Virus record (IMG/VR): IMGVR_UViG_3300035181_000419
Location: 1-60,490 of that record
Reading direction: 5' to 3' (one strand)
Source of the DNA: a virus
Lineage: Duplodnaviria; Caudoviricetes
Length of the DNA: 60,490 bases
The translations under genes were made by a program, and so were the position numbers. Under the pieces are notes generated by a model. The model was not told where the DNA came from and did not search any database. It saw only the letters and a list, made by a program, of their open reading frames with translations. Each line of letters starts with the position of its first letter. Positions within the stretch are counted from its first letter, which is position 1. Positions 1-60,490 of the stretch are shown in pieces.

Positions 1-213
1 CTTTCCACTGTGGAGGCAAATCAGAATGTCTACAGGGGAACTCCGGACGAAGTCATCCGACCGGCTGCACGCATGGCTAGGGCGTTTGCCGAAGCCAACG
101 ATTTGAACGAACACGAGACTGCCATCCTGGTTCGCGTCGCTACGTGGCGCACCCTGGCCGATCTTGAGGCAATTAGGGTCCACATAGCCCAACTGAGGCT
201 TTTGGCTCCATAA
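1..213 (+). CDS. 3' part of DUF3310 gene (variant copy of the end of 60055..60456)
   Basis: Same translation as the C-terminus of the 60055 ORF except three residues (L/M, R/S, L/T). Confidence 0.8.
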   Translation, partial: LSTVEANQNVYRGTPDEVIRPAARMARAFAEANDLNEHETAILVRVATWRTLADLEAIRVHIAQLRLLAP

Positions 214-247
214 ACCAGCCGTTCTGCGGCCTCGAAGTAAACTTTAA
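1..247. repeat. Terminal direct repeat copy 1 (circular overlap with 60244-60490)
   Basis: First 126 bp identical to 60244-60369; 11 mismatches over the 247 bp. Confidence 0.95.
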
Positions 248-288
248 GCCCCACGGGTAGGCCCATTTAGGCCTACTTCGTGGGGCTT
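246..288. terminator. Hairpin between convergent early and late arms, likely bidirectional terminator
   Basis: AAGCCCCACGGGTAGGCC...GGCCTACTTCGTGGGGCTT inverted repeat. Confidence 0.7.
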
Positions 289-304
289 CTTGTGCAGTTA
301 GAGC

Positions 305-610
305 CTACCTGTTCTGGCAGACCACGGCAAAGGTTCGCTCTGTTACGCGGCCCCCCACTGTCGTAATCTGGCATGTGACAAAGTATGTTACGCCCGCTGT
401 TCCGCCAGAGAGCCAAGTCGTTGCATCCGCGACTCCTTTGGAGTTTGCGCCAAGCGTCAGTCCGGCTGGAGTAGCAGACCACACCACAGAAGCAATGGCG
501 TCCGCAACAGATGCCAGGTATAGACTCCAGTCAACCGTGTAGTCCAAATTATCGGAGGGATCTTTTGTGATGCTGGGCATAGAACCATTCCAGGTTCCGG
601 TGAAGCTCAT
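305..610 (-). CDS. Phage fibre-tail adaptor-like virion protein
   Basis: KDPxDxLDYxxDW motif, beta-rich 101 aa, follows fibre genes. Confidence 0.65.
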   Translation of the reverse strand: MSFTGTWNGSMPSITKDPSDNLDYTVDWSLYLASVADAIASVVWSATPAGLTLGANSKGVADATTWLSGGTAGVTYFVTCQITTVGGRVTERTFAVVCQNR

Positions 611-2886
611 GACAGCCTCCTATTTTCATATGGGACATAGACGCGCCTAATTTCAGAATCAACGAATGTGACCCTGATATCAGCTGGCACCATGATACCA
701 CGGTTCTCCGCCTCTACGGTAACTGTTCTTGTTGGATCATGAACACCAGTCGTGTAGAACCAGTCCGCAGCACCTTCTCCGGTCGCGCCGCCTTGGGCTA
801 CGGGTGATAGTGCAATCTGATTAAGTGCAGCGCCGCCCCCATAAGCTCCGCCAGCTACTGAAGGAGCCAGCGCCTTTGAGAACGACGCTGCTCCGTTCCC
901 GACAGCGCCCCCGCTTAGGGGAGGGGACATGAGCCTGCCGAAGATCGCTGATCCAGACGCAGTGGCTCCGCCCGACGTTGTCGGGGCCAGCGACATAGAA
1001 TAGACTACCGAGCCCGCCCCGCCTGCTCCGCCTGTGCCTACGAACGAGTCATTTCGCGCTGAGCTCTGCGAGACCGTTGCGGTGCCAGAGCCTACGCCGC
1101 CTCCTGAGACCGTGGGGGCCAGGGCCAGCGTAGCAGGGGCAAGACCACTGCCCAGACCGCCGCCAGAGGCACTCGGGGATAGCGCAAGGTTGGCCTGGGC
1201 GCCACCACCTGCCAGCGCCCCGCCAAGGCTCCCAGGGGCCATACTTATGGAAGCAACGCCGGATCCTGAGCCGTTGCCGCCGCCCACTCCAGAGAATACA
1301 TCATTAAGAGCTGCGGTCTGCGCCACCACTGCCGAGCCAGAGCCCAGGCCGCCGCCGCTGATAATGGAAAAGAGTGCTATGGCCGCTGTTGCCAGACCTG
1401 CGCCAAGCGCCCCGCCCTGCCCAACTCGCCCTTCGTCCTTTAGAGCAGCGCCCGAGCCCGATGCGCCTCCGCCAGACCTCACCCCCGACCCGTTCCAGAC
1501 ATAGGTGCCGCTCGCCGTCTGCCCGAGGGTGACCACGCCCACGTCGGTGTAACTGTAGTCTGTGACGCTGGCGGCTGCTGCGGTGGTCGGTATGAAGGCC
1601 CCGCGGGATGTGCCAATCTCAAGCTGCGGGCGACTGAACTGAATAGTTCCAGTGACGTTCGAAGAGCACCCGAGACCCAGGCGGACCAGAATGGTCCCGG
1701 CGGTCCCCGCAATACTCACTAGGGCTAGAAGGACGCCGGTGCCACAGGCCCCAGTTCCATCTGTTGCTCCTGAATATGCGGGACAAGGTGGGAATGAGAT
1801 AGTGGCGCCCGCTGGCAGCGCCGCTGCGGTCAGCACATTTACAGCTGAAACCGTTCCACTGATGCTCTCCACCAAGACCGACAGGCAATACGTGGTGTTT
1901 GCGCTCAGTGTTCCAGTGACTTGATAGATCCAGGGTCGCGCCCCGTTGGCGGTCTGATAGTAGGCCGTAGCCCCATCAGCGCCACCATAAATGGAGGTGG
2001 CAGGCGAAGATGTCCCTGTGCCAACTCCCTGCGACCAACCAGTGGGGGCGGAACCTCCACCCGGCATGGTGGAGTCTATGATGCTGTTCGTGCGGAGGCT
2101 AGGGCTGAGTGTGGTATTGCTCCCAAAGAGCGTCTGGACCATGCTGGTGACATTGGCGGAAGATACTACATTCACGCCGCCAATCTGCAACTGGCCGCTC
2201 GTTCCGGTGGGGTAGAACGGTTCATTCGTGGCTGTGGTAGTTCCACCAAGAGCACTGATAACCAACGAGATGTTACTCAGACCAGCGCCAGAACCAATTG
2301 CTCCGCCAGATCCAGTGAACGCGTCATTTATAGCGACTGTAGTCACTACTATGGCAGCGCCGCCACCTGATGCTCCACCAAGAGCACTGATAACCAACGA
2401 GATGTTACCCAGCCCAGCGCCAGAACCAACTGCTCCGCCAGATCCAGTGAACGCGTCATTTATAGCGACTGTAGTCACTACTATGGCAGCGCCGCCACCT
2501 GATGCTCCACCGAGAGCACTGCCAACCAATGAGATACTACCCAGCCCGGTGCCGCCACCTAATGCTCCACCGAGAGCACTGCCGACCAATGAGATACTAC
2601 CCAGCCCAGCACCAGAGCCGACCGCTCCGCCGAGAGCACTGCCAACCAATGAGATATTACCCAGCCCAGCGCCAGAACCAACCGCTCCGCCAGATCCAGT
2701 GAACGAATCATTTCTAGCGACTGCAGTTACCACCGTAGCCGCGCCACCACCTGAGGCCCCGCCAATACCCGTGAAACTATCGGCAATACTGGTAGAGACA
2801 GGCGCCCAGAACTCCGACCCGGTCACGGCCCCCAGGACGCCTTCGTCCCGGAGGTTCTGGGCCGTGGCGCGGGTAGTCCAGAGCAT
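607..2886 (-). CDS. Gly/Ala/Ser-rich repeat fibre protein with internal carbohydrate-binding-like domain
   Basis: GGAxGSGA repeats flanking a ~190-aa beta domain (RTNSII...QLEIG...FIPTT). Confidence 0.65.
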   Translation of the reverse strand: MLWTTRATAQNLRDEGVLGAVTGSEFWAPVSTSIADSFTGIGGASGGGAATVVTAVARNDSFTGSGGAVGSGAGLGNISLVGSALGGAVGSGAGLGSISLVGSALGGALGGGTGLGSISLVGSALGGASGGGAAIVVTTVAINDAFTGSGGAVGSGAGLGNISLVISALGGASGGGAAIVVTTVAINDAFTGSGGAIGSGAGLSNISLVISALGGTTTATNEPFYPTGTSGQLQIGGVNVVSSANVTSMVQTLFGSNTTLSPSLRTNSIIDSTMPGGGSAPTGWSQGVGTGTSSPATSIYGGADGATAYYQTANGARPWIYQVTGTLSANTTYCLSVLVESISGTVSAVNVLTAAALPAGATISFPPCPAYSGATDGTGACGTGVLLALVSIAGTAGTILVRLGLGCSSNVTGTIQFSRPQLEIGTSRGAFIPTTAAAASVTDYSYTDVGVVTLGQTASGTYVWNGSGVRSGGGASGSGAALKDEGRVGQGGALGAGLATAAIALFSIISGGGLGSGSAVVAQTAALNDVFSGVGGGNGSGSGVASISMAPGSLGGALAGGGAQANLALSPSASGGGLGSGLAPATLALAPTVSGGGVGSGTATVSQSSARNDSFVGTGGAGGAGSVVYSMSLAPTTSGGATASGSAIFGRLMSPPLSGGAVGNGAASFSKALAPSVAGGAYGGGAALNQIALSPVAQGGATGEGAADWFYTTGVHDPTRTVTVEAENRGIMVPADIRVTFVDSEIRRVYVPYENRRLS
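2243..2745. repeat. Coding tandem repeats, 132-bp and 60-bp periods
   Basis: Near-identical units start at 2243, 2375, 2507 (132 bp) and 2507, 2567, 2627 (60 bp). Confidence 0.85.
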
Positions 2887-2888
2887 GG

Positions 2889-3722
2889 CTACTTAGCTCC
2901 GATGGCGAAGGAGCCGAGGGTGATACCAGTGCTGGACGTGGTCGTCCAATACATCGCATTGATACAGGCGTTGGCACCGACTTTAGGCATTTGGAGCGCG
3001 GCGAAGTCTCTGATATCCGCGTAATTCGCGGTGAGGCTCGCGAACGACGCAAGCCGCTTGACCGCCGTGACGCCGAAACTGCCAGCGGTGCCCGTGCTGG
3101 CGCTGAGGGTCACGGAATCAACCGTCTTGATCCACTTGCCCACGGTTCCAGCGGGCGGCTGGATCGGGAGCATCCGGTATGCGGGCAGGGAGGCCGCAAC
3201 GGTGACGGACACGGACCCGGTGGAGGCATCGTTGTAGGTCACGGCGCAGGTGGCCGTGACACCGGTGGAACCCAAGGCGGAGTAACATTCCAGATACCAC
3301 TCCACATCGGAGTAGTCCGAAGAGCAACGGCCATCGCTTACGGGCGAGGTCATCACCGCGCCGGTGGACTGTGCCGTGGTCACGGTCCCGCTGAGACCGC
3401 CCATGTGGCCAAGGCGGTCGATCAGCCACTTCCCCTGACCGGCGTTGGCCTGGGCGATGGAGCCCCACAGCAGGCGGCAGGTTGCGGTTCCGGGGTTGAC
3501 GTAATTCGGGTTGTAAGCCCCTAGCGTGGTGTTGGTCGGGTTCGCCCACGCTCCTGGAGTCGCACCCGCCGCAGGCGCCCCGCCCTCCTGCCACCCGGAA
3601 TACCAGTTGGAGGCCACGGCGGTGAGGCTGGTCTTGTAGAGGTTGAACCGCCCACCCGCGCCGCCCCCGCCGCTGGCGGCAAGGGCGGAGACTACATCTG
3701 AGGTAGTCGCAAAATCCGTCAT
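2889..3722 (-). CDS. Putative virion structural/fibre-associated protein
   Basis: 277 aa, beta-rich in T/S/G/A, coupled to neighbours in fibre module. Confidence 0.6.
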   Translation of the reverse strand: MTDFATTSDVVSALAASGGGGAGGRFNLYKTSLTAVASNWYSGWQEGGAPAAGATPGAWANPTNTTLGAYNPNYVNPGTATCRLLWGSIAQANAGQGKWLIDRLGHMGGLSGTVTTAQSTGAVMTSPVSDGRCSSDYSDVEWYLECYSALGSTGVTATCAVTYNDASTGSVSVTVAASLPAYRMLPIQPPAGTVGKWIKTVDSVTLSASTGTAGSFGVTAVKRLASFASLTANYADIRDFAALQMPKVGANACINAMYWTTTSSTGITLGSFAIGAK

Positions 3723-3883
3723 GGCGCGGCCTCCAGATACATCGGCGCGAAGGCAGACTCTACGCCCTCAAGATAGATTACCGTCTGTCCATCATCGGCG
3801 GTGCCGACAGTGGACACGATGTAGACGCCGGGGAAGGCGTCCGCAAAGGGTGGAAGAATAATGACATGGTCGCCGGGATTCAT
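3719..3883 (-). CDS. Small hypothetical protein (54 aa)
   Basis: ATG at 3883 with AGGGAG RBS; stop overlaps next start. Confidence 0.6.
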   Translation of the reverse strand: MNPGDHVIILPPFADAFPGVYIVSTVGTADDGQTVIYLEGVESAFAPMYLEAAP

Positions 3884-3964
3884 GCTTCTCTCCCTAAAGG
3901 AGCCGCCCCCTACCATGCCTGTTGCGTCAGTCAGGTCAGGGGGCGGCCTAGATGTTAGTCACAT

Positions 3965-4381
3965 TTAGTCGTTGGACACAGAGGCGTAGGTGATCTTTGG
4001 AGTGATAGTCAAAGAGTCACCATTGGCAAAGGTCTGTCCCGAGCCTGCATAGAGACGCTCGGCCCAGTAGAGGGTCCCTGACGAGGCCCCCACTAGGAAA
4101 TACCCGACCACTGTGATCGCACCTGTCCAAGAGAAGACCTGGGCAGTTCCGTAAGTGCTGACGGTAGGAGACCCGGCAACGGACGCATTCCACCCAGCTC
4201 TCGTCAATGCCTTGGCGGCGTAGCCTGACCCAGTGCATTCTGTGAACGAACCAGCGGTGCTAGAGTTGATAGCATCGTAGTTATTCGAGTAGAGCTTTAG
4301 GGTAAGGGCCTCAGGACTTGCGTTCTTGAGAGCATTGTCCATCATTGCGGCTTCGCCGACGTTCGGAATAACAAGGGTCAT
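3965..4381 (-). CDS. Phage fibre/virion protein (LxLY...FTE..G.GY family)
   Basis: LKLYSNN...FTECTGSGYAA...VVGYF...GDSLTITP motifs; GGAG RBS; TATAAT upstream (~4420). Confidence 0.65.
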   Translation of the reverse strand: MTLVIPNVGEAAMMDNALKNASPEALTLKLYSNNYDAINSSTAGSFTECTGSGYAAKALTRAGWNASVAGSPTVSTYGTAQVFSWTGAITVVGYFLVGASSGTLYWAERLYAGSGQTFANGDSLTITPKITYASVSND

Positions 4382-4450
4382 GACTGCTCCTAAGTGTGGG
4401 CCGCACAGACCCTCCCACCATTATAGGCGGCGGGGGGAGTCCGGCTAGGT

Positions 4451-5011
4451 TTATTTAATTGGAGTGCTGTAGTGGATCATTTCATCCTTCCTACCAGAAC
4501 TCGCAGTGGTCCCGAAGAAGAACGCGAAGGCTACTCCGAGCAGCGCGTCCATGGTCCCGAGCACCCGCATGATGATCGGGCTCATATCAGTGGGAAGACT
4601 TCTCCCGTGGAAGGCCATGTATAAAAGAAATCCGTTCATCGTCGTCCACACTGCGAGCGCAAAGTAGGCTAGATAATTCGGGGTCATGTCCCCGGTCTGG
4701 ATCTTCATATTCCGCGCGGAGTCCCTGTCCTTCACCGCCAGTTCCTCCAGATCCCTCACTGAGTTGATATCCAGCTCGGCCATCTGTTTCGCAAATTCCT
4801 GTTCCGCAAGTTTGAGGGCAACGATCTGCTCGCCAGTCAGCGTCCCACTCGCGATAGCCGCCTTGATGTCCTCTGGCTTCGCGTCCTTGATACCAAGGGC
4901 ATTCCCGATTATCACACCCGCCGCAGCCCCGAATGGTCCGCCCACGGCGGCTCCGAGCATTGGCGCGAATTTTCCGACGAAGGGCTTGATAGTATCCCAT
5001 ACATTCGCCAT
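4451..5011 (-). CDS. Holin-like membrane protein (3TM holin type)
   Basis: GGPFGAAAG N-terminus, DRDSAR motif, two TM helices, FFFG..SS ending; next to endolysin candidate. Confidence 0.7.
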   Translation of the reverse strand: MANVWDTIKPFVGKFAPMLGAAVGGPFGAAAGVIIGNALGIKDAKPEDIKAAIASGTLTGEQIVALKLAEQEFAKQMAELDINSVRDLEELAVKDRDSARNMKIQTGDMTPNYLAYFALAVWTTMNGFLLYMAFHGRSLPTDMSPIIMRVLGTMDALLGVAFAFFFGTTASSGRKDEMIHYSTPIK

Positions 5012-5023
5012 CCTAGCTCCTTA

Positions 5024-5515
5024 TTAGGCTTGTTCTGCGTTGGTTGCGGGCGGCTGGGGGGCAACGGCGGGCGCCGCATTGGCGATGCTAAGGATGACCT
5101 TCTGGCCCTTGGCAATGGCCTCATGGATACGCGCGAACAGTAGCGGCAGCATTGTGGAACCACCATGGATCCTGGTAGTTGAGTCTACAGTTGAGCCCAC
5201 AAGAATACAGCCGGTTGTGTCCTCGGCATCATTCCCGCTATGGATGCGAATACCTGTGAACCCTTTCACATCCTTAACCAAGATCATGTCTTTCTGGAAC
5301 TTCGGACTAAATGTGATTTCCAGCTCGTAGGTTCCTTCAGGGATAGCGGTTTCGCCATACACCTTGGCGCCTTCGTTGACTGGGGTAGCCGGGTCATCTA
5401 CCCGGGCCTCATCTTCCAGTGTGAAGCAGAAGTGAGCGCCATCAACGCGCAGTTCTCCGAGCGTGGTCTTATCTCTCGTAGGACATCGTTGTAGAAACAG
5501 TTCAAGGGCATCCAT
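5024..5515 (-). CDS. DUF5675-family protein, putative endolysin (L,D-peptidase-like)
   Basis: FTLED, TAIPEGTY, IRIHSGN...TTGCILVG motifs; RBS AGGAG before ATG 5515. Confidence 0.75.
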   Translation of the reverse strand: MDALELFLQRCPTRDKTTLGELRVDGAHFCFTLEDEARVDDPATPVNEGAKVYGETAIPEGTYELEITFSPKFQKDMILVKDVKGFTGIRIHSGNDAEDTTGCILVGSTVDSTTRIHGGSTMLPLLFARIHEAIAKGQKVILSIANAAPAVAPQPPATNAEQA

Positions 5516-5541
5516 AATCTTTCTCCTATGAAGGGCCAGCG

Positions 5542-6054
5542 TCATTGCTGGGTAGATCTTGGATCTCCATGTGTTACCGGACAGTCCTTGCGGGGGCAGG
5601 CTGTGAGGTCATCCAGCCTCGCTGCATTCTTGGTGATGCGCCCATGGATGATTTCTACGCTTTCTTTGTGGTCTGACTTTGAAACATAGTGCTCAGACAT
5701 CCACACGCGCTGCTCAGTCATTGACAAAGCAAGCTGTGATATCGCTTTATTCAGCGCCTCCAAAGCCGCTGTGCTGCGATCAGCCATGGTGCGGAGTTCA
5801 ACTGTAAAGTTCGCAGTAACATGCCGGATATCGTCTGTGATCTTATCTTCAAACCGGCTTAGATCCTCCGCAAGTTTATCCTTCTTAGTAAGTTCCCTAA
5901 CAAAAAACCAGACTACAATAGAAAGAAGACCGACAATGATAAAGCCGATGACAGACAGAACAATCTGATCGGATAAGATACGACTAGTGTCAGAACCAAG
6001 CGTTGAGCCAACCTTGTCTGCACGAATAAGCTCAGTAACAGGCTGATAGAGCAT
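5542..6054 (-). CDS. Single-TM coiled-coil protein (holin/antiholin-like)
   Basis: IVLSVIGFIIVGLLSIVVWFFV helix then coiled coil; first gene of lysis cassette; GGGAG RBS. Confidence 0.55.
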   Translation of the reverse strand: MLYQPVTELIRADKVGSTLGSDTSRILSDQIVLSVIGFIIVGLLSIVVWFFVRELTKKDKLAEDLSRFEDKITDDIRHVTANFTVELRTMADRSTAALEALNKAISQLALSMTEQRVWMSEHYVSKSDHKESVEIIHGRITKNAARLDDLTACPRKDCPVTHGDPRSTQQ

Positions 6055-6122
6055 GAAGACTCCCATAAACACGTATGAGCTATTGTAACGCAAACCAGGG
6101 GTGCCGCAAGATTCGGATTAAC

Positions 6123-6551
6123 TTAATGCGCCGGGCCGCGATCCTGAGCCACCAGGGACCCGATCAACCCTTGGGGCGTCCACCCTTGTGCCTCGTGGTC
6201 CAGGCCAAGAAGCAGGGCCGCGAACTCGGCGCACTCCCAGCCTGCATGATCCCCTTGCTTCCCCAGGCCTGCCCGGATCGCGTCCTTGACGGAGTAGTGG
6301 TCACCGAGGTGCTGGAGGGCCATGGGCACGTCCACGGTTCGACCAGTGGGGAAGACGGTAGGGCCGTCCTCCATACGGTTGCGGAGGGCGTGGCAGGACA
6401 CACCGCCGATGGCTCGGGCCTCCAGGACCAACGGCTCGCCCTCTACCACCCAGATCACTCCGCAGTGGTCCCACGCGCTGCGGGTCCACACACGGACCAG
6501 CCATGAGAAAGGTCCCCGCCCTCGGAACATGACGAGATCTCCGGTCTGCAT
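6123..6551 (-). CDS. Permuted papain-like NlpC/P60 (YaeF/YiiX-like) protein
   Basis: GDLVMF..., WDHCGV (His) preceding ECAEFA (Cys). Confidence 0.75.
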   Translation of the reverse strand: MQTGDLVMFRGRGPFSWLVRVWTRSAWDHCGVIWVVEGEPLVLEARAIGGVSCHALRNRMEDGPTVFPTGRTVDVPMALQHLGDHYSVKDAIRAGLGKQGDHAGWECAEFAALLLGLDHEAQGWTPQGLIGSLVAQDRGPAH

Positions 6552-7013
6552 CTAGGCCCCCATAATCACGGACTTGTCCGTCGCCACGATCCAGGCCCGC
6601 TGGCTCTCCCAAGTGGTGTCGGGGGTCAGCCCGGCCTTGGCGAGATTGGCGCGGTAGAGCGCCGCGTAGTTCTCGGCGGGCACGATGAGGGCCTGGAGCC
6701 CCGTGGCCGCGATCCCCGCCGTCGTCCATGCGGCGATGGCATCAGCCTCGGCACAGGTCGGGTTCGCCTTGATGTAGTCCACACTCGCAGACTTCGCGGC
6801 GAACCGCTCCTGCCGCAGAAGCTGGTCCACACTGGAGAACTCTCCAATGGAGTCGAGTCCCTGGAGTGACGCCACGACCGGTGCCTTCTCCGCATAATTG
6901 GCCGCTTGGAGCTTGGCGATGGAAGCGGCGCACTGGTCAACCAAAGACTTGGCCTGGGTGAGTGCAGCCTCCTTTCCGTTGAGAAGGGCGAGGGTTTGAA
7001 GGGCGTCGGCCAT
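6552..7013 (-). CDS. Hypothetical protein (possible fibre chaperone)
   Basis: 153 aa, GGAG RBS, directly after fibre gene. Confidence 0.6.
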   Translation of the reverse strand: MADALQTLALLNGKEAALTQAKSLVDQCAASIAKLQAANYAEKAPVVASLQGLDSIGEFSSVDQLLRQERFAAKSASVDYIKANPTCAEADAIAAWTTAGIAATGLQALIVPAENYAALYRANLAKAGLTPDTTWESQRAWIVATDKSVIMGA

Positions 7014-7022
7014 GGGTGGCTC

Positions 7023-10000
7023 CTAAGATAGGATTTTGACGTTGTGAGACACCACGCCCAGCGTGGTGTAAGTGTGGACGCGGTTGATGGTGATCTTTAC
7101 GACAGGCCCGTAAACGTCGGCCCGTGCGGACTCTACAACTAGGCCGTTCGTTAGAACATCGCCGTGGACCAAGTGCTGTAGTTCTTGCCAGCGACCATCG
7201 CTGAGCAGGAATTGGTGATTAGCGGCGAACCTACCCGAGCGCCCATTGGAGAGCACAAGCAGCCATCGGTGGTTTGTGCTCATGGATGTGTGTGTGACTT
7301 CCTCCACACATTCGCATCCAGCGGCTTCGTCCCAGGCCACAACACGGTCGCCAATGCGGATAGCACCCGCAGGCTTCTCGGTGCCATCGGCCATGAGCAA
7401 AGGCACGTCAGGCGCAGGGCAGTTACCGCCGCCGCCCGTTCCGCCGCCCGTTCCGCCGCCCGCGGCACCCGTGATACCTGACGGCCAAGACGTGCCGTTG
7501 TCCGTGAGCGCGGTGCCAGCAGTCCAACCGGACGCCGAGTAGAAGCAGTGGGTGTCGCTCGATCCCGACGCGCCGTAGAGCGTGACCTTGCACGCCGGGA
7601 CTCCTGACAGAAGCGCCTCAGCGATAACCTGTGTGGCATAGGACGCGTTCCCAGCATCCGAATCACTCGTCGGGTTGTAGTAAATGCGGTCCCCAAGCGG
7701 GCAGTAGTAGACGCCATGTGTGGTCAGCGCGGCCGTTGTGCCCGCGGCAGACTGGCTGAACAACTCGATCTTGGCATAGGAGAGTCCATCCAGATTGTCC
7801 GTGTATGAACTCGGCGCCAGCTTGAGATCCAGGCGACCTGTGTAGGGGCTAGCCGTCTGGTAGAGCGTTGGAGTCACTGTGAGCCGCGAGATGTTGGGGC
7901 GTCCGCCATTGGTGCCAGGGTCGTTACTGCCCCGATAGAAGCACCGGAAGGACGTGCCGGTCTGCCCATTGTCGCCGATGGCGCTCATGGCACGGGCAGT
8001 GAGTCCAGACAACTGGTAGCCCATGAGGTTGACACCATAACCAAGCTCTACTTGCGCGGTGAATGTTGCGCCGCCAAGCAAGGTCGAAGTAAACCCTCCT
8101 GCGCTGATCCTGAATCCGATGGGTGGCGTGGTGGCCGTGCCCGGCGTGTATCCGCTCGCGTCCGAGCCGCTCCGCATGTCCAGCGAGTAGAGCAGCGGCA
8201 CCCGCGCCACCAGGGCCTGGAGCGTGCCGTCCACGATCATTGAGGCGTCGGCCATGCGGCGAGCATAGAGGTTGTCAAGGCGGCACCCAGGAGCGGACGA
8301 GTCACAATAGAACTCAATAAACGCTGCCTGGGGGGGAATCGTTACCGTAAATGAAACTTTCTGGTAGGTTGTATTTGTGAATGAAACACCAACCCAGTTC
8401 GCATAGCTCCAGTCTGCATTGGATATTCTGGAATAAAAAGCCCCGGTTCCAGAATCTACGCAAGCCATAGCCTCTGCGTAGAATTGATCTCCAGGATTGC
8501 AGGGGATACGGGCAGTATAGAACCCTGGTCCGCGCCGGTAGGTGCCGGAGTAAGGCCGATCCGAAGAGAGCCCAGCAGCCTCATAACTCCCTGCCGGAGG
8601 GTTAGGCATCTCGCTATTGCCGTTCGGGATCAGGTTGTCGAAGTTTGCGACCGACAACTGGTTCGCAAACAACTGCCCGAATAGCCCCGTTGTCGCCACC
8701 AGCACATCGGTCCACGCCGTACCTGCCGCGTTGACCTGCACCGTGCGGGCGTCCGTGGTGATCGCATAGTAACCAGCGGGATAGCTCGCGTTCGGGAGCG
8801 CGGGCTTCGACGCGTAGGCCCACGCGACTTGATGCGGCTGTGAAGCGAGTTGAGCGGCGTTTGCCTTGTTCGTGGCATCCGTCGCCGCCGTGCTGATAGC
8901 ATTCTGCGCCGTGCCCACCGCGATGGCATTCCGCAGATCGGCGGCTGCATTCTTCACGGCGGTCCACTTCGGGTTCCAGAGGGCCACGCGATTACCGGTG
9001 CCGAGCGATGTGGTTCCGCCTAGGGAGTTCCAGGCCGTGGGGCTGGTGAGCGTGGACAGGTAGGACATCAGCGCGGAATAGGCCGTGTCATAGGTGGAGT
9101 GGTTCGCGCCGTAGGCGTTGGCCTTCGCCACGAGGTCCGCGTTCTCACCCGTGACCGCGTTGTAGTCGATGATGATCTGCGGCTTCTCACCCGTGGTCAG
9201 GGTGTCGGGATCGTTGATCGTGTTGACGCCGGACTGGGCATTGGTTGCCAATCCACGAAGCACCGCTCCCTGCGCTGGCATGGGACTGAGTGTGGCGATC
9301 CCATTGGTGACGGTGTAATCGGTGACAGTGACTGCGGCTGTGGTGGTGGGAATGCGGGAGGTCGCAAGGGTGCCAGCCTCAACCTGAGTCATCCCAGCAT
9401 AGATATACGACGCACCGTCGCCGGTGTAAGCCTGCACAGATGTTCCGTCGGAGGTTCCGATACCCGCGTTTATTGTGGTGGAGGACGCCGTCACTGTTTT
9501 GGTACAGAGCCACCAGCCACTACCAAGTGAAGTCATGGTTGGACTGCCAGATCCAGAGGCTACGCCATTGATTAAATCGTAGAACGCACTGGTGGTGTCA
9601 GTCGTGCTCCAGACCCATGCCTGAGCCCATGTTCTGGTCCCCGCTTTCGCCAAGAATGAAAGCGTGTATTGTGAGCCACTGACGATACCGCCCACAGATT
9701 GCCATACCTTGTGTCCCCCACCGCCGTTTGTGCCGGTCCCCTCAACGATTTTGTTTCCGGTGTTACCGCCATCGGGCATCGTAATCTGGTTTGCGGTCGC
9801 GGTGCAGCCGTCTTGGGACCATGTGGCAGTGAAATTATTCGATTGACGGACCATATTCGTCCGCGCAGTCGCGTAGAGCGTCTGCGTGCCCTGCCAGTCC
9901 GTCTTAGTCACGGTAGGGCCAACATAGAGAAACTGACTGGTGGTGCCGTCGCCTACCGCCACGGGAATCAGTGCGGTGTTTCCAGTGGACTGTGCTGCGT

Positions 10001-10424
10001 CCACTGCGGCCTTCGTTCCAAGCACAACGGTATCAGGATCTAGTTGGACTGTTCCGTCAAGAGATCGCCAACTTGACTCATTGCCGCTGTGATACACAGC
10101 CTGCACGGAGGCTTTGATATTGGCAATCGTAGTTGCAGTAGTGATACTTTTCACATAGCGATAATTCGTCAGTGTATTCGCTACAATCGCTCCCGGATCT
10201 ATTTCAATAGGGGCAGTGATGTAGGATGAAACATCATTTGGGTCCGTGCCAGTATAGACTACTATCCTGAATATCCTCAGCGCAGCGGGGTAGGGCTCTG
10301 TGTGAGTCCAATTGAAATCCAGCCATTTGGGGCTGAGAAGTGTTGGACTTCCGCCCGCGCCAGGACCACCACTGGGGCCAACACCGCCGCCGGCATCATT
10401 ATCTGTTGGGTATGAGATAAGCAT
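7023..10424 (-). CDS. Tail fibre / receptor-binding protein with C-terminal Hint (intein-like) domain
   Basis: FN3-like N-terminus, CBM-like domains, coiled coil, Gly linker then CPAPDVPLLMADG...SHN. Confidence 0.8.
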   Translation of the reverse strand: MLISYPTDNDAGGGVGPSGGPGAGGSPTLLSPKWLDFNWTHTEPYPAALRIFRIVVYTGTDPNDVSSYITAPIEIDPGAIVANTLTNYRYVKSITTATTIANIKASVQAVYHSGNESSWRSLDGTVQLDPDTVVLGTKAAVDAAQSTGNTALIPVAVGDGTTSQFLYVGPTVTKTDWQGTQTLYATARTNMVRQSNNFTATWSQDGCTATANQITMPDGGNTGNKIVEGTGTNGGGGHKVWQSVGGIVSGSQYTLSFLAKAGTRTWAQAWVWSTTDTTSAFYDLINGVASGSGSPTMTSLGSGWWLCTKTVTASSTTINAGIGTSDGTSVQAYTGDGASYIYAGMTQVEAGTLATSRIPTTTAAVTVTDYTVTNGIATLSPMPAQGAVLRGLATNAQSGVNTINDPDTLTTGEKPQIIIDYNAVTGENADLVAKANAYGANHSTYDTAYSALMSYLSTLTSPTAWNSLGGTTSLGTGNRVALWNPKWTAVKNAAADLRNAIAVGTAQNAISTAATDATNKANAAQLASQPHQVAWAYASKPALPNASYPAGYYAITTDARTVQVNAAGTAWTDVLVATTGLFGQLFANQLSVANFDNLIPNGNSEMPNPPAGSYEAAGLSSDRPYSGTYRRGPGFYTARIPCNPGDQFYAEAMACVDSGTGAFYSRISNADWSYANWVGVSFTNTTYQKVSFTVTIPPQAAFIEFYCDSSAPGCRLDNLYARRMADASMIVDGTLQALVARVPLLYSLDMRSGSDASGYTPGTATTPPIGFRISAGGFTSTLLGGATFTAQVELGYGVNLMGYQLSGLTARAMSAIGDNGQTGTSFRCFYRGSNDPGTNGGRPNISRLTVTPTLYQTASPYTGRLDLKLAPSSYTDNLDGLSYAKIELFSQSAAGTTAALTTHGVYYCPLGDRIYYNPTSDSDAGNASYATQVIAEALLSGVPACKVTLYGASGSSDTHCFYSASGWTAGTALTDNGTSWPSGITGAAGGGTGGGTGGGGNCPAPDVPLLMADGTEKPAGAIRIGDRVVAWDEAAGCECVEEVTHTSMSTNHRWLLVLSNGRSGRFAANHQFLLSDGRWQELQHLVHGDVLTNGLVVESARADVYGPVVKITINRVHTYTTLGVVSHNVKILS

Positions 10425-10432
10425 GGACGCCC

Positions 10433-12745
10433 CTAAATCGGCTTGCTAGTTGTGACCGCAAGGGTGAGACTACCCGGCGTCGTGGCAGGAATGGTTAGAG
10501 AAGCCGGTGTTCCATTTGGATCAGCAATGGTCAACGACACCTCAGTGACGAAAGTGTTTGTGATACCAGCGAAGAAAGCCTGCACACGAACTCTATAGTC
10601 ACCGGGAAGAACTTCGTCGGCTGATGCGGATGAGCCCGACACCTGCATCTGAACAAATGGCCTGTAGTCGCGAGAGTAGGCGCACTCATACCCCACCGCC
10701 ATCGTATTATTCGGCCAAGATACATCCAACTGAATTGCCACACGAGAATTGAGAATCTTAACATACGAACTAGTCGTTACAGGGAAAGGGGCCGCTGCGG
10801 TCCGCTGCGTCAGTCCCCCTGACGCTGAGATACGAAGCCCGCTCTCGTAACTATACTTGGACGGATCATGCAGAAGTGCCGTGACCTCGTAATCTACCGG
10901 GCCTGATTCCTTAATGCTAAGAACTCGATACAGAGCCATATTCGTGGATAGTTGCAGAATCCACATCGTTTCTGGAATATCAGAAAATGGGGCGGATACA
11001 GTCAACGAATTCGTTGCTCCGGTGCCGTTGGTGACGGTTCTTGCTTCTACGGCACCACTCGGCAGCGTGCATTTGAGTGTATAGGTTCCAGCTACCAGTG
11101 TGATTGTGTCGTCCAAAAGCACGGTTGACGCAGTGGTCCCGGGCAGCACACGTCCGCCCATGCGCGTTTTCCCCGCTCTGAACGGATCGACTATCTGTAT
11201 GATATCCCCAGGTCGGCAGGCCGCGCCCTCCATGCCTGCTTTGAATGTCACCACTTCTGTTTCAAGAAGTTCTGTAGCCAAGGTCCATAAACCGAGCCTT
11301 CTGGCCTGCCCCTGGCTGGTGCAACCAAATGCAGTCACCTGCGTTGGCTGGTAGCCATACCGGGCAATCCCAGCATCATCTTGGACGTATTCAACAGACT
11401 GCTGGTAGCCCATCGCTGGGTTAGTCCACGATACCAGCGCCGCAGTGTGGCGAGCTTTCTTCGCGGTGCCTGAATAAGAGAATGCGCCGTCGTGGACATT
11501 GGCTGAATTGAAAATCATCACAGGAGACGCGTCTACATCAGCCACAGGGGTGACTAATCCGCCTGCGAAATAAGCCATGCCCCGAAAAATTGAAGCCATT
11601 GTCATTAGAACTTTGAGCGCATCCTCTTGTGCTTGGATAAATAGGTTGCACGAGAATCTTGGCTCCCACCCACCATTTCCATCCGGAACAAGCGTTTCGT
11701 CACACAACTTTGAAATGTAGTATAGAGCCCACTTATCTAAAGAAGAAGCGTCTAAGTATGAGCCGGCTCCGTAGCGCGTGTTGGTCGCGATGTCGTAGAA
11801 AATCCACGCAGGATTACAGGTCCACGCCTCCGCCTCTTTGAACAGCCCATCCCACACACCCGTATAGATACCAGGAGTCCAGATACCTGTTGACTCATCA
11901 ATGAACGCGGGGGTGTAGTTAGAAGGAATCTTCACCAATCGGAGATAGTATTCTGCTGAAAGCCGCGGAACGCTGCGGAATTGCTTCGCATCTACTTTCA
12001 GTGCCATCATTGCGGTGTTGGGATACCGAAGCAAGGCATCTGTGATCTCTGTCAGTGACTTCCAATTAGTCAGATTCTGGGTGTAAGAATCAGGTGGATC
12101 TGCCGTGACACGAACTACTCTGATCTGCCACGCCCCCGTTCCGACATTGGGCAGGTTGATTCTGTACGACTTGACATACTCGTCACCAAACTTATCCCGA
12201 ACGATGCCGTCCTTATCAAGCGGAACCTTAGTGAAGACACTGCCATTGTAGCCAGATCTGTATATCCAGATTTCAATCTGGCAGTATGAGCCAGTCTCGT
12301 TCCCAGTTGTCTTGTCTATTACTTTCAGTGTAGGAATTGAAATTGATACGCGAACAGCAGAAATATTCGGGGTGATCATCGTTCGCGTCTGTGGTGCAGC
12401 ATGTGTCACAGCGCAGGGCAGATTCAATTCGGAAGTTCTAACGGCCTCCACGTCCGGGAAGTCTGGAATCATAGCTTGGTCGTTGTAGCCTGCGGTGAGC
12501 GCCAAGGCCACACCCTTGAAATTCATTCCGGAAGGTCCTTGAACGGGACTGTCATCTAAATAAACAGATTTAAGCCCATTGACCAAACCTCCGATCGGGC
12601 CCTCGCACACTGCGACAAGCATCCTGGCCATCTCAACATTGGCGTCTGTTGCAAGACTTACGCCGCTGCCGACACCTCCACCAGTGCCGCCACCGCCGCC
12701 GCCGCCGCCGCCGCCATCCACAGACCAAGAAATCATTGCAGACAT
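10433..12745 (-). CDS. Tail tip / central fibre protein J (lambda gpJ-like)
   Basis: EGPIGGLVNG, LRYPNTA, WTCNPAWIFYD, EPRFSCN, FGCTSQGQARRLG motifs. Confidence 0.92.
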   Translation of the reverse strand: MSAMISWSVDGGGGGGGGGGTGGGVGSGVSLATDANVEMARMLVAVCEGPIGGLVNGLKSVYLDDSPVQGPSGMNFKGVALALTAGYNDQAMIPDFPDVEAVRTSELNLPCAVTHAAPQTRTMITPNISAVRVSISIPTLKVIDKTTGNETGSYCQIEIWIYRSGYNGSVFTKVPLDKDGIVRDKFGDEYVKSYRINLPNVGTGAWQIRVVRVTADPPDSYTQNLTNWKSLTEITDALLRYPNTAMMALKVDAKQFRSVPRLSAEYYLRLVKIPSNYTPAFIDESTGIWTPGIYTGVWDGLFKEAEAWTCNPAWIFYDIATNTRYGAGSYLDASSLDKWALYYISKLCDETLVPDGNGGWEPRFSCNLFIQAQEDALKVLMTMASIFRGMAYFAGGLVTPVADVDASPVMIFNSANVHDGAFSYSGTAKKARHTAALVSWTNPAMGYQQSVEYVQDDAGIARYGYQPTQVTAFGCTSQGQARRLGLWTLATELLETEVVTFKAGMEGAACRPGDIIQIVDPFRAGKTRMGGRVLPGTTASTVLLDDTITLVAGTYTLKCTLPSGAVEARTVTNGTGATNSLTVSAPFSDIPETMWILQLSTNMALYRVLSIKESGPVDYEVTALLHDPSKYSYESGLRISASGGLTQRTAAAPFPVTTSSYVKILNSRVAIQLDVSWPNNTMAVGYECAYSRDYRPFVQMQVSGSSASADEVLPGDYRVRVQAFFAGITNTFVTEVSLTIADPNGTPASLTIPATTPGSLTLAVTTSKPI

Positions 12746-12754
12746 CTGATGCTC

Positions 12755-13462
12755 CTAGACGATGGCGGCGGGTGCGAGAGCCCACATCCAAGGCGCAGTT
12801 CTTCCATCGCCATTACGAGTGCCAATTTCATCAGCTGCCAGCCCACCCAAGCCATTCGGAGTCCACGACTCGCTGCAGATACCTAGTGATACGAGGGCTC
12901 CGCCAACACGAAGTTTTCCGTAGCCCAGCCCGATAGGATTTCCCTGCCCGATTGTTAGATGTGGGGATGAAAAGGCAAAGGTCGGCTTATCCGCTGGGCC
13001 TTTGTCGTTGCTTCCTGCGTCAACGCTTTGGTTTCCCGCTAAGATCTGGGCCACACCCCCGAGAGCCATCGCCATTCCCATATTGATAGCCATAGCAGAA
13101 AGCCAGTTGTTCGCCGCCGCCTGATACCAGTAAGCTCCTGACCCACCTGTGAAGTAGACAAGAGCTATAAGCGCGACGCCCATAAGGATCTGTCCGAAAA
13201 TATTCTTTGCGCCTACGACACATGGAACAATCCGGATAGTCTCTCCACCGTGGGGCAGGAAAAGTTGCTCTTCTCCAAGAGATTCTGCCCCGATGCGAAT
13301 TCTGTATCCGTATTCATAATTGATCATTGCTTCTTTAAAGCCTTCAAGCTGGCAACTTAGAGCTCTAATTGCTTCCTGTGGGGAGCTCACAGCCAAGCGA
13401 AAACTTGCGCCGAACTTTGCGCGAAGGTGGCCATACAGTCTGATCTCAGTGGTTTCAGTCAT
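12755..13462 (-). CDS. Tail assembly protein I (lambda gpI-like)
   Basis: IRLYGHL..KFG, EAIRAL, QGNPIGLGYG; start ATG 13462. Confidence 0.9.
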   Translation of the reverse strand: MTETTEIRLYGHLRAKFGASFRLAVSSPQEAIRALSCQLEGFKEAMINYEYGYRIRIGAESLGEEQLFLPHGGETIRIVPCVVGAKNIFGQILMGVALIALVYFTGGSGAYWYQAAANNWLSAMAINMGMAMALGGVAQILAGNQSVDAGSNDKGPADKPTFAFSSPHLTIGQGNPIGLGYGKLRVGGALVSLGICSESWTPNGLGGLAADEIGTRNGDGRTAPWMWALAPAAIV

Positions 13463-14147
13463 GACGCACCGCCATCCTGGTCCTTCCCTGCCAGTGTCCA
13501 TCATACTCGTCAATGCGAGAAAGACGGTTTGGCAGGTGATGAAGTATCCTACCATGCCCAACATAGATAGCGCAATGGCTAATAGTTGGAGCCGCAACTT
13601 CCATGAGAAGCCCATCGCCCTCCCGCAGATCTTTGATGGGGATTTCGTAATAACCCGCCGCAAGAAGATTATCTAGATGAGGAGTTTCGCCGCGTTCCCA
13701 GAACTTATCACTGCGCAGAAAGTCTGGCAGTTCATGACCACTGGAAAGTGCATACCACTCTCGCGCAATTGACCAACAATCGTCCACGCCAAACACGAAT
13801 TGCCGCCCCTCAATAGGCCGCCCAACTGGATCTATGCGGCTCCACGATTGGTTTGCATCAGTGACTACCCACCACGGCACACCTGTCGCATTGCAACTTT
13901 TCACATCAGTGACGCCGGGGCTGACGTCACCACCGACATGGCTATGGATATACCCAATCAGTCTACCATCGTCCTGCGCGGCCACCAAACTATCAGGGCA
14001 CAGATCAAGTTCATCTTCTACAGTTGAAAGATTCTTACATCTACGATACTCTGCGACGCCTTTGATATCAATGACGACGCCGACAGATTCCATGGGGGAC
14101 ATCTCCAGGGCGTGGATGTGAGCTTTTGATAGAAGTTCTGGTGTCAT
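13455..14147 (-). CDS. Tail assembly protein K (JAB + NlpC/P60)
   Basis: HSH JAB motif; DCWS...HCAIY...ILHH; start ATG 14147. Confidence 0.9.
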   Translation of the reverse strand: MTPELLSKAHIHALEMSPMESVGVVIDIKGVAEYRRCKNLSTVEDELDLCPDSLVAAQDDGRLIGYIHSHVGGDVSPGVTDVKSCNATGVPWWVVTDANQSWSRIDPVGRPIEGRQFVFGVDDCWSIAREWYALSSGHELPDFLRSDKFWERGETPHLDNLLAAGYYEIPIKDLREGDGLLMEVAAPTISHCAIYVGHGRILHHLPNRLSRIDEYDGHWQGRTRMAVRHD

Positions 14148-14836
14148 CTCACTAACCCAGCGCCTGGAAATCCACCATAAGGAAGCGGCGTAGTCGGTCC
14201 GAAGTGCTGTAGACACCCGCCGTCGCCAGTTGCGTCGTTCAGAGTTTTATTACAAGTGGCCAGAGCTCCAGCATACCCGCACTCATATCCTTTGTAAACC
14301 CAGGGACAGATAGTTGCCTGGATAACCCTGCGCGGAAGTTTGAGACCCTGCGCGTCCATCTTGCTGGCAAGCTCAAATGAGATGAAATCCTTTGTTTCAA
14401 GGGCCTTGCGTTCTATGACGAATACGTCGTCAGGCAAGTAGGCATTAGGATTAGGGCTTGAACCTGTGGGGAGGAACTTGGCGAGCGTCCTCTTTCTTAT
14501 GAGCGTCGCCCCTACCAAATCGTCGTAGTCTCGGATCATTAGCCCAATCAGGCCGTCAACAGCCGCAACTGTGATCTTTGGTCTGGGCAAGGTGCCCTTT
14601 CCGGTTATTTCAAATCCCTCTGCCTTGATCGGGAATGCCTGATAGGTGTTGTTCTGCCAGACGATGTTGGCCCACACATCGTTCGTTCCGGCGTGGAAAT
14701 AAGTCAGACCCCCGCCGATGCTAGGATCACTAGCGTCGAGAACGAATAGTTCAATAATAGCGCCGGGATCAAGACTCGCTATTTCCCGGCGCGGCGTGGG
14801 GTCAACATACCCTGGATCTAAGCGAGAAAGAGTCAC
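14144..14836 (-). CDS. Minor tail protein L (lambda gpL-like)
   Basis: IELFVLD, LPRPKITV, C-terminal Cys cluster, YGGFPGA. Confidence 0.92.
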   Translation of the reverse strand: MTLSRLDPGYVDPTPRREIASLDPGAIIELFVLDASDPSIGGGLTYFHAGTNDVWANIVWQNNTYQAFPIKAEGFEITGKGTLPRPKITVAAVDGLIGLMIRDYDDLVGATLIRKRTLAKFLPTGSSPNPNAYLPDDVFVIERKALETKDFISFELASKMDAQGLKLPRRVIQATICPWVYKGYECGYAGALATCNKTLNDATGDGGCLQHFGPTTPLPYGGFPGAGLVR

Positions 14837-15165
14837 ATCGGCACCTGCTCAAATACACCAGAGATGGACACCTGATTGAAACTATTCTCTGTGCGCTTCC
14901 AGTTGTCGCAAATGAACTTGTGCGAAGTTCCGTTCGGGGGAGTCCAGTCGAATGGAGTGGTCCCATACTGCGCTTCAAGAAAGGCTTCGATGGCGTCGGC
15001 CTCTGCGGTGGTCCGGTTATTGAACGAAACTGACCACTTGGCGAGGCTCGTGTTCAGTCCATCTCGAGCACGCTGGGCGTAGCCATCGCCGAACTGCGCT
15101 TTTATGACCCGCAACTTTTTGTCATCAGAAGCTCCAGATGATGGTAGCCAAGTGAAAGTAGCCAT
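14833..15165 (-). CDS. Minor tail protein M (distal tail)
   Basis: FTWLP, QFGDGYAQR, FDWTPP. Confidence 0.92.
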   Translation of the reverse strand: MATFTWLPSSGASDDKKLRVIKAQFGDGYAQRARDGLNTSLAKWSVSFNNRTTAEADAIEAFLEAQYGTTPFDWTPPNGTSHKFICDNWKRTENSFNQVSISGVFEQVPM

Positions 15166-15168
15166 GAA

Positions 15169-18100
15169 TCACCGTCCATTCACAAAGTCGTAGATTATAC
15201 CGTTGGGGCGCTGTTCGTCCATGATTACTTCTCGCATCTTAGCCGCAAGACTGCGGGCCACTGCGATACTCTGGTCATTAGATCCACTTTCCTGGGTTTG
15301 GGTGCTACCGTTGGCGGCCACAGTAACGCTCAGGTAAACGTCCCCAGTGCCTCTGGGCTGCGCCGCTTTGGCTTGGCTGGTGGGCGTGCCCGCCACGCTA
15401 AAGGCCGCAGAAGCGCCATTATTTTGAGCCAAGCCCCCCAATTTGCCCGTGAACCCGCCCGCTCCAGAAGTATTGAGTCCAGATCCGACATTTGAGTAAT
15501 TCCCTGTTCCTGGGGCCGCAGGGGCACTGCCACTGAAATACGATGCGAAGGTGGACCAGAACCCTGCCCCGCCACCCTTGGTAAGCGAGGTCAGTGAAGC
15601 GGCCAGTGCGTCCATGATCGGCTTCATGATCATTGCCTTTATGATTGCCACTTCCATGTCACGAACCATACTGGCGAACATCTTGTGCCAGTTTGTGGAA
15701 GTGCCATTGAAGAAGTCTGCCAGTAAGGTAGACGTCTGATCGGTGTAACCTTTGACAACCTGCCCCATGGCAGCCCACGCTGAGCCGCTCGTTTCTTTGA
15801 GCTTAATGAGCTGGCGTTCGTAGGTTGTCAGAGACATGGTAGATTTTCTGGCAATTAGCTGCTCTAAATCGCGCGCATACTTTTCTTCAGGTCGCTCGTT
15901 TCCAGATATGAAGCCGCCAGACTTAGCATCCTCCAGTCCAAATTTGAGCTTAGCGTAGTCACCCGGCCCCAATGCGCCTTCATCGCGTAGTTTGTTCAAC
16001 TTTGTAAGAGATATTTCATAAACCGTAGCCGCATCGTTAAGATTCTTGTAGTTCTGAACAAAAGCCTTCATGTAGTTATTAGTGGCCTCAAGTTTCTCGG
16101 CATCGGTAAGTTTGCTCCGATCAGTTAGCATTGAATTTTGGGCTTCTAACTGGGCAGCGAATAATTCCCGCGCGGACTTTGCAGCATCATTATTGGCTTT
16201 AGTCAGCTCCTCAGTGCTTAAAAGAATATCATCAAATATCTTTCGGTCATTAGCCCCCTCCAGAGACCTAATGAGGGCCAATTCTGTTTTGCGCGCCTCC
16301 GCTATAAGCGTCCTCATCTTATCGGCGGCCAGCTTCGGCGCCTCATCGCCCTTCTTACCATGATCCGCATTCATGGCCCGCCATCCGGCGATTTCCTTTT
16401 CAGTATCCAGGCGAACCTTGTTCACTGCGAGTTCAAGAGAGCTCATAGAGGAGCCCTTGGCGATAGCGTCTTGGATCTTTTCTTCCATAGCCGCCATCTG
16501 TTTCTTGAAGTATAGCAGACGCTCAGCGTTAGCAGTCTGAATTTCTTCCGCTTTTTGCCTGGCTTTGGCCTTCCTTATCTCTTCATCTTCGTGCTCTTTT
16601 TGTTCTTTGAGATGCTTCGCGGCCTCTGCCCTTGCTTTGGCAAGCTCGTCTGCCGCTATACGCGCCGCTTTCTGGGCCGCCCCTAGCGTATCATTATCTA
16701 CACCATCAAAGTGCGTGATACCATACCATATATCCTTTAGCGCAAGTTTCAAGGTTCCAGCTTGGGCCTTTGTTTCTTCCATTTTAGCGTTGGCAGCGTT
16801 GAGATCGTCAATTAACTTCCTAATTTGAGGAATGTTATCTATATCTATTTCTTCTTTCTTCTTTTTCCGCTGATTTTTATTACGAATTCTATCAAGTTCT
16901 GCCCACTGAGCCGCCTCTTCCTTCCACTTAGCGATCAATTTGTCTGCTGAGGCGGCGTCCTCCTCAGCATCCGCAACAGAAGTATCCCGGTATTTCATTA
17001 CAGCGGCAGTCAGCGCAGTGATAGCAATAAATATTAGACCTATCGGGCCGCCAACCGCCGTTATCGCTTCGTTAGCCATGATAGCTGCCTGCCCAACTAG
17101 GGTCTCTGCTTCCGCCAACCTAATCTCCGCGGCCGTCAGAACAGCGTCCGATTCAGCTACCCGCAGATTAGCGAGGGCCCGCCGATTGATCAATTCATTG
17201 GTCAAAAACCGACCCTTCTGAGCCGCAACCTCAGCCTCGACTGCAGCCTGATCAGCGAGCGCGGCTACTTTCGCAGACGCCGCATACTGAATCTGGGACA
17301 TAGTCATCGCTCTGAATGAATCGATTCCCCCAGACGCCCACTTGTGGAAAGCTGCGCTGGCTGCCTGGAACCACTGGACTACTTTGAACGCAGCGAAACC
17401 AGCGGCCAACATTTCTAGAGAATCTTTCATTTCTACAAGTGTGCCTATGAAAGTCTCTACGTAGCCAATGGCGGTCTTAACATCTTCCGCCAAGTTATTC
17501 GCAAAAGTAGCCTGCCCACCAGAATCTTGCCATGCCTTCATTGCCTCAGATGCGTCCTTGAATGCACTCACCAGTGCAAAGACAACTTCCGTCGTAGCAG
17601 CGTTGAAAGTTTCCCCGATCTTTACCTGAAGATTTTCAGTGTAGCGGACCATTGACAACATCTGCTTGCCAGCGGTAGTCATCGCCGCTTCGTACACACC
17701 GAAGCGCTTCGCGCCTTCGCTAAGCACGGCATCCATACGAATTTCTGCCAGTGTCTTAGCATCTATACTTTCAACTGCTACATGATTAGCGCGGGCGTAT
17801 TCATTGATGGCCGATTTGAAATTCACCATAATGCCCATATGGCGAATGATACGAGACTCTCCAGTTGAAATACCCTGGACCAGCTTAGCAAAGGCCTCCG
17901 AGCTATTAATTCCCGCTAATGTCGCTCCATCCTGTGCCACGCGGCCCAGCTCGGCAGCTTTAGACAGATCTACCTGTGCAGCCGCCATGAGCTGAAGACC
18001 TTGACGAGCTCTCAAAGCGCTGATTCCTGTCTTCTCCATGTCTTCCTGGAAACCCTGCATCTCGCTTCTAGTGAGTCCGGCATTATTGGCCATGACCCCC

Positions 18101-18330
18101 ATAGTCGCCCCGAGCATCTCGTAGCGAGCGCCCAGCATAGCAACATCTTTTACCGCGTCAATAACGACAGCGGTTGAGATGGCCCCGGCTAGGTGACCAT
18201 ACACCTCGGCTAGAATCCCCGCTGAATCAGCAGCCTTATCACTAGCATTTTTCAACGATAGTAAAGCAGCCTCTCCCTGACTAACTTGGCGGCCATCAAC
18301 TTCTAAGATGAGGGTTGCGACATCAGCCAT
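15169..18330 (-). CDS. Tail tape measure protein
   Basis: 1053 aa helical Ala-rich, position before M, EQRPNG C-terminus. Confidence 0.92.
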   Translation of the reverse strand: MADVATLILEVDGRQVSQGEAALLSLKNASDKAADSAGILAEVYGHLAGAISTAVVIDAVKDVAMLGARYEMLGATMGVMANNAGLTRSEMQGFQEDMEKTGISALRARQGLQLMAAAQVDLSKAAELGRVAQDGATLAGINSSEAFAKLVQGISTGESRIIRHMGIMVNFKSAINEYARANHVAVESIDAKTLAEIRMDAVLSEGAKRFGVYEAAMTTAGKQMLSMVRYTENLQVKIGETFNAATTEVVFALVSAFKDASEAMKAWQDSGGQATFANNLAEDVKTAIGYVETFIGTLVEMKDSLEMLAAGFAAFKVVQWFQAASAAFHKWASGGIDSFRAMTMSQIQYAASAKVAALADQAAVEAEVAAQKGRFLTNELINRRALANLRVAESDAVLTAAEIRLAEAETLVGQAAIMANEAITAVGGPIGLIFIAITALTAAVMKYRDTSVADAEEDAASADKLIAKWKEEAAQWAELDRIRNKNQRKKKKEEIDIDNIPQIRKLIDDLNAANAKMEETKAQAGTLKLALKDIWYGITHFDGVDNDTLGAAQKAARIAADELAKARAEAAKHLKEQKEHEDEEIRKAKARQKAEEIQTANAERLLYFKKQMAAMEEKIQDAIAKGSSMSSLELAVNKVRLDTEKEIAGWRAMNADHGKKGDEAPKLAADKMRTLIAEARKTELALIRSLEGANDRKIFDDILLSTEELTKANNDAAKSARELFAAQLEAQNSMLTDRSKLTDAEKLEATNNYMKAFVQNYKNLNDAATVYEISLTKLNKLRDEGALGPGDYAKLKFGLEDAKSGGFISGNERPEEKYARDLEQLIARKSTMSLTTYERQLIKLKETSGSAWAAMGQVVKGYTDQTSTLLADFFNGTSTNWHKMFASMVRDMEVAIIKAMIMKPIMDALAASLTSLTKGGGAGFWSTFASYFSGSAPAAPGTGNYSNVGSGLNTSGAGGFTGKLGGLAQNNGASAAFSVAGTPTSQAKAAQPRGTGDVYLSVTVAANGSTQTQESGSNDQSIAVARSLAAKMREVIMDEQRPNGIIYDFVNGR

Positions 18331-18676
18331 TTTTCATAGTCCTTAGAAATATTAGGTCTAGACCACGAATGCAGGCGAATTCAAAGGCCCCCAGCCTTAT
18401 TCCTCGTAACTGCGACCAAGCCAGGATTTCTGTGCAGGAAAGCGGGTTGGCGCTCATTCCGTTGTTTTGACGCCCGAGACTGATTTCACAAAACCAGTTC
18501 CAAATTTCCGCGCACTGATACGGCATTGGAGGCGGAAGAAACTCACTGACATCTACGCCCTGATCCCGCAGAAACTTGACATGATCTCGCAGCGTGCCAC
18601 CTGTTTTCTGCGGGGCATCAAGAGCGAATGATTTCTCAGCGAATTCGTCTAACTTCAGCCTCAGTCCTTGAAAAAA
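18323..18676 (-). CDS. Tail assembly chaperone T segment (reached by -1 frameshift)
   Basis: Frame open from slippery site to 18323: FQGLRLKLDEF...IWNWF...LDLIFL. Confidence 0.75.
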   Translation of the reverse strand, partial: FFQGLRLKLDEFAEKSFALDAPQKTGGTLRDHVKFLRDQGVDVSEFLPPPMPYQCAEIWNWFCEISLGRQNNGMSANPLSCTEILAWSQLRGIRLGAFEFACIRGLDLIFLRTMKNG

Positions 18677-19068
18677 AGTTTGCGGCTCCCAGTGGCCTTG
18701 TTGACCTGATCACGGATCGTGGGAACCTTGGAATAGATCATTCGCGCGTTCTCTGGGGAGAACTCCAGTTCCTCACCCTTCCAGGCCATGTTCTTCCACC
18801 CAGTGGTGCAGACGACCAGCAGATCCAGGAAACTTTCCCGGTTCTGCTGGGCGTCAAACTCTGGAATGACCATCTCCCCATCCACCTTCGTCATTTCCTT
18901 GAAACGGAGCGCCTGCTGCTTATCCAAGCAAGCCTGGGCAGCGGTGGAGTCCGTGCCAACCACGAAGATGGAGACATCTGTGGGCTCCCCAGTTACGGGG
19001 TGCTTGATGACGACTTCAGCCGGAATGTTGGCTTTATCGGAGGTGTAGTTGAAAAGGTCCAGAGGCAT
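18661..19068 (-). CDS. Tail assembly chaperone G
   Basis: HPVTGE, TTGWKN, between tail tube and tape measure. Confidence 0.85.
   Translation of the reverse strand: MPLDLFNYTSDKANIPAEVVIKHPVTGEPTDVSIFVVGTDSTAAQACLDKQQALRFKEMTKVDGEMVIPEFDAQQNRESFLDLLVVCTTGWKNMAWKGEELEFSPENARMIYSKVPTIRDQVNKATGSRKLFFKD
18670..18676 (-). other. Programmed -1 frameshift slippery site T TTT TTC
   Basis: AAA CTT TTT TTC AAG GAC TGA; -1 frame joins downstream chaperone ORF. Confidence 0.8.
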
Positions 19069-19097
19069 GGTATTCTCCTAAGAGGGTTGAGGTGAAA

Positions 19098-20309
19098 TTA
19101 AGTGCGCGAAATGCCGATGTTAGTGGACTGAAGGGAGATGTCTCCGGCACCCGAGCCGGGCGCGGCGGCAGTCTGAGCGACCATCGTGGAGCCCACAGGA
19201 ACAATGACGGTCAACACAGTAGCCGTCACTGCTGACACGACCCAGTCCCCGTTGTTTCCAGGGGTCGTGGCATTCTTGAGCGTAATGATATCGCCGACGT
19301 TGAACCCTTCAGTGATGAAACTAGTGAACGAACCTCCGACAGCCTTTGTGAGCGTAGCCGTGAGAGCCGTCGTGGTAGGGGACGCAGCGCTGATTGCGAG
19401 TGTGGTTCCAGCGGCAGAGGAAATGGCGTTGTCGTGCAGCGCCGTGAATGGCAGTGTCATGATGGTCGCGCCATCCTTAGGAGGTGCAATTTCTGCGCCC
19501 GTGTATTTAATGCGCGGCAGATTGATGGTGAACGCGCCGCCCACTGGGTCAACCAGCGTCATGTTGAGCGAACTCTCGGTTTCGTTCAGAAACTTATTCA
19601 GAAGAACCAAGTCCTTGAACAGAGCCGTGATGGTGCCAGTGACAGAGGAGCGGCCATTGAAAGTGGCGGGGGAGGTGTTGGCGCCGATCACGCCCACCTG
19701 ACCGATGCCGTTGTCCAGATTGATGTCACATCCGGTGACGTAGGCAATGGGGGTGCCACCCTCGGTGATCGTTCCACCCGCATAGCTCACCGGACTAGAA
19801 GTCCCAGCAGCGATAGTGCTGTTGACGGCCTGAACAGTGCCCGCAGTGGCATCCTGTCCGAGGATATCAAATGAGACGCCCACCATGGCGCCGGGTTTGA
19901 TGGTGAGCTTCATCTTCGAGATGCTGCACCCGAAGAACAGCCGATACTGAGCAGCGGTAAGATCAGGGAACGCCTGCTCCAAAACATATGATCGGAGCGT
20001 GGTGCCAGAACGCAGGTTCTTGTTAGACCAAGTTCCCTGGAGAGCGCCCTGAAGGAAATCATCCCAGTCCCCCAGCATGAGGTCGCCCTCGATGGATCCC
20101 TCCACCTTACGCATTCCGTGCCGAACATCGCTAATCCCGCGGTCTGCCCGAACTTCGTCAGTGGTATAGGTGTCCTTCTTGAGGCCCATGTTAGACGGCT
20201 TCGCGCGAAGCGTCTTCATTGGAATGGTGGGAGAAAGACCCTTGTCTCCGTAGACAGTTTCAAGAGCCTGCCTCCAGGTTACGGTAGAGCCAGAAGAATA
20301 AGTTGCCAC
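19098..20309 (-). CDS. Major tail tube protein with C-terminal accessory domain
   Basis: DEVRADR, LPRIKY, tube-like core plus ~100-aa C-terminal extension; GTG start with GGAGG RBS. Confidence 0.85.
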   Translation of the reverse strand: MATYSSGSTVTWRQALETVYGDKGLSPTIPMKTLRAKPSNMGLKKDTYTTDEVRADRGISDVRHGMRKVEGSIEGDLMLGDWDDFLQGALQGTWSNKNLRSGTTLRSYVLEQAFPDLTAAQYRLFFGCSISKMKLTIKPGAMVGVSFDILGQDATAGTVQAVNSTIAAGTSSPVSYAGGTITEGGTPIAYVTGCDINLDNGIGQVGVIGANTSPATFNGRSSVTGTITALFKDLVLLNKFLNETESSLNMTLVDPVGGAFTINLPRIKYTGAEIAPPKDGATIMTLPFTALHDNAISSAAGTTLAISAASPTTTALTATLTKAVGGSFTSFITEGFNVGDIITLKNATTPGNNGDWVVSAVTATVLTVIVPVGSTMVAQTAAAPGSGAGDISLQSTNIGISRT

Positions 20310-20318
20310 GGTTCCCTC

Positions 20319-20732
20319 CTAGAAGTTGTGGTATGCGTTGTAGTGGACGGAGACTGGCAGGATCCACCAATCTGTGTCTTGATCAGCGGCTTTAGTGCCG
20401 AGGGTAGACTTGTAAAATACCACATCGCCGCCGCCAGCGGGGAGGGAAGTGCCAGGTTTTAGCGCCTTGGCGATTGTCTCAGCCAATTCAGTCGCGGCAC
20501 CGCCGCCTGAACCCGCTGGGAAGTGAATCAGGATACGCATGATACCTTCGGTGTCCATCACACCCGAAAGTCCGATGGTAAGAGGGGCCGTATCAACCGG
20601 AATATGAAGAATTTCAATGAATGGGTTGGGAGGCGCAGAAGAAAATGCGACGTTCTCTGGGTAAACAGGGCACCCAAGATTAAGGGACTGAACTTTCTGT
20701 TCAAGTGCGGAATAGATGGAGTTCCAGTTCAT
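20319..20732 (-). CDS. Tail terminator protein (DUF4128-like)
   Basis: YPENVAF, P.G.G, WWILPVSVHY; synteny. Confidence 0.75.
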   Translation of the reverse strand: MNWNSIYSALEQKVQSLNLGCPVYPENVAFSSAPPNPFIEILHIPVDTAPLTIGLSGVMDTEGIMRILIHFPAGSGGGAATELAETIAKALKPGTSLPAGGGDVVFYKSTLGTKAADQDTDWWILPVSVHYNAYHNF

Positions 20733-21124
20733 TTCACGCCCCGAATTCTTCGGCGAGTTCTGGAAATCACAGCCGCTGTGATGCCATATTTATTTTCAAT
20801 TATTTGGATGTAGGGCACCCCGTTGCACAGAAAGATTCTGTCTCCCATTTTGATCTTGGGAATCTTAATAGCGGGGGGATCTGTCTTGGATTTGCGTGGC
20901 GGGCGAATCGGGCCCATTGCGAGGCCTTCGTTGGGCTCTCCAATTGACACAGCCCATGACCCGCGTGCCCAACCAGAATCTACATGACCGCTGGTAGTGA
21001 ACGCATCGTGGACTTCTTCCATCATTATTTCTACGATCTCAGTTAGCTGCTCCGCTAGTTGGGCAGCTCGCTTCTTGGTGAATTTCTCCACCGAAGACCG
21101 AAATGATAGGTTCTTTCCGTTCAC
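20729..21124 (-). CDS. Neck/tail completion protein (HK97 gp10-like)
   Basis: VDSGWARGSW, NGVPYIQIIE. Confidence 0.75.
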   Translation of the reverse strand: MNGKNLSFRSSVEKFTKKRAAQLAEQLTEIVEIMMEEVHDAFTTSGHVDSGWARGSWAVSIGEPNEGLAMGPIRPPRKSKTDPPAIKIPKIKMGDRIFLCNGVPYIQIIENKYGITAAVISRTRRRIRGVK

Positions 21125-21474
21125 TTAGACACCAAAACTTCGTAGAGTACGATCTTTGACTTAACCCAGATGGCCTTCTGGGAGAATGCGGTGTAGGTGA
21201 TGCCATCAACTGTCACGTAGTCCCCATCATAAACCGGGGAAGTGGTTAGCACGCGAAGACTTCCTGACCTGTTAAGCTCGCCTTTTCTGAACTGCTCCGC
21301 CCTAAGTTGCGATGTTTCGCTCCCGAATCCATCGAGGATGCCATAAATCGTAACCTCTGGCTGAACCGCATTGACAACAGTTCTTGTGATTGGATCATAG
21401 ACCCCACTAGAGCCCGACATCTTTTTCCACAAGAGTTTCTTGCCATTGCGTTTGATGACAGGCGCCAGATTCAT
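21121..21474 (-). CDS. Head closure (stopper) protein
   Basis: YDPIT motif, synteny after adaptor. Confidence 0.65.
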   Translation of the reverse strand: MNLAPVIKRNGKKLLWKKMSGSSGVYDPITRTVVNAVQPEVTIYGILDGFGSETSQLRAEQFRKGELNRSGSLRVLTTSPVYDGDYVTVDGITYTAFSQKAIWVKSKIVLYEVLVSK

Positions 21475-21965
21475 ACACGACCGACCTTGCCCATACCGTT
21501 CGGATACCCGGTTAAGTAGGGCCGAATCATTTCCGTGACAGAATCAGGAAGAAGTTTTCTCTGGTAGTAATCAGGATCTTTGACCGGACCGACCTTGCCA
21601 TTAACGGACACCAGCCCGCCTTCGTCAAGAGAACGGTCTTCCCCGAGCAAGGCCATAGCCAGCTCTGCTGTCGCTTCCTTTAAGAATTGCGGAATGATAT
21701 CGTAGGGAACATACCTACGATCGCGATCCGTAAGTCCACTTCGTGGAAATCGCAGTGACTGCGACAGGGTCCACTTGAACCCCGCCCAGGGCTGCTGATC
21801 AAGAATTCTGGTCGCCCACATGAGGGCGGTCTCTTTCGCAGCATTGGTCGCAGAAGTCCAATTATCATTGAAGCCCCGCGTCAGGAAATAGTCCTCAGCG
21901 TCGCTTACCGAACAGTAAGAGTTCGCAGTGGAAGTTCCCACAGTTGCATCAATGACAACGGCCAT
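21471..21965 (-). CDS. Head-tail adaptor (DnaT-like family)
   Basis: ANSYCSVSDAEDYF, QSLRFPR, IPQFLKEATAELA. Confidence 0.8.
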   Translation of the reverse strand: MAVVIDATVGTSTANSYCSVSDAEDYFLTRGFNDNWTSATNAAKETALMWATRILDQQPWAGFKWTLSQSLRFPRSGLTDRDRRYVPYDIIPQFLKEATAELAMALLGEDRSLDEGGLVSVNGKVGPVKDPDYYQRKLLPDSVTEMIRPYLTGYPNGMGKVGRV

Positions 21966-21972
21966 GCGTCAC

Positions 21973-22152
21973 CTACTTCTTCGAGGGCTTGGCCTCGGGA
22001 GCCTCGGGAGCCTTGAACGGATCTACCTCAACGAAGATTTCATGCGTGCCTTCCACGAAGTCTTCTTTATTGATAAGCATGAAGCCTTCGGCGAAGGGCG
22101 CCACTACTTTGACAGTGTCTTTCGGCATGGGGCCGGGGGTGAGCTCAGGCAT
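21973..22152 (-). CDS. Small protein after capsid gene (59 aa, not in ORF track)
   Basis: MPELTPGPMPKDTVKV...INKEDF...PSKK, AGGAG RBS. Confidence 0.6.
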   Translation of the reverse strand: MPELTPGPMPKDTVKVVAPFAEGFMLINKEDFVEGTHEIFVEVDPFKAPEAPEAKPSKK

Positions 22153-22177
22153 CTTGGTTCTCCTAGAAAGGTTATTT

Positions 22178-22216
22178 GAAAACAGCCGCCCAACGGCATG
22201 AACCGTCAGGCGGCTG
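22178..22216 (-). terminator. Rho-independent terminator after major capsid gene
   Basis: CAGCCGCC...GGCGGCTG followed by TTTT on minus strand. Confidence 0.65.
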
Positions 22217-22234
22217 GGTTACTCCGCCCGGTTA

Positions 22235-23392
22235 TTAACCGAACAGGCGCGCGCCGAGCTCTTCACGCACAATGTCCACACCCCAGAGCAGGTCGAAGGC
22301 CCACCGAACGCGGTGGAACTCTTCCCGAACCTGGAGACGCAGGGTCAGACCACTGACAGGATCAGCAACCTGCATAGAGTTGGGATTGGGCTCCGCTCCG
22401 GCGACGTGCTCCAGGGTGCGAGAAGCGAACCCAAAACAGTCAGCATGGAACGCGAGGTTCACTCGGTGGCTGGCCTTCACGGTGATGGCTTCGGAGCCGC
22501 TCAGGGCCATAGCGAGCGGCTGATTGATCGTGAGGCTGACATCAGTAGCAGCGGCGGCCTGAGTCGCAGCAGCGGCCAAAGAATAGGTCCTCGGATGGCC
22601 AGCGATGGCGATGACATCACCCGCAACCAAGGCGCAAGCGCCGGTGGAGGCTGCGGTCGTTGCCAGGAAGGTCTTGGTCCCAGCCGCCACAGGAGTGGAA
22701 GCCTTGGCAGCGAGCCCAGTGGTGATGGTTCCAGCGGTGTGCTGAGGAACCTGCTGGTCCTCAAACCAGTTGAAGCCATACTTGCGGCCAATTTCGCCTT
22801 CGCGCATGACATTGGGGTCGCTACTGTTGAGCGCATAGGCGAAGGCACCGAGCTTGAGGGCATTGCCCATGGCCACGGTGTCAAGAACGAGCCGGCGGTC
22901 GCCGATGGGGGCCTTCCAGGTCGTCAGCAGTTCCTTCAGATCCACTGCGTTATCAACAGCGGTCGCGAAGGGAGCAGTGCCAGGGGTGCCGGTGCTGAGG
23001 CCGAGTTTCTTATACTTGCTGAAGATCGTGCTGTTCACATACTCAGCAAGTGCCACGACAGCGGCATTGGCCTGACGAGCGGGGTAGCCCGCAGCGGCCT
23101 GAGCCATTTCCTGCTCGGTCAGCGTGAAAGGAGCCTCACGCCAGTAGTCGAGGGAAATCTGCGCGACGGTAGGAGTGGAATTCCCGCTATCCGGAGCGTA
23201 GGGGCCAGGAACGACGTCGTTGGTCGCATTGGCGGAAGGGATGGGAATGGTCACCACCTGACCCTTTTCCATCGCGTTGGTGGAGAAGCTGTTGTTCACC
23301 ATGCTGGGCATGACGCAGTTGCCCCGGAGAACATTCAGCCCCTGTGCAAAGATCACAGGGATGATTGCGGAAATATTGTTGGACAGGGCCAT
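22235..23392 (-). CDS. Major capsid protein (P22 coat-like, with insertion domain)
   Basis: KGQVVTIPIP, GEIGRKYGFNWFEDQ, NLAFH, FDLLWG; GGAGG RBS. Confidence 0.9.
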   Translation of the reverse strand: MALSNNISAIIPVIFAQGLNVLRGNCVMPSMVNNSFSTNAMEKGQVVTIPIPSANATNDVVPGPYAPDSGNSTPTVAQISLDYWREAPFTLTEQEMAQAAAGYPARQANAAVVALAEYVNSTIFSKYKKLGLSTGTPGTAPFATAVDNAVDLKELLTTWKAPIGDRRLVLDTVAMGNALKLGAFAYALNSSDPNVMREGEIGRKYGFNWFEDQQVPQHTAGTITTGLAAKASTPVAAGTKTFLATTAASTGACALVAGDVIAIAGHPRTYSLAAAATQAAAATDVSLTINQPLAMALSGSEAITVKASHRVNLAFHADCFGFASRTLEHVAGAEPNPNSMQVADPVSGLTLRLQVREEFHRVRWAFDLLWGVDIVREELGARLFG

Positions 23393-23498
23393 GCCTGTGC
23401 CTCCTATGAAGTGAAGATGGTTTTATGCTTGATCCCGTGTATGGCTCCACCATACTGTTTCGGGCGAGCAACCACCGGAAGCTCCGCAACTGAAATGA

Positions 23499-23527
23499 AG
23501 TATAAGCCCGTTCCTGGCCCCGCGCAA
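23499..23527 (-). promoter_or_regulatory. Sigma70-like promoter for capsid gene
   Basis: TTGCGC-N17-TATACT. Confidence 0.7.
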
Positions 23528-23539
23528 GTATTTGTGCAA

Positions 23540-23569
23540 AATAAAAGAGCCTCCGAAGAGGCCCTTTTC
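23540..23569 (-). terminator. Terminator after scaffold gene
   Basis: AAAAGGGCCTC-TTCG-GAGGCTCTTTTATTTT. Confidence 0.75.
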
Positions 23570-23598
23570 CACTCGAATCCTTTTTAGGGGATACGACT

Positions 23599-24348
23599 CT
23601 AAACTACCTTGATCTGGCCCTTTGCGATGGCGTCCAAGTTATTCAGGATACCCATTTGATCGCTTCGGCTGATGGTGCCGGGGGCGGCAGCGCCTTTGTT
23701 CTGCTGACCTCCGGTGGCGCCGCCGCCCTTCGACTCATTGAACAGGTGCCCAGCGACGGCAGGAAGGTTTGACATCCACTCATCAATTCCAAGCGGATCT
23801 ACTCCTGTCTTTCCATACTTGATGTTGTCGCCTTCCATGGCAACGGCCACACCGTCACGAACCTGGAAAGTGGCACGGGCTCGGAATAGGACATCCTCCA
23901 TAGCCGACGGCTTGACGCCATGTTTCGCGGCCGCAGTCTGAACTGCGTTATCAATAACCAGTTTGTTGAGCTGGGTTTCCAAGGATGTGACTTTGGCCCG
24001 CTCATTGCCAAGTTCTCCCTGAAGGCTCTCACGCAGAGCCTTGGTCCTCAGCTCGGTGAGCTCATCAACCTTGCCAGCGGCAATAAGCTGACCCTCCAAG
24101 ATCTGCTGTTCATGAGTAAGCATCACCTTATACTTCTCAGGATCAACATCCTTGAACTTGGCAAGACCATCCTTCGTGCCTCGGAGTTCCTCTCGAACAT
24201 TGATCAGCGAACTCTTGAGGCCGCGCACGCCGGGGTGGTCTTCTACATTGACGTCAAGGGCGAAGGTTCCATCCCCGACGGGCTTGTATTCTCCCTGAAG
24301 GGCCTCCGGCACTTCTGAAAGTGACTTGATTACTGCGGGCAAAGCCAT
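23599..24348 (-). CDS. Capsid scaffolding protein
   Basis: Coiled coil, GLKSSL, HLF...GGGA tail; upstream of capsid. Confidence 0.85.
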   Translation of the reverse strand: MALPAVIKSLSEVPEALQGEYKPVGDGTFALDVNVEDHPGVRGLKSSLINVREELRGTKDGLAKFKDVDPEKYKVMLTHEQQILEGQLIAAGKVDELTELRTKALRESLQGELGNERAKVTSLETQLNKLVIDNAVQTAAAKHGVKPSAMEDVLFRARATFQVRDGVAVAMEGDNIKYGKTGVDPLGIDEWMSNLPAVAGHLFNESKGGGATGGQQNKGAAAPGTISRSDQMGILNNLDAIAKGQIKVV

Positions 24349-24463
24349 GTGAAACTCCTTGTCAGCACCGCTGACGTTTAATCGTTAGACCCGCTAACGA
24401 TGGTTGGGTGATGCTCGGGGAAGGCTCCCGATACGATCCAGAAGAAGATGCGCGTGTAGGTCA

Positions 24464-24724
24464 TCATGATTGAAACTCTTTCCAGGCAACCGCTGGTTCA
24501 AGTGTAAAGGTGAACCAGAACTGAATGCAAACTCTTTTTTCTAAGACTGCATCGCCATTTACGACTTTATAGGTTCCATCTGGGTTCCTAGCGTAGACCC
24601 AATACTCACCAGTGTCCGTATTCAACCTGACGACATCGTCTAGTTGCTTTCCGGTCTCATCATGGGTAAGTATTCCACGACCATCAACGGCCATCGCAAC
24701 GACACTACCCGCCTCGATGATCAT
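24464..24724 (-). CDS. Hypothetical protein (86 aa)
   Basis: ORF between portal and scaffold with AGGGG RBS. Confidence 0.6.
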   Translation of the reverse strand: MIIEAGSVVAMAVDGRGILTHDETGKQLDDVVRLNTDTGEYWVYARNPDGTYKVVNGDAVLEKRVCIQFWFTFTLEPAVAWKEFQS

Positions 24725-24733
24725 ATTGGACCC

Positions 24734-26272
24734 CTATTGTTCGGTATTCGTGGCCCTAGAAGGCGCCTTGCCTGCCCCGGTGCCGCTACCACCTGCCCCA
24801 TTGGCGCCCCCTGCGTCTGGCGCGCCGTCCTGGCTCCCAGTAGTGGGGGTGGCGGGCTGGGCGGCGGCCATCTTGGCAGCCGTGGCGGCGTCTTTGACGA
24901 CTTTTTCCTCATCCAGGACTTTTTGGAACTCATCGAAGGTGATATTCGGCTTGACAATGCCGCCGCGCTGAAGATTCCAGAACAAATCCTCATTTCGCAT
25001 GGAACCTGCCTGCCAAGCGGCCACGATCGCAGTGATTTCTTGCGCAGAAAGCGTGGCATCAATGAAATCGCGGTTCAAAGTGACTTCGATGTCGCCTTCA
25101 GCGGGGGTCACGCCTTCCCAATTCATGATATACGTGAGAGCTCGCTCAAATCCCTCTTCGATTCGGCCCACAATAGCCGAAAGTAGAGAAGTTTCGCCAC
25201 TTTGCTGAATGCGGGCCGCTTCTGCGGTCTCGACTCCGCGGCCACGCTGCGAACGCTGAAGCAACTGGGCGCCTAGCGCCGCCATCTGCTTCGTGCGATC
25301 TTCCAGTGCATCCTTGATTGCCACGAGTCCCTGACCATTAAACTCAAGATAAAACGCTTTAGAGTCGGCATTCCGCAGATTAATCGCCCCTTCTGACCCG
25401 AGATAGTAAGCCTTGCTGTCATCTACGCCGGTGAAAACAGGGGTGGGGAGCGCTGTGAAGTGCAGGCCGTGTCGATAATCGGCATCCAGCTGATAGTGAT
25501 TGATATTGACGTTCACTAGATCCAAAAGCGGGGGCTTTGAGCAACTGATTGAATCCTCGTCAGCCGAAATCATCACGAATGGAATGTGATCGATTGGAAT
25601 TCCGCGCATCGTGGGGGCCACGGTCTGCCCAGGGGTCCATTCTTCTGCGCCAGCGGTGATACCCGTTGTCTTTCGCCACAGGGTCACCGTATAGATGCCC
25701 GTTTCCATGGACAATTCTCTGATTTGTTTGACTTCAACAAGATCATACTTGTCTTTGTCGGGGGCCAGGACGGTTTCTTCCAGGATCACGGCCACGAACT
25801 TTCCATCAGACACCACCCAGTTCAGAATATTCTCTGGGTAATAGAGCTTGATGAACGCCGTTTCTCCTTCAGCCGCATCCTCGCTAAGTTTATCCACCAG
25901 TAGGCCGCACCGACCAGTGGTCAGCAATTCCTTAGTGAGTGCATGGGTGAACTGAATAGCGTTCTGCCCCGAATCTGTGATGTCTTCCATGCGATCCCGC
26001 AAAATATCAGGAACGATGAACGACGGATCTTTGCGCAGGATGGCCCCAACATATCCATTAAGCGTTCGATCGGTGGCCCCAAACCACAAGGCCCGCCCCT
26101 TGTAAGCCTCGTATGCCTGGATGCCTGTATTCGGCTCTAGGTGCCCACTGAGTCGGGGGAGGTAACTGTCGCCCTTGGCTTTGATGACATCCTGGCCTTC
26201 GACGGCGTCTCGGCACCGAGTCCACTGAGGCAGGGTCCGCTTATACTCGGGATGCTGAGAGTTGATGGGCAC
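24734..26272 (-). CDS. Portal protein (DUF4055 type)
   Basis: YLPRL, GRCGLLVD, KPPLLDLVNVNINHYQLDADY, ETAEAAR. Confidence 0.92.
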   Translation of the reverse strand: MPINSQHPEYKRTLPQWTRCRDAVEGQDVIKAKGDSYLPRLSGHLEPNTGIQAYEAYKGRALWFGATDRTLNGYVGAILRKDPSFIVPDILRDRMEDITDSGQNAIQFTHALTKELLTTGRCGLLVDKLSEDAAEGETAFIKLYYPENILNWVVSDGKFVAVILEETVLAPDKDKYDLVEVKQIRELSMETGIYTVTLWRKTTGITAGAEEWTPGQTVAPTMRGIPIDHIPFVMISADEDSISCSKPPLLDLVNVNINHYQLDADYRHGLHFTALPTPVFTGVDDSKAYYLGSEGAINLRNADSKAFYLEFNGQGLVAIKDALEDRTKQMAALGAQLLQRSQRGRGVETAEAARIQQSGETSLLSAIVGRIEEGFERALTYIMNWEGVTPAEGDIEVTLNRDFIDATLSAQEITAIVAAWQAGSMRNEDLFWNLQRGGIVKPNITFDEFQKVLDEEKVVKDAATAAKMAAAQPATPTTGSQDGAPDAGGANGAGGSGTGAGKAPSRATNTEQ

Positions 26273-26282
26273 GGTTCCTCCG

Positions 26283-26561
26283 TTACTTTTTCTTCTTGGG
26301 GTAGGCTCGGAACTGGATTTTCTTCACCGGAAACGACTTGCCAGCCTTCTTGCATTTCCTAATGAAGACCCTGTCCAAGTAGTTCGGCTTGCCGAAGGTC
26401 ACCACCATTTCTTCCCGGGATTTCCGACCAGAAGGCTTGTTACGCCAGGTTGCCTTGACCGTCGTATTTTCGTCAACGATCTTGATGGCCGTCTTCATCC
26501 CTGAGCCGATCAAGGCGTCGCACACGACAGCAAACCACTTCGCTTCGATAGCCTTCTTCAT
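26283..26561 (-). CDS. Basic hypothetical protein
   Basis: 92 aa Lys-rich, GGAG RBS, between TerL and portal. Confidence 0.7.
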   Translation of the reverse strand: MKKAIEAKWFAVVCDALIGSGMKTAIKIVDENTTVKATWRNKPSGRKSREEMVVTFGKPNYLDRVFIRKCKKAGKSFPVKKIQFRAYPKKKK

Positions 26562-26572
26562 GAAAGGACTCC

Positions 26573-27916
26573 TCAGCCGTAGTAAGTCTTAGTGACAGAA
26601 AGACTCTGCCCGCCAATAAAACGATAGACAATGTAGTATCCAAGTCCATCCGATAAGTGGGTCAGTTTCGCGTCCTGATGCTTATCAATCTCGCCACTGC
26701 CACCTTCAAGCAGCCGCACACCGTCCAAATCGCGCGATGTCATGGGGGCTCGGCTCGGGTCACAATAGAGATGCCTCTCTCCTACGACATTCAGAATGCG
26801 GCTGTTCATGCAGTTCACCCTCGCGCGCTCAGTGGGATTCGCACGAGGCACAAAATACATGAATCGTTCTCCAAAGTGCGGTTTAAGCACCGACCTGACC
26901 AGATCCCAATCAGAACCCTGGGTCGCCGACGTCTTTCTGTTCCCTCCGGTGGCGTCGCCATACACATGAACTTCACCCTGGTGCTCGCCCCACACTTCAA
27001 TGAGTTTCCGGCATACGGCCACGGTATTAGAATTCTGAGGTATGTAAACCTCGCCGATAACCTTAGTTCCGACGAGCCCGTTCGGGAGGATCCCCTCCTG
27101 GGCAACGACCGCAACGCCCGGATCCACATTGAAATCAAAGCAGAACGCGATCGGAGCCTTTGGATCGTAATCCAGTCTAGCTTTGTTCGCGTCGGTATAG
27201 TTGTAGTAGGCCCTTCCAACGAAGTTGACAAAGGATCCCTCGTATTCCTGTTGGAAGGTAAGCTCGTCCATGTCACGCTTAGCCGACTCAATCGTCTTCG
27301 CGTCTAAGACCTCAGAACTCTTCCAGTGGTAGTAACCCCACTCGCTCGCATCTCCGAACTCAATCATCTGTGCTTTGGCATACTCGGCGATGTCGTAGTA
27401 GTGATTTCTTCCTTCAGGCACGCCGATCAGATCACACCAGCCCTGCCGGTCAGCCAGTGCAGGCCGGACGTTCGCGTTCCAGGCCGACGCCTTCATGTTG
27501 CCGTATTCATCAAGGATCCCGCCGTCCCAGGGCGATCCTTCAATGCGCTCGGGCTTGTCCATGCCCACGACCATGATGGTCGAATTCATAATGGTGGTGA
27601 TGGAAAGCTCTGTTTCTGAGATCCCACGGGGGGCGACCAGCCGCTTCGGCACCAAGAGCTTCAGATCATTCCAATAGATGCGCTTGGCCTGATCCCGAGT
27701 GGGCGCCCCGCAGAAGTATCGTGGATCCGGAAAGTTGCTCGCTCCAGGCATCCCGGGTGGCATGAGCGCCCGCAGCACGAGTTTCCGCTTTGCGTTCTCT
27801 GTCTTCCCCGATCGTCGCCCCGCAGGCACCACATTGAACCTGTGGGGGGAGTTCGCATACTCCATCTGTGGCTTGATCTCGCGCAGTGGAGTCCAACGAG
27901 CGGGGAGGCTGAGCAT
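26573..27916 (-). CDS. terL: Terminase large subunit
   Basis: Walker A GRRSGKT, Walker B ILDEY, RNase H-like DFNVDP and HLSDGLGY. Confidence 0.95.
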   Translation of the reverse strand: MLSLPARWTPLREIKPQMEYANSPHRFNVVPAGRRSGKTENAKRKLVLRALMPPGMPGASNFPDPRYFCGAPTRDQAKRIYWNDLKLLVPKRLVAPRGISETELSITTIMNSTIMVVGMDKPERIEGSPWDGGILDEYGNMKASAWNANVRPALADRQGWCDLIGVPEGRNHYYDIAEYAKAQMIEFGDASEWGYYHWKSSEVLDAKTIESAKRDMDELTFQQEYEGSFVNFVGRAYYNYTDANKARLDYDPKAPIAFCFDFNVDPGVAVVAQEGILPNGLVGTKVIGEVYIPQNSNTVAVCRKLIEVWGEHQGEVHVYGDATGGNRKTSATQGSDWDLVRSVLKPHFGERFMYFVPRANPTERARVNCMNSRILNVVGERHLYCDPSRAPMTSRDLDGVRLLEGGSGEIDKHQDAKLTHLSDGLGYYIVYRFIGGQSLSVTKTYYG

Positions 27917-27930
27917 CGGCAGCCTACCCG

Positions 27931-28476
27931 CTACTCGCCGCCGGGCGCCGCGCCCTCGGCATCTGCTTCTTCCTGAAGCCTCCGCTTCACGAGGTAGGCA
28001 TTGTAGTCAGTCTCCTTACCAGACTGTTTCATCGCCTGATACAGGAAGTCTCGAACCGCGGTCGCTCCATCGTTGTCGCCCTTGGGGGCCTGATCCATAC
28101 CGAGGAACTTGGACCGTCGGTCAGAAATCTTCAGGAGGATGTCAGCGGACTTACTATCCTTGGCCGTGGCCCAATGAATCTTATGGAGCGCGTCCAGGCG
28201 GCTGAGCTCCAGGACCATCACTTCATCAAGCGTCTCCTGAAGCTCCTTGTGCAGAAGCTCCAGGCCCGTCTTCACAAGTTCCCTAGCCATGACGGTGCCA
28301 ATTCCCATGATAGCACCGATTTCCATGTAGTCATGGCCGTCCCGACGGAGCTGCATGGCTTTGAGCACTCGGAGCGAAACTCCCAGGGAGGCTTCGTCCA
28401 CGAACTCAAACACGTCCACATCTGGCGCATCGGGGGGAATTTGCAGGGGCTCCGGTTCTTTCCTAGTCTTCGCCAT
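27931..28476 (-). CDS. terS: Terminase small subunit
   Basis: HTH (G.DY.EIG..MGI), LELSRLDAL, DRRSKFLGMD; upstream of TerL. Confidence 0.8.
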   Translation of the reverse strand: MAKTRKEPEPLQIPPDAPDVDVFEFVDEASLGVSLRVLKAMQLRRDGHDYMEIGAIMGIGTVMARELVKTGLELLHKELQETLDEVMVLELSRLDALHKIHWATAKDSKSADILLKISDRRSKFLGMDQAPKGDNDGATAVRDFLYQAMKQSGKETDYNAYLVKRRLQEEADAEGAAPGGE

Positions 28477-28602
28477 GCTTGGATCCTCTGTAGTCCAGTG
28501 CCAAGTGTAGGGCTGATTGGTTGCGCGAGCAAGCCTTTATGTTCGATCCTCAGTATTTTGCGATTCCATTTGTGAGAGATATCATGAACTGGGATCTCTG
28601 TG

Positions 28603-28682
28603 GGAATAGAAACTGGGCTTCTCCGTGGTTCTATGTAGGAATAGAAACTGGGATTCTCCGATCTCTGGGATTCTCCGATCTC
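28603..28682. repeat. Short GA/TC-rich direct repeats
   Basis: GGAATAGAAACTGGG x2; CTGGGATTCTCCGATCT x2. Confidence 0.8.
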
Positions 28683-28801
28683 TGGTGCGGCGTGAACATT
28701 CCGAACACCAGCATAGATGCACCCCGAGGTGTGCGGAGTATTAGCTCCTCAGTGCTGCGAGACCAGGAGCGCGGAGCCGCCATAATGGCACTGAATGGGC
28801 A

Positions 28802-28895
28802 TATGCTTATATACCTATATACCCGTATGCTTATACACCCACCTTACACATATAATTATATGCACATATGCTTATACACCTACTATGCACATATA
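28802..28895. repeat. AT-rich short repeats
   Basis: TATGCTTATA(T/C)ACC x3; TATGCACATAT x2. Confidence 0.8.
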
Positions 28896-28939
28896 GCTAT
28901 ATAACTACATGCACAGTAAGGCATACTGTAGCCTAAAGC

Positions 28940-28965
28940 AATGCCCAGCGCATAGGCTGGGCATT
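28940..28965 (-). terminator. Hairpin after island gene
   Basis: AATGCCCAGC-N6-GCTGGGCATT. Confidence 0.6.
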
Positions 28966-28983
28966 GGTTGCCTTGCGGCTGTG

Positions 28984-29484
28984 CTAGGCAGGCACGCTAA
29001 GGGTGATTACCTGCTTTTGCCACGCGCACCTAACGTCACCCGCGTTAATGCTAAACCACGCGCCCGTGGCCGGGTGCTGGGCCGCAAGGCCCCGCACCTT
29101 GCACTGGCCGCTGGCCTGGGCCTTGGCCTGCGCGGGCAGGGTGCAGGCCAGCACGGCGCCCACGGTGCAAGGCTGGCCGTTGCTGGCAAGCTGGCCCATG
29201 GCCTGCAAAATGGCGTTGTGCCCGGCGCTGCGCACGCTACCGTTGGCAGGCACGGGCACGGGGCCAGTGGCCACCAGCAAGCCATGCGTGGGCATGGCGC
29301 CCCCGCAGAGCTGGTGCATGAGGGTGGCCTGGGCCTGCCTGCTACTGGCACCCTGCAACGGCGTGCTGGGCGTGGCGGGCACCGGCACGGCGGGCACGGC
29401 GGGCGCCTTAACGGCGGGCGTGGTGGTGGCGGTGGTGGTAGCCTTGGCGGCCTTGGCGGTGGTGGTGGTGGGCTTGGTAGCCAT
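28984..29484 (-). CDS. 166-aa island protein (0 Glu, 1 Asp): T/A/K/P tail plus putative DNA-binding domain paralogous to 41417 and 56100
   Basis: ATG 29484 with AAAGGGG RBS, own promoter and hairpin; TV...D....ITL pattern. Confidence 0.75.
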   Translation of the reverse strand: MATKPTTTTAKAAKATTTATTTPAVKAPAVPAVPVPATPSTPLQGASSRQAQATLMHQLCGGAMPTHGLLVATGPVPVPANGSVRSAGHNAILQAMGQLASNGQPCTVGAVLACTLPAQAKAQASGQCKVRGLAAQHPATGAWFSINAGDVRCAWQKQVITLSVPA

Positions 29485-29531
29485 TGTGTACCCCTTTGGG
29501 TATGGGCCGGGCGGCATTGCCGGGCTTGCAT

Positions 29532-29561
29532 AGTATAAGCATTGCCCATGCCAAAGTGCAA
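29532..29561 (-). promoter_or_regulatory. Promoter of island gene
   Basis: TTGCAC-N18-TATACT. Confidence 0.65.
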
Positions 29562-29724
29562 GGTGCTGTGTTTGCAGCACTTAGCTATATTACCGCCGTG
29601 GCATAGTGCCGCATTGCGGCATAGCATAAAGGCCCGTTTGCCGCTAAGTGTAGCAATAGCATAACTTAACCTGGTGCCGCGTTGGGGCTATGCTATGCCG
29701 CATTGCGGCACCCGCCCACACGGC

Positions 29725-29853
29725 TCGCCCGTAGCAGCTTTCGTGCCAATTCGCCCTTAGCATCTTTCGTGCCAATTCGCCCTAAGCAGCTTTCGTGCCA
29801 ATTCGCCCTAAGCAGCTTTCGTGCCAATTCGCCCTTAGCAGCTTTCGTGCCAA
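29725..29853. repeat. 26-bp tandem repeat, ~5 copies
   Basis: AGCAGCTTTCGTGCCAATTCGCCCT(T/A) at 29733, 29759, 29785, 29811, partial 29837. Confidence 0.95.
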
Positions 29854-30028
29854 AGCCATTCTTTTCGTTTTCGGTTTCTTTATTCTTTTCTTTTCGTAGT
29901 CTATGCCTCAGGCGCGGAGTCGCGCGGAGTCGCGCAGAGTCCCGCTCGAGCGCCCGCGTGTGAGCTCAACCCGTGAGCTCCTCGGCTCCTCGAGCGAGCG
30001 CCCGCGTGTGAACTCCGCGATCTGTGAT

Positions 30029-30108
30029 CCTGAGTCGCGCAGAGTCAGCCAAAAGATGCTCAAATAAGGAGTCCCCTAAGGGACTCCTCGCGTGCTCGCG
30101 TGTGAACT
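30029..30108. repeat. 80-bp dispersed repeat with terminator hairpin (copy 2 at 30412-30491)
   Basis: CCTGAGTCGCGCAGAGTCAGCCAAAAGATGCTCAAA...GGAG(T/C)CCCCTAAGGGACTCC...GCGTGTGAACT. Confidence 0.9.
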
Positions 30109-30308
30109 CAGTTCCAATTCCCGTAGGCACGTCGCTCAGCTTGCTCTATCGCGCGCTGCCACATCTGGTCTATGAAGTCGCGTAATCGCTGATGCCCTGA
30201 TCGCTTGGCGCGGATTTTCCTTGATTCTCCGGCACACAGCCGCTTGCAGAGGATGTTTCCTGTGTAGGGGTGGCGGGGGAGGCGGCGAGTGTGGGTGGGG
30301 GTGGCCAC
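30108..30308 (-). CDS. Small basic hypothetical protein (66 aa)
   Basis: GTG with AAAGGAG RBS between repeated promoter and terminator. Confidence 0.65.
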   Translation of the reverse strand: MATPTHTRRLPRHPYTGNILCKRLCAGESRKIRAKRSGHQRLRDFIDQMWQRAIEQAERRAYGNWN

Positions 30309-30354
30309 TGTAGGCTCCTTTGGGTTGTGACAGGCACCCTTGCCTGGTATGTAT

Positions 30355-30430
30355 AGTATAGGGCCTATGCAGCTCAAATGCGCCTCAAAGTTTAATCAAA
30401 GATTTTCGAGCCCTGAGTCGCGCAGAGTCA
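30355..30430 (-). promoter_or_regulatory. Repeated phage promoter (58-bp copy at 30901-30958; related at 31920-31966)
   Basis: CTTTGATTAAACTTTGA-N24-TATACT. Confidence 0.75.
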
Positions 30431-30490
30431 GCCAAAAGATGCTCAAACAAGGAGCCCCCTAAGGGACTCCATGCGCGCTCGCGTGTGAAC

Positions 30491-30697
30491 TTAGTTTTTC
30501 GGATAAACCTTGATGCCGTCAACGTAGACAGCTTCAACATCGTGCTCGAATCCCGGTCCGGGGTTATTCACCAGACTATGAATCACATCCAGCTCCCTAG
30601 GATCCAAGAACGCGGACCACGCGGGGAGACCGTTGGCGAAGAAAGGGCTGGGAGTCTCGGGAACTCCGGGCTTACGAGTGATTTGGACGTGTGCCAT
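30491..30697 (-). CDS. Hypothetical protein (68 aa)
   Basis: MAHVQITRK..., AAGGTG RBS, ends at repeated terminator. Confidence 0.6.
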   Translation of the reverse strand: MAHVQITRKPGVPETPSPFFANGLPAWSAFLDPRELDVIHSLVNNPGPGFEHDVEAVYVDGIKVYPKN

Positions 30698-30698
30698 G

Positions 30699-30836
30699 TC
30701 AGCCCACCTTGACCAGACGCCGCGCGATGCGGGGGGAGTTGCCGCAGGCGATGAGCCCGCAGAAGAGATACGAGCAAGCCAGTGCCCAGACGGCGACGGG
30801 CCGGGCAACGCGGACAGTGCAGTGGAACTTGGACAT
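30699..30836 (-). CDS. Small hydrophobic protein (45 aa)
   Basis: MSKFHCTV..., GGGGG RBS downstream of repeated promoter. Confidence 0.5.
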   Translation of the reverse strand: MSKFHCTVRVARPVAVWALACSYLFCGLIACGNSPRIARRLVKVG

Positions 30837-31070
30837 TGTGGACCCCCAGGGGCTGGATGGCGGCACCGTTGCCGCTGGTATAAGTATATAGCCCGCGCCA
30901 CTCAAATGCACCTCAAAGTTTAATCAAAGATTTTCGAGCCCCGAGTCGCGCAGAGTCAAGGTAAATATTCTCAAAACAAGGAACCCTTGAAGTCTCCTTG
31001 CGTAGATCTCGGTGCCGAGCCCCCTAGATGCCTGAGATGAAAATGTCTCGGGGGAGTTCGGTGGATTGGC

Positions 31071-31289
31071 TCATGGCTGCCTCGGGATAATGCTGACCAG
31101 GGTGCCACCGTCCACGAGGGTGCCTTTCTCGATCAGGTGTTTGGGGATCATGAGGACAGGGGTGAGCAGTATCTTACCCTCCTCGATGACCTCCATGGCC
31201 AGGATGTCACCCGGTTGAACTCCGGTCTCTGGAGGCAGCGTGATGCGCTTGCGTGAGTCCGTGGTGAGCTGGAACTTCCTAGGCTTCAT
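31071..31289 (-). CDS. AbrB/MazE/SpoVT-type DNA-binding protein
   Basis: TDSRKRITLP...GVQPGD.....EEGKILLTP; GAGGAG RBS. Confidence 0.8.
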   Translation of the reverse strand: MKPRKFQLTTDSRKRITLPPETGVQPGDILAMEVIEEGKILLTPVLMIPKHLIEKGTLVDGGTLVSIIPRQP

Positions 31290-31458
31290 GGGATCTCCTC
31301 ATGTGAATGATACATCGAGTGAGGTGGTCGTAAAACCAGGCCCCTCTGCGCCTCGAAGTGGGGCCCTGACCGCTACCACCTAGGCATGGGGGCTCGAGGA
31401 GCGTAGAGCGTGGCCCAGAGCTGTCTGGGCCACGTTCTGGGTGCGGTGGCGGGGCTGG

Positions 31459-31779
31459 TTAGGGCTGCTCCGGCGTCGAATCCGGCTCCGGTTCCGTCTC
31501 CGGGGCCTCGTTGTTCTCAGGCTCGGGGCGGATGGGCACGTAGCGGATGGGCTCGAGCGGCGCACAGGAGATGTGGTTGATCTTGCATTCTTCAATCCAT
31601 GCCCCAGCCCACGAGTAACAATACTCCAGCTCCTGTTTCTTGAGAGATTCTCCCACGAGTCTCACGGCCTCGCCCAGAGCCTGGGCATTCGTTTCTCCAG
31701 CGGTGTGGACGTCAAGCTCCAGTTCAAACTTGACACGCACTCGGGTCTTGATCTTCTCATTCCACTCGGAAGGTTTCAT
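31459..31779 (-). CDS. Hypothetical protein with acidic Pro/Glu tail
   Basis: ATG overlaps upstream stop (ATGA). Confidence 0.6.
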   Translation of the reverse strand: MKPSEWNEKIKTRVRVKFELELDVHTAGETNAQALGEAVRLVGESLKKQELEYCYSWAGAWIEECKINHISCAPLEPIRYVPIRPEPENNEAPETEPEPDSTPEQP

Positions 31780-31883
31780 CGGGACAGCTCCGCTGCGAGG
31801 GCCAGCGTGAAAGCGCTGGCGAGGGTTGCGAGGATGATGCCTGAGAGCCAGGCTTTGAGAACGCGAGTTTGTGCCCTTGGCAT
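31776..31883 (-). CDS. 35-aa membrane peptide (not in track)
   Basis: MPRAQTRVLKAWLSGIILATLASAFTLALAAELSR; GGAGG RBS after promoter. Confidence 0.55.
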   Translation of the reverse strand: MPRAQTRVLKAWLSGIILATLASAFTLALAAELSR

Positions 31884-32025
31884 GATAGCCTCCGTGTGCA
31901 GGGTGGCCCTGCACCTATAAGTATAGTGCTCGGTGCCTCAATTGCAAGCTCAAAGTTTAATCAAAGTTTGGCTCGTCACTAAGAGTCGCGTGGAGTCAGA
32001 TTGAATGAATATTCTAGCGGAGATT

Positions 32026-32148
32026 GTCGGTAAAGAGCGGAGTTCGTGGACTCGTGGATCTCCGCGTGTGAACTCAAGTCGCGTCTGTAAAGAGCGGAAT
32101 TCTTTGAGTCTCGGATCTCCGCGTGTGAACTCCAGTCGCGTCGGTAAA
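32026..32148. repeat. 57-bp tandem repeat, ~2.1 copies
   Basis: GTAAAGAGCGGA...GGATCTCCGCGTGTGAACTC.AGTCGCG. Confidence 0.85.
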
Positions 32149-32534
32149 TTAAGGACTGGGATCTCTGTATTATAGCGAAAATGAGCGAAAATGGATTGAG
32201 GGATGAACGTGGAAACTCGGATCTTTGGCCCGATTTATGGAGTAGAAAACACAGATTTTGTGTGGCTCGGCTCTTTGTGCTCAGATCGCTCATCGTTCAG
32301 AGAACATAGTCAACTCGGAAGGATTCCGAATTTTGCATAACTCGGAATCGAGAATCACACCGCCTTTTGGGGGGAGGATTATGGCGGCGCCGGAGATCGG
32401 AGAAGCGAAGAATCTTGGCGAAGATCTGGGCGCTTAACAGAATCTTATCGGGGAATCTTATCGGTGGATCTTATCAATTACTCATTATGGGCAGGCATAC
32501 TCCGTGCCAAAAGGCATCAGAGATCCAAGTTTCC

Positions 32535-32655
32535 AAAAAGTTTATTTTAAGTGTAACCATCTATATATACCTAGAATAAAATAAATAAATATAATAAGTA
32601 AATAAATAGGAAAGTATAGAGTTATAGTTGTGTATTTTGTTTTACAGTATATAAG
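32535..32655. other. AT-rich tract at strand switch, candidate replication origin
   Basis: ATAAAATAAATAAATATAATAAGTAAATAAAT in an otherwise GC-rich genome. Confidence 0.45.
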
Positions 32656-32893
32656 ACCGGCACGCGCAAAAGCCCTTTTTTCGTTATTCAACCTATTGCA
32701 AACAGGGCACATGAGTTTTACGTTTCAAAAGCATTTCCAGCCCCCCACCCGAGAAGCCCAAAATCTGGCCCAATTATGGAGCAAAATGCTCGGTGCCAAA
32801 CTATTACATAAGGTGCCTCGGGGAGTCCCAGAGCCACCTTATATAATAAGCCCCCGCAGACCCAAAAACCGCGCTATTCCGTAAAACAAGCCG

Positions 32894-32922
32894 TTGCGCA
32901 TGAGGAAAACACACCCTATACT
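32894..32922 (+). promoter_or_regulatory. Promoter for early arm
   Basis: TTGCGC-N17-TATACT. Confidence 0.75.
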
Positions 32923-32953
32923 TAGCTAGGCACGGTGGCCTAGGGAGAAACAC

Positions 32954-33457
32954 ATGGAAGAAGAGGAATATATTCCCAAGCGAAAGTCGTCACTTACGGA
33001 GGAACAGCGCTTCGACGATAAGTTGGTGAAGTCCCCCAACTCCGACTGCTGGCTGTGGCAGGGAACGCGGGGCCGAGGCGGGCAGTGCCTTTTCACCCTC
33101 AGTAGCGGCAAGCTGGTTCAGGCTGGACGCTATGCCTGGGAGCGAGCGCATGGCCCCCTTGAGGCGGGCGTCCGCGTTTCGAGGACCTGTTTGAATAGGA
33201 ACTGCATGAACCCGGCGCATCTGTATGTTTACGCCCCCGAAGGCTACAAGCCCAAAGTCGGAGCGCCCGAGCGCGAAATGAAGCCGAACATGCGGATGGT
33301 TGAGAAAAAGATCATGGAGCTTCATGCCGAGCTTACAGCCCAGGGCATGGAGGGCGCGGCCATTGCCGCGAGGCTGAAACGTCGGAAAGTAGAATTGTGC
33401 AAGGAGTTTGGGCTGATCGAAGGCACTAAGTTCCTGAAGAAGGGTGCCAAGGAATGA
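32954..33457 (+). CDS. HNH/His-Cys-box-like protein, degenerate active site
   Basis: DCWLWQG...VSRTCLNRNCMNPAHL. Confidence 0.75.
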   Translation: MEEEEYIPKRKSSLTEEQRFDDKLVKSPNSDCWLWQGTRGRGGQCLFTLSSGKLVQAGRYAWERAHGPLEAGVRVSRTCLNRNCMNPAHLYVYAPEGYKPKVGAPEREMKPNMRMVEKKIMELHAELTAQGMEGAAIAARLKRRKVELCKEFGLIEGTKFLKKGAKE

Positions 33458-33729
33458 GCCGGCCCCCGAGGGTTCTCACGCAGGAACTTCTTGACACCCT
33501 GGTCGAGAAACAGCCGAACGGATGCTGGCTGTGGCTCGGAGCGGTCAGGAATGGGAAGCCTGTGTGGTGGACCCAGACGGCGGCCCGCGAGGTGGCGCTG
33601 ATGCAAAACGGAAGCGCCCCGTGTTTTCACCTTTCTACATCGTGCGGGAACGCGCTCTGCGTGGCGCCCGAGCACATCGTCAACCGTAGAACAAAGGAGC
33701 ATGTATGCCAGCCAATCAGGCTTACCTAG
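33454..33729 (+). CDS. HNH-like protein, degenerate
   Basis: GCWLWLG...LSTSCGNALCVAPEHI. Confidence 0.65.
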   Translation: MSRPPRVLTQELLDTLVEKQPNGCWLWLGAVRNGKPVWWTQTAAREVALMQNGSAPCFHLSTSCGNALCVAPEHIVNRRTKEHVCQPIRLT

Positions 33730-33911
33730 GGGACGCACTGTATGTCGCAGTGGTGCATGGCGCGGCGCTGGAGCTGCGTGCCAACGACTTAGAGGATCCG
33801 TCAGACGTGGTGTATCTGGAGCACGAGACCTACGAGGCTCTGATCCGGTTCGCTGACCAGCTTGGGTGGCCGCGACCGGCGTTGCCGAGCGCGGACCATA
33901 AGGAGCACTGA
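33705..33911 (+). CDS. Phage hypothetical protein
   Basis: YLGDALYV...VYLE..TYEAL; AAGGAG RBS. Confidence 0.7.
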   Translation: MPANQAYLGDALYVAVVHGAALELRANDLEDPSDVVYLEHETYEALIRFADQLGWPRPALPSADHKEH

Positions 33912-34096
33912 TGACCCCTGTCTGTTCTTTCTGTGGAACCGAGGCCCCAGAAGCAGAGCTGCTGCTCCAGTGTGGTCAGAACCCCCGCGTATTCATTTGT
34001 TCCTGGTGCGTGGAGTCCGCCCTGCCGGCCATCGCCGCCTATCGCCGGAGCCATGGCTGGAAGCGCGTCCCGCCCCCGCCCCGCAGCAACACCTGA
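33911..34096 (+). CDS. Stand-alone ClpX-type C4 zinc-finger protein
   Basis: CSFCG...LL......FICSWCV. Confidence 0.8.
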
Positions 34097-34141
34097 AGTT
34101 TCATCGCAACAGGGCGGCAGCCCGACAGGAGGATTAGCCAA

Positions 34142-34888
34142 ATGGATGTGAAATCCGTTACATGCGAGGCCCTTAGGGACATGCTGGCCGACCCCCGGAG
34201 GTGGTCCACCGACGATGACGGCCCCAAGGTGAGTCTCGCCGGAGTTAACCTCTCCAGGATGAATCTCGCAGGAGTGGACCTCAGCAGGGCGGACCTCTCT
34301 GGTGCGGATCTCGCTGGAGCGAACCTCTCCAGGGCGAACCTCTCAGGAGCTAACCTCGTGAGGGCGGACCTTTGCGGGGCGGACCTTTGCGGGTCTAACT
34401 TCTCCAAGGCGAACCTCCTTGGGGCTAACCTCTTTGGGGTGGACCTCTATGGGGCGAACCTCTGCGGGGCGGACCTCTCGGAGGCTAACCTCATCAGGAC
34501 CGACTTCACCAGGGCTGACCTCTCCGATGCGGATCTCTACGGAGCGGATATATCGTGGGCGGACTTCTACAAGACGAACATCACCAGGACGGCCTTCTAC
34601 GGGTCTAAATACTGCGGTATGACGTTTGCGGCGGTCGTCGTCATGGTTGGCCTCTACCGGTATCAGTGCTGGGCTGTCGTCACCACCGACGGCACCCCGT
34701 TCGTTCGCATGGGGTGCCTCTGGCATTCCGTGGCCGAATGGGACGCCATCGGCATCCGCAACAGCAACACCACTGAGTTCCCCGATGACGGCAGCGACAT
34801 CTCCGAGGAACGCGCGGAGGCCTTTGAGCTTATGCGGGCCAAGGCGCTCCGTATGGCTGAGGCACACAGGAAGCTGGGTGGGCTGTAG
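34142..34888 (+). CDS. Pentapeptide-repeat protein with C-terminal domain
   Basis: A(D/N)LxG repeats; C-terminal VRMGC....EW. Confidence 0.9.
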
Positions 34889-34910
34889 GGTCAGCGTGGG
34901 GGTTAGGCGC

Positions 34911-35096
34911 GTGGGACAAACCTGGGATGAAACCGTGAAGCGAGAAGCCGAGCTGCAAGACAGGGTGAGCAAGCTGGAGAAGTTCATCTGCCACAGCGGA
35001 GGGTTGGTCAACGAGTGGGCCAAGACGTGCCCGTTCGGAACAAAGATGACGGACCACATCAAGGGCGAGCTCTACGAATGGCTGAAACGTAATTGA
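34911..35096 (+). CDS. Cassette-like hypothetical protein (61 aa)
   Basis: Begins after GTTAGGC (34902), stops just before GCCTAAC (35099). Confidence 0.5.
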   Translation: MGQTWDETVKREAELQDRVSKLEKFICHSGGLVNEWAKTCPFGTKMTDHIKGELYEWLKRN

Positions 35097-35098
35097 GA

Positions 35099-35156
35099 GC
35101 CTAACTTTCTAGCTAGCCGGAGCTGTCAGGCGCGCGGGTTGAGCGAGCAGTTAGGG
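35099..35156 (+). mobile_element. attC-like (59-be-like) integron recombination site
   Basis: GCCTAAC-TTTCT-AGCTAGCCG...CGGGTTGAGC-GAGCA-GTTAGGG, 58 bp, imperfect palindrome. Confidence 0.6.
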
Positions 35157-35176
35157 AGATGAACGGAGGAACCAAC

Positions 35177-35332
35177 ATGCAGGAAGTCTACGAAATGACC
35201 TACTGCCCAGTCTGTCGGAAGCCTTGGGTTCCGTTCCCGGGCCCGTATGGGCTGACGATCTACAGGCCCGACTGCTACCACCAGATCATTGCCACCGATC
35301 ACACCGAACCGACCGAGAAGCGAGAGCCCTAA
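35177..35332 (+). CDS. 51-aa CxxC protein in cassette (not in track)
   Basis: MQEVYEMTYCPVCRKPW...; GGAGG RBS; stop TAA inside CCCTAAC. Confidence 0.65.
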   Translation: MQEVYEMTYCPVCRKPWVPFPGPYGLTIYRPDCYHQIIATDHTEPTEKREP

Positions 35333-35356
35333 CTTTGATTTGGCCGAACAGATAGC
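35328..35356 (+). repeat. 29-bp gene-end repeat (copy at 35623-35651)
   Basis: CCTAACTTTGATTTGG(C/G)CGAACAGATAGC, 28/29 identical. Confidence 0.9.
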
Positions 35357-35380
35357 ACGAAAAACGTAACAGGAGAAATC

Positions 35381-35650
35381 ATGAAATTCCGAAAGAAGCC
35401 AGTTGTGATTGACGCGGAACTCTATGACGGGACCGCCGCAAGCGTGGAACGAGTGATGGAAATGGGAGGAACACGGGGAATTAACAACAGCCCGGAAGGG
35501 CTTTACATCGTGACCCTCGAAGGGACGATGAGAGCGGACAAGGGCGACTGGATTATCAAGGGCGTGAAAGGGGAGTTGTATCCCTGCAAGCCTGACATTT
35601 TTCGAGGCAACATACGAAGACGCCTAACTTTGATTTGGGCGAACAGATAG
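35381..35650 (+). CDS. Phage protein of the KKPVVI(E/D)A...YPCKPDIF family; apparent +1 frameshift near 3' end
   Basis: Family motifs; removing one T at 35598-35602 gives PDIFEATYEDA-stop in GCCTAAC. Confidence 0.75.
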   Translation: MKFRKKPVVIDAELYDGTAASVERVMEMGGTRGINNSPEGLYIVTLEGTMRADKGDWIIKGVKGELYPCKPDIFRGNIRRRLTLIWANR

Positions 35651-35685
35651 CCCACCTACCGAGACACGAACCAGAAGGAGCAGTC

Positions 35686-36138
35686 ATGAAAGCCCGCTGT
35701 TGCCCCCGATGCTTGACCATCATTGGAGATCCGGAAGACGGGACCAGCCACACCTGCTCGCCGACCAAAGCGTGGAGGGAAATGGAAACAGAGATCGCAG
35801 AACTGAAGGCTAGGCTCGCTGCCATCCTCGGAGCAGAGATCCAGGCATCCCAGCGCCAAGAGTCTGGAGAACAGTTGAGTCACGACGAACAGCTTTTGAG
35901 GCTGGCGCGTCTCGGTCTCTGGTGTCTCAACGCATCCTACAGTGATCCCATAGGCGACGTAGATGGTGGAGATATCCAGGATAAGGCCCTTGATCTGGGG
36001 ATTCTTACCACTCACGAGGTATCTGAGCCCTGCGGTGAGCACTGTGCCTGTGCAGAGTATGGGTTCCCGGCTACCTGTCTCAGAGAGGCGGACTGGCTGG
36101 CCCCGTTTGAAACCCAGCTCGGAATGCGGCGGGCATAG
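35686..36138 (+). CDS. Cys-rich hypothetical protein
   Basis: AAGGAG RBS; CPRC; DVDGGDIQD...PCGEHCAC. Confidence 0.7.
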   Translation: MKARCCPRCLTIIGDPEDGTSHTCSPTKAWREMETEIAELKARLAAILGAEIQASQRQESGEQLSHDEQLLRLARLGLWCLNASYSDPIGDVDGGDIQDKALDLGILTTHEVSEPCGEHCACAEYGFPATCLREADWLAPFETQLGMRRA

Positions 36139-36145
36139 CCCGCAA

Positions 36146-36192
36146 GTTTGACCTAACTTTGACCGGCAAGCGCCTTAGCCGAGCCCTATACT
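36146..36192 (+). promoter_or_regulatory. Direct-repeat-type phage promoter
   Basis: GTTTGACCTAACTTTGA-N24-TATACT. Confidence 0.75.
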
Positions 36193-36249
36193 ATGGCATG
36201 GCAACCGGGCCAGCCCTCGCCCCTAACCGGCCCCACGGAGGAAATCGGA

Positions 36250-36876
36250 ATGAAGCCCTATACACGCAAAGAAATCGAGGCCTTCCAGGCTGACCCCAAA
36301 GGGTGGCTCAGGAAGAATGGCGGCTACAGGGCAGATCTTTCCGAGGTAGACCTCCATGACGCAGACCTCTCAGGTGTGGACCTCACCAGTGCAGACCTCA
36401 CCAACGCGAACCTCAGAGGGACGAACCTCTATGGGGCAAACCTCCGCGGGGTGGACCTCCGCGAGGCGGATCTAGCCGGGTCGGACCTCACCAGGGCCAA
36501 CCTCCATGGAGCGAACCTCTATGGTGCGAACCTATCTATGGTAAACCTCTCCGGATCAAACCTATCCGGGTCAAACCTATCAGGGGCTGACCTAGCCGTG
36601 TCGGATCTCTACGGCGCGGACCTTTATGGTGCAGACCTTACCGGGGCTGACCTTACCGGAGCAGGCCTCGCCGGAGCTGGCCTAACCGGGGCGGATCTCA
36701 CTGAGGCGGACCTAACCGGGGCAGACCTCACCAGGGCTGACCTCACCAGGGCGAATCTCCACGGAACGAACCTCTATGGAGCGAACCTCTATGGAGCGAA
36801 CCTCACAGGAGCGGACCTAACCGGGGCCAACCTCTATGGGGCGAACCTCCCTATGACAGAGCTCACCAGGCTCTAA
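36250..36876 (+). CDS. Pentapeptide-repeat protein
   Basis: ~35 A(D/N)LxG repeats; GGAGG RBS. Confidence 0.9.
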   Translation: MKPYTRKEIEAFQADPKGWLRKNGGYRADLSEVDLHDADLSGVDLTSADLTNANLRGTNLYGANLRGVDLREADLAGSDLTRANLHGANLYGANLSMVNLSGSNLSGSNLSGADLAVSDLYGADLYGADLTGADLTGAGLAGAGLTGADLTEADLTGADLTRADLTRANLHGTNLYGANLYGANLTGADLTGANLYGANLPMTELTRL

Positions 36877-36960
36877 GTTAGAAGGACGACGCATACAATC
36901 TACACTGTGGTGAAGCAACGGGGCCAGCCCATCACACCTAACCGGCCCCCCGGAGGAATC

Positions 36961-37146
36961 ATGGAATTGAGAGAAGTAATCCTACGCGAGATCCTGGTGC
37001 GGCAGGAGAACTACGCCGCCACTGTCCTGAAGGCGGCATCAGAGCACAATGCGTCGCTCCGGCAGTTGCTGGAAAAAGTCATGTCAGGCAGCGTCGCTGC
37101 TGACCAAGCGTCCCAGGCCAAGGAAAGTGGGGCTGGCAATGACTGA
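36961..37146 (+). CDS. Hypothetical protein
   Basis: GGAGG RBS; leader shared with 36250 gene. Confidence 0.65.
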   Translation: MELREVILREILVRQENYAATVLKAASEHNASLRQLLEKVMSGSVAADQASQAKESGAGND

Positions 37147-37423
37147 GCCCCTGCGTTCGCCCTGCGCCGACGACTGTGTTCATCCGGACCATGCAAAGGA
37201 CACCCCACGTACGGAGAGCGCAGATCTCAGCACCATCACTTACCTGGCCCAGTGCATCACTCGCCTTGAGAATGTCCTCTACGACTACAGGGCCATCTGC
37301 ATTAATCCTCAAGGGTCAGCCTACGCGGGACTCAGCAGCCTGCAAAAAGAATACGTCACACTTCTCAAGATGGGCGTGGAAATTTACGAGGCGAACAGCC
37401 AGAGGCCCCCATGGTCACGATGA
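37139..37423 (+). CDS. Hypothetical protein
   Basis: Overlapping start/stop with neighbours. Confidence 0.6.
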   Translation: MTEPLRSPCADDCVHPDHAKDTPRTESADLSTITYLAQCITRLENVLYDYRAICINPQGSAYAGLSSLQKEYVTLLKMGVEIYEANSQRPPWSR

Positions 37424-37596
37424 CTAACGACGAACTCGCGAAGGCCCTGGTGTGGGCTGACCAGATGCTACGCGCTTCTGGAACTGCTGCTGTCTACCAC
37501 GCCCTCTACGCAGACCATCTGAGTGCGCTGCTGCAGGAGCAGCGCCGGAGAGCGCTGGCCCGGAGTTCTGATCTGGTGCCCCACACAATACAATGA
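37420..37596 (+). CDS. Hypothetical protein
   Basis: ATGA coupling. Confidence 0.55.
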   Translation: MTNDELAKALVWADQMLRASGTAAVYHALYADHLSALLQEQRRRALARSSDLVPHTIQ

Positions 37597-37633
37597 CAAA
37601 TAGGGCCTAGTCGGCTGTCTATTAGGAGGGCTC

Positions 37634-37834
37634 ATGAACAGCGTCACCAAGCTAGAAGTTATCAGGCGTCTTTGTCTTCTGGCCTCTGAAGTTGGAACAA
37701 TGGTTTACAACGACGAGAGTGACCACGACTGCTTCTGCTCTATTCACGACGAGCACGATGAATTCCGATTTGACGAAGAAGTGATCGCCTTCATTGAGAG
37801 CACGGTCAGGCAGGCAATAATTGAGCGGTATTGA
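37634..37834 (+). CDS. Small acidic hypothetical protein
   Basis: AGGAGG RBS; DCFC. Confidence 0.7.
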   Translation: MNSVTKLEVIRRLCLLASEVGTMVYNDESDHDCFCSIHDEHDEFRFDEEVIAFIESTVRQAIIERY

Positions 37835-37897
37835 AGTGGCGCGCGAGGCACAGAAGCCGCATACTATAGTGTGGCAAACGGCCATGGGAGGCGGGCA

Positions 37898-38299
37898 ATG
37901 TTCAGCATCTACGGCAAGACGTTCCCATACCGAGAACAGCTCAAGGCACTTGGTTGTCGCTGGAACCCGTCGCTAAGGTGCTGGGAAACGAATAACCCGG
38001 TGGTGGCGCTTAAGTGCGATGGCTGGCTTGGCGTGACGGTTATGGGCGAAGTGAGTAAGCCCACAGAGGATCTTCGCATCGAGTATCCTAGCCGAGGTGC
38101 CACCTACTATGACGAAGAATATGGGGTCTACAAGTATTCCAAGTATCCCAAGCGCGATGCGCGAGCGGGCCAGCAGAGACGCCAGTTTCTCGGATCATAC
38201 ATAACGCTTGACTTGGCGAAGGCCGCCCACCCCACAGCGGTCTTGGTGAGCACCTCTGGGTATTACGAGCCCTTTGCGGGCATCCTTGCTGGGGAGTAG
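37898..38299 (+). CDS. Hypothetical protein
   Basis: GKTFPYREQLKALGCRWNP motif; GGGAGG RBS. Confidence 0.7.
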   Translation: MFSIYGKTFPYREQLKALGCRWNPSLRCWETNNPVVALKCDGWLGVTVMGEVSKPTEDLRIEYPSRGATYYDEEYGVYKYSKYPKRDARAGQQRRQFLGSYITLDLAKAAHPTAVLVSTSGYYEPFAGILAGE

Positions 38300-38304
38300 C
38301 GCAT

Positions 38305-38532
38305 ATGAGCGATAAGTTCACGCTGTGGTTTCGAAAGAAGATTGTGGTGAATACAGACCCACAGCGGCGGTGCTATGATGGGTGCAACTTCAGCGAAGAA
38401 ACGGTGTTGACAGAGTGGGAAGAGATCTACTCTAGCAGCAGCAAAGATGATCTTGAAGACAGTGCAGTCCGGTTCAAACGCATCAATAAGAACTCCGAGT
38501 ATAAGGTTATTGAACAGGGGGCAAGGCCATGA
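38305..38532 (+). CDS. Hypothetical protein
   Basis: VNTDPQRRCYDG; GGAG RBS. Confidence 0.7.
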   Translation: MSDKFTLWFRKKIVVNTDPQRRCYDGCNFSEETVLTEWEEIYSSSSKDDLEDSAVRFKRINKNSEYKVIEQGARP

Positions 38533-38858
38533 CCGCACTTCACCGACTTACAGGTATTCGCGAGGACTACGCGGCAAGGCTCCGAGAGGCAAGGGCGTTC
38601 GCCCTTGCCACCGACATCGCTAGCGAGGCGACGGACGGAATGCTCAAGCCCTGGCTGCTTGAAGCCTTCGAGCAGGACGTCGCACTGATCGCCCCCTGCC
38701 AGGAGCATGCGTTCGCGATGGTGCTGTCGGAAGTAGGCCCCGAGGGGGTCTACTCGGAGAGCCTAGGGCGCAGCATCGCGCCAACCGACTTCAGGAAGCT
38801 ACCTCCTGAGTATGTAGCCATCATGGTGGAGCTGATGAACGAAAAGGAGATGGCGTGA
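38529..38858 (+). CDS. Hypothetical protein
   Basis: ATGA coupling. Confidence 0.65.
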   Translation: MTALHRLTGIREDYAARLREARAFALATDIASEATDGMLKPWLLEAFEQDVALIAPCQEHAFAMVLSEVGPEGVYSESLGRSIAPTDFRKLPPEYVAIMVELMNEKEMA

Positions 38859-39223
38859 TGCGGACAGCGAAGATAAAGAGGGCGCTGGCGATGCTTGAGA
38901 AACTTGGCATTGGACACGGCACGCCCGAGAACCCGGCAGAAGAGTTCTTCGTGGCTGTGGAGGCCCAGAATGAACTCATGTCTCTTGTGACCTGCGTGGC
39001 AGGTCTGCGGAGCGATAATCGCACACTTCGCGAGGCGCAGACAGAGGCCCACAAGCGGAGAACGGAGGAATTGCAGAAGAACATGGCTCGTGTCAAAGAT
39101 GTAGCCCAATACATCTATGATAAAGGGCACCACAAGGACTGCCCTAAGATCCAGGGCATCGATGATAATGATTGCGACTGCGGCTACGCCGAGGCCATGG
39201 GCAATCTGAAGGCACTGCTATGA
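38855..39223 (+). CDS. Coiled-coil protein with C-terminal HxxxC...CxC
   Basis: AAGGAG RBS; HHKDCP...CDCG. Confidence 0.65.
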   Translation: MMRTAKIKRALAMLEKLGIGHGTPENPAEEFFVAVEAQNELMSLVTCVAGLRSDNRTLREAQTEAHKRRTEELQKNMARVKDVAQYIYDKGHHKDCPKIQGIDDNDCDCGYAEAMGNLKALL

Positions 39224-39242
39224 CACCTGCCTACCGGGCACA

Positions 39243-39289
39243 CTTTGACTAAAGGTTGAGCCAGCCTCTGGCCCAACGAGCCTTATACT
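39243..39289 (+). promoter_or_regulatory. Direct-repeat-type phage promoter
   Basis: CTTTGACTAAAGGTTGA-N24-TATACT. Confidence 0.7.
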
Positions 39290-39325
39290 TATTGCACGGG
39301 CGCCCAGGCCCCACAAGGAGCAAGC

Positions 39326-39637
39326 ATGGCGAAAGACTTTTACCAAATGATCCTGGCCCATGGAGAGCTTGGCAGCACACCTGAAGCTCACCCAACCTTT
39401 GACATGGGCGTCATGGGGCTGAAAGAAGGCACCTATTTGGCCGAGGCGCTCACTACTGCAAGCGGGCACGCGGACACCTATATGTTTGAGGGAACCACCA
39501 TCAATGTCCTGCAGGCATGGGGCAATCCGGAGTATAGGTTCTGGGCACTGCCGCTTCACGACGAACAGTGCGTGGAAGCCTGCTACCAGTTTGCTGAGCG
39601 GTGGATGGAAGTTCCTGCCGACCAGGATCCCCGATGA
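39326..39637 (+). CDS. Hypothetical protein
   Basis: AAGGAG RBS after promoter. Confidence 0.7.
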   Translation: MAKDFYQMILAHGELGSTPEAHPTFDMGVMGLKEGTYLAEALTTASGHADTYMFEGTTINVLQAWGNPEYRFWALPLHDEQCVEACYQFAERWMEVPADQDPR

Positions 39638-39834
39638 GCCAGCACGACTTGAACCTTCTCATCAAGGATACCATTTCAGACGCGGTGGGGAATCTGCTCT
39701 ACTACCACCGCAAGGAAGACTCAGAACTTCCGGTGGGGTGCATTGACCAAGCCGTTCGCGACGGAGTAATCACCATTGATGAAATGGTTGAGGAATTCCG
39801 TTACGAACTGACCAAGGGCCTCAAGCATGGGTAG
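39634..39834 (+). CDS. Hypothetical protein
   Basis: LLYYHRKEDSELPVG.I motif; ATGA coupling. Confidence 0.7.
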   Translation: MSQHDLNLLIKDTISDAVGNLLYYHRKEDSELPVGCIDQAVRDGVITIDEMVEEFRYELTKGLKHG

Positions 39835-40210
39835 ACACCCCCGGCTGGCTCACAGCATAACGGAGATCCTAGAGGCGCAGAGCGAAGCGCATCGCAACGG
39901 GCATCTGTTGGTGTGGACGGACTTAGCCGGGCAGCGCAGCATCGGAGTGTGCGAGTGCGGGGCCAGCTTGCAGATAAACGGAGACAATGCGTTCCAGCCA
40001 GTCGTGGTAAGCGGCACTGACATACCGCACAGCGAGATTCAATTTCTGAATAAGGGGGAGATGGCTCGGGAGCGCCGCAGACTGCTAAGCGTCCCCCATC
40101 CCTCTATACCTGTCGCGCCGAAGCCGGGGCCTGGAGAAAGGCCGCCCATAACGGCTGACTTTGCAAGACAGCAGGCCGCATCAACGCAGTGGAGGAAGAA
40201 AAAGCGATGA
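39827..40210 (+). CDS. Hypothetical protein
   Basis: Coupled ORF, CECG. Confidence 0.55.
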   Translation: MGRHPRLAHSITEILEAQSEAHRNGHLLVWTDLAGQRSIGVCECGASLQINGDNAFQPVVVSGTDIPHSEIQFLNKGEMARERRRLLSVPHPSIPVAPKPGPGERPPITADFARQQAASTQWRKKKR

Positions 40211-40455
40211 TTGCCGTGTCAACCCCCGAGCAGTTGCTTATGGAAGCCAAGTTGCGCAGTGGGGCACCCGTGGCCCGCCTTACCCTGAAGCATGTCAGGC
40301 GCGTGCCGGATGGCCCCTGGTGGCCCCTCTACCAGCTTACCCTATACGGTGCCCTGCACCGCACGCTTAACGCGCAGGATGGCTTGTTTTTGGAAGTGTT
40401 GTTTGACCTTTACGCCCCGAAGGGCGCTATCATAAGGAGGTATAGATGGAGATGA
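40207..40455 (+). CDS. Hypothetical protein (GA/TC-poor)
   Basis: ATGA coupling; overlaps possible promoter. Confidence 0.5.
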   Translation: MIAVSTPEQLLMEAKLRSGAPVARLTLKHVRRVPDGPWWPLYQLTLYGALHRTLNAQDGLFLEVLFDLYAPKGAIIRRYRWR

Positions 40456-40811
40456 AGGAATTCATTCGCCTACTCGCCAAGGAAAGCCCTGGCAAGCAGA
40501 TTCTTGTCTGGGCGTGGGAATGGAAACTTGCCCACCCGATGGGCACGGTGAGCGAGTTCTTTCTGGCTCAGAGAGCCAAGGGGAAAGATGGCGAAGTGTG
40601 GGGTATCTGGACGGGCCCGACGACCAAGAATCTCTACTGGTGTTTCGTTAACATGCTGGACTACCGGGGGCGCAAGAAGGTGTGGAACGAGGATATGCAC
40701 TGTCGCGCCATCAATGCTTTGGCCCGCAAGTGCGGATACGGGGGCATGTATGGGATGACGCGAAATGCAGTTGCTGAGGCACTGGCGCGGGCTTACGAGG
40801 AGGAAGTGTGA
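40446..40811 (+). CDS. Hypothetical protein
   Basis: AAGGAGG RBS. Confidence 0.7.
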   Translation: MEMKEFIRLLAKESPGKQILVWAWEWKLAHPMGTVSEFFLAQRAKGKDGEVWGIWTGPTTKNLYWCFVNMLDYRGRKKVWNEDMHCRAINALARKCGYGGMYGMTRNAVAEALARAYEEEV

Positions 40812-40835
40812 TGGTGGTCATGATAGGGACAGAAT

Positions 40836-40985
40836 ATGATTGACTTCCTGAAGTTCTGCACTTCCGATTTTTGGAAGTTCTTCGCCGTAATCACCATCAT
40901 ATACACGGTAGGAAGTGTTGCAGTCAAACTCATCCAAGCCGCGCTGACAGGATTGGCGCTTATGATCTGGGGCCCTAAGAAATAA
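40836..40985 (+). CDS. 49-aa membrane microprotein (not in track)
   Basis: MIDFLKFCTSDFWKFFAVITIIYTVGSVAV... Confidence 0.55.
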   Translation: MIDFLKFCTSDFWKFFAVITIIYTVGSVAVKLIQAALTGLALMIWGPKK

Positions 40986-41028
40986 GTCAATCAGTGCTCA
41001 TAACCGATGTTCCGCTTCAGGTGGAGAT

Positions 41029-41133
41029 ATGACCACAATAGCAATCATCCTCGTAGTGTTTCTGGGGCTGGCCTACCTTCGGTATAGGCGCCAGGAGAAC
41101 CACCGAAAGAACTTCAAGGGCCTGCACAAATGA
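41029..41133 (+). CDS. 34-aa membrane microprotein (not in track)
   Basis: MTTIAIILVVFLGLAYLRYRR...; GGAG RBS. Confidence 0.55.
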   Translation: MTTIAIILVVFLGLAYLRYRRQENHRKNFKGLHK

Positions 41134-41282
41134 GTAAGTGGGAGCGAGCAGGGTGGTTCGTTTATGGAATGATACTGGCCGTCCTAGCAGTTAGGCAGAC
41201 GCAGGTGCCCGAGCGTGTCATTGTATCCGCCTTTTCAGTTGTGTTCATGACAATGGCGCGCACAGGCAGGCCAAAACATTGA
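41130..41282 (+). CDS. 50-aa membrane microprotein (not in track)
   Basis: MSKWERAGWFVYGMILAVLAV...; ATGA coupling. Confidence 0.5.
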   Translation: MSKWERAGWFVYGMILAVLAVRQTQVPERVIVSAFSVVFMTMARTGRPKH

Positions 41283-41287
41283 ATAAA

Positions 41288-41333
41288 GTTTGATGCAACT
41301 TTGACTTGCGCCCGCTTTGTTGAAGCATATGCT
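41288..41333 (+). promoter_or_regulatory. Direct-repeat-type phage promoter
   Basis: GTTTGATGCAACTTTGA-N23-TATGCT, also TTGCGC. Confidence 0.7.
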
Positions 41334-41416
41334 TGTGTATGTAGGGCACCGGCAGCGTCCCGCGGCCACCCCTTCTAACCAGTGGCTCACGCCACCCTGT
41401 TACAAAGGAGCCTATC

Positions 41417-41827
41417 ATGGCTGCTACTTCCACCAAGATCCCCGCTGGTTCGCGCCCCGCCCCGGCGCTCCCCGCCGCCCCCAAGGCGAAGGTCCAGCCC
41501 ATCAAGCAGGCCGACGTCCCCGAGGGCGTTGCCAAGGCTGTCCGCGGCCATCTCGCTGACCGCCCCACCTGTTCCGCTATCCGCAAGGAGATCGCGAACA
41601 GCGACATCATCACCAAGGCGGCCGACACCACGGCGCGGCAGGGGTCGCTGCGCTACAACATCATGAAGGCCATCCAGGCGTCCGCGACGGTGGCCGAGGC
41701 CATCTCCAAGGAGGTCCACGGCCCCGGCAAGCACGAGGCGCTGGACAAGCCCTACCGCATCAAGCGGGTGGATGTCGGGTTCGCGCGGGCCAACGGGCTC
41801 ATCACGCTGACCAAGGCGGACAAGTAG
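41417..41827 (+). CDS. Basic A/K/P-tailed putative DNA-binding protein (paralogue 2)
   Basis: ARQGSLRYNI...ATVAEAI...DVGFARANGLITL; AAAGGAG RBS; strong GC3 bias. Confidence 0.75.
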   Translation: MAATSTKIPAGSRPAPALPAAPKAKVQPIKQADVPEGVAKAVRGHLADRPTCSAIRKEIANSDIITKAADTTARQGSLRYNIMKAIQASATVAEAISKEVHGPGKHEALDKPYRIKRVDVGFARANGLITLTKADK

Positions 41828-41884
41828 TCAAACCTCCATGGGCCAGGGCTCACACCCTGGCCCATGGCCTATTCTGGAGCGATC

Positions 41885-42097
41885 ATGTATTCCGAAGTAA
41901 ACTACAAGTCCAAGAAGGCCATGAAAGAAGCCATCGCCGCAAATGGTGACGCGGGCGGTGTCTACAACCCGGGGCTCGGCGAAGAACCGCCCACGAACGG
42001 GGTGGTCGCGCTGGAAGGCCCCCACTACCCCCAGCCTCACACTTGGTATGCGCGGGTTCAGCTCAAGGACGGCCTCATCGTGAAGGTGCTGCAATGA
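41885..42097 (+). CDS. Phage hypothetical protein
   Basis: NYKSKKAMKEA...EGPHYPQPHTWYARV. Confidence 0.7.
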   Translation: MYSEVNYKSKKAMKEAIAANGDAGGVYNPGLGEEPPTNGVVALEGPHYPQPHTWYARVQLKDGLIVKVLQ

Positions 42098-42234
42098 TCA
42101 ACGGAAAGCACAGGAAGAAGGTGCAGGATAAGAAGTCCAAGGCCCTAGCTATCAAGAAAGATATGCGCGATAGGGCCAAGAAGACCGAAGTGGCACGCGC
42201 ACGAAAGAAGACAACGGAGGCGGCCCCGTGGTGA
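42094..42234 (+). CDS. Small Lys-rich protein
   Basis: ATGA coupling. Confidence 0.5.
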   Translation: MINGKHRKKVQDKKSKALAIKKDMRDRAKKTEVARARKKTTEAAPW

Positions 42235-42431
42235 TTTACGACGTTGAACGAAGCGATGACTCTATCAAGGTTTATGGGCGCTGTCCGTTCTGCGGGAAAA
42301 GCTGGGAAGTTTCCATGAGTATCACGGAATACACCAGATGGTGCTACAGCGAGGAGACTGTTCAAAAAATATTTCCTGATCGTTCTCCTGCTGAGCGCGA
42401 ACTTTTGATCAACGGCGTGTGCTGCGACTGA
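42228..42431 (+). CDS. Small zinc-binding protein
   Basis: CPFCG...SPAERELLINGVCCD. Confidence 0.7.
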   Translation: MVIYDVERSDDSIKVYGRCPFCGKSWEVSMSITEYTRWCYSEETVQKIFPDRSPAERELLINGVCCD

Positions 42432-42459
42432 CGCGACGTTCCTATAAGGGGAAAGTCCA

Positions 42460-42573
42460 ATGTGCATCGTAATCTTCATAATCGTAGGCTTCCTGATCTT
42501 CGTGCCTCCAGTTGGAGTACTCTTGTTACTGATGCTGGTGATCGCAGCGTGTGCCAAATTCCTTTTCAAGTGA
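42460..42573 (+). CDS. 37-aa membrane microprotein (not in track)
   Basis: MCIVIFIIVGFLIFVPPVGVLLLLMLVIAACAKFLFK; AAGGGG RBS. Confidence 0.55.
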   Translation: MCIVIFIIVGFLIFVPPVGVLLLLMLVIAACAKFLFK

Positions 42574-42806
42574 CACCGGCGCCGGTTTGGGGCGCCATGC
42601 CCCGCGTATGGCGCGGCATTCAACTGGGCCCCAGACCGCCTCAGGCGCGGCTCTGCGGTGTGGGGCGTAGGGGTGTGCTGTGGGGCCGCCCGGCCCGCCA
42701 CGGTGCCTCTATGGGCCTGTGTTAAGGACCAAAAGGTTGATTTGGCGCCGATATTATTGATGCCGTATGCTTTAGGTGGGCCAAGCGGCCCTAGAAGGGG
42801 ATAATC

Positions 42807-43034
42807 ATGGAAACGACTGGCACGCCAAGAGAACCGGAGTTCAATCAGGCCATCACCCAAACTTCAAGCGGCTTTGCCTCCAAGTGCTGCTACGATGACG
42901 CCGCTCCCCGCAAGGGGCCGAGTTTCCGGTATAACCCGGCCACTTACCGATACGAGCCACAGCTTGTTTCCTTCACAGACTTCGACAAGTCATTCCTTGC
43001 GCAGATTGGGTGGGATGCCTCGAGGGTCAAGTGA
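42807..43034 (+). CDS. Hypothetical protein
   Basis: AAGGGG RBS after TGGCGC-N17-TATGCT. Confidence 0.65.
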   Translation: METTGTPREPEFNQAITQTSSGFASKCCYDDAAPRKGPSFRYNPATYRYEPQLVSFTDFDKSFLAQIGWDASRVK

Positions 43035-43186
43035 TTATCTTCTGGATAATTCTTCTGTGCCTACTACTGGGGTTCAGATTGCCAGCTATCATGGTAATAC
43101 TTGGGCTGATAATGCTTGGCTCCTTGGTGAAATTTCTGGCCGCAGGGCTGCCCAGCATGAGTATCAGGGGCAGGGGCCGCAATTGA
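43031..43186 (+). CDS. 51-aa membrane microprotein (not in track)
   Basis: MIIFWIILLCLLLGFRLPAIMVILGLIMLGSLVKF... Confidence 0.5.
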   Translation: MIIFWIILLCLLLGFRLPAIMVILGLIMLGSLVKFLAAGLPSMSIRGRGRN

Positions 43187-43264
43187 GGCAAAATAGAATT
43201 GCGTTGGGTAATGGCGACATTTATGCTTGCATATGGGCACGGTGCCCACACAAGGAGACCGGCA

Positions 43265-43513
43265 ATGAGCCACGACTTGATCGCCCGCAACTCGAAGTCT
43301 AGAGTTCGCGGGCCTGTGTTCTTTGTCGGTATTGCCAAGCCCACGAACGGGCACGGTGGTTCTGATGAAGGTGCCAGGAACATCTATAGGATGGGCCGGG
43401 TCTATGGAACCATCCTTTACGCAGAGGAAGTGTTCTTCCTTCCGCTTACAACGAAACCCAGCATCACGCCATGCGACTGTGCAGATTGCAGGAACGCGGT
43501 GGCCCATGTCTGA
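43265..43513 (+). CDS. Hypothetical protein with C-terminal CxCxxC
   Basis: AAGGAG RBS after TTGCGT-N17-TATGCT. Confidence 0.65.
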   Translation: MSHDLIARNSKSRVRGPVFFVGIAKPTNGHGGSDEGARNIYRMGRVYGTILYAEEVFFLPLTTKPSITPCDCADCRNAVAHV

Positions 43514-43880
43514 GACATGTGTTCTTTACACGACTAAGGTGTGCCACGAGCGAGTCAAGGTCGGCAGTATCCTTTGTAGCACGATGCGTGGCGCACTCCT
43601 GAAAGTAATTGAGGTCCGCACTAATGGGGGCCTCCTGGCCGAGACCTACGGAGGATTCCTTCACGGGCGCATCTCCCCCGCAGTCAAACCACGCCGGACG
43701 GCACTGATCCAGCCTTATTCTGACAGTGCCAAGATCTACAATGTCCCGAGTGGTGATGGCAAGGTGCTCAGCGGAGAAATGTTCTGCTGCTACCGCCATG
43801 TCACCTTAGTTCCAGTGGCAGAAGTCACACGCACCTTCCTCGACGATGGTTCTGTCCTCATCAACAGCAGTATTCTATAG
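43506..43880 (+). CDS. Hypothetical protein
   Basis: Coupled ORF. Confidence 0.55.
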   Translation: MSETCVLYTTKVCHERVKVGSILCSTMRGALLKVIEVRTNGGLLAETYGGFLHGRISPAVKPRRTALIQPYSDSAKIYNVPSGDGKVLSGEMFCCYRHVTLVPVAEVTRTFLDDGSVLINSSIL

Positions 43881-43889
43881 GAGCCCAGT

Positions 43890-44078
43890 GTGCATATCCA
43901 CGAAAGCATCACCCCCGAACGAGTTGCAGAAATGGCTAAAAGAGACGACTGCGAAGGCATCTGCATCGCCTGTGGTGAGGATGCCTGCGGGGTTGAACCC
44001 GACGCGCGGAACTACGAGTGCGAGTGCTGCGGGGCGCACAAGGTGTTCGGTGCAGAAGAACTTCTTTTCATTGTTTGA
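43890..44078 (+). CDS. Small zinc-ribbon protein
   Basis: CIACG...VEPDARNYECECCG. Confidence 0.75.
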   Translation: MHIHESITPERVAEMAKRDDCEGICIACGEDACGVEPDARNYECECCGAHKVFGAEELLFIV

Positions 44079-44087
44079 GGGGCGTAA

Positions 44088-44285
44088 ATGGATAAGATCT
44101 TCCACATCCACGGGTGGGCGTCAGACGGAAAGCCGCTTATTCGGCATGGGACTGAGATCATGGGCGCGGCTCTCGGTAAGAAAGACCGAGCAACTCTGGC
44201 TTCGCTTAAAGTTGGGGAATCCTTCACCCCTTTGTTCACAACCCTGTCAGGTAAGATCGCCTACCGTGTGGAGCGTGTCCAGTGA
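44088..44285 (+). CDS. Hypothetical protein
   Basis: GAGGGG RBS. Confidence 0.6.
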   Translation: MDKIFHIHGWASDGKPLIRHGTEIMGAALGKKDRATLASLKVGESFTPLFTTLSGKIAYRVERVQ

Positions 44286-44911
44286 AGACTCCCTCTGTCC
44301 ATGAACAAATCAGAGCCTATGGGGGAGAGACACTGTCAAATGAACAGATCATTGATCTGTTGCTCCCAGGTATGGGGCCGGGGCATCTGGGCGCATGGCG
44401 CCTCAGCGAACTCATTAGCATGAGTGGACAGCAGCTTGTGGAAGAGTGCGAGCTAACGAAGCTCCAAGCATCGCGGATCGTAGCTCTTGGTGAATTCGTC
44501 CGCAGGTGTGGCGCCCCCTCAAAACACGCTTGCATCAATACTCCCCGGTTGGCCGGAGAATATCTACTTCCGAAAGCTAAGGGTTTGACAGAGGAGGTAT
44601 TCGGTGTCGTGTGCCTTAACTCCAGAGCGCGCGTTATATCTGATCGCATTGTCTCAAAGGGAACGTCTACGGGGACTCTCGTTGGACCACGCGAAGTTCT
44701 TAGAGAAGCGCTTCTTAGAGGGGCCGTGTCCGTGCTCGTGTGGCACAACCATCCGAGCGGCGATCCAAGCCCTAGCCGAGAAGACATATCTCTCACGCGA
44801 CGTCTCCGCGCAGGATGCGATGCTATCGGAGTTCCTCTTGCGGACCACATCATTGTGGGCGAAGACACCTACCACAGTTTCAGATCCTCGGAGGGCTGGG
44901 ATGTTAGATGA
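44282..44911 (+). CDS. radC: RadC-family JAB domain protein (full length)
   Basis: HNHPSGDPSPSRED...DHIIVG plus N-terminal helical part. Confidence 0.92.
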   Translation: MKTPSVHEQIRAYGGETLSNEQIIDLLLPGMGPGHLGAWRLSELISMSGQQLVEECELTKLQASRIVALGEFVRRCGAPSKHACINTPRLAGEYLLPKAKGLTEEVFGVVCLNSRARVISDRIVSKGTSTGTLVGPREVLREALLRGAVSVLVWHNHPSGDPSPSREDISLTRRLRAGCDAIGVPLADHIIVGEDTYHSFRSSEGWDVR

Positions 44912-45314
44912 ACGCTTCAAACTTAAATGCAAGCTCATGGCCACACTGAGGGCTGGAACATGGAAGCCTGATGGTCGTGAGAACGGCTATTTTGAGCTGG
45001 ATCTAATTAGGGCGCTTCAAGCAGCCACCGATATAATGAGTATGGCGGAGAAAACAGAGTCGAAAGCAGAAAAGAAACCAGAGCCCCAGCATCCAACCAT
45101 CAAAGAGAAGCTGCGTGGGGACACAATTCGTATCCAGCGCGTAGACCAATATGGCGTGCGTGGGACGTCTATTCCTGTGTGGGCGCGTGAGGCTATCCTG
45201 AAGGAAGGTATCGGCCTACTCGCGAATAATATCTGTATGCGTTTTCCAGCCAGTCTATATTCTCGCGTCGCCATAGAAGAGCAAGCATACCTGCTGAAGC
45301 AGCTTGGCCTGTAA
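44901..45314 (+). CDS. Hypothetical protein
   Basis: GGAGGG RBS before ATG 44901. Confidence 0.6.
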   Translation: MLDERFKLKCKLMATLRAGTWKPDGRENGYFELDLIRALQAATDIMSMAEKTESKAEKKPEPQHPTIKEKLRGDTIRIQRVDQYGVRGTSIPVWAREAILKEGIGLLANNICMRFPASLYSRVAIEEQAYLLKQLGL

Positions 45315-45428
45315 AGCGGGGCCGCAGAGCGCGTCAGGGTTGGGCCATGGCTGGGCGGCGTGCCCAACATGGCCCAAAGCCTTGAGCGGGCGCCTGAGCG
45401 CATCGGGGCGCGGTCCCATTTGCGGCCC

Positions 45429-45457
45429 TTGCGCTTTACCGTGGCAGGGCTTAACAT
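45429..45457 (+). promoter_or_regulatory. Promoter for primase-helicase
   Basis: TTGCGC-N17-TAACAT. Confidence 0.55.
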
Positions 45458-45493
45458 TACCTTCCGGCCATTTATGCAGCTATAGGGGTTAGC

Positions 45494-47539
45494 ATGAGTA
45501 ATAAGCTCCAAACCAGTGACGATGTCATGGTCGAAATGCTTGACAAAATTAGAAAATCAGGCCTAACTGAAAAGCACGCCGCTCGGCTTGGGTTCGACAC
45601 ATATACGGCCCAGGAGGCTCTAACCTCCAACCTGCCCTTTCCCAAGGCTGGGTTCAAGATCCCTTACTTTGACTTAGCTGGCAACGAAACAAAATTCTGG
45701 CGCTTCCGTTATCTTGAGTCTACCCTAAACGCTTGGGACAAAGCGACTGGTAGGAAGGAAATGCGCTACTGTCAGCCAAAAGGCTCGTTGAACGAGTTAT
45801 ACCTGCCCCCTCTAGTTAACTGGGCCAAGATAGCTGGAGATACAACGGTCGCAGTTATCATTACGGAGGGGGAATTGAAGGCAGCCTGCGCCTGCGCCGC
45901 TGGGTTCCCCACCATCGGGCTAGGAGGAGTCTGGTGCTTCAGGTCGTCTGCAAATCACATGCACCTGCTTCCGATGTTTGATGAATTCAAATGGGAGCAG
46001 CGAACAGTCTTCATCTGCTATGACTCCGACGCCGCTGTGAATACGAAAGTTATGGCCGCAGAGAACGCCCTGGCCCGCGAACTAACCCTGCTAGGAGCCG
46101 TGCCCTTCGTCGTTCGCCTGCCCCAAACATCCCCGCCTCTTAAAACGGGGCTTGATGATTATTTAGTTGAGGAAGGGGTGGAGGCACTGAAGGTCGCGCT
46201 GCAAGAAGGTGTGGAATGGCGGGCCGCTAAAGAACTATTCAAACTCAACGAAGAAGTGGTGTATGTCAGAGATCCTGGTGTCATCCTTCGGCTTGATAAC
46301 ATGCAGAAAATGACACCCATGAGTTTCACTAACCATGCCTACGCGAACCGCCGGTATTTTGAGGAAGTAATCGGCGCCAAAGGCGTGAAGCTAGTAGAAC
46401 GAAGCGCCCCAGCAGAATGGATGAAGTGGCCCCTTCGCGCAGAAGTTGCCCGCTGTGTCTACAAACCGGGTGAAGACCACTTCTACAAAGGGGCGATGAA
46501 TACATGGCCCGGATGGGGCTGCTACCCCGCTGAGGGATCTGTCCAGCCGTGGGAAGAGCTCATGGAATATATGTTCAATGTTGAAGACATCCCAGAACGC
46601 GCCAAAGATCGCAAGTGGTTTGAGCAATGGCTGGCATATCCACTTCAACATCCAGGAGAAAAGCTCTATACCGCCGCAGTTTTCTGGGGAACAAGGCATG
46701 GCACAGGCAAGTCACTGATCGGCTATTCCATGATCAAGATTTATGGGAAAAATGGAACTGAGATTGGCGACCGTGACCTTCATGCTTCGTTCAATGAGTG
46801 TATGGAAAATAAGCAGTTCATCATGGGAGAGGAGATAACGGGCGGGGATAAGCGGGCCGTGGCTGATCACATGAAGTCAATGATCACCCAAAAGCAGCTC
46901 AGATTGAATGTCAAATACATCCCAAGCTATACGATTGACGATTGCATCAATTATTACTTCACAAGTAACCACCCCGACGCATTCTTCCTAGAGGATACGG
47001 ATCGTCGGTTTTTTATTCACGAAATAAATGCGCCGCCGAAGCCGTTCAAGTTCTATTCCGACTACATGACTTGGCTGAACGGCAGCGGTGCCAACGCATT
47101 GTTTGACTATCTATTGAAGATCGACTGCTCAGACTTCAATCCGCAGGGCGCCGCCCCCATGACAGTGTCTAAGCAAGAAATGATTGATAATGGCAAGAGT
47201 GATATTGCCGCATGGGTCGCGCTACTTAAAGATCAGCCCGATTATGTGACGCGACTTGGCGGTGTGACCTTGAAACATCGTCTTTGGTCCGCCACAGAAC
47301 TTCATTCAATATACGATAAGGATGGGCGCGGCAAGACGACAGTGGGAGGCATGGCGCGAGAATTGGCGAGGGCGGGTATTGAGAAAGCTGCGGAAGGGGC
47401 GAATATTTTCACTGACCATGGTATGCAGAAACTGTGGATTATCAGGCCGATTCCCCACACGGTATCCCCCGCTGAGTTGTCTGAAATGTATCTCACAGAA
47501 CGGGGGATTGCGTGCAAGAAAACTACTACAAAGTTCTAG
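45494..47539 (+). CDS. Primase (TOPRIM/DUF3854-like)-helicase (SF3-like) fusion
   Basis: ITEGELKA, YDSD, GLDDYL; Walker A GTRHGTGKS; FTSN, DRRFF. Confidence 0.9.
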   Translation: MSNKLQTSDDVMVEMLDKIRKSGLTEKHAARLGFDTYTAQEALTSNLPFPKAGFKIPYFDLAGNETKFWRFRYLESTLNAWDKATGRKEMRYCQPKGSLNELYLPPLVNWAKIAGDTTVAVIITEGELKAACACAAGFPTIGLGGVWCFRSSANHMHLLPMFDEFKWEQRTVFICYDSDAAVNTKVMAAENALARELTLLGAVPFVVRLPQTSPPLKTGLDDYLVEEGVEALKVALQEGVEWRAAKELFKLNEEVVYVRDPGVILRLDNMQKMTPMSFTNHAYANRRYFEEVIGAKGVKLVERSAPAEWMKWPLRAEVARCVYKPGEDHFYKGAMNTWPGWGCYPAEGSVQPWEELMEYMFNVEDIPERAKDRKWFEQWLAYPLQHPGEKLYTAAVFWGTRHGTGKSLIGYSMIKIYGKNGTEIGDRDLHASFNECMENKQFIMGEEITGGDKRAVADHMKSMITQKQLRLNVKYIPSYTIDDCINYYFTSNHPDAFFLEDTDRRFFIHEINAPPKPFKFYSDYMTWLNGSGANALFDYLLKIDCSDFNPQGAAPMTVSKQEMIDNGKSDIAAWVALLKDQPDYVTRLGGVTLKHRLWSATELHSIYDKDGRGKTTVGGMARELARAGIEKAAEGANIFTDHGMQKLWIIRPIPHTVSPAELSEMYLTERGIACKKTTTKF

Positions 47540-47844
47540 GAGTTCCGCCATCCGCTGAAGTGTCAGAGATCAGAGAAGCCTACTGGAATATCGCCAAGGC
47601 AAACCACCCCGATCTAAATCCTAGTGGGGCAGATATCATGTCTGCTGCCACAGAAGCCTACGGCGTTCTATCTGATGATAAGAAACGCCTCCGCTATGAC
47701 AGGTTGCTGGACTTTACCATGACTAAGTGCCCTGAGTGCTCTGGTCGTGGAACGACTCTGCGAGTGACTGGCTTCAGTGCAGTGGGCGCTCGTATTGAGA
47801 AATGTAAAGCCTGCAACGGGGAAGGATATGGAAATAAAGGCTAA
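47512..47844 (+). CDS. Mini-DnaJ: J-domain plus CxxCxGxG zinc finger
   Basis: YYKVLGV, HPD, EAYGVLSD, CPECSGRG, CKACNGEG. Confidence 0.88.
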   Translation: MQENYYKVLGVPPSAEVSEIREAYWNIAKANHPDLNPSGADIMSAATEAYGVLSDDKKRLRYDRLLDFTMTKCPECSGRGTTLRVTGFSAVGARIEKCKACNGEGYGNKG

Positions 47845-48220
47845 GTTTCTTTCTAAGATAAGGATTAAAGGAGATTGCTGGCTGTGGGTCGGGGCACTGA
47901 CAGACGATGGCTATGGATTAGTTAGCATAGATGGAACAAGCAAGCGCGCTCACCGTGTTGTCTTCGAAGAACAGGTTAGAAAACTTTCCTCAAAGGAACT
48001 CCTGTCTGCGACTTGCAGTAACAGGAATTGTGTCAACCCCGATCATATGGAGATCATATCGCCAGAGACCCTTCGTCGCAGAAATCAAGCCGCGCACAAC
48101 GCAACTCTTTCTCAACTGTGCTCTAAAGGGCATGAGTTAGATGAGAACCGTAAGTGTCGGATATGCGCCAATGACTACATGCGCGACTACATGCGCCGAC
48201 GGCGCAAAGAAGCAAAATAG
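47828..48220 (+). CDS. HNH-like protein, degenerate active site, C-terminal zinc finger
   Basis: CWLWVG..GYG..AHRV..LSATCSNRNCVNPDHM; CSKGH...CRIC. Confidence 0.8.
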   Translation: MEIKAKFLSKIRIKGDCWLWVGALTDDGYGLVSIDGTSKRAHRVVFEEQVRKLSSKELLSATCSNRNCVNPDHMEIISPETLRRRNQAAHNATLSQLCSKGHELDENRKCRICANDYMRDYMRRRRKEAK

Positions 48221-48223
48221 AGT

Positions 48224-48252
48224 TGGCGCGGAAACCAAACGAGCAGTATAAT
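48224..48252 (+). promoter_or_regulatory. Promoter
   Basis: TGGCGC-N17-TATAAT. Confidence 0.65.
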
Positions 48253-48272
48253 ATATTAAGGGGCTGGGCACC

Positions 48273-48494
48273 ATGGACGAAGCAGTCAGAACCTCTCTGG
48301 TAGAAGTATCACTGGCTATCAACGTATGTGAAATGAAACTTGAGCACCTTTCTCGGTCAATGGTTGGGAGGTCCTACCATGAAAAAGAAATAGCCCAAGA
48401 ACTTCGGCAGTGCCGAGCGCGTATAGACGGGCTGGTTCAGCCGGTCACACAGACAAACACCCAAGTGACAGAAGCACAGTCAAAAAACTTGTAG
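48273..48494 (+). CDS. Hypothetical protein
   Basis: AAGGGG RBS after promoter. Confidence 0.6.
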   Translation: MDEAVRTSLVEVSLAINVCEMKLEHLSRSMVGRSYHEKEIAQELRQCRARIDGLVQPVTQTNTQVTEAQSKNL

Positions 48495-48504
48495 AGGATA
48501 AAGC

Positions 48505-49422
48505 ATGGCAATCAGGGGAATGAAGGCGGCCACCGCGCCCATGGATCTTCGCAAGATACGTCTTCCGAAGTATGGCAGCACTAAGATCAATGGTGTGCGC
48601 GGAATCGTTGTTGATGGTGTGTTGATGAGCTACAACATGAAGCCCATCGTAAACGACTTCACCCAGGCCATGTTCGGCAGGCCGGAATTAAATGGCTTCG
48701 ATGGAGAAATTGTGGTCGGGGCCCCAAACGACCACAATTCACTTCGCAACACAATGAGCGCCATCACTAGGCACCACGGGGAATGCGATGTTCATTTTCA
48801 TATCTTTGATAATTATCTGCTAGATGCTGACTACCGTAGCAGGTATGAAAATCTGCTGTGGCAGCGCGACACTGGAAAGTGGCGTGGCGTGTGCGACCGC
48901 CTTGTGGTCGTTGAACAGAAAATCATCGCAACACACGACGCTCTTGAAGCATTTGAAGAAGATGTCTTGAACCAGGGCTTCGAAGGAATCATGCTGCGCC
49001 GTATTGACGGGCGCTACAAGTTCGGGCGAAGCACCCCTGGCGAAGATGATCTGTGGAAAGTGAAGCGGTTCGTAGACGCAGAGGCTGTGATAATCGGGTT
49101 CGAGGAGGGAATGCACAATGCCAACGAACTTCAAGTGAACGAGCTGGGCAAGGCCAAACGGACTTCCCACAAAGAAAACAAAGTCCCAAAAGGCACGCTC
49201 GGGGGACTGCTGGTTATCGGAATAAACGGCCATTACAAGGGAGTTGAATACCGAGTCGGCATCGGATTCGATCAGCTAACCGCCCAAGAAATCTGGGACA
49301 ATCAGGTCACCTGGATGGGAAAGATCATCAAGGTGAAATACTTTCCAGTGGGAAACCTCAACAAACCGGCCCATACTTCCTTCGAAGGAGAGTTCTTGGG
49401 GGAGCGGCCCGAGGGAATGTGA
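48505..49422 (+). CDS. lig: ATP-dependent DNA ligase
   Basis: KINGVR (motif I), FDGEI, FHIFD, EGIMLR, KVK, OB-fold. Confidence 0.92.
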   Translation: MAIRGMKAATAPMDLRKIRLPKYGSTKINGVRGIVVDGVLMSYNMKPIVNDFTQAMFGRPELNGFDGEIVVGAPNDHNSLRNTMSAITRHHGECDVHFHIFDNYLLDADYRSRYENLLWQRDTGKWRGVCDRLVVVEQKIIATHDALEAFEEDVLNQGFEGIMLRRIDGRYKFGRSTPGEDDLWKVKRFVDAEAVIIGFEEGMHNANELQVNELGKAKRTSHKENKVPKGTLGGLLVIGINGHYKGVEYRVGIGFDQLTAQEIWDNQVTWMGKIIKVKYFPVGNLNKPAHTSFEGEFLGERPEGM

Positions 49423-49516
49423 GACGCAGCAACTTTGAGGGCATCTGGCCTTGCGCATGAGCGTAAGGAGCCCCTACACTTACCCATGGCCCAAACGGGC
49501 ATACTTGGAGGGCCTC

Positions 49517-49948
49517 ATGGCCAAAACGAAAACACTTGTTCCCGAGTTAGAAGTTCCTGAGCCAACCGAGTTCCAAGTTCCCGAAAGCCTCGCAGCTTGC
49601 GCCGACCTGCTTTACTCTATCCGTGAAATGCGGCTGGGTATTGAAAAGCAGGTTGATGAGCTGAAGCAGCGCGAGACACAGCTTCGGGACCACCTGATCA
49701 ACACGCTGCCCAAGGGCGAAGCTTCCGGGATCGCGGGGCGCATTGCGCGTGTCGCCATCGTCGTAAAGGAAGAGCCCCAGGTGCAGGACTGGGATGCCTT
49801 CTACGGATACATCAAAGAGCATGATGCCTTTGATCTGCTGCAGAGGCGTATGTCGGCCCCCGCAGTCAAGGCGCGTTGGCAGGAAGAAGAGACCGTGGCA
49901 GGGGTGGGCGTCTTCAACAACGTCACCATTTCTCTGCGGAAGGTGTAA
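49517..49948 (+). CDS. Coiled-coil replication-module protein
   Basis: VQDWDAFY.YI...LLQRR motif; GGAGG RBS; TTGCGC-N18-TACACT upstream. Confidence 0.75.
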   Translation: MAKTKTLVPELEVPEPTEFQVPESLAACADLLYSIREMRLGIEKQVDELKQRETQLRDHLINTLPKGEASGIAGRIARVAIVVKEEPQVQDWDAFYGYIKEHDAFDLLQRRMSAPAVKARWQEEETVAGVGVFNNVTISLRKV

Positions 49949-50007
49949 GAACATGATAGATCCCCGAAGTTTCGGTCGTGTTGACGGGGAATAGACCCCA
50001 CAATTCT

Positions 50008-50107
50008 GGGCTGATGGCGAAACGGCAAACGCGGTGTGATCACACTGGCTGCAAAGGGCATGACGTCTGCCCTAGCTTTGAAGGTTCAAATCCTTCTCAG
50101 CCCACCA
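50008..50107 (+). ncRNA. tRNA-like RNA lacking a canonical anticodon loop
   Basis: Acceptor GGGCTGA/TCAGCCC-A-CCA, D arm GCG-AAACGGCAAA-CGC, T arm GAAGG-TTCAAAT-CCTTC; anticodon arm is GTGTG-AT-CACAC. Confidence 0.8.
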
Positions 50108-50161
50108 TTTCAACACTGAGTGCAGGCAGTTCCCTGCACAGTTCACTAGTGGAGCAACACC

Positions 50162-50920
50162 ATGGCAAAGAAAGAAGTGGCCGCGCCTGTCGTAACACAG
50201 GTCAACACCTGGGATCAGCAGCTTGCTGATGCCGCAGCAGAAGTTTCCAGCATGGAGGCTGGAAACAGCAATTTCATCAGCACCCGCAACGGAATTCTGT
50301 CCTACAACGGAACTCCGATTCCCGGTAACAAGCTGAATGTCGTGGTGATCAACCACGCCATGGAGAACCACTATTACACCGAGCGCTTCGATCCGGACAG
50401 CCCTGCGAGCCCGGTATGCTTTGCGTTCGGAACGGACGAGGCTACCATGGCCCCGCACGAGCTTAGTTCGGAGCCGCAGGCCGAGAAGTGTGCAGTCTGC
50501 CCGCGAAATCAGTTCGGTTCTGCTGACACTGGTAAGGGGAAGGCGTGCAAGAATATCCGGCGACTTGGGGTAATCACCGAAGACGACCTGGAAGACGTCA
50601 AGGCCGCTGCCCTGGCTGTGATCAAGGTTCCCGTCACCAGCGTCAAGCCCTGGAAGGCATACGTCCAGAGTTTGAACAACACGCTGCGGCGCCCTCCGTT
50701 CTCCGTAGTGACGCAGATCGCGCCCGTGCCGCATCCGAAGCACCAGTTTGAGCTGACCTTCAAGCTGGATGCTCAGATCACCGACGGGGCCGACCTTCAG
50801 GCGATCTTGGACCGGCGCGACGCCGCCATGGAGGAACTGTGCCGCCCGTATGCGCCCCCCGTGGCGCAGGACGAGGCCGCAGAGCAGCCCCAGAAGCCTC
50901 AGGGAAAGCGCAAGTTTTAG
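50162..50920 (+). CDS. Putative single-stranded DNA-binding/annealing protein with Cys motif
   Basis: SPVCF, CAVCPRNQFGS..GKGKACKN; position upstream of PolA. Confidence 0.7.
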   Translation: MAKKEVAAPVVTQVNTWDQQLADAAAEVSSMEAGNSNFISTRNGILSYNGTPIPGNKLNVVVINHAMENHYYTERFDPDSPASPVCFAFGTDEATMAPHELSSEPQAEKCAVCPRNQFGSADTGKGKACKNIRRLGVITEDDLEDVKAAALAVIKVPVTSVKPWKAYVQSLNNTLRRPPFSVVTQIAPVPHPKHQFELTFKLDAQITDGADLQAILDRRDAAMEELCRPYAPPVAQDEAAEQPQKPQGKRKF

Positions 50921-50932
50921 GGGTGGCCGCTA

Positions 50933-50972
50933 CAGGCCCGCAGGGGTTCAGGCACCTCTGCGGGCCTGCTTT
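50933..50972 (+). terminator. Rho-independent terminator
   Basis: CAGGCCCGCAG...CTGCGGGCCTG-CTTT. Confidence 0.65.
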
Positions 50973-50987
50973 ATGGAGGGATAGTCG

Positions 50988-51230
50988 GTGATAAATCCAG
51001 ACCACCTCGTCGAGGACCGCCAAAGCATCCACAACTGGTTGATAGTCCTTAGGACATGGCGAACGCTCACAGCTTTCTTGAGTAAGACCACAGACGAGGA
51101 AGCCTGCTGGTCTCTTCTTAAGTTTGAGAAAGAACAGCAGAACCGGCCACTCTTCGTAAAGCGCATCTACGGCAAGGCCTCAATCCTACGGGCTCGCAAT
51201 GAGCGCGCCAAACTGAAAGGCACTAAGTGA
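50988..51230 (+). CDS. Hypothetical protein
   Basis: GGAGG RBS; coupled to PolA. Confidence 0.7.
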   Translation: MINPDHLVEDRQSIHNWLIVLRTWRTLTAFLSKTTDEEACWSLLKFEKEQQNRPLFVKRIYGKASILRARNERAKLKGTK

Positions 51231-53086
51231 ATATTCCTAGCCCATGGGTCCTTGACTTTGAGACTGAGGCCATTGGGGGCAGGCCCGACTATCCACCTGT
51301 TCCTGTGAGCTTCAGCATCCAGAGCCCAAGAGACGAAGCTCAACGGTTCTACGCATGGGGCCACCCCACGGAGAACAACTGCACCTATGATGAGGCTGTC
51401 GCTGTTCTGCATGAGTGCTGGAATAGCGGAGAGCCAATTCTGTTCCACAACATGAAGTTTGATATAGACGTCGCGCAGCATCATATGGGGTGCGGAGACA
51501 TTGAATGGCAGCGCGTTCACGACACTATGTTCCTTCTATTCCTGATGTATCCCCATGCTCGGTTTCTGTCGTTGAAGCCAAGCGCGGAGAAACTTCTGAA
51601 TATGCCCCCTGATGAACAGGAAGCTGTTCGTGATTGGCTAGTCGCTAACGGGGTGTGCAGCGACACGAAGGGGTGGGGAGCGTTCATCTCCAAGGCACCA
51701 GGATCCCTTGTTGGAACTTATGCCGAGGGCGACGTTATCAGGACCAAACTTCTTTTCGAGCTGCTCTACCCGCAGGTGGTGGAAGCTGGAATGCTTCCAG
51801 CCTATGATCGAGAACGTGAGCTCATGTTCGTTCTTCTACAGAATGAACGCGAGGGTGTCCGAGTTGATCTGGAACTTCTGAAGAAAGACCTGGACATTTA
51901 CGAAGCTGCTATGGAAAAAGCAGAGTCTTGGATCCGAGAGCGCTTGGGTGTTCCTGAACTGAACTTGGACGCTGCGGCGCAAGTAGCCAACGCCCTAGAC
52001 GCGAGTGGTGTAGTCACCCAGTGGCATCTCACGAAGACTGGCAAGCGGTCCACCGCCAAAGATAAGATGACCCCCGACATGTTCACAGACGAGCGGGTTA
52101 GTCAGGCGCTGGGCTATCGGAGCCGTCTCTCCACACTACTCGGCACCTTCATGCGAAATTGGCATGATGTTGCCGTGAGGTCAAACGGAATCATCTACAC
52201 TAACTGGAGTCAGGTTCGCCAGCCCGGTTCCGGAGACGGAAGCAAGGGGGCACGAACTGGCCGTATGTCAAGCAGCCCTCCGTTCATGAACATTGCCAAA
52301 GATCTGGAAGAAAAGAGTGACGGGTATGTCCACCCTGAGTTCTTGGATGTTCCAGAACTTCCAGCCATTCGCAAATACATTCTTCCTGACCATCCAGGCG
52401 ATCTCATTCTACACCGAGATTATAGCCAGCAGGAGCTACGAGTGCTGGCGCATATGGAAGATGGCGCCTTCATGGCCGCGTATATCGCGGACCCATCCAT
52501 GGATGTTCATGAATATGTCAGGCAAGAAATCAAGCGCCTGACGGGGGTTGAATACACCCGGTCGCAGGTGAAGCAGGTGAACTTTGGTATCATCTATGGC
52601 ATGGGCTATGGAGCTTTGGCCAAGAAACTTGACAGCACAGTAGATGTCGCCAAGGACATCAAAACCGCCCAGCGAAGGGTTCTTCCGGGGGTGGCGGCTT
52701 TGGAGCGATCAATTAAGAAAATCGGCGGTTCCGGGGGTTTCATCACTACCTGGGGCGGTCGGCGCTACTTCGTGGAGGAGCCCAAGATCGTAAAGGGCGC
52801 GGCAATGTCGTTTGAGTATAAGCTGCTCAACTACCTTATTCAAGGTAGCGCAGCGGATATCACAAAGCAGGCGCTGATCAACTACCACAAAATGAAAAAG
52901 CACGGCCGATTCCTTATCACGGTTCATGACGAAATCAACATCTCCGTGCCTAAAGAATACGCCGATGAGGAAATGGAGATTCTCAAGAAAGCCATGAATT
53001 CCGTGCCACTTGATGTTCCCCTGCTATCTGATGGTAAAATCGGACCTAACTGGGGAAATATGAAGAAGTTCGTGGACAAAGAATAG
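51227..53086 (+). CDS. polA: DNA polymerase family A with 3'-5' exonuclease
   Basis: DFETE, HNMKFD, TGRMSS, DYSQQELR, KQVNFGIIYG, VHDEI. Confidence 0.96.
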   Translation: MNIPSPWVLDFETEAIGGRPDYPPVPVSFSIQSPRDEAQRFYAWGHPTENNCTYDEAVAVLHECWNSGEPILFHNMKFDIDVAQHHMGCGDIEWQRVHDTMFLLFLMYPHARFLSLKPSAEKLLNMPPDEQEAVRDWLVANGVCSDTKGWGAFISKAPGSLVGTYAEGDVIRTKLLFELLYPQVVEAGMLPAYDRERELMFVLLQNEREGVRVDLELLKKDLDIYEAAMEKAESWIRERLGVPELNLDAAAQVANALDASGVVTQWHLTKTGKRSTAKDKMTPDMFTDERVSQALGYRSRLSTLLGTFMRNWHDVAVRSNGIIYTNWSQVRQPGSGDGSKGARTGRMSSSPPFMNIAKDLEEKSDGYVHPEFLDVPELPAIRKYILPDHPGDLILHRDYSQQELRVLAHMEDGAFMAAYIADPSMDVHEYVRQEIKRLTGVEYTRSQVKQVNFGIIYGMGYGALAKKLDSTVDVAKDIKTAQRRVLPGVAALERSIKKIGGSGGFITTWGGRRYFVEEPKIVKGAAMSFEYKLLNYLIQGSAADITKQALINYHKMKKHGRFLITVHDEINISVPKEYADEEMEILKKAMNSVPLDVPLLSDGKIGPNWGNMKKFVDKE

Positions 53087-53120
53087 GGTGTCCGGAAGTA
53101 AGTTCAATTGAAAAGGAGAA

Positions 53121-53795
53121 ATGATGGCCCGAGGAAAAGTAGAACAGATCACAGCATGGTCGTTCTCTCGCTACAAGGCATACGAGGCCTGCCCCTTCAA
53201 AGCAAAGCTGGCTTTCATAGATAAAATGAAAGAGCCGCCCAACCCGGCCATGGATCGTGGCATCAGAATTCATAGCTTGGCTGAGTCCTTCGTCAACGCC
53301 AAGGAAGGCACGCCCTGCCCCCCTGAGCTGGAACTCTTTGAGGAGGATTTCCTAGAGGCTCGTAAAATGCACCCGGAGGTTGAGTGCGAGTGGGCCTTCA
53401 CCAATATCTGGGAACCGACAAGCTGGTTCGGCAAAGATGCGTGGTGCCGGGTCAAGACCGATCTCACCTACACGAATGGTAACGAACTTATCGTCGTGGA
53501 CCATAAGACCGGAAAGCGCAACGAGGACCATAAGGAACAGCTTTCGCTATATGCCTTGGCAGGGTTCATCATTAACCCCGACGTTGATGTCGTTAGGGGC
53601 GCTCTTTGGTATCTGGATCAAGGAGCTCCGATCGTTGATCAAGTCTACGAACGGGGCCAGATGGGGGAACTGGCAGATGCGTGGGAAGAAAAGACACGAC
53701 CCATGCTGAACGACACGATCTTCGCCCCGAAGCCCGGTAATGCCTGCCGCTGGTGCCACTGGAAGAAGAGTAACGGCGGCCCCTGCAAGTTTTAG
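53121..53795 (+). CDS. PD-(D/E)XK exonuclease (Cas4/RecB-like)
   Basis: WSFS..CP, DHKTGK, QLSLY, CRWC...C. Confidence 0.88.
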   Translation: MMARGKVEQITAWSFSRYKAYEACPFKAKLAFIDKMKEPPNPAMDRGIRIHSLAESFVNAKEGTPCPPELELFEEDFLEARKMHPEVECEWAFTNIWEPTSWFGKDAWCRVKTDLTYTNGNELIVVDHKTGKRNEDHKEQLSLYALAGFIINPDVDVVRGALWYLDQGAPIVDQVYERGQMGELADAWEEKTRPMLNDTIFAPKPGNACRWCHWKKSNGGPCKF

Positions 53796-53804
53796 AGGTG
53801 GAAC

Positions 53805-54278
53805 ATGCTGCTACAAAAGATCAACGAAGCTCGCAGTTACCCGTGCTGCGAAGTGATGCAGCCCCCCGGCCACTACCGCGTTGATGTCGCAATCACGCCC
53901 AAGGTCAAGAACCTGCCCCAACCTGTGACAATGCACGTCTATAAGTGTCACAAGTGCTACCGTAAGATGCTGACAGACCATGACTTAAGTATCTTAGAAG
54001 TGAGTGGCGTCCAGAACCCGACAGTGGCGTGGGCTAGGAGCCACGGCATCAGAGCCACTAAGCTCCAAGGTCAGGGTAATCGCTCACTTCCTGACTACGA
54101 GTTTTGGATCAAAGGCGGAAAGCCCAAATTGATGGAGTTCAAGCGCCCCGGAGAACTTCCGACCGCGCTCCAGGAAGACACCATCGCGAAGTTTGCCGCT
54201 GACGGCTACGTGGTTGAGATACACGATGACAAGCACTCCGCCATCGCTTCCCTGCAAAGGTCACTAGATGCTCGTTGA
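53805..54278 (+). CDS. VRR-NUC nuclease with N-terminal Cys domain
   Basis: LPDY...MEFKRPG..PTALQ. Confidence 0.8.
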   Translation: MLLQKINEARSYPCCEVMQPPGHYRVDVAITPKVKNLPQPVTMHVYKCHKCYRKMLTDHDLSILEVSGVQNPTVAWARSHGIRATKLQGQGNRSLPDYEFWIKGGKPKLMEFKRPGELPTALQEDTIAKFAADGYVVEIHDDKHSAIASLQRSLDAR

Positions 54279-55743
54279 AACCGCCCGCCCCGCAGTTCCC
54301 TGGATTCCTCACAACTATCAGAAGAACGTGATGAAGTTCATGCTAGAGAACGCGTCGGCGGGGCTGTTGCTAGACCCCGGCCTTGGGAAGACTTCATGCA
54401 CCTTTGGGACGCTGAAGGTTCTCAAGGCAAAGAGCATGATGAAATCTGCTTTGGTCATCGCACCACTACGAGTCTGCTACGCAGTATGGCCCCGTGAGGC
54501 CGAAAAGTGGAAAGACTTTAATGACATGAAGGTGGTGGTGCTACATGGAAAAGACAAAGAAGCCAATCTCTCAGTTAAAGCAGACATCTATGTCATCAAT
54601 CCGGAAGGGCTGGAATGGCTATTCTCTAATCCACGCTTTAAGAAATTAGCCCCAGATATTTTGGTGATTGATGAGAGTAGCCGGTTCAAGAATACGCAGG
54701 CCAAGAGGTTCAAGGCGCTAAAACCTTGGCTGAAGACATTCCGAAGGCGCTACATTCTGACCGGAACACCTGCCCCCAATGGACTACTGGACCTATTTGG
54801 GCAGATCTATATCCTAGACCTGGGAAAGTCCTTTGGCCCCTACATCACAAAGTTCAAGAACGACTTCTTTTATCCTTCTGGGTTTGGGGGGTTCACTTGG
54901 CGTCCGAAGAATGATACAGCAGAGCGCATCAATGAACTGCTCAAGCCGCTGACCATTCGTCTTGAGGATAAGGACTACCTAGAAATTCCGCAGCTTGTGA
55001 CTAGCCCAGAAACCGACATTATCATTGATCTGCCAGATGATGCTCGGAAAATCTATCATGACCTTGAAAAGGAAATGATAGCCAAACTATCCGAGACCGA
55101 AGTTCTGACAGCGATGAGCGCGGCAACCGCAAGTATGAAGTGCAGGCAGCTCGCGAATGGTTGCGTCTACAGACAACTGGAATACGCGCCCGCTATGAAG
55201 GAGGATAGGTGGCACTATGTCCATGACGAAAAGATTAAGGCGCTTGAAGATTTTGTTAGTGAACTTAATGGGAAACCTCTGCTTGTCGCCTACGAGTTCG
55301 TTCATGACATGGAAAGGATTCGTAAGGCGTTTCCAACTGCGACGTTCGTTGCGGACATCAAGGCATCCAAATTCGCTGATGTTGAGCGTAGATGGAACGC
55401 GGGGGAAATTGAAATGCTGGTGGGGCACCCCGCCTCGATTGGTCACGGGCTCAATCTGCAGGAAAGCGGAAACCACATCCTCTTCTACGGCCCCACCTGG
55501 GATTTGGAGCTATACGACCAGTTCATTAAGCGCATCCTGCGACAAGGCAACAAAAGTTCCCACGTCTTCGTGTATCATATCCTAGCAAGAAATACCGTAG
55601 ATTTCGCTGTGATGCGAGCGCTTCGGGGGAAGGCCAAGGTTCAGAGCAGCCTACTCGAGTCGCTTAAGGACTACGCATCTGAGGTTGAGTTCAATCCAAC
55701 CGGAAGCGAAGCGGCACGTGCGATCATGAAGAATCTAATTTAG
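54268..55743 (+). CDS. SNF2-family helicase
   Basis: DPGLGKT, IDESS, LTGTP, GHGLNLQ, QFIKRILRQG. Confidence 0.93.
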   Translation: MLVETARPAVPWIPHNYQKNVMKFMLENASAGLLLDPGLGKTSCTFGTLKVLKAKSMMKSALVIAPLRVCYAVWPREAEKWKDFNDMKVVVLHGKDKEANLSVKADIYVINPEGLEWLFSNPRFKKLAPDILVIDESSRFKNTQAKRFKALKPWLKTFRRRYILTGTPAPNGLLDLFGQIYILDLGKSFGPYITKFKNDFFYPSGFGGFTWRPKNDTAERINELLKPLTIRLEDKDYLEIPQLVTSPETDIIIDLPDDARKIYHDLEKEMIAKLSETEVLTAMSAATASMKCRQLANGCVYRQLEYAPAMKEDRWHYVHDEKIKALEDFVSELNGKPLLVAYEFVHDMERIRKAFPTATFVADIKASKFADVERRWNAGEIEMLVGHPASIGHGLNLQESGNHILFYGPTWDLELYDQFIKRILRQGNKSSHVFVYHILARNTVDFAVMRALRGKAKVQSSLLESLKDYASEVEFNPTGSEAARAIMKNLI

Positions 55744-56099
55744 CATTTTGTTCCTCACCCCCTTGCGCTTGACCGATGGAAGTGCTACCCTTGGTTTGCG
55801 CTACTTTTCTGAATAGGTCCCAAGTGACTGAAACCTACCAGCTCCGCTGTGATCTACAACGCCACGTCGTGTTACTTGTCGGAACCAGTGGCGATCAATC
55901 CTTTTACATCGCCAAGGAGAAATCTAAGGTTGATGTTCTTAAGACTCGCCGTGCAGCATTTGACAAGGAATACTGCATGGAGATTACTGAGTATTCATTA
56001 GCGGACTTCGCTAACCGAACGCTCAAATTAAAAGAACTAGGGGTGCAAATCACCCCTCGGGCTGCGGCCCATCTCAACACCCTCTCAAAGGAGCCATTC

Positions 56100-56480
56100 A
56101 TGGCCAAGGTCCAGAAGATCCAGGAACCCGCGTCGGACGCCCAGGTCGATCCGGTCACCCCCGCCGCCAAGCCTGCCAAGGAGCCCAAGGCTCCCAAGGA
56201 GCCCAAGGCCCCCAAGCTCAACGAGGACGGCTCCATCATCGAGCCCACGCCGCGCAACCGCCGCGAGAAGATCGATGGCGACCGCAAGATCAAGGTGATT
56301 GGCGCGAACCCCGCGCGGCTCGGGACCACGCGCCATGCCATCGTGGAGTTCATTCTCGGAGCTCGGACCGTGGCGGAGGCTCTGGATAACAGCGTGGTTC
56401 GCAAGGATGGCACCGAATACAAGATCGGTATGCCCGACATCTACTTCGCTCTGGAAAACAATCTGATCGAGCTCATCTAG
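56100..56480 (+). CDS. K/P/E-tailed putative DNA-binding protein (paralogue 3); frame open upstream to GTG 55824
   Basis: AAAGGAG RBS; NPARLGTTRHAI...RTVAEAL...DIYFALENNLIEL. Confidence 0.75.
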   Translation: MAKVQKIQEPASDAQVDPVTPAAKPAKEPKAPKEPKAPKLNEDGSIIEPTPRNRREKIDGDRKIKVIGANPARLGTTRHAIVEFILGARTVAEALDNSVVRKDGTEYKIGMPDIYFALENNLIELI

Positions 56481-56496
56481 TCGTCGGTCGCCATAA

Positions 56497-56535
56497 TTCG
56501 CCCCGTCTGTGGTTTAGTCCATAGCCGGGGCGAAG
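56497..56535 (+). terminator. Hairpin after paralogue 3
   Basis: TTCGCCCCG...CGGGGCGAA. Confidence 0.55.
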
Positions 56536-56551
56536 TTCTCTGGAGTGTCAA

Positions 56552-57508
56552 ATGAAAACTGTGGTGTTCAGTTTCAATCCTCCTACACCCGACGGCTCGT
56601 TGGCAAACGCGCGAACTGCGACTTTTATTGCTGACACGCTCGATGTCCCACTTATTTGTGATAAGAATATCGCAGATGTTGAGGCTGATGTTCTCATTCT
56701 TGTGGCGGGTGTTTTCATGTATTGTCGTTGTCTGCCCGAAGTCGGCGCCGCTGTAGAAAAAGCCAAGCGCGTCGTCTGGGCACAGAATGACTACACCATC
56801 AAGCCCCCGCTTGCGGACGGCATTGCCGAAAGCCCGTTTAGAAAAGCATTCAGGAACCGTAGGTCTGCTGGTCTGCCCGATGTTGATTTCTGGACCACAA
56901 TGAAGAAGGCCTCAGAAAAGACGCCCTTCAGTGCGTGGGTGAACTGGAATCAGATGGCGTATGAAACCCCCATCAGTGACGAAGCTTTTGAGCTGAATCG
57001 TGAGCACGCCATTGAATCATTCATCTACTACGGGGCCGATAGGCTGGGGCGCCGAGACTACTTTGACTGGTATTTCAATGGACAGAAGGCGCCATTGACT
57101 ATCAGTTCCTTTAGTAAGTCAATGTCTCGCTACGAAGATGATGCCGATATCATTCCTGCATTCAAGCGAACTGAGTTCTTTGACCGATTGGGCCAGTATT
57201 CCGCCGGGCTATACCTGGAGGACAAACGCTCGCACGCCGAGTTCACCAGCCCTGCCACGCGGTTCTATGAGATGCTCCGCGTGGGGGTTGCCATGTTCTT
57301 TCAGCCCCAGGCGGTTCCCATGCTGGCGAAGGCTGGGTTCGATGTTGCGCCCTTTGTTGCCACGCCGGGGCAGCTACCAGACGCGCTCAGCAGGGCGCCA
57401 GAGGTGGCTCGCCAGCAACGGGCACTGTGGGGTGGTAGGCCCTACCTTCAGCACCTAAAGGAACAGCTTTTGCGAGAGCACGCACGCATCCAGGAGGGTG
57501 TCAAATGA
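56552..57508 (+). CDS. GT-B glycosyltransferase resembling T4 DNA beta-glucosyltransferase
   Basis: WAQND (cf. BGT YLFTD), FIYYGADRLGRR (cf. VIYGGSFRSGQR), LYLEDK...ATRFYEML (cf. LIIGDK...TLRVWETM); comparison from memory. Confidence 0.72.
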   Translation: MKTVVFSFNPPTPDGSLANARTATFIADTLDVPLICDKNIADVEADVLILVAGVFMYCRCLPEVGAAVEKAKRVVWAQNDYTIKPPLADGIAESPFRKAFRNRRSAGLPDVDFWTTMKKASEKTPFSAWVNWNQMAYETPISDEAFELNREHAIESFIYYGADRLGRRDYFDWYFNGQKAPLTISSFSKSMSRYEDDADIIPAFKRTEFFDRLGQYSAGLYLEDKRSHAEFTSPATRFYEMLRVGVAMFFQPQAVPMLAKAGFDVAPFVATPGQLPDALSRAPEVARQQRALWGGRPYLQHLKEQLLREHARIQEGVK

Positions 57509-58353
57509 GTAATCCTATGCGCGTAGACGACCTGTGCTATTGGATCAAAGAGCGCCATTCCATCTATACCAAGAAGCAGGCTGGGGAGCCAAAGCCTTGG
57601 ACCCAGGACCCAATCTTGCAAAGTTATCGGTTCTGCAATGTCTATCGAAATCTCGATACCGTGACAGAATGGATCCACGCAAACTGGATGAACCGCAGCG
57701 ATCCGAATATGTTCGTGGCTATGGCTATCGCACGGTTCGTGAACTGGCCAGACACCCTTGAAGAAATGGGGTTTCCGTTGCCGTGGGATCCCGAGCATTT
57801 TGTATCGGTCCTACATGATCGCCGGCGCAGGAACGAGAAGGTTTACAGTGGGGCCTACATCGTATCCACTAACGGCCACGCCATGGATAAGGCCGAGTAT
57901 CTCGCCAACTTCGTCATCCAGCCCATCTGGGACAACCGCATTGACGTTCGCCCAAAGAAGGGTGACACTCTTGAGTCCTTCTACCAGCGGCTTGTCAAGT
58001 TCGATGGGCTGGGCAGCTTCATGGCTGGGCAGGTGATAGCTGATCTGAAGTATGACAAGTTCAGCCCACTTTACGAAGCAAGCGATGAATTCAGTTGGGC
58101 GACCAGCGGGCCTGGGAGTCGGCGAGGCATGAACCGTGTCATCCAGCGGCCTCCTGCAGCGCCTATCACTGAGCGGGTGTGGAGGGAGAACCTGACCATC
58201 CTTCACCAAGCCGTTCAGGACAGGCTCGCCCCTTTGGGTATGCCGCCAATCTGCGCCCAGGACCTCCAGAACGCATTATGTGAGTTCGACAAATTCGAGC
58301 GCGTCCGGCTTGGGGAGGGCACCCCGCGCTCCGGATACCCTGGGAGGGGCTGA
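57505..58353 (+). CDS. aGPT-Pplase1-like (5-hmdU hypermodification-associated, glycosylase-like helical) protein
   Basis: ERHSI...PKPWTQDPILQSYRFCNVYRNLD, GLGSFMAGQVIADL, GPGSRRG, QNALCEFDK. Confidence 0.85.
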   Translation: MSNPMRVDDLCYWIKERHSIYTKKQAGEPKPWTQDPILQSYRFCNVYRNLDTVTEWIHANWMNRSDPNMFVAMAIARFVNWPDTLEEMGFPLPWDPEHFVSVLHDRRRRNEKVYSGAYIVSTNGHAMDKAEYLANFVIQPIWDNRIDVRPKKGDTLESFYQRLVKFDGLGSFMAGQVIADLKYDKFSPLYEASDEFSWATSGPGSRRGMNRVIQRPPAAPITERVWRENLTILHQAVQDRLAPLGMPPICAQDLQNALCEFDKFERVRLGEGTPRSGYPGRG

Positions 58354-59345
58354 TGGAATTCCGTGCAAGAAACCTCACGCAGGTGATGGCCGCGTGCCTT
58401 CCTAAACTTGTGGAGGGAACCGCAGAGTCCTCGCGTAACGGGCCGGTGATCTTAATTGACGAACCGGTGATCCTCACTTACGAGAAACCTTGCGAGCGAG
58501 TGCTGTTCTCACCCACACGCGACGCTAACCCATTCTTTCATCTAATGGAAGCTCTATGGATGCTGGCGGGGCGCGACGACGTTGAGTTTCCCACCAGGTT
58601 CAATTCAAAGTTCAGCCAGTTCTCAGATAATGGTGTGACCTTCAATGGAGCCTACGGTTTCAGATGGCGCAAGTATTTTGACACAGATCAGATTGAACTG
58701 GCTGTCAAAGAACTAACGGAGAACCCAGGTTCAAGGCGCGTAGTAATCGGGATGTGGGATCCGATGTGCGATCTTGGATCCACGAGCAAAGACATCCCGT
58801 GCAACACGCACATCTATCTGAGCATCCGGGAGAACTCTGGTCTGCTGGATATGACAGTGTGCAACCGAAGCAACGATGCAATCTGGGGGGCCTTTGGCGC
58901 GAACGCTGTTCACATGAGTATTCTTCAAGAATACCTGGCGGCATCAATTGGCGTGGGCGTTGGGCGCTACCGACAGGTGACAAACAATCTCCACTTCTAC
59001 TCGGATACCTTCAGCGTGGAGAAACTATCACGCATTGCGGATGAGTGTGCATCAGACACGGCGTATTCACTAGGACGTGTCAGTCCTTATCCGCTGATCT
59101 CCATTTCCCCAGGCTGCTGGATGACTGAGCTCCGCGAGTTCCTGGCGAAGCCATCAATGAAGCCTGAGAACTACCACGATGGCTTTTTCGCCGAAGTGGC
59201 GGCCCCCATGTTCGCCGCTTGGGGGGAACGGAAGGCTAATGGGGACACGCATAAAATGAACCAGCTCATAGAAAGCATCGCCGCTTATGACTGGCGCGTG
59301 GCCTGCCGAGAATGGGTTGTCCGTAGGAGTAAGAAAGATGTATAA
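58353..59345 (+). CDS. Thymidylate-synthase homologue, probable dUMP hydroxymethylase
   Basis: RDANPFFH, SRRVV, KDIPCN, RSNDAIWGAFGAN (Asn = dUMP-type), NNLHFY. Confidence 0.85.
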   Translation: MEFRARNLTQVMAACLPKLVEGTAESSRNGPVILIDEPVILTYEKPCERVLFSPTRDANPFFHLMEALWMLAGRDDVEFPTRFNSKFSQFSDNGVTFNGAYGFRWRKYFDTDQIELAVKELTENPGSRRVVIGMWDPMCDLGSTSKDIPCNTHIYLSIRENSGLLDMTVCNRSNDAIWGAFGANAVHMSILQEYLAASIGVGVGRYRQVTNNLHFYSDTFSVEKLSRIADECASDTAYSLGRVSPYPLISISPGCWMTELREFLAKPSMKPENYHDGFFAEVAAPMFAAWGERKANGDTHKMNQLIESIAAYDWRVACREWVVRRSKKDV

Positions 59346-59841
59346 CAGACTGAGGTTCCTTTATGGGGGGCTGGCTACCAAGCGGTTCCACACCCTTCGG
59401 ACTATCCAAGAGAATACCGTCGGCCACCACTCTTGCGGTGTGGCCCTGCTAGTGGCTGAGTTGTCGGAATCAACTCCGCGGGCGGAACTTCTACTCGCGT
59501 GCCTGCGGCACGACCTCGCAGAACACAAGGCTGGCGACTCTCCCGCGCCTGCCAAGCGAGAGGGCGGCTTCGGTGAACTTCTGAATAGTTACGAGGCCAA
59601 ACTCCTAGAAGAGCAGTGGGGGAAGGCGGGCCTGACCAGTGAGGAATTCCGTCTGTTCAAGATCGCTGATTGCTTGGATGGCATCATGTTCTGCATCAGT
59701 GAACGCACCATGGGAAATCGTCATCTTGACGGGGCCTACAAGAATTTCCGTGACTACATCGCGGAACTGCATCCGACCCCTCATGAGAGTTACATCATCG
59801 GGGTCGTATGCGCCCCTTGGAGGGAACTTGTCAATGGATAA
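59338..59841 (+). CDS. HD-domain 5'-deoxynucleotidase (YfbR-like)
   Basis: RFHT...TVGHHS, HDLAE..GD.PAPAK, KIADCLD. Confidence 0.85.
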   Translation: MYNRLRFLYGGLATKRFHTLRTIQENTVGHHSCGVALLVAELSESTPRAELLLACLRHDLAEHKAGDSPAPAKREGGFGELLNSYEAKLLEEQWGKAGLTSEEFRLFKIADCLDGIMFCISERTMGNRHLDGAYKNFRDYIAELHPTPHESYIIGVVCAPWRELVNG

Positions 59842-60058
59842 TGAACCCACAAGAACGGTGTCATTAGCAGAGGCGTTTCCGCTAGAACAACAGCGCATCC
59901 GCGAAATGATAGAAATCTACGGAGAATGTGGCCCTGGCGGTAGACGTATGCAAATCGTCCTGAACGACATCCTGTCCCGTTCAATGCAGGCGGCTGCGAA
60001 TCAAGACGTCGTGGCCATGCTGAAATCCTACTATGAAATGAAGGAGGAACAACTGTGA
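59834..60058 (+). CDS. Hypothetical protein
   Basis: SLAEAFPLEQQRIRE...DVVAML; coupled. Confidence 0.7.
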   Translation: MDNEPTRTVSLAEAFPLEQQRIREMIEIYGECGPGGRRMQIVLNDILSRSMQAAANQDVVAMLKSYYEMKEEQL

Positions 60059-60456
60059 GCAGTCCTAACGAAAGGCAGGTCGGGGGCGGCCACTACAAAT
60101 CTGAGTTTCAGCACTGGGATTTTGTGCTGGGGGTCCTAGGTGGTCGCTATCTTGAAGGATGTCTTACCAAGTATGCGAGCCGTTGGCGAAAGAAAAACGG
60201 CCTGCAAGATCTTGACAAGGCGGAGCATTATCTTGACAAACTTCTTTCCACTGTGGAGGCAAATCAGAATGTCTACAGGGGAACTCCGGACGAAGTCATC
60301 CGACCGGCTGCACGCATGGCTAGGGCGTTTGCCGAAGCCAACGATTTGAACGAACACGAGACTGCCATCATGGTTCGCGTCGCTACGTGGAGCACCACAG
60401 CCGATCTTGAGGCAATTAGGGTCCATATCGCACAGTTGAGGCTTTTGGCTCCATAA
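60055..60456 (+). CDS. DUF3310 (SaV-like) protein
   Basis: QVGGGHYK, QHWD, KYASRWRKKNGLQDLDKAEHY. Confidence 0.88.
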   Translation: MSSPNERQVGGGHYKSEFQHWDFVLGVLGGRYLEGCLTKYASRWRKKNGLQDLDKAEHYLDKLLSTVEANQNVYRGTPDEVIRPAARMARAFAEANDLNEHETAIMVRVATWSTTADLEAIRVHIAQLRLLAP

Positions 60457-60490
60457 ACCAGCCGTTCTGCGGCCTAGAAGTAAACTTTAA
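60244..60490. repeat. Terminal direct repeat copy 2
   Basis: Matches 1-247. Confidence 0.95.

What the first reader, a model, noticed from the sequence alone, without database searches (positions are those of the whole stretch)
28795..29724. 930-bp island that avoids the dinucleotide GA/TC
Seen: a manual count gives only 4 GA or TC dinucleotides (29005, 29036, 29308, 29320), against roughly 100 expected at uniform frequency. The edges are sharp and the flanks are GA/TC-enriched. The avoidance covers a whole transcription unit: promoter TTGCAC-N18-TATACT, an RBS written AAAGGGG instead of AGGAG, the ORF and the hairpin. Inference: 5'-TC-3' is the context of the phage's bulky DNA modification (cluster 56552-60456), and this unit is kept modification-free so unaided host RNA polymerase can read it first. 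Alternative: avoidance of a host TC/GA-targeting defence (e.g. DarT-like TNTC ADP-ribosylation or restriction) on first-entering DNA.
Basis: partly seen in the sequence, partly recalled or inferred. Interest (0 to 1): 0.92.

Follow-up and report, generated by a model that had tools for sequence, protein, structure and literature searches.

The report
Phage gene island without GA/TC
A phage that chemically decorates its thymines keeps one roughly 1-kb gene cassette almost free of the dinucleotide TC on both strands, probably so that this stretch escapes the decoration, and its protein has almost no acidic residues as a result.

Summary
Window 28795-29724 holds 3 GA and 1 TC where about 110 are expected (P about 5e-50).

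- **Conservation.** The island lies upstream of the terL operon in 8 of 9 relatives with terL at least 67% identical. It persists through at least 436 substitutions, a third of which would by chance create GA/TC.
- **Content.** It holds one transcription unit. Its ORF is under purifying selection, and codon choice and amino-acid content are bent to avoid GA/TC: 61 of 62 Ser codons are AGY, and 3 of 1274 codons are Asp/Glu.
- **Modification genes.** The phage encodes a dUMP-hydroxymethylase-like enzyme, a 5-hmdU DNA kinase and a transferase with the T4 beta-glucosyltransferase fold.
- **Comparison.** GA/TC is the most locally depleted dinucleotide class in 8 of 8 fairly complete genomes with this transferase, at a level reached in 0 of 10 controls.

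I read the island as a TC-free, hence modification-free, cassette (confidence 0.5). No modification data exist. Early expression and position at the entering DNA end are untested. Phages reported as TG-context (SH-Ab 15599, F8) and M6 (TG/TC) show no analogous island. First-stage notes on this same window had flagged the island; I found it on other DNA as well.

The parts
28795..29724 (.). GA/TC-free island: 4 GA/TC in 930 bp
   Evidence: The same island is found in relatives.
28984..29484 (-). ORF of 166 aa (MATK...). It has an Ala/Thr/Pro/Lys-rich N-terminal part, 1 Asp and 0 Glu. It is a member of a very small, nearly acid-free protein family.
   Evidence: (variable columns by codon position 26/21/96 of 124 each)
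29491..29497 (-). Ribosome-binding site AAAGGGG, which has no GA. It is unchanged in 3 of the 5 aligned relatives; L006 and L007 read AAGGGG.
29532..29561 (-). Sigma-70-like promoter: -35 TTGCAC (3 of 6 consensus positions), 18-nt spacer, -10 TATACT (5 of 6)
   Evidence: Read. Not listed by the scan because of the weak -35. TTGCAC is kept in 3 of 5 relatives and TATACT or TATACA in 5 of 5.
29606..29711 (.). Two copies of a 23-nt palindromic element (29606-29628 and 29689-29711) upstream of the promoter, inside the island. They are candidate operator sites or hairpins.
   Evidence: I2, D13. The stems are kept while the centres vary among relatives.
28936..28969 (-). Terminator-like hairpin just after the ORF
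   Evidence: (I9)
28795..28907 (.). AT-rich direct repeats (about 5 copies of a unit of about 15-23 nt) at the terS-side end of the island. Function unknown.
   Evidence: D4, D11. Copy number varies among relatives.
29725..29854. Tandem array of 26-bp units (5 overlapping 52-nt copies at 26-bp spacing, the last degenerate), starting at the first TC after the island. It marks the inner edge and is not part of the island.
   Evidence: D1. Present in 4 of 5 aligned relatives; in L006 it is replaced by more AT-rich GA/TC-free repeats.
28592..28691 (.). GA/TC-rich short repeats between the island and the gene at the terS position
   Evidence: (D9, D12)
27931..28476 (-). Gene at the small-terminase position, directly upstream of terL (26573-27916)
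   Evidence: Position only. PHROG 645, which carries the label 'Rnase E', at E 1.8e-14; terL matches phrog_2 at E 1.2e-30.
56552..57508 (+). GT-B fold transferase whose nearest solved structures are the T4 DNA beta- and alpha-glucosyltransferases
   Evidence: No Pfam or PHROG hit. AF2 pLDDT 93.1. Foldseek top hit 1c3j, E 1.4e-8, TM 0.68.
57505..58353 (+). 5-hmdU DNA kinase
   Evidence: PF18723, E 2.2e-44;
58353..59345 (+). Thymidylate-synthase-like enzyme, a candidate dUMP hydroxymethylase
   Evidence: PF00303 at E 2.4e-18; phrog_5131 at E 5.5e-112
59287..60456 (+). HD-domain nucleotidase-like protein (59287-59841) and DUF3310 / nucleotide-kinase-like protein (60055-60456)

Best explanation
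The island is a cassette purged of the dinucleotide 5'-TC-3' on both strands. GA is TC read on the other strand. I read this purge as tied to the phage's own thymidine-hypermodification module.

Proposed mechanism:
1. The phage makes 5-hydroxymethyl-dU DNA, using a thymidylate-synthase-like hydroxymethylase with HD and DUF3310 helper proteins.
2. After replication it decorates a subset of these bases, using a 5-hmdU DNA kinase and a T4-BGT-like transferase.
3. Inferred: the decorated T is the one followed by C. That context covers 29% of all T in this genome.
4. In virion DNA the cassette would then be the one stretch of about 1 kb that carries no adduct.
5. The cassette holds what host proteins need in order to act unaided: a sigma-70-type promoter, an RBS, one ORF and a terminator, together with palindromic and AT-rich repeats.
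6. After entry it can therefore be bound and transcribed at once, or be ignored by nucleases that sense hypermodified DNA.
7. Its product is a small basic protein that lacks Asp and Glu because GAN codons are barred. It probably binds DNA and acts on the incoming genome.

Shown: the depletion, its maintenance by selection, the coding status of the ORF, the modification genes, and the association across genomes.

Inferred: the TC context of the modification, the unmodified state of the island, the timing of expression, and the protein's role.
For: (1) Depletion. There are 4 GA/TC against about 110 expected, with sharp edges, and none in the 429 non-coding bases.

(2) Selection is on nucleotides.
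- Across 5 relatives there are at least 436 substitutions in 912 columns, and 33% of random changes would create GA/TC. The islands nevertheless hold only 4, 9, 3, 0 and 0.
- The longest stretches with none are 1042, 959, 872 and 780 bp.
- Codon use in 8 island genes: Ser 61 AGY against 1 TCN; GGA 0 of 100 Gly; CGA+AGA 0 of 37 Arg; ATC 2 of 23 Ile; Asp+Glu 3 of 1274 codons. In terL, portal and polA together Asp+Glu is 210 of 1578.

(3) The gene is real. Synonymous differences outnumber non-synonymous ones in all 10 pairs (37-48 against 2-18).

(4) The modification module is present. The transferase co-occurs with PF18723 in 9 of 9 further viral records that carry it.

(5) Association across genomes, scored as the most depleted 250-bp window.
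- GA/TC is the top class, with -log10 P of 8.0-16.0, in 8 of 8 transferase-bearing genomes that are at least 74% complete.
- In 10 controls it reaches at most 6.8.
- Only 4 of 180 values for the other nine classes reach 8.

(6) A second clade on an unrelated terminase backbone (G014, L200/G021, L201) has a similar acid-poor gene in a GA/TC-poor stretch: 16 of 780, 24 of 695 and 4 of 701 bases. All 3 complete or nearly complete genomes with either gene type carry both the transferase and the kinase.

(7) Literature, passages read. Thymidine hypermodification sits in TG or TC contexts (PMC6449724) and in TG in SH-Ab 15599 (PMC13458397). A phage T-dioxygenase prefers NTC (PMC13229309). END nucleases attack hypermodified phage DNA early in infection (bioRxiv 10.1101/2025.03.31.646159).
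Against: - No chemical or sequencing evidence exists on what is modified, or in which context, in this phage.
- T-hypermodifying phages with a reported context have no analogous target-free island of any dinucleotide class: M6 (TG/TC), SH-Ab 15599 (TG) and F8 (TG). Nor does EP_H11, which has a 24%-identical transferase plus the kinase. An unmodified cassette is therefore not a general need.
- In G014 and G021 the gene itself holds 11 and 16 GA/TC, clustered at the 5' end in G014. A strictly clean template cannot be required there.
- One family member, P0040, has 7 acidic residues by my count of the sequence printed. Its gene must therefore contain GA.
- The transferase-bearing genomes share replication and modification genes. 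G011, G012, G013 and perhaps G019 share similar GC-rich depleted elements. The 8 genomes thus amount to roughly 6 independent lineages, and the association could reflect common descent or common hosts.
- The short depleted stretches in G011, G012 and G015 lie beside helicase or polymerase genes, not near terS.
- The window's ends are an assembly wrap-around, so the true DNA ends, and hence 'first-entering', are unknown.
- The protein's fold could not be predicted (pLDDT 39).
Confidence: 0.5

Rival explanations
1. The cassette avoids a host weapon that acts at TC/GA and has nothing to do with the phage's own modification. Candidates are a DarT-type ADP-ribosyltransferase acting on T in TNTC, a TC-preferring DNA cytosine deaminase, or a nuclease. 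A gene that must work at once, for example an inhibitor or a DNA-coating protein, is kept free of targets.
For: - The depletion is symmetric between the two strands and covers non-coding DNA, which points to a DNA-level target.
- The island evolves fast (75-88% nucleotide identity where terL protein is 97-98% identical), as counter-defence genes often do.
- The TC preference of DarT and of deaminases is recalled knowledge, not from any call.
Against: - It does not explain why local GA/TC depletion tracks the transferase module in 8 of 8 genomes against 0 of 10 controls, unless these phages share hosts.
- The rest of the genome has a normal TC content (0.131) and would stay exposed.
- There is no deamination signature: AA is 30 against 30 expected and TT is 38 against 40.
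Confidence: 0.2
2. The constraint serves a DNA process of the phage itself rather than gene expression. Candidates are packaging start or end, ejection of the leading DNA, end joining or replication start, or immunity to a TC-directed nuclease that the phage encodes.
For: - The island lies next to the terS-position gene in one clade (window, L011, L177). It lies 1.8 kb from terS in an unrelated clade (G014).
- It extends 140-160 bp beyond the transcription unit on both sides and is bounded by repeat arrays.
Against: - Known packaging or origin sites span tens to a few hundred bp, not a whole gene (recalled).
- The orientation of the gene relative to terS differs between the two clades.
- Short depleted stretches in other transferase-bearing phages are not near terS.
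- No nuclease with such a specificity was identified.
Confidence: 0.1
3. The avoidance acts on RNA. On this reading the transcript must lack GA and UC, for example to escape a sequence-specific endoribonuclease.
For: The island contains one transcription unit, and its RBS is a GA-free variant.
Against: - Both GA and TC are avoided on the same strand.
- The avoidance continues upstream of the promoter (about 160 bp) and past the terminator (about 140 bp), with 0 GA/TC in 429 non-coding bases.
Confidence: 0.04
4. Chance, a by-product of base or amino-acid composition, or a mutational bias.
For: The maximum-gap and window statistics can give high values for other dinucleotide classes in low-complexity DNA. 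Examples: AT/AT in F8 at 50597-51170; AA/TT in G007.
Against: - P is about 5e-50, and the minimum of 2000 shuffles was 80.
- The depletion is maintained through at least 436 substitutions.
- The non-coding parts are equally clean.
- The other dinucleotides are present at or above expectation.
Confidence: 0.01

Closest known systems
Leading-region early genes that disarm defence before the rest of the genome is exposed (T7 gene 0.3/ocr; the T5 first-step-transfer pre-early region). Recalled knowledge.
   Same: - A short, self-contained unit readable by host RNA polymerase.
- It sits beside repeat arrays near the packaging genes.
- It is apparently protected from something that affects the rest of the genome.
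- It evolves fast.
   Different: - Here the protection is the total exclusion of one dinucleotide over about 1 kb.
- Position at the entering end, early timing and an anti-defence role are all untested.
- The product is basic and free of acidic residues, the opposite of the acidic DNA mimic Ocr.
Restriction-site (short palindrome) avoidance in phage genomes. Recalled knowledge.
   Same: Selection removes a short DNA word.
   Different: - The avoided word is a 2-mer, not a 4-6-mer.
- The avoidance is local rather than genome-wide: GA/TC is at 0.131 overall.
- Many common palindromic sites remain in the island.
- It reshapes a protein's amino-acid content.
Dinucleotide-context thymidine hypermodification: M6, ViI, phiW-14 (PMC6449724), SH-Ab 15599 (PMC13458397), Pbunavirus F8 and 14-1 (bioRxiv 10.1101/2025.03.31.646159)
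   Same: - The same enzyme toolkit: a dUMP hydroxymethylase homologue and the 5-hmdU DNA kinase PF18723.
- In those phages the modified T is defined by the next base.
   Different: - This phage pairs the kinase with a BGT-fold transferase. No Pfam family matched it at all, so it is not a recognisable amino-acid:DNA transferase.
- M6, SH-Ab 15599 and F8 have no target-free island.
T4 beta-glucosyltransferase and alpha-glucosyltransferase
   Same: The best structural matches of the 318-aa protein: 1c3j with TM 0.68, and 1y8z with TM 0.54.
   Different: - Sequence identity is 10-13%, and there is no Pfam hit.
- The likely substrate is hmU, not hmC.
- Sugar, acceptor and sequence context are unknown.
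TC-depletion footprints left by APOBEC3 deaminases in some animal viruses. Recalled knowledge.
   Same: The same dinucleotide, depleted on both strands.
   Different: - Those footprints are mild, genome-wide, and driven by mutation plus selection.
- Here the depletion is near-total and local, with no excess of TT/AA.

Membership tests
Thymidine hypermodification pathway of the 5-HMUDK type | dUMP hydroxymethylase (a thymidylate-synthase homologue) | tested here: met
   58353-59345: PF00303 at E 2.4e-18; phrog_5131 at E 5.5e-112. The preference for dUMP over dCMP was not tested.
Thymidine hypermodification pathway of the 5-HMUDK type | 5-hmdU DNA kinase | tested here: met
   57505-58353: PF18723 at E 2.2e-44, 152 bits against a cut-off of 25
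Thymidine hypermodification pathway of the 5-HMUDK type | Amino-acid or polyamine:DNA transferase (aGPT-Pplase/AADT) acting on the phosphorylated base | tested here: not met
   No such Pfam or PHROG hit among the 20 replication-arm ORFs scanned against Pfam; 13 of the arm's ORFs were also scanned against PHROGs. The neighbour of the kinase has a GT-B fold instead. The smaller ORFs were not all scanned.
Thymidine hypermodification pathway of the 5-HMUDK type | Modified T in a fixed dinucleotide context | not testable with these tools
   Only inferred, from the TC/GA-free island and from the association.
T4 BGT-like DNA glucosyltransferase | GT-B two-domain fold closest to BGT or AGT | tested here: met
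   pLDDT 93.1. 1c3j at E 1.4e-8, TM 0.68. Ranks 1-9 are BGT or AGT entries.
T4 BGT-like DNA glucosyltransferase | Membership of the sequence family, and the catalytic residues | tested here: inconclusive
   No Pfam family at E <= 0.01. Identity to BGT is 10-13%. Catalytic residues were not examined.
Leading-region or pre-early anti-defence gene (T7 0.3 and T5 FST type) | Lies at the DNA end that enters first | not testable with these tools
   - The window ends are an assembly wrap-around: a 247-nt overlap at about 95% identity, and relatives span the junction.
- Only assembled contigs of public runs were on offer.
Leading-region or pre-early anti-defence gene (T7 0.3 and T5 FST type) | Own host-type promoter and terminator | tested here: met
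   -10 matches 5 of 6 and -35 matches 3 of 6, with an 18-nt spacer. Terminator-like hairpin. This is consensus-level evidence only.
Leading-region or pre-early anti-defence gene (T7 0.3 and T5 FST type) | Product inhibits a host defence | not tested
   No family match in Pfam, PHROGs or the ESM Atlas ([for the G014 homologue-like ORF], 92). The fold was not predictable.
Winged-helix or histone-H1-like DNA-binding protein (considered for the island ORF) | Recognisable wHTH fold or family match | tested here: inconclusive
   - AF2 mean pLDDT 39.2; no Pfam hit at E <= 10.
- Only composition points that way: 7 K + 4 R against 1 D, and Lys/Ala/Pro repeats in the L007 homologue.
Restriction-site avoidance | Genome-wide under-representation of specific 4-6-bp sites | tested here: not met
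   The avoided unit is a dinucleotide with no detectable wider context. The base after the 28 tolerated TC sites is A 11, C 7, T 5, G 5. The avoidance is confined to about 1 kb.

The most novel reading that the evidence does not exclude
This would be a phage 'epigenetic blind spot'. The BGT-like transferase and kinase module writes a bulky mark on hmU in the TC context. That mark makes virion DNA unreadable to host proteins, or visible to nucleases that sense modification. The phage keeps one TC-free pioneer cassette. Its protein, free of acidic residues and likely DNA-binding, then unlocks or shields the rest of the genome.

As a corollary, dinucleotide-free segments would reveal the sequence specificity of unknown DNA-modification systems from genome sequence alone.
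Probability: 0.3. Interest if true: 0.9.

Novelty: new variant of a known kind. Interest (0 to 1): 0.8.

Why it matters
**If the main reading holds**
- This would be the first case, in my searches, of a virus shielding part of its own genome from its own DNA modification. The shielding would be written into the sequence as the absence of a 2-letter word.
- It gives a sequence-only predictor of modification context. Here the prediction is TC, for a transferase and kinase module that has not been characterised.
- It offers a natural test bed for how hypermodified thymines affect promoter use, elongation and recognition by defence nucleases.

**Whatever the mechanism**
- It is a clear example of a nucleotide-level constraint that rewrites a protein: a family of about 150-aa proteins almost devoid of Asp and Glu.

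**Basis for 'not in print'**
- My searches listed no paper describing such an island.
- I saw only titles and abstract starts of most listed papers.

Tried and rejected
**Homology and structure**
- The island ORF has no Pfam hit at E <= 10. tblastn against 50,697 phage records gave only a chance-level hit at E 0.2. The ESM Atlas gave no usable hit.
- AF2 on the 8-row alignment gave pLDDT 39.2, too poor for a fold search.
tblastn of the ORF against its own genome at E <= 10 found only itself. A family HMM against all six-frame ORFs gave a best other hit at 43810-44301 with E 0.13.
- A link between the two acid-poor gene families (A3 and A5) stays unproven. hhalign gave E 0.0022 and probability 12.8% over 50 columns. 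The A1-only HMM did not find the G014 ORF at E <= 1.

**RNA families**
- Rfam at E <= 1 over 28400-33000 gave three chance-level hits, all far below their gathering scores.

**DNA similarity**
- blastn of 28500-30100 against phage records found no match.

**Generalisation to other T-hypermodifying phages**
- No island of any dinucleotide class was found in M6, SH-Ab 15599, EP_H11 or F8.

**Sequencing runs**
- Four holders were listed, all kept as assembled contigs from sediment or microbial-mat metagenomes. No RNA holder was listed.
- I did not use read laying, because contigs cannot show molecule ends, strand or depth.

**Wider search for family members with their DNA**
- The metagenome-contig scan with A4 found no relative.
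The long contigs behind P0003, P0008, P0018, P0021 and the family members P0040-P0051 could therefore not be inspected. In particular, I could not check whether the gene for P0040 lies in a relaxed island.

**Ideas considered and dropped**
- DnaA boxes in the AT-rich repeats: the box-like word is not kept in relative L005.
- A deaminase-type mutational footprint: there is no TT/AA excess.
- An extended motif around TC: the tolerated sites show no shared context.

**Not used**
Full report
**The observation**

The window is a whole IMG/VR virus record of 60,490 bases. About 110 are expected from the island's own base composition.

The window-wide frequency of GA+TC is 0.131. The three longest GA/TC-free gaps (405, 272 and 212 bases) all lie in the island, and the next longest anywhere is 58. 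The binomial probability is about 5e-50. In 2000 mononucleotide shuffles of the island none gave fewer than 80. No other dinucleotide class shows such a gap.

The 429 non-coding bases of the island have no GA/TC at all. The claim of GA/TC-enriched flanks is weak. The terS-side flank has 48 per 300, the 95th percentile. The other flank has 41 per 300, against a mean of 39.7.

**Anatomy**

All features are on the minus strand.
- -35 TTGCAC (29561-29556), an 18-nt spacer, and -10 TATACT (29537-29532). The -35 matches the consensus in only 3 of 6 positions, so the scan tool did not list the promoter. The consensus TTGACA contains GA.
- RBS AAAGGGG at 29497-29491.
- An ORF of 166 aa at 29484-28984.
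- A hairpin at 28969-28936.
- Upstream of the promoter, still inside the island, two 23-nt palindromic elements.
- Beyond the hairpin, AT-rich direct repeats.

The island ends where a tandem array of 26-bp units begins at 29725. On the other side, GA/TC-rich repeats separate it from the gene at the small-terminase position and from terL.

The region 29.9-32.9 kb has few long ORFs, several repeated promoter- and terminator-like modules, and no PHROG matches.

**Genome map**

The first 247 bases of the window repeat its last 247 at about 95% identity. Three related contigs run across this junction. The record's ends are therefore an assembly wrap-around, and the true DNA ends are unknown.

**Conservation under turnover**

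A terL search returned 80 loci. Nine contigs have terL at least 67% identical.
- Eight show the island at the same place. Two of these are cut by the contig end.
- The ninth ends before the position.
- None of the 71 loci with terL at most 62% identical shows an island.
- A further relative, L177, has the same layout: repeats, island, repeats, terS, terL.

Stretches with no GA/TC at all reach 1042 bp (L006), 959 bp (L007), 872 bp (L011) and 780 bp (L005).

In an alignment of five close relatives the islands are only 75-88% identical, although terL proteins are 97-98% identical. There are at least 436 substitutions in 912 columns. One third of random substitutions would create GA or TC. The five islands nevertheless hold 4, 9, 3, 0 and 0. 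The absence is therefore actively maintained.

**The gene**

Variable columns by codon position are 26, 21 and 96 of 124 each. Synonymous differences outnumber non-synonymous ones in all 10 pairs.

Codon choice avoids every GA- or TC-containing synonym:

| Amino acid | Island genes (8 genes, 1274 codons) |
|---|---|
| Ser | 61 AGY against 1 TCN |
| Gly | GGA 0 of 100 |
| Arg | CGA+AGA 0 of 37 |
| Ile | ATC 2 of 23 |
| Asp+Glu | 3 of 1274, against 210 of 1578 in terL, portal and polA |

A profile of the family found only 13 proteins among 1.84 billion representatives. By my count of the sequences printed, 11 have at most one acidic residue, one has 2, and one (P0040) has 7.

No known family, fold or RNA family matches. 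A DNA-binding role is a guess from charge and from Lys/Ala/Pro repeats in some members.

**The modification genes**
- 57505-58353 is a 5-hmdU DNA kinase (PF18723, E 2e-44).
- 58353-59345 is thymidylate-synthase-like.
- HD and DUF3310 proteins follow.
- The 318-aa protein at 56552-57508 has no Pfam or PHROG match. It folds with pLDDT 93. Its best matches in the PDB are T4 beta-glucosyltransferase (TM 0.68) and then T4 alpha-glucosyltransferase.
- In 9 of 9 further viral records that carry a homologue of this protein, the kinase is also present, 0 to 6.3 kb away.

**Comparison across genomes**

I scored the most depleted 250-bp window for each of the ten strand-symmetric dinucleotide classes in 20 genomes.

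| Group | Genomes | GA/TC score (-log10 P) |
|---|---|---|
| Transferase-bearing, at least 74% complete | G000, G011-G017 | 8.0-16.0; GA/TC is the top class in 8 of 8 |
| Transferase-bearing fragments | G018, G019 | 3.4 and 6.4 |
| terL relatives without the module | 5 genomes | at most 5.3 |
| Kinase-only record | G020 | 6.8 |
| Cultured T-hypermodifying phages | M6, SH-Ab 15599, F8, EP_H11 | at most 4.4 |

Among the other nine classes, 4 of 180 values reach 8.

Caveats:
- G011, G012, G013 and perhaps G019 share similar GC-rich depleted elements. The independent lineages number about six.
- The short depleted stretches are intergenic and not near terS.
- G011's longest single GA/TC-free gap lies in a low-complexity coding region.

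**A second clade**

G014 has an unrelated terminase (phrog_38). It holds a GA/TC-poor stretch of about 800 bp, 1.8 kb upstream of its terS. That stretch carries an acid-poor 158-aa ORF, and 432 bp of it have no GA/TC at all.

| Relative | GA/TC in the stretch | Expected |
|---|---|---|
| L201 | 4 in 701 bp | about 95 |
| L200 (genome G021) | 24 in 695 bp | about 94 |

G014 and G021 both carry the transferase and the kinase. Similarity of this family to the first one is suggestive, with shared short motifs, but not significant.

**Literature (passages read with the find mode, unless stated)**
- Resistant restriction sites in M6, ViI and phiW-14 share TG or TC, which the authors attribute to the kinase (PMC6449724).
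- SH-Ab 15599 is modified mainly at TG (PMC13458397).
- A phage T-dioxygenase prefers NTC (PMC13229309).
- The kinases phosphorylate about 23% of hmU in SP8 DNA (PMC8989533, section 15 read).
- END nucleases attack diverse hypermodified phages early in infection, and Pbunaviruses carry sugar-derived T adducts at TG (bioRxiv 10.1101/2025.03.31.646159).

In this genome 29% of T are followed by C.

**Reading**

The strand symmetry, the clean non-coding parts and the link to the transferase module point to a DNA-level target: T in the TC context. I think the most likely target is the phage's own hypermodification, and that the cassette is kept free of it (confidence 0.5).

The purpose is open. It could be immediate use by host proteins, invisibility to modification-sensing nucleases, or a packaging or ejection need.

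Against a general need, M6, SH-Ab 15599, F8 and EP_H11 have no such island. In G014 and G021 the gene tolerates 11-16 sites. A TC-directed host weapon unrelated to the modification remains a serious rival (0.2).

Noticed in passing
window 1-247 and 60244-60490: The two ends of the record repeat each other over 247 bases at about 95% identity, and related contigs L089-L091 run across the junction. The record is therefore a circular or concatemeric assembly with strain variation at the wrap-around, although it is labelled 'linear'.
   Followed up: yes
window 34142-34888 and 36193-36876: Two pentapeptide-repeat proteins (PF00805, E 2e-52 and 7e-61) sit in the early arm. Proteins of this kind can mimic DNA, so they are candidate anti-defence or gyrase-directed factors.
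   Followed up: no
window 29725-29854; L006 in the alignment: The 26-bp tandem array at the inner edge of the island is present in 4 of 5 close relatives. In L006 it is replaced by more AT-rich, GA/TC-free repeats, which lengthens that island to 1042 bp.
   Followed up: partly
window 29900-32300: This region is poor in ORFs. It has repeated modules: 85-93-nt copies spaced 383 and 528 bases apart, GAGTC-rich words, and terminator-like hairpins. Its five small minus-strand ORFs have no PHROG match.
   Followed up: partly
window 27931-28476: The gene at the small-terminase position matches PHROG 645, whose label is 'Rnase E' (E 1.8e-14). That label is probably a mis-annotation, but I did not check it.
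   Followed up: no
G012 14269-14467 and 49237-49445; G013 26872-27121; G011 69952-70201; G019 16382-16631: These GA/TC-poor intergenic elements are GC-rich, have similar hairpin-forming words, and recur in four transferase-bearing phages. G012 has two copies that begin with the same short word. They are possibly a shared structured element.
   Followed up: partly
Pseudomonas phage F8 (NC_007810) 50597-51170: A 573-bp stretch without AT, which also has a 224-bp gap in AC/GT. It is probably a low-complexity gene. It shows that gap statistics can flag regions for unrelated reasons.
   Followed up: no
G015 59432-59637: A 205-bp stretch without AG/CT near the end of that record.
   Followed up: no
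protein P0040: One member of the acid-free family has 7 Asp/Glu while staying 69% identical to the L011 protein. Its gene must contain GA and may mark a lineage in which the constraint was lost. Its DNA could not be fetched.
   Followed up: partly
   Followed up: partly

Follow-up and report, generated by a model that had tools for sequence, protein, structure and literature searches.

A transcription unit purged of GA/TC in a phage encoding a putative hydroxymethyluracil sugar-modification pathway

The closest described counterparts of the locus considered here are the phages M6, ViI, PhiW-14, SP10 and PaMx11, for which the accessible portions of three reports describe thymidine hypermodification derived from 5-hmdU (PMC5889632; PMC8989533; PMC6449724), and for M6, ViI and PhiW-14 the restriction sites that resist cutting are enriched in TG/TC (PMC6449724). 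In the T-dioxygenase pathways, hydroxymethyluracil is made on DNA. The phage enzyme 5mYOX97 has a preference for NTC and belongs to a clade with links to glycosyltransferases, and the available text of that study raises an "epigenetic-like" role and describes no target-free cassette (PMC13229309). Base J of kinetoplastids, as presented in the accessible parts of two further sources, is glucosyl-hydroxymethyluracil and comes with a J-binding protein (PMC7055916; 10.1101/502252). It is a rare, dioxygenase-made eukaryotic mark.

The window, which is the whole 60,490-nucleotide stretch of Caudoviricetes phage DNA that was analysed, carries a writer module on its plus strand that shares genes with the M6-type system. 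The thymidylate-synthase (TS) homologue is of the dUMP-hydroxymethylase type (58353..59345; PF00303 2.4e-18, phrog_5131 5.5e-112), with 46% identity to the M6 enzyme and the NRSND...GAN motif common to both. The preceding gene (57505..58353) encodes a 282-aa PF18723 (HMUDK_hel) protein (E 2e-44) that has 35% identity to M6 CDS0046 and lacks the Walker A motif (P-loop). Profile matches identify an HD-domain nucleotide hydrolase (59287..59841), a DUF3310 protein (60055..60456) and, directly upstream of the module, an SNF2-family helicase (54268..55743). As proposed here, the likeness to M6 would extend to a post-replicative change of part of the hydroxymethyluracil in a dinucleotide context, given as TG/TC in the available accounts of those phages. 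Unlike the M6-type system, this genome has neither the P-loop 5-hmdU DNA kinase PF18751 (M6 gp54 type) nor the amino-acid:DNA transferase PF18724 (formerly aGPT-Pplase2), each of which was without a six-frame genome match at E ≤ 1; the best tblastn E for M6 CDS0045 against the genome was 1.9, and M6 CDS0042 gave no match. They appear to be replaced by a GT-B transferase. Since neither of these two enzymes can be recognised, the pathway is distinct from those characterised so far. The Pfam scans returned no TET/JBP-type family, and whereas the T-dioxygenase pathways act on DNA, the TS homologue here would act at the nucleotide level (PMC13229309, available text).

The GT-B glycosyltransferase (56552..57508, 318 aa) resembles T4 BGT in its predicted fold. 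Its structure model (pLDDT 93.8, pTM 0.90) finds T4 BGT as the best Foldseek match (1qkj, E 2e-9; 1qkj, 1c3j and 1bgt spanning 2e-9 to 6e-8; TMq 0.64-0.69 for BGT entries), and T4 AGT, including AGT on HMU-containing DNA, ranks after it. The locus is thus like the glucosyl-hydroxymethylcytosine system of T4 in combining a pyrimidine hydroxymethylase with a predicted DNA sugar transferase. It differs in that sequence identity is 9-13%, with no Pfam family at E ≤ 10 and PDB sequence searches giving nothing below E 0.25, and in that the base is probably hydroxymethyluracil rather than hydroxymethylcytosine. The family alignment of this transferase, for which 37 homologues were found, contains invariant D46, D80, E223, D224 and R164/R167. 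These data support the conclusion that the phage encodes genes for hydroxymethyluracil and for a BGT-like sugar transferase. Of the writer operon described in the earlier note, the TS homologue, HD and DUF3310 genes and the transferase fold hold up, while the gene named there "aGPT-Pplase1" proves to encode the PF18723 protein without a Walker A motif. The T-dioxygenase pathways, as the available text describes them, resemble the proposed pathway in combining sequence-selective modification of thymine at TC with sugar transferases (PMC13229309). Base J, in the accessible parts of its literature, is probably the same type of base and provides a known example of a reader protein (PMC7055916; 10.1101/502252).

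A second feature is absent from M6, which has no dinucleotide-free island. In the window, a 931-bp segment (28794..29724, strandless) holds 4 GA/TC dinucleotides, at 29005, 29036, 29308 and 29320, where about 120 are expected. The longest GA/TC-free gaps, of 405, 272 and 212 bp, compare with a next longest of 58 bp genome-wide and an expected maximum of approximately 69 bp, and a genome-wide gap comparison found no comparable hole for other dinucleotide classes. In a scan of the whole genome, 100-bp windows with two or fewer GA/TC were confined to this island; simulated genomes (Markov-1, n = 60) contained a mean of 0.12 regions with such windows. On both strands the purge extends over the gene with its promoter and terminator and over the flanks that are not transcribed, and the avoided word is the dinucleotide itself, not a restriction recognition site. 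To our knowledge, no blank island of this kind is known in T4, and a literature search found no published account of a comparable TC/GA-free cassette.

The island gene (28984..29484, minus strand) encodes a 166-aa protein with no Glu and one Asp and an N-terminus rich in Ala, Thr, Pro and Lys. All nine of its Ser codons are AGY, and its only GA/TC dinucleotides sit in the codons CTC (twice), ATC and GAC. A sigma-70-like promoter, TTGCAC-N18-TATACT (29532..29561, minus strand), was read from the sequence, although it scored under the consensus-scan threshold, and relatives have an equal promoter layout upstream of their island gene. A hairpin past the stop codon (inverted repeat I3; 28936..28969, minus strand; listed as terminator-like at 28957-28943) is a likely terminator. 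The island also contains A+T-rich direct repeats (families D4 and D9; 28795..28907) and, upstream of the promoter, a GA/TC-free, 23-nt inverted repeat pair (I1, 96% complementary; 29606..29711), and the first of five 26-bp tandem repeats (D1; 29725..29854) begins exactly at its right edge.

Relatives with 67-98% TerL identity retain the purge despite 159-389 base differences, and it persists over 26-49% sequence divergence, even though 33% of the point mutations possible within it would give rise to a GA/TC. Their islands hold 0-8 GA/TC against 52-128 expected: 0 against approximately 128 in L017, 0 against 77 in L012, 0 against 52 in L013, 1 against 62 in L011, 2 against 88 in L021 and 8 against 73 in L010. 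Positional orthologues of the island gene in these six relatives have 0-2 acidic residues; across all island proteins the composition of 0 Glu and 0-2 Asp is the protein-level cost of the purge. The island transcription unit is under strong selection, and the GA/TC-free transcription unit first reported from the letters alone is borne out. Chance, biased mutation or an RNA-level constraint, such as a ribonuclease that cuts at GA or UC, would be an extremely improbable source of this pattern. The island gene has AAAGGGG instead of GGAG as its ribosome-binding site, as an RNA-level constraint might leave it, but GA and TC are both missing from one strand and from the untranscribed flanks, the simulations rarely yield such a region, and the purge has been kept through the divergence just described. 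There is also no TT/AA gain in the island, so the purge is not a deamination footprint. The residual dinucleotides, 4 in the window's island and 8 in that of L010, sit uneasily with a wholly blank cassette.

Stretches at 25% or less of genome-mean GA/TC, here termed zones, occur in six of ten transferase-bearing whole genomes (the window's, G001, G002, G003, G007 and G008); M6 and G009, both of which lack the transferase, have none. The 71 control loci, which are 4-17 kb pieces around terL rather than whole genomes (712 kb in all), contain no zone, and their lowest count in any 300-bp window is at least 11; at the transferase loci L113 and L119 the lowest such count is 1. The transferase is itself accompanied by a PF18723 gene in 24 of 27 loci and by a TS gene in 22 of 27. 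Zones track the transferase module in other lineages, but four of the ten transferase genomes (G004, G005, G006 and G010) have none, which counts against the explanation favoured below.

The explanation that we favour, with moderate confidence, is that a sugar mark is placed on hydroxymethyluracil in a TC context and that the cassette is kept blank. The genes, the purge, its persistence under divergence and its association with the transferase module are observed; modification of the DNA, TC as its target and the benefit of a blank cassette are what we infer. Thymine would be replaced by 5-hydroxymethyluracil through the TS-type dUMP hydroxymethylase, the HD hydrolase and the DUF3310 protein. 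After replication, the T4-BGT-like transferase, assisted by the PF18723 protein, would add a sugar to the subset of hydroxymethyluracil followed by C (5′-TC-3′, with GA on the opposite strand). One full transcription unit beside the terminase genes would be written free of TC on either strand and would thus carry no bulky mark, presenting ordinary DNA, both at entry and later, to the RNA polymerase of the host and to further proteins that bind DNA. The introduction of one study notes that bulky groups in the major groove stop bacterial RNA polymerase at promoters (PMC11550810). In this phage, all early genes outside the island are full of GA/TC and their promoters have 3-4 GA/TC between -45 and +12, so that the sugar mark cannot block transcription outright. 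This counts against the favoured explanation, as it leaves no evident need for a blank cassette. If this explanation is correct, a stretch of unmarked DNA has been bought at the cost of acidic residues.

Avoidance of a short word in the DNA that enters first is familiar from other phages, as in the T7 leader with Ocr and the first-step transfer DNA of T5. The island is similar to these leaders in being a short segment with a putative pioneer gene from which a sequence word is missing. In other phages, sensitivity to Type I restriction is reported to depend on the DNA that is injected early (PMC12455610). The cassette could be avoiding a TC/GA cutter or marker other than the phage's own sugar and would encode an early counter-measure. 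The agent might be a host defence that senses modified bases, which a blank leader would escape, a toxin that modifies DNA specifically at TC, or a nuclease of the phage. This seems rather unlikely. The strand symmetry of the purge and its spread into untranscribed flanks imply an action on duplex DNA, as such an agent would have, and the cassette adjoins the terminase genes in every relative whose sequence spans the region. Restriction pressure is evident from the strong avoidance of other short words: GTAC occurs 8 times against 119 expected, and 6-mer palindromes without GA/TC are more depleted than those with it (p = 0.014). TCGA is rarer than expected (98 versus 194), which would be odd if TC sites were restriction-protected and so counts against the favoured explanation. 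However, the T7 and T5 leaders avoid 4-8-bp restriction sites, whereas the word missing here is a bare dinucleotide, for which two amino acids have been given up, and we know of no restriction system that reads one. The remaining genome, in which GA/TC is abundant, would not be spared, and family searches found no defence or anti-defence family for the island protein. Moreover, the association with the transferase requires the defence to sense the module's product, whereby avoidance folds into the favoured explanation of a sugar mark at TC.

The position of the island raises a mechanical possibility, namely that the stretch packaged last and ejected first must be sugar-free to be lodged in the portal and tail channel or to travel along it. 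Lambda packages last, and ejects first, the DNA end that lies away from its terminase genes; the present phage has lambda-like morphogenesis genes (tail L, tail I, portal DUF4055), and its island lies beside terS and terL. Between the terS-like ORF (27931-28476, without a Pfam match) and the island are GA/TC-rich direct repeats (D10 and D11; 28592..28681) that are a possible candidate for a terminase site. However, the record is a wrap-around assembly: its first and last 247 bases overlap with 11 mismatches, and contigs of relatives read through its end junction. The zones of G001-G003 are internal intergenic stretches, and the edges of the island match a transcription unit, as a purely mechanical limit would not need. 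Such a constraint is accordingly very unlikely.

A more elaborate proposal builds on the promoters beyond the island. A direct repeat, TTTGA-N6-TTTGA-N24-TATACT, is present at six sites: on the minus strand at 30355..30401 (three boxes 11 bp apart, then TATACT), 30883..30929 and 31920..31966, and on the plus strand at 36147..36192, ahead of a pentapeptide-repeat gene, at 39244..39289, where the second box has one mismatch, and at 41289..41333, where the boxes stand 23 nt before a -10 of TATGCT. TCAAA/TTTGA pairs at 11-bp spacing number 7 against 0.21 in shuffles, in agreement with the fixed promoter spacing of the TCAAAG/CTTTGA repeat claimed previously. The layout is like that of lambda CII-type promoters, which have a TTGC-N6-TTGC direct repeat, in its 6-nt spacer, its place upstream of the -10 and the lack of a usable -35; the word and its placing at about -52/-41 (also -30 at two sites) are different. 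A -35 at the usual spacing is missing from five of the six, the exception being 31925 (TTGCAA-N16-TATACT). The close relatives L010-L013 retain the boxes, and every box has TC on its opposite strand.

Conceivably, then, the pioneer protein of the blank cassette and two paralogues could read sugar-marked TCAAAG boxes and switch host RNA polymerase to marked promoters, a full circuit that we regard as decidedly improbable. The box promoters resemble activator-dependent ones, and one drives the paralogue at 41417..41827 (plus strand), which has a basic low-complexity N-half and a C-terminal domain of approximately 65 aa. This protein is similar (E 9e-7) to the C-terminus of the 234-aa protein encoded just before the transferase (55776..56480, plus strand). 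Sigma-70-like promoters, however, also occur outside the island at 32917, 23504 and 31925, so the island gene is not the sole gene able to start unaided, and L017 and L021 have islands without the exact box. The suggested GA/TC-poor promoter cores are weak, since the excess of GA/TC-poor 100-bp windows is not above that of some other dinucleotide classes. The third supposed paralogue is linked less directly: no significant similarity connects the window's island protein with the two others (blastp E 0.25; hhalign probability 1%; no family HMM match). It would join them only through intermediate sequences, the island proteins of L021 (E 2e-13 to the paralogues; 8e-38 against the family HMM) and L017 (0.024 against the HMM; E 2e-5 to the window's island protein). 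Thus, of the integrated system that the earlier note had drawn, most sequence observations stand, the paralogy stands in part, promoter-core depletion is weak, and the coupling of the parts is hypothetical.

The AF2 model of the paralogue C-domain has a pLDDT of about 88-92. Its fold matches are below a meaningful level, with nothing at E ≤ 0.001 in Foldseek and weak VIA matches (Z ≤ 4.6), many of them winged-helix rows (PriA, Cdc6/Orc1, Fur, MarR, ScpB). Members of the family combine this small domain with basic Lys/Ala/Pro tails, as a DNA-reading role in the circuit might favour. Proteins of the 55776-56480 type occupy the equal position in L001, L003, L004, L098 and L100, and the start of the L002 contig holds only the C-terminal part of one. 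In L101 and L120, an open frame with an SNF2 match ends, at its C-terminus, in this domain, which therefore looks fused to the SNF2 helicase.

The stretch between 28794 and 29724 is purged of a single dinucleotide step. This 931-bp island holds four GA/TC dinucleotides (at 29005, 29036, 29308 and 29320), against 7,907 genome-wide, or one per 7.7 bases. GA/TC-free gaps in the genome reach 405, 272 and 212 bp, all three inside the island; the fourth longest is 58 bp and the expected maximum is about 69 bp. Across 60 first-order Markov simulations, 100-bp windows with no more than two GA/TC occur at a rate of 0.12 per genome, and in the real genome they are found in the island only. No comparable hole exists in the window's genome for any other dinucleotide class. 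A GA/TC-free transcription unit had been proposed here in an earlier sequence-only note, and its existence is confirmed by both the gap expectation and the simulations. GA and TC are the two strand readings of one step, which is therefore banned from both strands.

The island comprises a complete transcription unit plus flanks, with a promoter (TTGCAC-N18-TATACT), a ribosome site (AAAGGGG), a minus-strand gene for a 166-aa protein (29484-28984) and a hairpin after the stop codon (28936-28969). Upstream of the promoter are a further 240 bp containing a 23-nt inverted repeat, and the terminator is followed by 190 bp of A+T-rich repeats; both island edges are the exact starts of GA/TC-rich repeat arrays. 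The protein, which has no Pfam family and no usable Atlas match, contains no Glu and one Asp, and uses AGY for all nine of its Ser residues. Of the four remaining GA/TC, two fall in CTC codons and one each in ATC and GAC. TT and AA are not enriched in the island (0.95 and 1.02), so the purge is not a scar of TC-to-TT deamination.

Scanning IMG/VR with the terminase large subunit (TerL) returned 80 loci, among them nine distinct contigs at TerL identity of at least 67%. The full island lies directly upstream of terS in six of these nine (L010/L016, L011/L014, L012/L015, L013, L017 and L021); in the other three it is truncated where the contig ends (L019, L020) or the contig stops short of the region (L018). 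The 71 loci at or below 62% TerL identity, which served as controls and span 712 kb, have a minimum of 11 GA/TC per 300-bp window. One third of all possible point mutations in the island create GA or TC, so that the expected numbers of such dinucleotides in the relatives are large: none is seen in L017 against about 128 expected from 389 aligned differences, none in L012 against 77, none in L013 against 52, one in L011 against 62, eight in L010 against 73 and two in L021 against 88. All six relatives' island proteins lack Glu and have zero to two Asp, though they have diverged until they barely align. On the evidence of these alignments, the purge is under selection. A constraint at the RNA level, a mutational bias or chance is barely credible as the source of a ban that holds on both strands and includes untranscribed DNA. 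The thymidine-hypermodifying phage M6 has no such island for any dinucleotide class.

The far end of the record encodes the probable writer of a DNA modification. A thymidylate-synthase (TS) homologue at 58353-59345 (PF00303, phrog_5131) is 46% identical to the M6 enzyme, with an NRSND...GAN motif in both, and M6 DNA carries a hydroxymethyluracil-derived base. An HD hydrolase (59287-59841) and a DUF3310 protein (60055-60456) are encoded in the same region. The protein encoded at 56552-57508 has no sequence match in Pfam or PDB; its AlphaFold model, built with 24 homologues, has a pLDDT of 93.8 and is placed by Foldseek closest to T4 beta-glucosyltransferase (E 2e-9 to 6e-8, TMq 0.64-0.69), followed by T4 alpha-glucosyltransferase, including complexes with HMU-containing DNA. 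The predicted fold thus bears out the label "BGT-like" that this transferase had been given from sequence alone. Between transferase and TS homologue, 57505-58353 matches PF18723 over its full length (2e-44), a family designated in current Pfam as "HMUDK_hel, 5-hmdU DNA kinase, helical domain". This family was presumably once named aGPT-Pplase1, which would reconcile it with the aGPT-Pplase1 label applied previously. The protein is a homologue of M6 CDS0046 (35%, E 8e-54), whose gene directly follows that of a P-loop kinase and by gene order is the counterpart of gp55, described as dispensable in the authors' reconstitution (PMC8989533). The PF18723 protein contains no Walker A motif, and six-frame searches of the whole genome at E <= 1 gave no match to PF18751 (P-loop 5-hmdU kinase) or PF18724 (amino-acid:DNA transferase). 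As predicted from its genes, the pathway is a hydroxymethylase plus a sugar transferase, with neither of the two enzymes by which the characterised thymidine pathways are defined. GA-specific deazaguanine modification of the DpdA type (PMC10484667) was also considered and set aside, as the family is absent from Pfam scans of 54 window ORFs.

These genes form a module that recurs elsewhere. With the transferase alignment as query, 31 loci were recovered, of which 27 remain once the window's close relatives are set aside; a PF18723 gene occurs with the transferase in 24 of the 27 and a TS homologue is present in 22. Two of the transferase loci (L113, L119) contain a 300-bp window with a single GA/TC, and the lowest counts in L121 and L114 are 8 and 10, compared with the control minimum of 11. 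Ten whole virus records (G001-G010) were then read for zones with no more than 25% of the genome's own GA/TC mean. Such zones are present in the window's genome and in transferase-bearing G001, G002, G003, G007 and G008, and are intergenic in G001-G003; G001 has one GA/TC in 322 bp as well as a second zone of 750 bp. They are absent from transferase-bearing G004, G005, G006 and G010 and from both transferase-less genomes, M6 (lowest ratio 0.65) and G009 (0.26). The association between zones and transferase is real but incomplete, and compares 10 genomes with 2, the 71 control loci not being whole genomes. A rule that zones occur only where the P-loop kinase is missing held in the first 7 genomes and broke at 12, since kinase and zones occur together in G007 and G008 and are both missing from G006 and G010. 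In the distant transferase-bearing phage L119 (~13480-13495; ~30650 in G001), a LexA-box-like CTGT-N8-ACAG terminates the GA/TC-free intergenic zone just before an exonuclease-like gene.

The ban on both strands, its extension into untranscribed DNA, its cost of two amino acids and its tracking with the transferase module together argue for an agent that reads duplex DNA at TC, and they point to the phage's own modification as the simplest candidate. Hydroxymethyluracil is known to be modified partially and according to context (PMC5889632). M6, ViI and PhiW-14 reportedly show a TG/TC bias (PMC6449724), and a phage T-dioxygenase of a glycosyltransferase-linked clade is reported to prefer NTC (PMC13229309). 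In vitro, bacterial polymerase is reportedly blocked at promoters by bulky major-groove groups and not by hydroxymethyluracil (PMC11550810). With these precedents, the reading favoured here, at about even chances, is that a sugar would be placed on hydroxymethyluracil in TC context and that the cassette is deliberately left blank. However, the other early genes are all GA/TC-rich, which leaves the need for a blank cassette unexplained. Avoidance of a defence or nuclease that reads TC would also produce a duplex-level ban, and is unlikely. The genome shows strong restriction-site avoidance: it has 8 GTAC sites (8719, 9502, 12164, 17692, 21147, 29488, 37209 and 42517) where about 119 would be expected, ACGT, TCGA and CTAG reach 0.5-0.64 of their expected counts, and depletion extends to many GC-rich 6-mer palindromes. 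This palindrome evidence is mixed, with strong GTAC avoidance and yet a low TCGA as well. A mechanical effect at the DNA end, near which the island had been predicted to lie, is highly improbable.

The direct repeat that the earlier note described at fixed spacing upstream of promoters holds up: TCAAA/TTTGA pairs at 11-bp spacing number 7 against 0.21 in shuffles. Six gene-oriented sites (30360, 30888 and 31925 on the minus strand; 36187, 39284 and ~41328 on the plus strand) have the form TTTGA-N6-TTTGA, 24 nt, TATACT, except that the last of them (the 41289 site) has 23 nt and TATGCT. A third box lies 11 bp further at 30360 and 30888 (minus). The boxes fall at about -52, -41 and -30, a layout reminiscent of lambda CII sites. 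In five of the six, a -35 match at the usual spacing is absent, 31925 (TTGCAA-N16-TATACT) being the sixth, which suggests that the box promoters depend on an activator. The boxes are also found in the close relatives L010-L013, and their exact form is absent from L017 and L021. A TTGC-type -35 element occurs at the island promoter and also at 32917, 31925 and 23504, so that the island gene is not the sole gene able to start unaided. A genome scan for consensus promoters and terminators gave counts at chance level. At 29912-30113, 30355-30496 and 30883-30975, repeated 85-93-nt units combine GAGTCGCGC(A/G)GAGTC words, a terminator-like hairpin and TTTGA boxes, and resemble modules at which three short leftward units end and begin.

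The further claim that promoter cores are poor in GA/TC fares less well. Between -45 and +12, nine promoter-like TATACT sites have 0-4 GA/TC and other TATACT sites 5-10, and regions with no more than four per 100 bp number 11 against 2.7 in simulations (maximum 7). Outside the island at matched thresholds, however, low regions are as frequent for AC/GT (5) as for GA/TC (5) and more frequent for CC/GG (13) and AA/TT (24), and the case for core depletion is weak.

Candidate readers come from a small protein family. The products of 41417-41827 and the C-terminus of 55776-56480 share a domain of about 60 aa (37% identity, E 9e-7), preceded in each by a Lys/Ala/Pro-rich tail. The island protein had been counted as a third paralogue; the similarity of the first two stands, and the window's island protein is linked to them through position and intermediate sequences, having no significant match of its own (blastp E 0.25; hhalign not significant; no match to the family profile). 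Among the intermediates, the island protein of L021 matches the profile at 8e-38, and that of L017 scores 0.024 against it and matches the window's at E 2e-5. An extra paralogue with normal acidic residues lies about 1.1 kb from the island in L010 (4549-4899) and L011 (4018-4380), a gene absent in the window. By iterated profile, the domain directly precedes the transferase in L001, L003, L004, L098 and L100, and its C-terminal part starts the L002 contig. In the distant relatives L101 (4165-6033) and L120 (987-2939) it is C-terminal in an open frame that also holds a SNF2 match, and looks fused to an SNF2 helicase preceding the transferase. Relatives of 41417 are found in unnamed viral clusters only. 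The domain's model (pLDDT ~88-92) has no Foldseek match and weak VIA matches (Z <= 4.6), often to winged-helix domains, making a DNA-binding-like role plausible.

The reader/activator circuit of the earlier note, with the modification as a regulatory layer read by these proteins, is very unlikely. A fuller version, also quite unlikely, is a self-made epigenetic timing switch of writer, blank and reader acting on the phage's own DNA. The kinase-less sugar transferase would mark each hydroxymethyluracil in a TC step, and one terminal cassette would remain blank, open to expression by host polymerase as the genome enters. The acid-free, winged-helix-like product of that cassette and the two paralogues, one of them built into the transferase-SNF2 operon, would then recognise sugar-marked TTTGA/TCAAA boxes and shift host polymerase onto the marked promoters.

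In the prevailing view, phage DNA hypermodification is armour against restriction and CRISPR. If the blank-cassette reading is true, the phage must also limit what that armour costs it, keeping selected DNA free of the mark, and genome sequence alone reveals the TC target context of an uncharacterised modification enzyme, offering cheap prediction of enzyme specificity from metagenomes. It would also imply that viruses infecting bacteria can reach a base-J-like sugar-thymine without a kinase. The cassette is a natural experiment in which a protein family is forced to function without Asp and Glu, and the defined promoters and candidate readers make phage transcription control by a DNA mark directly testable. 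A literature search, with subscription journals outside its coverage, found neither a published cassette purged of a modification-target dinucleotide nor a published transferase-plus-PF18723 module without a kinase.

The window is an entire virus record. Its ends (1-247 and 60244-60490) overlap by 247 bases with 11 mismatches, and contigs from relatives span the junction without a break, indicating a wrap-around assembly of ~60.2 kb. At this overlap, the minus-strand ORF 30-266 is probably a mere shadow of the DUF3310 gene. Structural genes occupy 1-28.5 kb on the minus strand (lambda-like tail L and tail I, scaffold, portal DUF4055), with TerL at 26573-27916 (minus). At 30-60.5 kb most genes lie on the plus strand, and among their products are two pentapeptide-repeat proteins, HNH, RadC, a DUF3854/DUF5906 primase-helicase, ligase, PolA, a PD-(D/E)XK nuclease and an SNF2 helicase. 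ARAGORN found no tRNA gene in the window's genome, including at the tRNA-like element noted previously at 50008-50107. Megablast and blastn found no close deposited phage relative, and the nearest matches are to the PF18723 protein (35%, Yuavirus) and TerL (55%, uncultured). Near-identical sequence is present in contigs of four sediment or microbial-mat metagenome runs, with strain variants and fragment breaks visible. The pentapeptide-repeat proteins (34142-34888, Pfam E 2e-52; 36193-36876, Pfam E 7e-61) may be DNA mimics, and a TTTGA-box promoter precedes the gene of the second; a RadC-like JAB-domain protein (44282-44911; Pfam 6.6e-39) is encoded in the early region.

Follow-up and report, generated by a model that had tools for sequence, protein, structure and literature searches.

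The genome of the uncultured siphovirus IMGVR_UViG_3300035181_000419 (60.5 kb; the window analysed here is this whole genome, 60,490 nt) carries, beside its packaging genes, a gene whose 166-aa product, P1, contains no Glu and a single Asp. What has removed the acidic residues from this protein? The genome, classed in IMG/VR as linear without end repeats, is present as assembled contigs in four DNA metagenome runs; a search for sequencing runs listed no RNA data set with it. A sequence-only reading of the locus had reported the missing acids, the avoidance of GAN codons and the restriction of Ser to AGY codons, and our recount reproduced these figures exactly: the nine Ser codons are AGC (eight) and AGT (one), with no TCN, and the sole GAN codon is GAC. 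In 17 reference genes of the genome, Asp and Glu make up 10.7% of residues and TCN accounts for 65% of Ser codons, giving a probability of ~1e-7 (binomial, from these genes) for at most one acidic residue in 166. P1 is net basic (7 Lys and 4 Arg) and has a variable T/A/K/P-rich N-terminus followed by a conserved C-terminal part of ~125 aa.

A single dinucleotide step is excluded from the DNA around P1

Over ~0.9 kb, one duplex step, 5´-GA-3´/5´-TC-3´, is excluded on both strands (the island, Table 1). The four GA/TC dinucleotides that remain, at positions 29005, 29036, 29308 and 29320, compare with a genome mean of 26.1 per 200 bp (sd 5.6), and gaps inside the island extend to 405, 272 and 212 bp, while no gap elsewhere in the 60,490 bp exceeds 58 bp. 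The non-coding DNA on either side of the ORF, ~190 bp downstream and ~240 bp upstream, is equally GA/TC-free, and all four NTC as well as all four GAN contexts are avoided. A gap scan gave no outlier for any of the other nine dinucleotide steps, and the other 14 dinucleotides all occur within the ORF. GA/TC has an observed/expected ratio of 1.04-1.09 in the rest of the genome and 1.03 in pooled intergenic DNA; regulatory DNA in this genome is thus not generally depleted. Within the island TG is enriched (observed/expected 1.77), GC content peaks locally at the ORF (0.68-0.74), and four of the six frames, two per strand, hold long ORFs (176-209 aa).

When P1 and the corresponding proteins of four relatives were each recoded with the codon usage of the genome (5000 trials), 35-39 ± 4.5 GA/TC were expected, with a minimum of 20, compared to the 4, 8, 0, 0 and 0 observed. 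The exclusion therefore exceeds what amino-acid choice can produce, and the constraint is felt in the DNA outside the gene, at the junctions between codons and in the choice among synonymous codons. This GA/TC rule in the DNA accounts for the loss of GAN codons, and with them of Asp and Glu, as well as for that of TCN serine codons and of NGA and NTC codons. The sequence-only reading had proposed that protein composition is constrained by DNA chemistry, which is strongly supported by the exclusion of the step, the inclusion of the flanks and the conservation described below. That reading had missed that the bias belongs to the DNA and extends beyond the ORF on both sides.

Table 1. Positions of the island, its elements and the other genes discussed (window numbering)
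Feature	Positions	Strand	Basis or remark
Large terminase (TerL)	26573..27916	-	tblastn against annotated large terminases; best 54.6% identity, MW202621.1
Putative small terminase	27931..28476	-	Position only: directly upstream of TerL
17-bp repeat ×2.2, GA/TC-rich, contains GATC	28648..28685		Just outside the island, on the putative small-terminase side
GA/TC-free island	28793..29725		4 GA/TC dinucleotides per 932 bp
AT-rich tandem/iterated repeats, GTATATAAGCATAT-like	28800..28935		Inside the island; arrays 28808-28823 and 28859-28915
Terminator-like hairpin after the P1 stop, 10-bp stem, 6-nt loop	28940..28965	-	Full stem read
P1 gene	28984..29484	-	166 aa; within a longer GTG-started frame, 28984..29580
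Shine-Dalgarno-like AAAGGGG, 6 nt before the P1 ATG	29491..29497	-	Sequence reading
Possible sigma-70-type promoter, TTGCAC-18 nt-TATACT	29532..29561	-	Sequence reading
15-bp palindrome TGCCGCAATGCGGCA, copy 2, operator-like	29607..29621		Sequence reading
15-bp palindrome TGCCGCAATGCGGCA, copy 1	29696..29710		Upstream edge of the island; less conserved in relatives
26-bp tandem repeat ×5	29725..29853		Bounds the island upstream; 95% matches, score 230
P2	41417..41827	+	136 aa; disordered K/A/P-rich N-terminus, folded C-terminal domain
SNF2-family helicase	54268..55743	+	Directly upstream of P3; PF00176, E 3.8e-25
P3	55776..56480	+	234 aa; N-terminal domain, KP-rich linker, P2-type C-terminal domain
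GT-B / T4 β-glucosyltransferase-like protein	56552..57508	+	ESM Atlas
5-hmdU DNA kinase	57505..58353	+	PF18723, E 2.2e-44, 152 bits (cut-off 25)
Thymidylate-synthase homologue, presumed dUMP hydroxymethylase	58353..59345	+	PF00303, E 2.4e-18; phrog_5131, E 5.5e-112

The exclusion spans an apparent promoter/operator region, the terminator hairpin and the AT-rich repeat block. The Shine-Dalgarno-like sequence and the start codon are conserved in five aligned genomes, and the start-region DNA is also similar in the relatives L012 and L014. The -10 block of the possible sigma-70-type promoter is conserved in the same alignment; a consensus promoter scan did not list this site, whose -35 element matches at three of six positions only. 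We infer that the 15-bp palindrome may act as an operator; the block containing copy 2 is largely conserved in 5/5 genomes, with two variable columns inside the palindrome. A scan listed the inner five-pair core of the hairpin (28957..28943), and hairpins occupy the same position in L012 and L014. Repeats in and beside the island are more labile: the AT-rich repeats differ in copy number among relatives (more in L003), as does the 17-bp repeat, for which we infer a possible role in packaging from its position, and the 26-bp repeat is found in 4/5 aligned genomes, with AT-rich sequence in its place in L004. A search of positions 28300-31600 against Rfam returned only two rows, both at chance level (E 0.2).

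P1 is a conserved protein-coding gene

P1 is a genuine gene under purifying selection. In 10/10 genome pairs dN/dS was 0.04-0.13 with dS of 0.72-1.22, 109 of 164 variable sites fell at codon position 3, shifted frames gave ratios above 1.8, and the reading frame was maintained across N-terminal indels. All five close homologues have 0-1 acidic residues and the L012 and L015 versions have none, while island proteins from leakier islands carry a few (two Asp and two Glu in L013, two Asp in L014). The only acidic residue of P1, D150, is replaced by Ile in the four close relatives. The N-termini of the homologues contain K/A/P repeats, including AAKAP four times in L005.

Known sequences gave little purchase on this gene. 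P1, P2 and P3 had no usable match in Pfam, PHROGs or NCBIfam, a tblastn search of 50,697 phage records with P1 yielded a chance-level match alone (E 0.2), megablast of positions 27500-32500 gave zero matches, and P1 residues 60-166 had no usable match in the ESM Atlas.

The island is retained in relatives

Three of four close relatives have zero GA/TC over 780-1042 bp (L004, 1042 bp; L005, 959 bp; L003, 780 bp), while 8 remain in the 870 bp of the fourth; L012 has a GA/TC-free stretch of 872 bp, and L002, L013, L014, L015 and L087 have partial or truncated islands. The island is kept across relatives whose TerL identity runs from 98% down to 67%; it is present in those at 67-76% and absent at 62% or less, and its GC content varies between 0.52 and 0.64. 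The sequence of the island diverges by 16-29% between close genomes, and GA/TC would arise from one in three of the point changes possible within it. We read the ends of the L013, L015 and L087 contigs, which lie inside the island gene, as putative assembly breaks at the low-complexity, variable N-terminal region of the gene rather than genome ends.

The 5-hmdU DNA kinase is absent from 5/5 island-less relatives, at least three of which are complete, in a search that matched its positive control on the phage's own genome. This distribution points to the phage's own chemistry. Of the island-bearing relatives tested, 0/4 had a kinase match, which carries no weight, all four being fragments (22-56% complete). 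Because the island-bearing relatives are fragments, the co-occurrence of island and kinase rests on one complete genome. In other kinase-bearing phages, namely M6, SH-Ab 15599 and contigs G009-G013 (G010 and G013 complete; G009, G011 and G012 fragments), scans for each dinucleotide step gave no motif-free island of kilobase size, with only a 204-bp GA/TC-poor intergenic patch in G010. Since these phages carry a kinase and no island, an unmodified island is not a general need of kinase phages.

P1 may belong to a family with P2 and P3

P1, P2 and P3 had been described as three paralogues with K/A/P/T-rich low-complexity stretches. The stretches are present in all three; the relationship holds firmly for two of them. 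By sequence comparison P2 and P3 are homologous (BLASTP E 9e-7, 37% identity over 59 aa of the C-terminal domain). Their domain of ~60 aa has no Pfam, PHROG or NCBIfam model and comprises a G-[ST]-x-R helix, a TV-x-x-A helix, a [YF]-x-[IV] strand and a D-[IV]-x-F-A-x-x-N-G-x-I-x-L segment, with I65, G76, R79 and D119 (P2 numbering) nearly invariant. P1 itself scores weakly: the alignment previously made by eye was recovered in the same register, but at BLASTP E 0.088 over 28 aa for P2 and E 0.58 for P3. Profile comparison with hhalign was likewise weak (A1 vs A2, E 0.19; A1 vs A3, E 0.11), the alignment of island proteins gave E 0.019 against P2/P3/L014 and E 0.0019 at 14.5% probability against A3, none of these being significant, and the A3 HMM placed P1 at rank 11 of 6221 sequences with a non-significant E of 4.9. 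The register was the same in every comparison, and in the BLASTP and hhalign registers G82, R85 and D150 of P1 align, in order, with G76, R79 and D119 of P2.

The link is strengthened by the positional orthologue of P1 in L014 (L014:1557-1961), which lies in a GA/TC-poor island upstream of terS/terL, begins with MATK like P1 and belongs to the P2/P3 family (BLASTP E 2e-16 against P2 and 3.7e-9 against P3; E 9.3e-14 with an HMM built without the L014 sequence). It was also recovered from a library of 1.84 billion proteins, as P0092 (E 1.7e-8). Collectively, these comparisons make it plausible that P1 is paralogous to P2 and P3. The family was found in 0/5 kinase-less relatives and, among four other kinase-bearing records, as one weak match (M6, E 2.8e-4) and three without a match.

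The sequence-only reading had also suggested a winged-helix-like fold for the three proteins, which might serve as readers, coats or activators of modified DNA at different infection stages. The AF2 model of P2 is confident (mean pLDDT 79, above 85 from residue 51, with the C-terminal 90 residues mostly above 85), and many winged-helix chains appeared at Z 2.3-4.5 when VIA-align compared it with 48,161 chains. The best Z, however, was 4.5; chance arrangements are common at Z 2.3-3.7, the range that includes the winged-helix chains of PriA, Cdc6/Orc1, ArsR, Fur-type proteins, ScpB, the MCM C-terminus, Z-alpha, Rio2 and RRE. Foldseek of the P2 model against the PDB gave 0 matches at E ≤ 0.001, and the P1 model, made from a five-sequence alignment, is of low confidence (pLDDT 34.8). 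A winged-helix fold of the P2-type domain is thus weakly supported by the models.

The genome encodes a predicted thymidine-modification system

Three modification genes are encoded, one for a homologue of dUMP hydroxymethylase, one for a 5-hmdU DNA kinase and one for a protein resembling T4 β-glucosyltransferase. As the sequence-only reading had noted, P3 sits directly before them, with the order glycosyltransferase-like gene, kinase and ThyA-like gene. The kinase (E 5.8e-46 in a genome search) is ~35% identical to kinases of the M6/YuA group. The ThyA-like protein scores under the NCBIfam ThyA equivalog cut-offs and is presumed from its sequence to be a dUMP hydroxymethylase. For the glycosyltransferase-like protein, ESM Atlas feature scores were 0.96-0.98 with TM 0.67-0.78 to glycosyltransferase clusters, and zero matches were found in Pfam, PHROGs, NCBIfam or PDB sequences, nor was there a Pplase2-like match; a GT-B glucosyltransferase is a lead to be followed. 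A Pfam scan of 62 ORFs also revealed an HD protein and detected no deazaguanine-pathway, Mom or methyltransferase domains. Because no other such domain occurs in these ORFs, thymidine modification is the only recognised DNA-modification system of the phage. Of the packaging genes, the putative small terminase had no Pfam or NCBIfam match and an uninformative PHROG match (phrog_645).

A proposed undecorated patch in a presumably hypermodified genome

We propose that a dinucleotide-specific thymidine hypermodification acts at TC and that the island, which offers it no target, remains unmodified, a reading to which we give roughly even chances. T in the phage DNA would be replaced by 5-hmU, which would then be hypermodified, through the 5-hmdU DNA kinase and/or the glucosyltransferase-like enzyme, only at T before C. 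With no TC site on either strand the island would stay undecorated, as the sole part of the packaged genome free of bulky modification. The result would be a self-contained cassette, comprising binding sites together with a single small DNA-binding-like protein from the P2/P3 family, that proteins unable to handle modified DNA could still read. Such a cassette might be kept blank for early expression, for recognition of an origin or in packaging, or for autoregulation.

Published main texts describe thymidine hypermodification as dinucleotide-specific, with restriction-resistant sites implicating TG or TC in M6, ViI and phiW-14 (PMC6449724), mainly TG and some TC in phage SH-Ab 15599 (PMC13458397), and hmU conversion "in sequence-specific contexts" (PMC8989533). 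Since TG, the context reported most often, is enriched in the island, the proposal requires a TC-only enzyme, and TC specificity is accordingly a prediction for this phage. No description of a TC-only enzyme was found in the main texts on these systems. A strand-symmetric 2-bp avoidance is in itself equally compatible with any other enzyme that reads duplex DNA.

Enzymes that act at TC include T4 endonuclease IV and deaminases of the DddA and APOBEC types, and the island might instead shelter one critical cassette from a TC/GA-specific DNA-damaging enzyme, either a nuclease of the host or of a competitor or a double-strand DNA deaminase acting at 5´-TC. This would suit an avoidance that is strand-symmetric, operates on the duplex and is maintained by strong selection while the sequence turns over fast. 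We nevertheless consider it rather unlikely, given that damage elsewhere in the 60-kb genome would still be lethal, so that a 1-kb shelter would gain little, that the island is GC-rich, unlike the AT drift of a deaminase footprint, and that the kinase is missing from 5/5 island-less relatives. The sequence-only reading placed its emphasis on the protein, with selection for an acid-free, basic DNA-coating protein and the codon pattern as a secondary effect. The scarcity of acidic residues in the close homologues and in L012 and L015 fits this, as do the N-terminal K/A/P repeats, but the non-coding flanks are equally GA/TC-free, TCN, NTC and NGA codons and junctions of G with A and T with C are avoided though they encode no acid, and Asp and Glu are tolerated where islands are leaky. 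Protein-level selection, which the flanks and the recoding test largely refute, is very unlikely.

Avoidance in RNA, with a transcript free of GA and UC escaping an endoribonuclease, has a similarly slim prospect: both dinucleotides are missing from the whole transcription unit, yet the explanation needs two unrelated RNA dinucleotides where one DNA step accounts for both, and the avoidance already holds before the likely promoter and continues beyond the terminator hairpin, taking in the AT-rich repeats. Phages commonly avoid target sites, and a zone free of CRISPR PAMs or restriction sites would be in keeping with this habit; the avoidance, however, covers each of the four NTC and four GAN contexts rather than one PAM or a 4-6-bp site, and sheltering 1.5% of the genome from targeting has no obvious benefit, which leaves this idea with slightly poorer prospects still. 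The local GC peak and the long ORFs in four frames might suggest chance, drift in base composition or the recent import of a GC-rich fragment, but the probability of zero matches in 1042 bp at ~0.125 per bp is ~1e-60, and the island persists over the full range of TerL identities and GC contents given above. Conservation in relatives refutes this explanation, to which we assign a negligible likelihood.

Returning to the absence of TC targets for hypermodification, a fuller version, which we offer tentatively and would not expect to hold in all its parts, is a hard-wired, "epigenetically blank" cassette: TC/GA would have been purged from ~1 kb, out of reach of the phage's own TC-specific thymidine-decorating enzymes, to keep a plain promoter-operator-gene-terminator unit with its AT-rich repeats, and P1, as a winged-helix-like paralogue made to evolve with no Asp or Glu, would act on or from blank DNA. 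It could be the first protein made on entry, or a factor marking the origin or packaging region.

Significance and comparison with known systems

So far, restriction patterns have given a rough idea of the motifs of thymidine hypermodification (TG or TC). In a kinase-carrying phage, a conserved kilobase with no TC/GA on either strand amounts to a prediction of the target motif from sequence, and also predicts a region that the phage keeps unmodified on purpose. If this is true, the avoided dinucleotide gives the target motif of the enzyme directly, and the island proteins become an experiment of nature on how proteins fold when acidic residues are lacking. A rule set by DNA chemistry can prevail over protein composition, as seen in a selected protein with 0-1 acidic residues whose apparent paralogues in the same genome are ordinary, and such a conserved low-acid protein is informative on what a fold tolerates. 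In addition, scans for islands free of a dinucleotide step offer an inexpensive new way to screen uncultured viruses for DNA modification that depends on sequence context.

The phage shares with the 5-hmdU-kinase phages M6, ViI, phiW-14, SP10 and SH-Ab 15599 the PF18723 kinase, a ThyA-like hydroxymethylase and an HD protein, and the context reported for such phages in main texts is likewise at the level of a dinucleotide, TG or TC (PMC6449724, PMC13458397). It differs in having a T4-β-glucosyltransferase-like protein next to the kinase and no Pplase2-type transferase recognisable by sequence, and in its motif-free island, which the M6 and SH-Ab 15599 genomes lack. No description of a target-free island in a hypermodified genome was found in the literature searched.

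When phages avoid restriction or modification target sites, selection removes a recognition word at a coding cost. The island is alike in that a short word is purged and coding freedom is paid for it; here, however, the word is a bare dinucleotide step, excluded from ~1 kb only and normal elsewhere. Vertebrate CpG islands are likewise kilobase-scale promoter patches free of the prevailing base modification, as proposed here, but they keep the target sites and owe their protection to factors acting in trans, whereas the phage island would be blank through absent target sites, hard-wired in the sequence.

The kinetoplastid base J system comprises JBP1, with a J-DNA-binding domain, JBP2, with an SNF2 ATPase, and the glucosyltransferase JGT. 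By analogy, an SNF2 helicase, the small DNA-binding-like P3, a glycosyltransferase-like protein and predicted hmU synthesis are neighbours in the phage, and a fusion of an SNF2 helicase with a P3-type linker and C-domain occurs in another virus (P0156). No JBP was among the structure-comparison rows for the P2 model (Foldseek, VIA-align) or matched by sequence, and the phage would make hmU as a nucleotide, with a ThyA homologue in place of a dioxygenase. Finally, the first-step-transfer DNA of T5 and gene 0.3 of T7 are first-entering early regions with anti-defence genes. The island resembles them as a small cassette with a putative host-type promoter beside the packaging genes, and should packaging begin in the stretch that separates the island from the terminase genes, the island would be the last part to be packaged and the first to be injected.

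Gene layout and modification genes

The sequence of the window, the entire 60,490-bp record of an uncultured virus, was found in four runs, all as metagenome contigs, and has a siphovirus gene layout (Pfam scan, 62 ORFs). P1, the gene for an acid-poor protein, and the island surrounding it are located in a 3-kb divergent control region separating the minus- and plus-strand gene blocks (see table). TerL was identified by tblastn (best match MW202621.1, 54.6% identity). No deazaguanine-pathway, Mom or methyltransferase domains were detected among the 62 ORFs in the Pfam scan. For the 318-aa protein encoded directly upstream of the 5-hmdU DNA kinase, no sequence family was found, and the protein resembles GT-B / T4 beta-glucosyltransferases (ESM Atlas; features 0.96-0.98, TM 0.67-0.78). 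The kinase and this putative glycosyltransferase, side by side, are an unusual pairing for thymidine modification. The early region also encodes two pentapeptide-repeat proteins, possible DNA mimics. Among the replication genes are one for a DnaJ-domain protein that carries a zinc-finger motif and one for a RadC-like JAB protein.

Features of the window discussed in the text
Feature	Coordinates	Strand	Details
Structural and packaging block	305-28476	-	tail proteins, tape-measure, tail-tube, P22-type coat, DUF4055 portal-like, TerL
terL	26573-27916		
GA/TC-rich border repeat	28648-28685		17 bp x2.2
Island	28793-29725		4 GA/TC in 932 bp
Downstream island part	~190 bp after P1		hairpin with 10-bp stem; AT-rich iterated repeats
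P1	28984-29484	-	166 aa
Upstream island part	~240 bp before P1 start codon		Shine-Dalgarno-like AAAGGGG; -10-like TATACT with weak -35; palindrome TGCCGCAATGCGGCA x2
GA/TC-rich border repeat	29725-29853		26 bp x5
Iteron-like copies	29900-30120		GAGTTCACACGCGGGCGC, at least 3 copies
Early/replication block	from ~31.4 kb	+	two pentapeptide-repeat proteins, RadC, primase-helicase, DnaJ-like, ligase, PolA, PD-(D/E)XK nuclease, SNF2 helicase
Pentapeptide-repeat proteins	34142-34888; 36193-36876		Pfam E 2e-52; 7e-61
GA/TC-poor intergenic segments	39224-39325; 40211-40445; 41283-41416; 45315-45493		obs/exp 0.35-0.48
P2	41417-41827	+	
RadC-like JAB protein	44282-44911		
DnaJ-domain protein	47512-47844		
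SNF2 gene and P3	54268-56480		separate adjacent genes
P3	55776-56480	+	
Putative glycosyltransferase	56552-57508		318 aa
Thymidine-modification set	right end of window		5-hmdU DNA kinase (PF18723, E 2.2e-44), ThyA homologue, HD protein

P1 is a real gene with almost no acidic residues

Translation and codon counts confirmed the sequence-only reading of P1 as a protein with no Glu, one Asp and Ser encoded only by AGY (9 of 9 codons). Reference genes of the same genome contain 10.7% D+E and encode 65% of Ser by TCN. The P1 gene is real: in all four close relatives in IMG/VR (L002-L005; P1 79-87% and TerL 97-98% identical), the frame is intact, the N-terminal indels are whole codons and the protein contains neither Glu nor Asp. 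dN/dS was 0.040-0.128 in 10 of 10 pairs (dS 0.72-1.22; 143 aligned codons), third codon positions accounted for 109 of the 164 variable sites, and reading the alignment in either shifted frame gave ratios >1.8. A database protein (P0002) is a 103-aa call of the same gene; we prefer the 166-aa start on account of its conserved ribosome-binding site and MATK sequence.

An island nearly free of GA/TC surrounds P1

The acid-poor composition has its origin at the DNA level. Counted on its coding strand, the P1 ORF contains a single GA (obs/exp 0.04) and three TC (obs/exp 0.12), and the remaining 14 dinucleotides all occur. Since GA and TC are reverse complements, this is the exclusion of one duplex step. 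The earlier suggestion that DNA chemistry constrains the protein composition is well supported, as the exclusion extends past the ORF on both sides into an island far below the genome mean of 26.1 GA/TC per 200 bp. Outside the island, the longest GA/TC gap in the genome is 58 bp, and none of the other nine dinucleotide steps has a comparable gap anywhere in the genome. The island borders are sharp, each flanked by a GA/TC-rich repeat.

The P1 cassette, which adjoins packaging genes, looks self-contained on inspection: the gene is accompanied by promoter-like and operator-like elements, a hairpin and repeats. The TATACT with its weak -35 is a candidate promoter by reading of the sequence and is absent from the promoter-scan list. 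Upstream of the island, a hairpin lies near each copy of GAGTTCACACGCGGGCGC, and a counterpart, AGAGGTCACACGCGGG, is present three times in the distant relative L014; both sets of copies look iteron-like. Low GA/TC was also observed in four early-region intergenic segments, one of them directly upstream of P2; intergenic DNA of the window as a whole has a GA/TC obs/exp of 1.03.

GA/TC exclusion is selected beyond the protein

The exclusion is selected in its own right. GA/TC is absent over 1042 bp in L004, 959 bp in L005 and 780 bp in L003, and occurs eight times in the 870-bp island of L002. Recoding the five P1 proteins with genome codon usage gave 35-39 GA/TC each (sd ~4.5; minimum 20 in 5000 trials) compared to the observed 4, 8, 0, 0 and 0, and therefore synonymous choice and codon junctions must be constrained too. 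Of the single-base changes possible in island-like sequence, one third create GA or TC, and the exclusion is kept regardless of a 16-29% nucleotide difference among the islands of close genomes. The adjoining putative small-terminase gene differs by 5.6-9.3%, and P1 dS is ~2.5-3 times that of terL (0.72-1.22 versus 0.23-0.50 for the same genome pairs; window, L002-L005 and L008-L010), indicating that divergence is more rapid in the island than in the neighbouring genes.

An island also lies upstream of the terminase genes in distant relatives: L087 (TerL 76% identical), L012 (73%), L013 (70%), L015 (69%) and L014 (67%). It is free of GA/TC over 872 bp in L012, has six in ~600 bp in L014, is leaky in L013, and has none as far as the contig end in L015 (357 bp) and L087 (303 bp). 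The L013, L015 and L087 contigs end (position 1) within the island gene, probably owing to assembly breaks at its variable low-complexity N-terminal region. No locus with TerL identity ≤62% was flagged for GA/TC among 160 scanned, many of them short and without the upstream region.

Relationship of P1 to P2 and P3

P1, P2 and P3 had been proposed to be winged-helix-like paralogues. Homology held for P2 and P3, which have a common C-terminal domain (E 9e-7). A profile of 14 P2 and P3 relatives, run against 1.84 billion proteins, matched 218 of them at E ≤0.001, with no Pfam family over the shared domains in the 70 of these that were scanned. One protein of another virus (P0156, 671 aa) is an SNF2 helicase fused to a P3-type linker and C-terminal domain, in agreement with the position of P3 right after the SNF2 gene. 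Direct matches of P1 to P2 and P3 were weak (BLASTP E 0.088 and 0.58), as were profile comparisons (hhalign E 0.19, 0.11, 0.019 and 0.0019; HMM E 4.9); every method returned the same register, that originally proposed. P1 residues G82, R85 and D150, the last its sole acidic residue, align to three of the four nearly invariant residues of the P2/P3 family. The L014 island gene, with a MATK start on the conserved start region as in P1, matched P2 at E 2e-16 and, at E 9e-14, a P2/P3 HMM from which it had been left out. The link of P1 to the family runs through this positional counterpart. Paralogy of P1 with P2 and P3 is fairly probable.

A P2 model (36 sequences) had a pLDDT of 79, most of the 90 C-terminal residues exceeding 85. 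Foldseek gave no PDB match at E ≤0.001. In VIA-align the top Z was 4.5, and many winged-helix chains scored 2.3-3.7; these matches are suggestive only. Structure prediction for P1 gave no usable model. A weak P2-family profile match (E 2.8e-4), mostly to low-complexity linker, was noted near modification genes in M6 (NC_007809.1 37636-37860, gp049 region).

A possible basis for the exclusion

A two-base rule that is symmetric between the strands suggests a reader of duplex DNA with dinucleotide resolution, and thymidine modification is the only such activity recognisable in the window genome. According to the literature, 5-hydroxymethyluracil is converted "in sequence-specific contexts" in phages of this kind (PMC8989533), restriction-resistant sites of M6, ViI and phiW-14 have TG or TC in common (PMC6449724), modification in SH-Ab 15599 is mostly at TG and less at TC (PMC13458397), and the exact hypermodification motifs were "not yet known" in 2018 (PMC5889632). 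What the island is missing on both strands is precisely a T before C, and we therefore read it as lacking target sites: an enzyme modifying T before C would find no site, and the island would stay unmodified. We class the island as target-site avoidance, and give about even chances to the prediction that it is an unmodified patch without TC targets of thymidine hypermodification. In its favour, the kinase is missing from the five island-less relatives tested, at least three of them complete, with the window genome scoring as a positive control. Counting against this reading, the island has an excess of TG (obs/exp 1.77), which would require an enzyme acting at TC alone, and no island of this kind was found in M6, SH-Ab 15599 or five further kinase-bearing contigs. 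The relatives that carry the island are fragments, which leaves the window as the one complete genome with both island and kinase. Besides the pioneer-gene role considered below, an unmodified patch might serve in origin recognition or packaging recognition, or might offer sites to which P1 binds.

In a complete 73.8-kb viral contig (G010, locus L176) with a kinase 41% identical to that of the window, a 204-bp AT-rich divergent intergenic region (18711-18915) has only two internal GA/TC, against a longest gap of ~72 bp expected for that region.

A limited search of part of the full-text literature found no description of a target-free island within a hypermodified phage genome, nor of a protein made acid-free through a DNA dinucleotide rule. 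In other siphoviruses, the DNA packaged last enters the host first. Were packaging to start in the stretch separating the island from the terminase genes and to run into the latter, the island would be the last part packaged and the first to enter, which, if true, would suit a pioneer gene.
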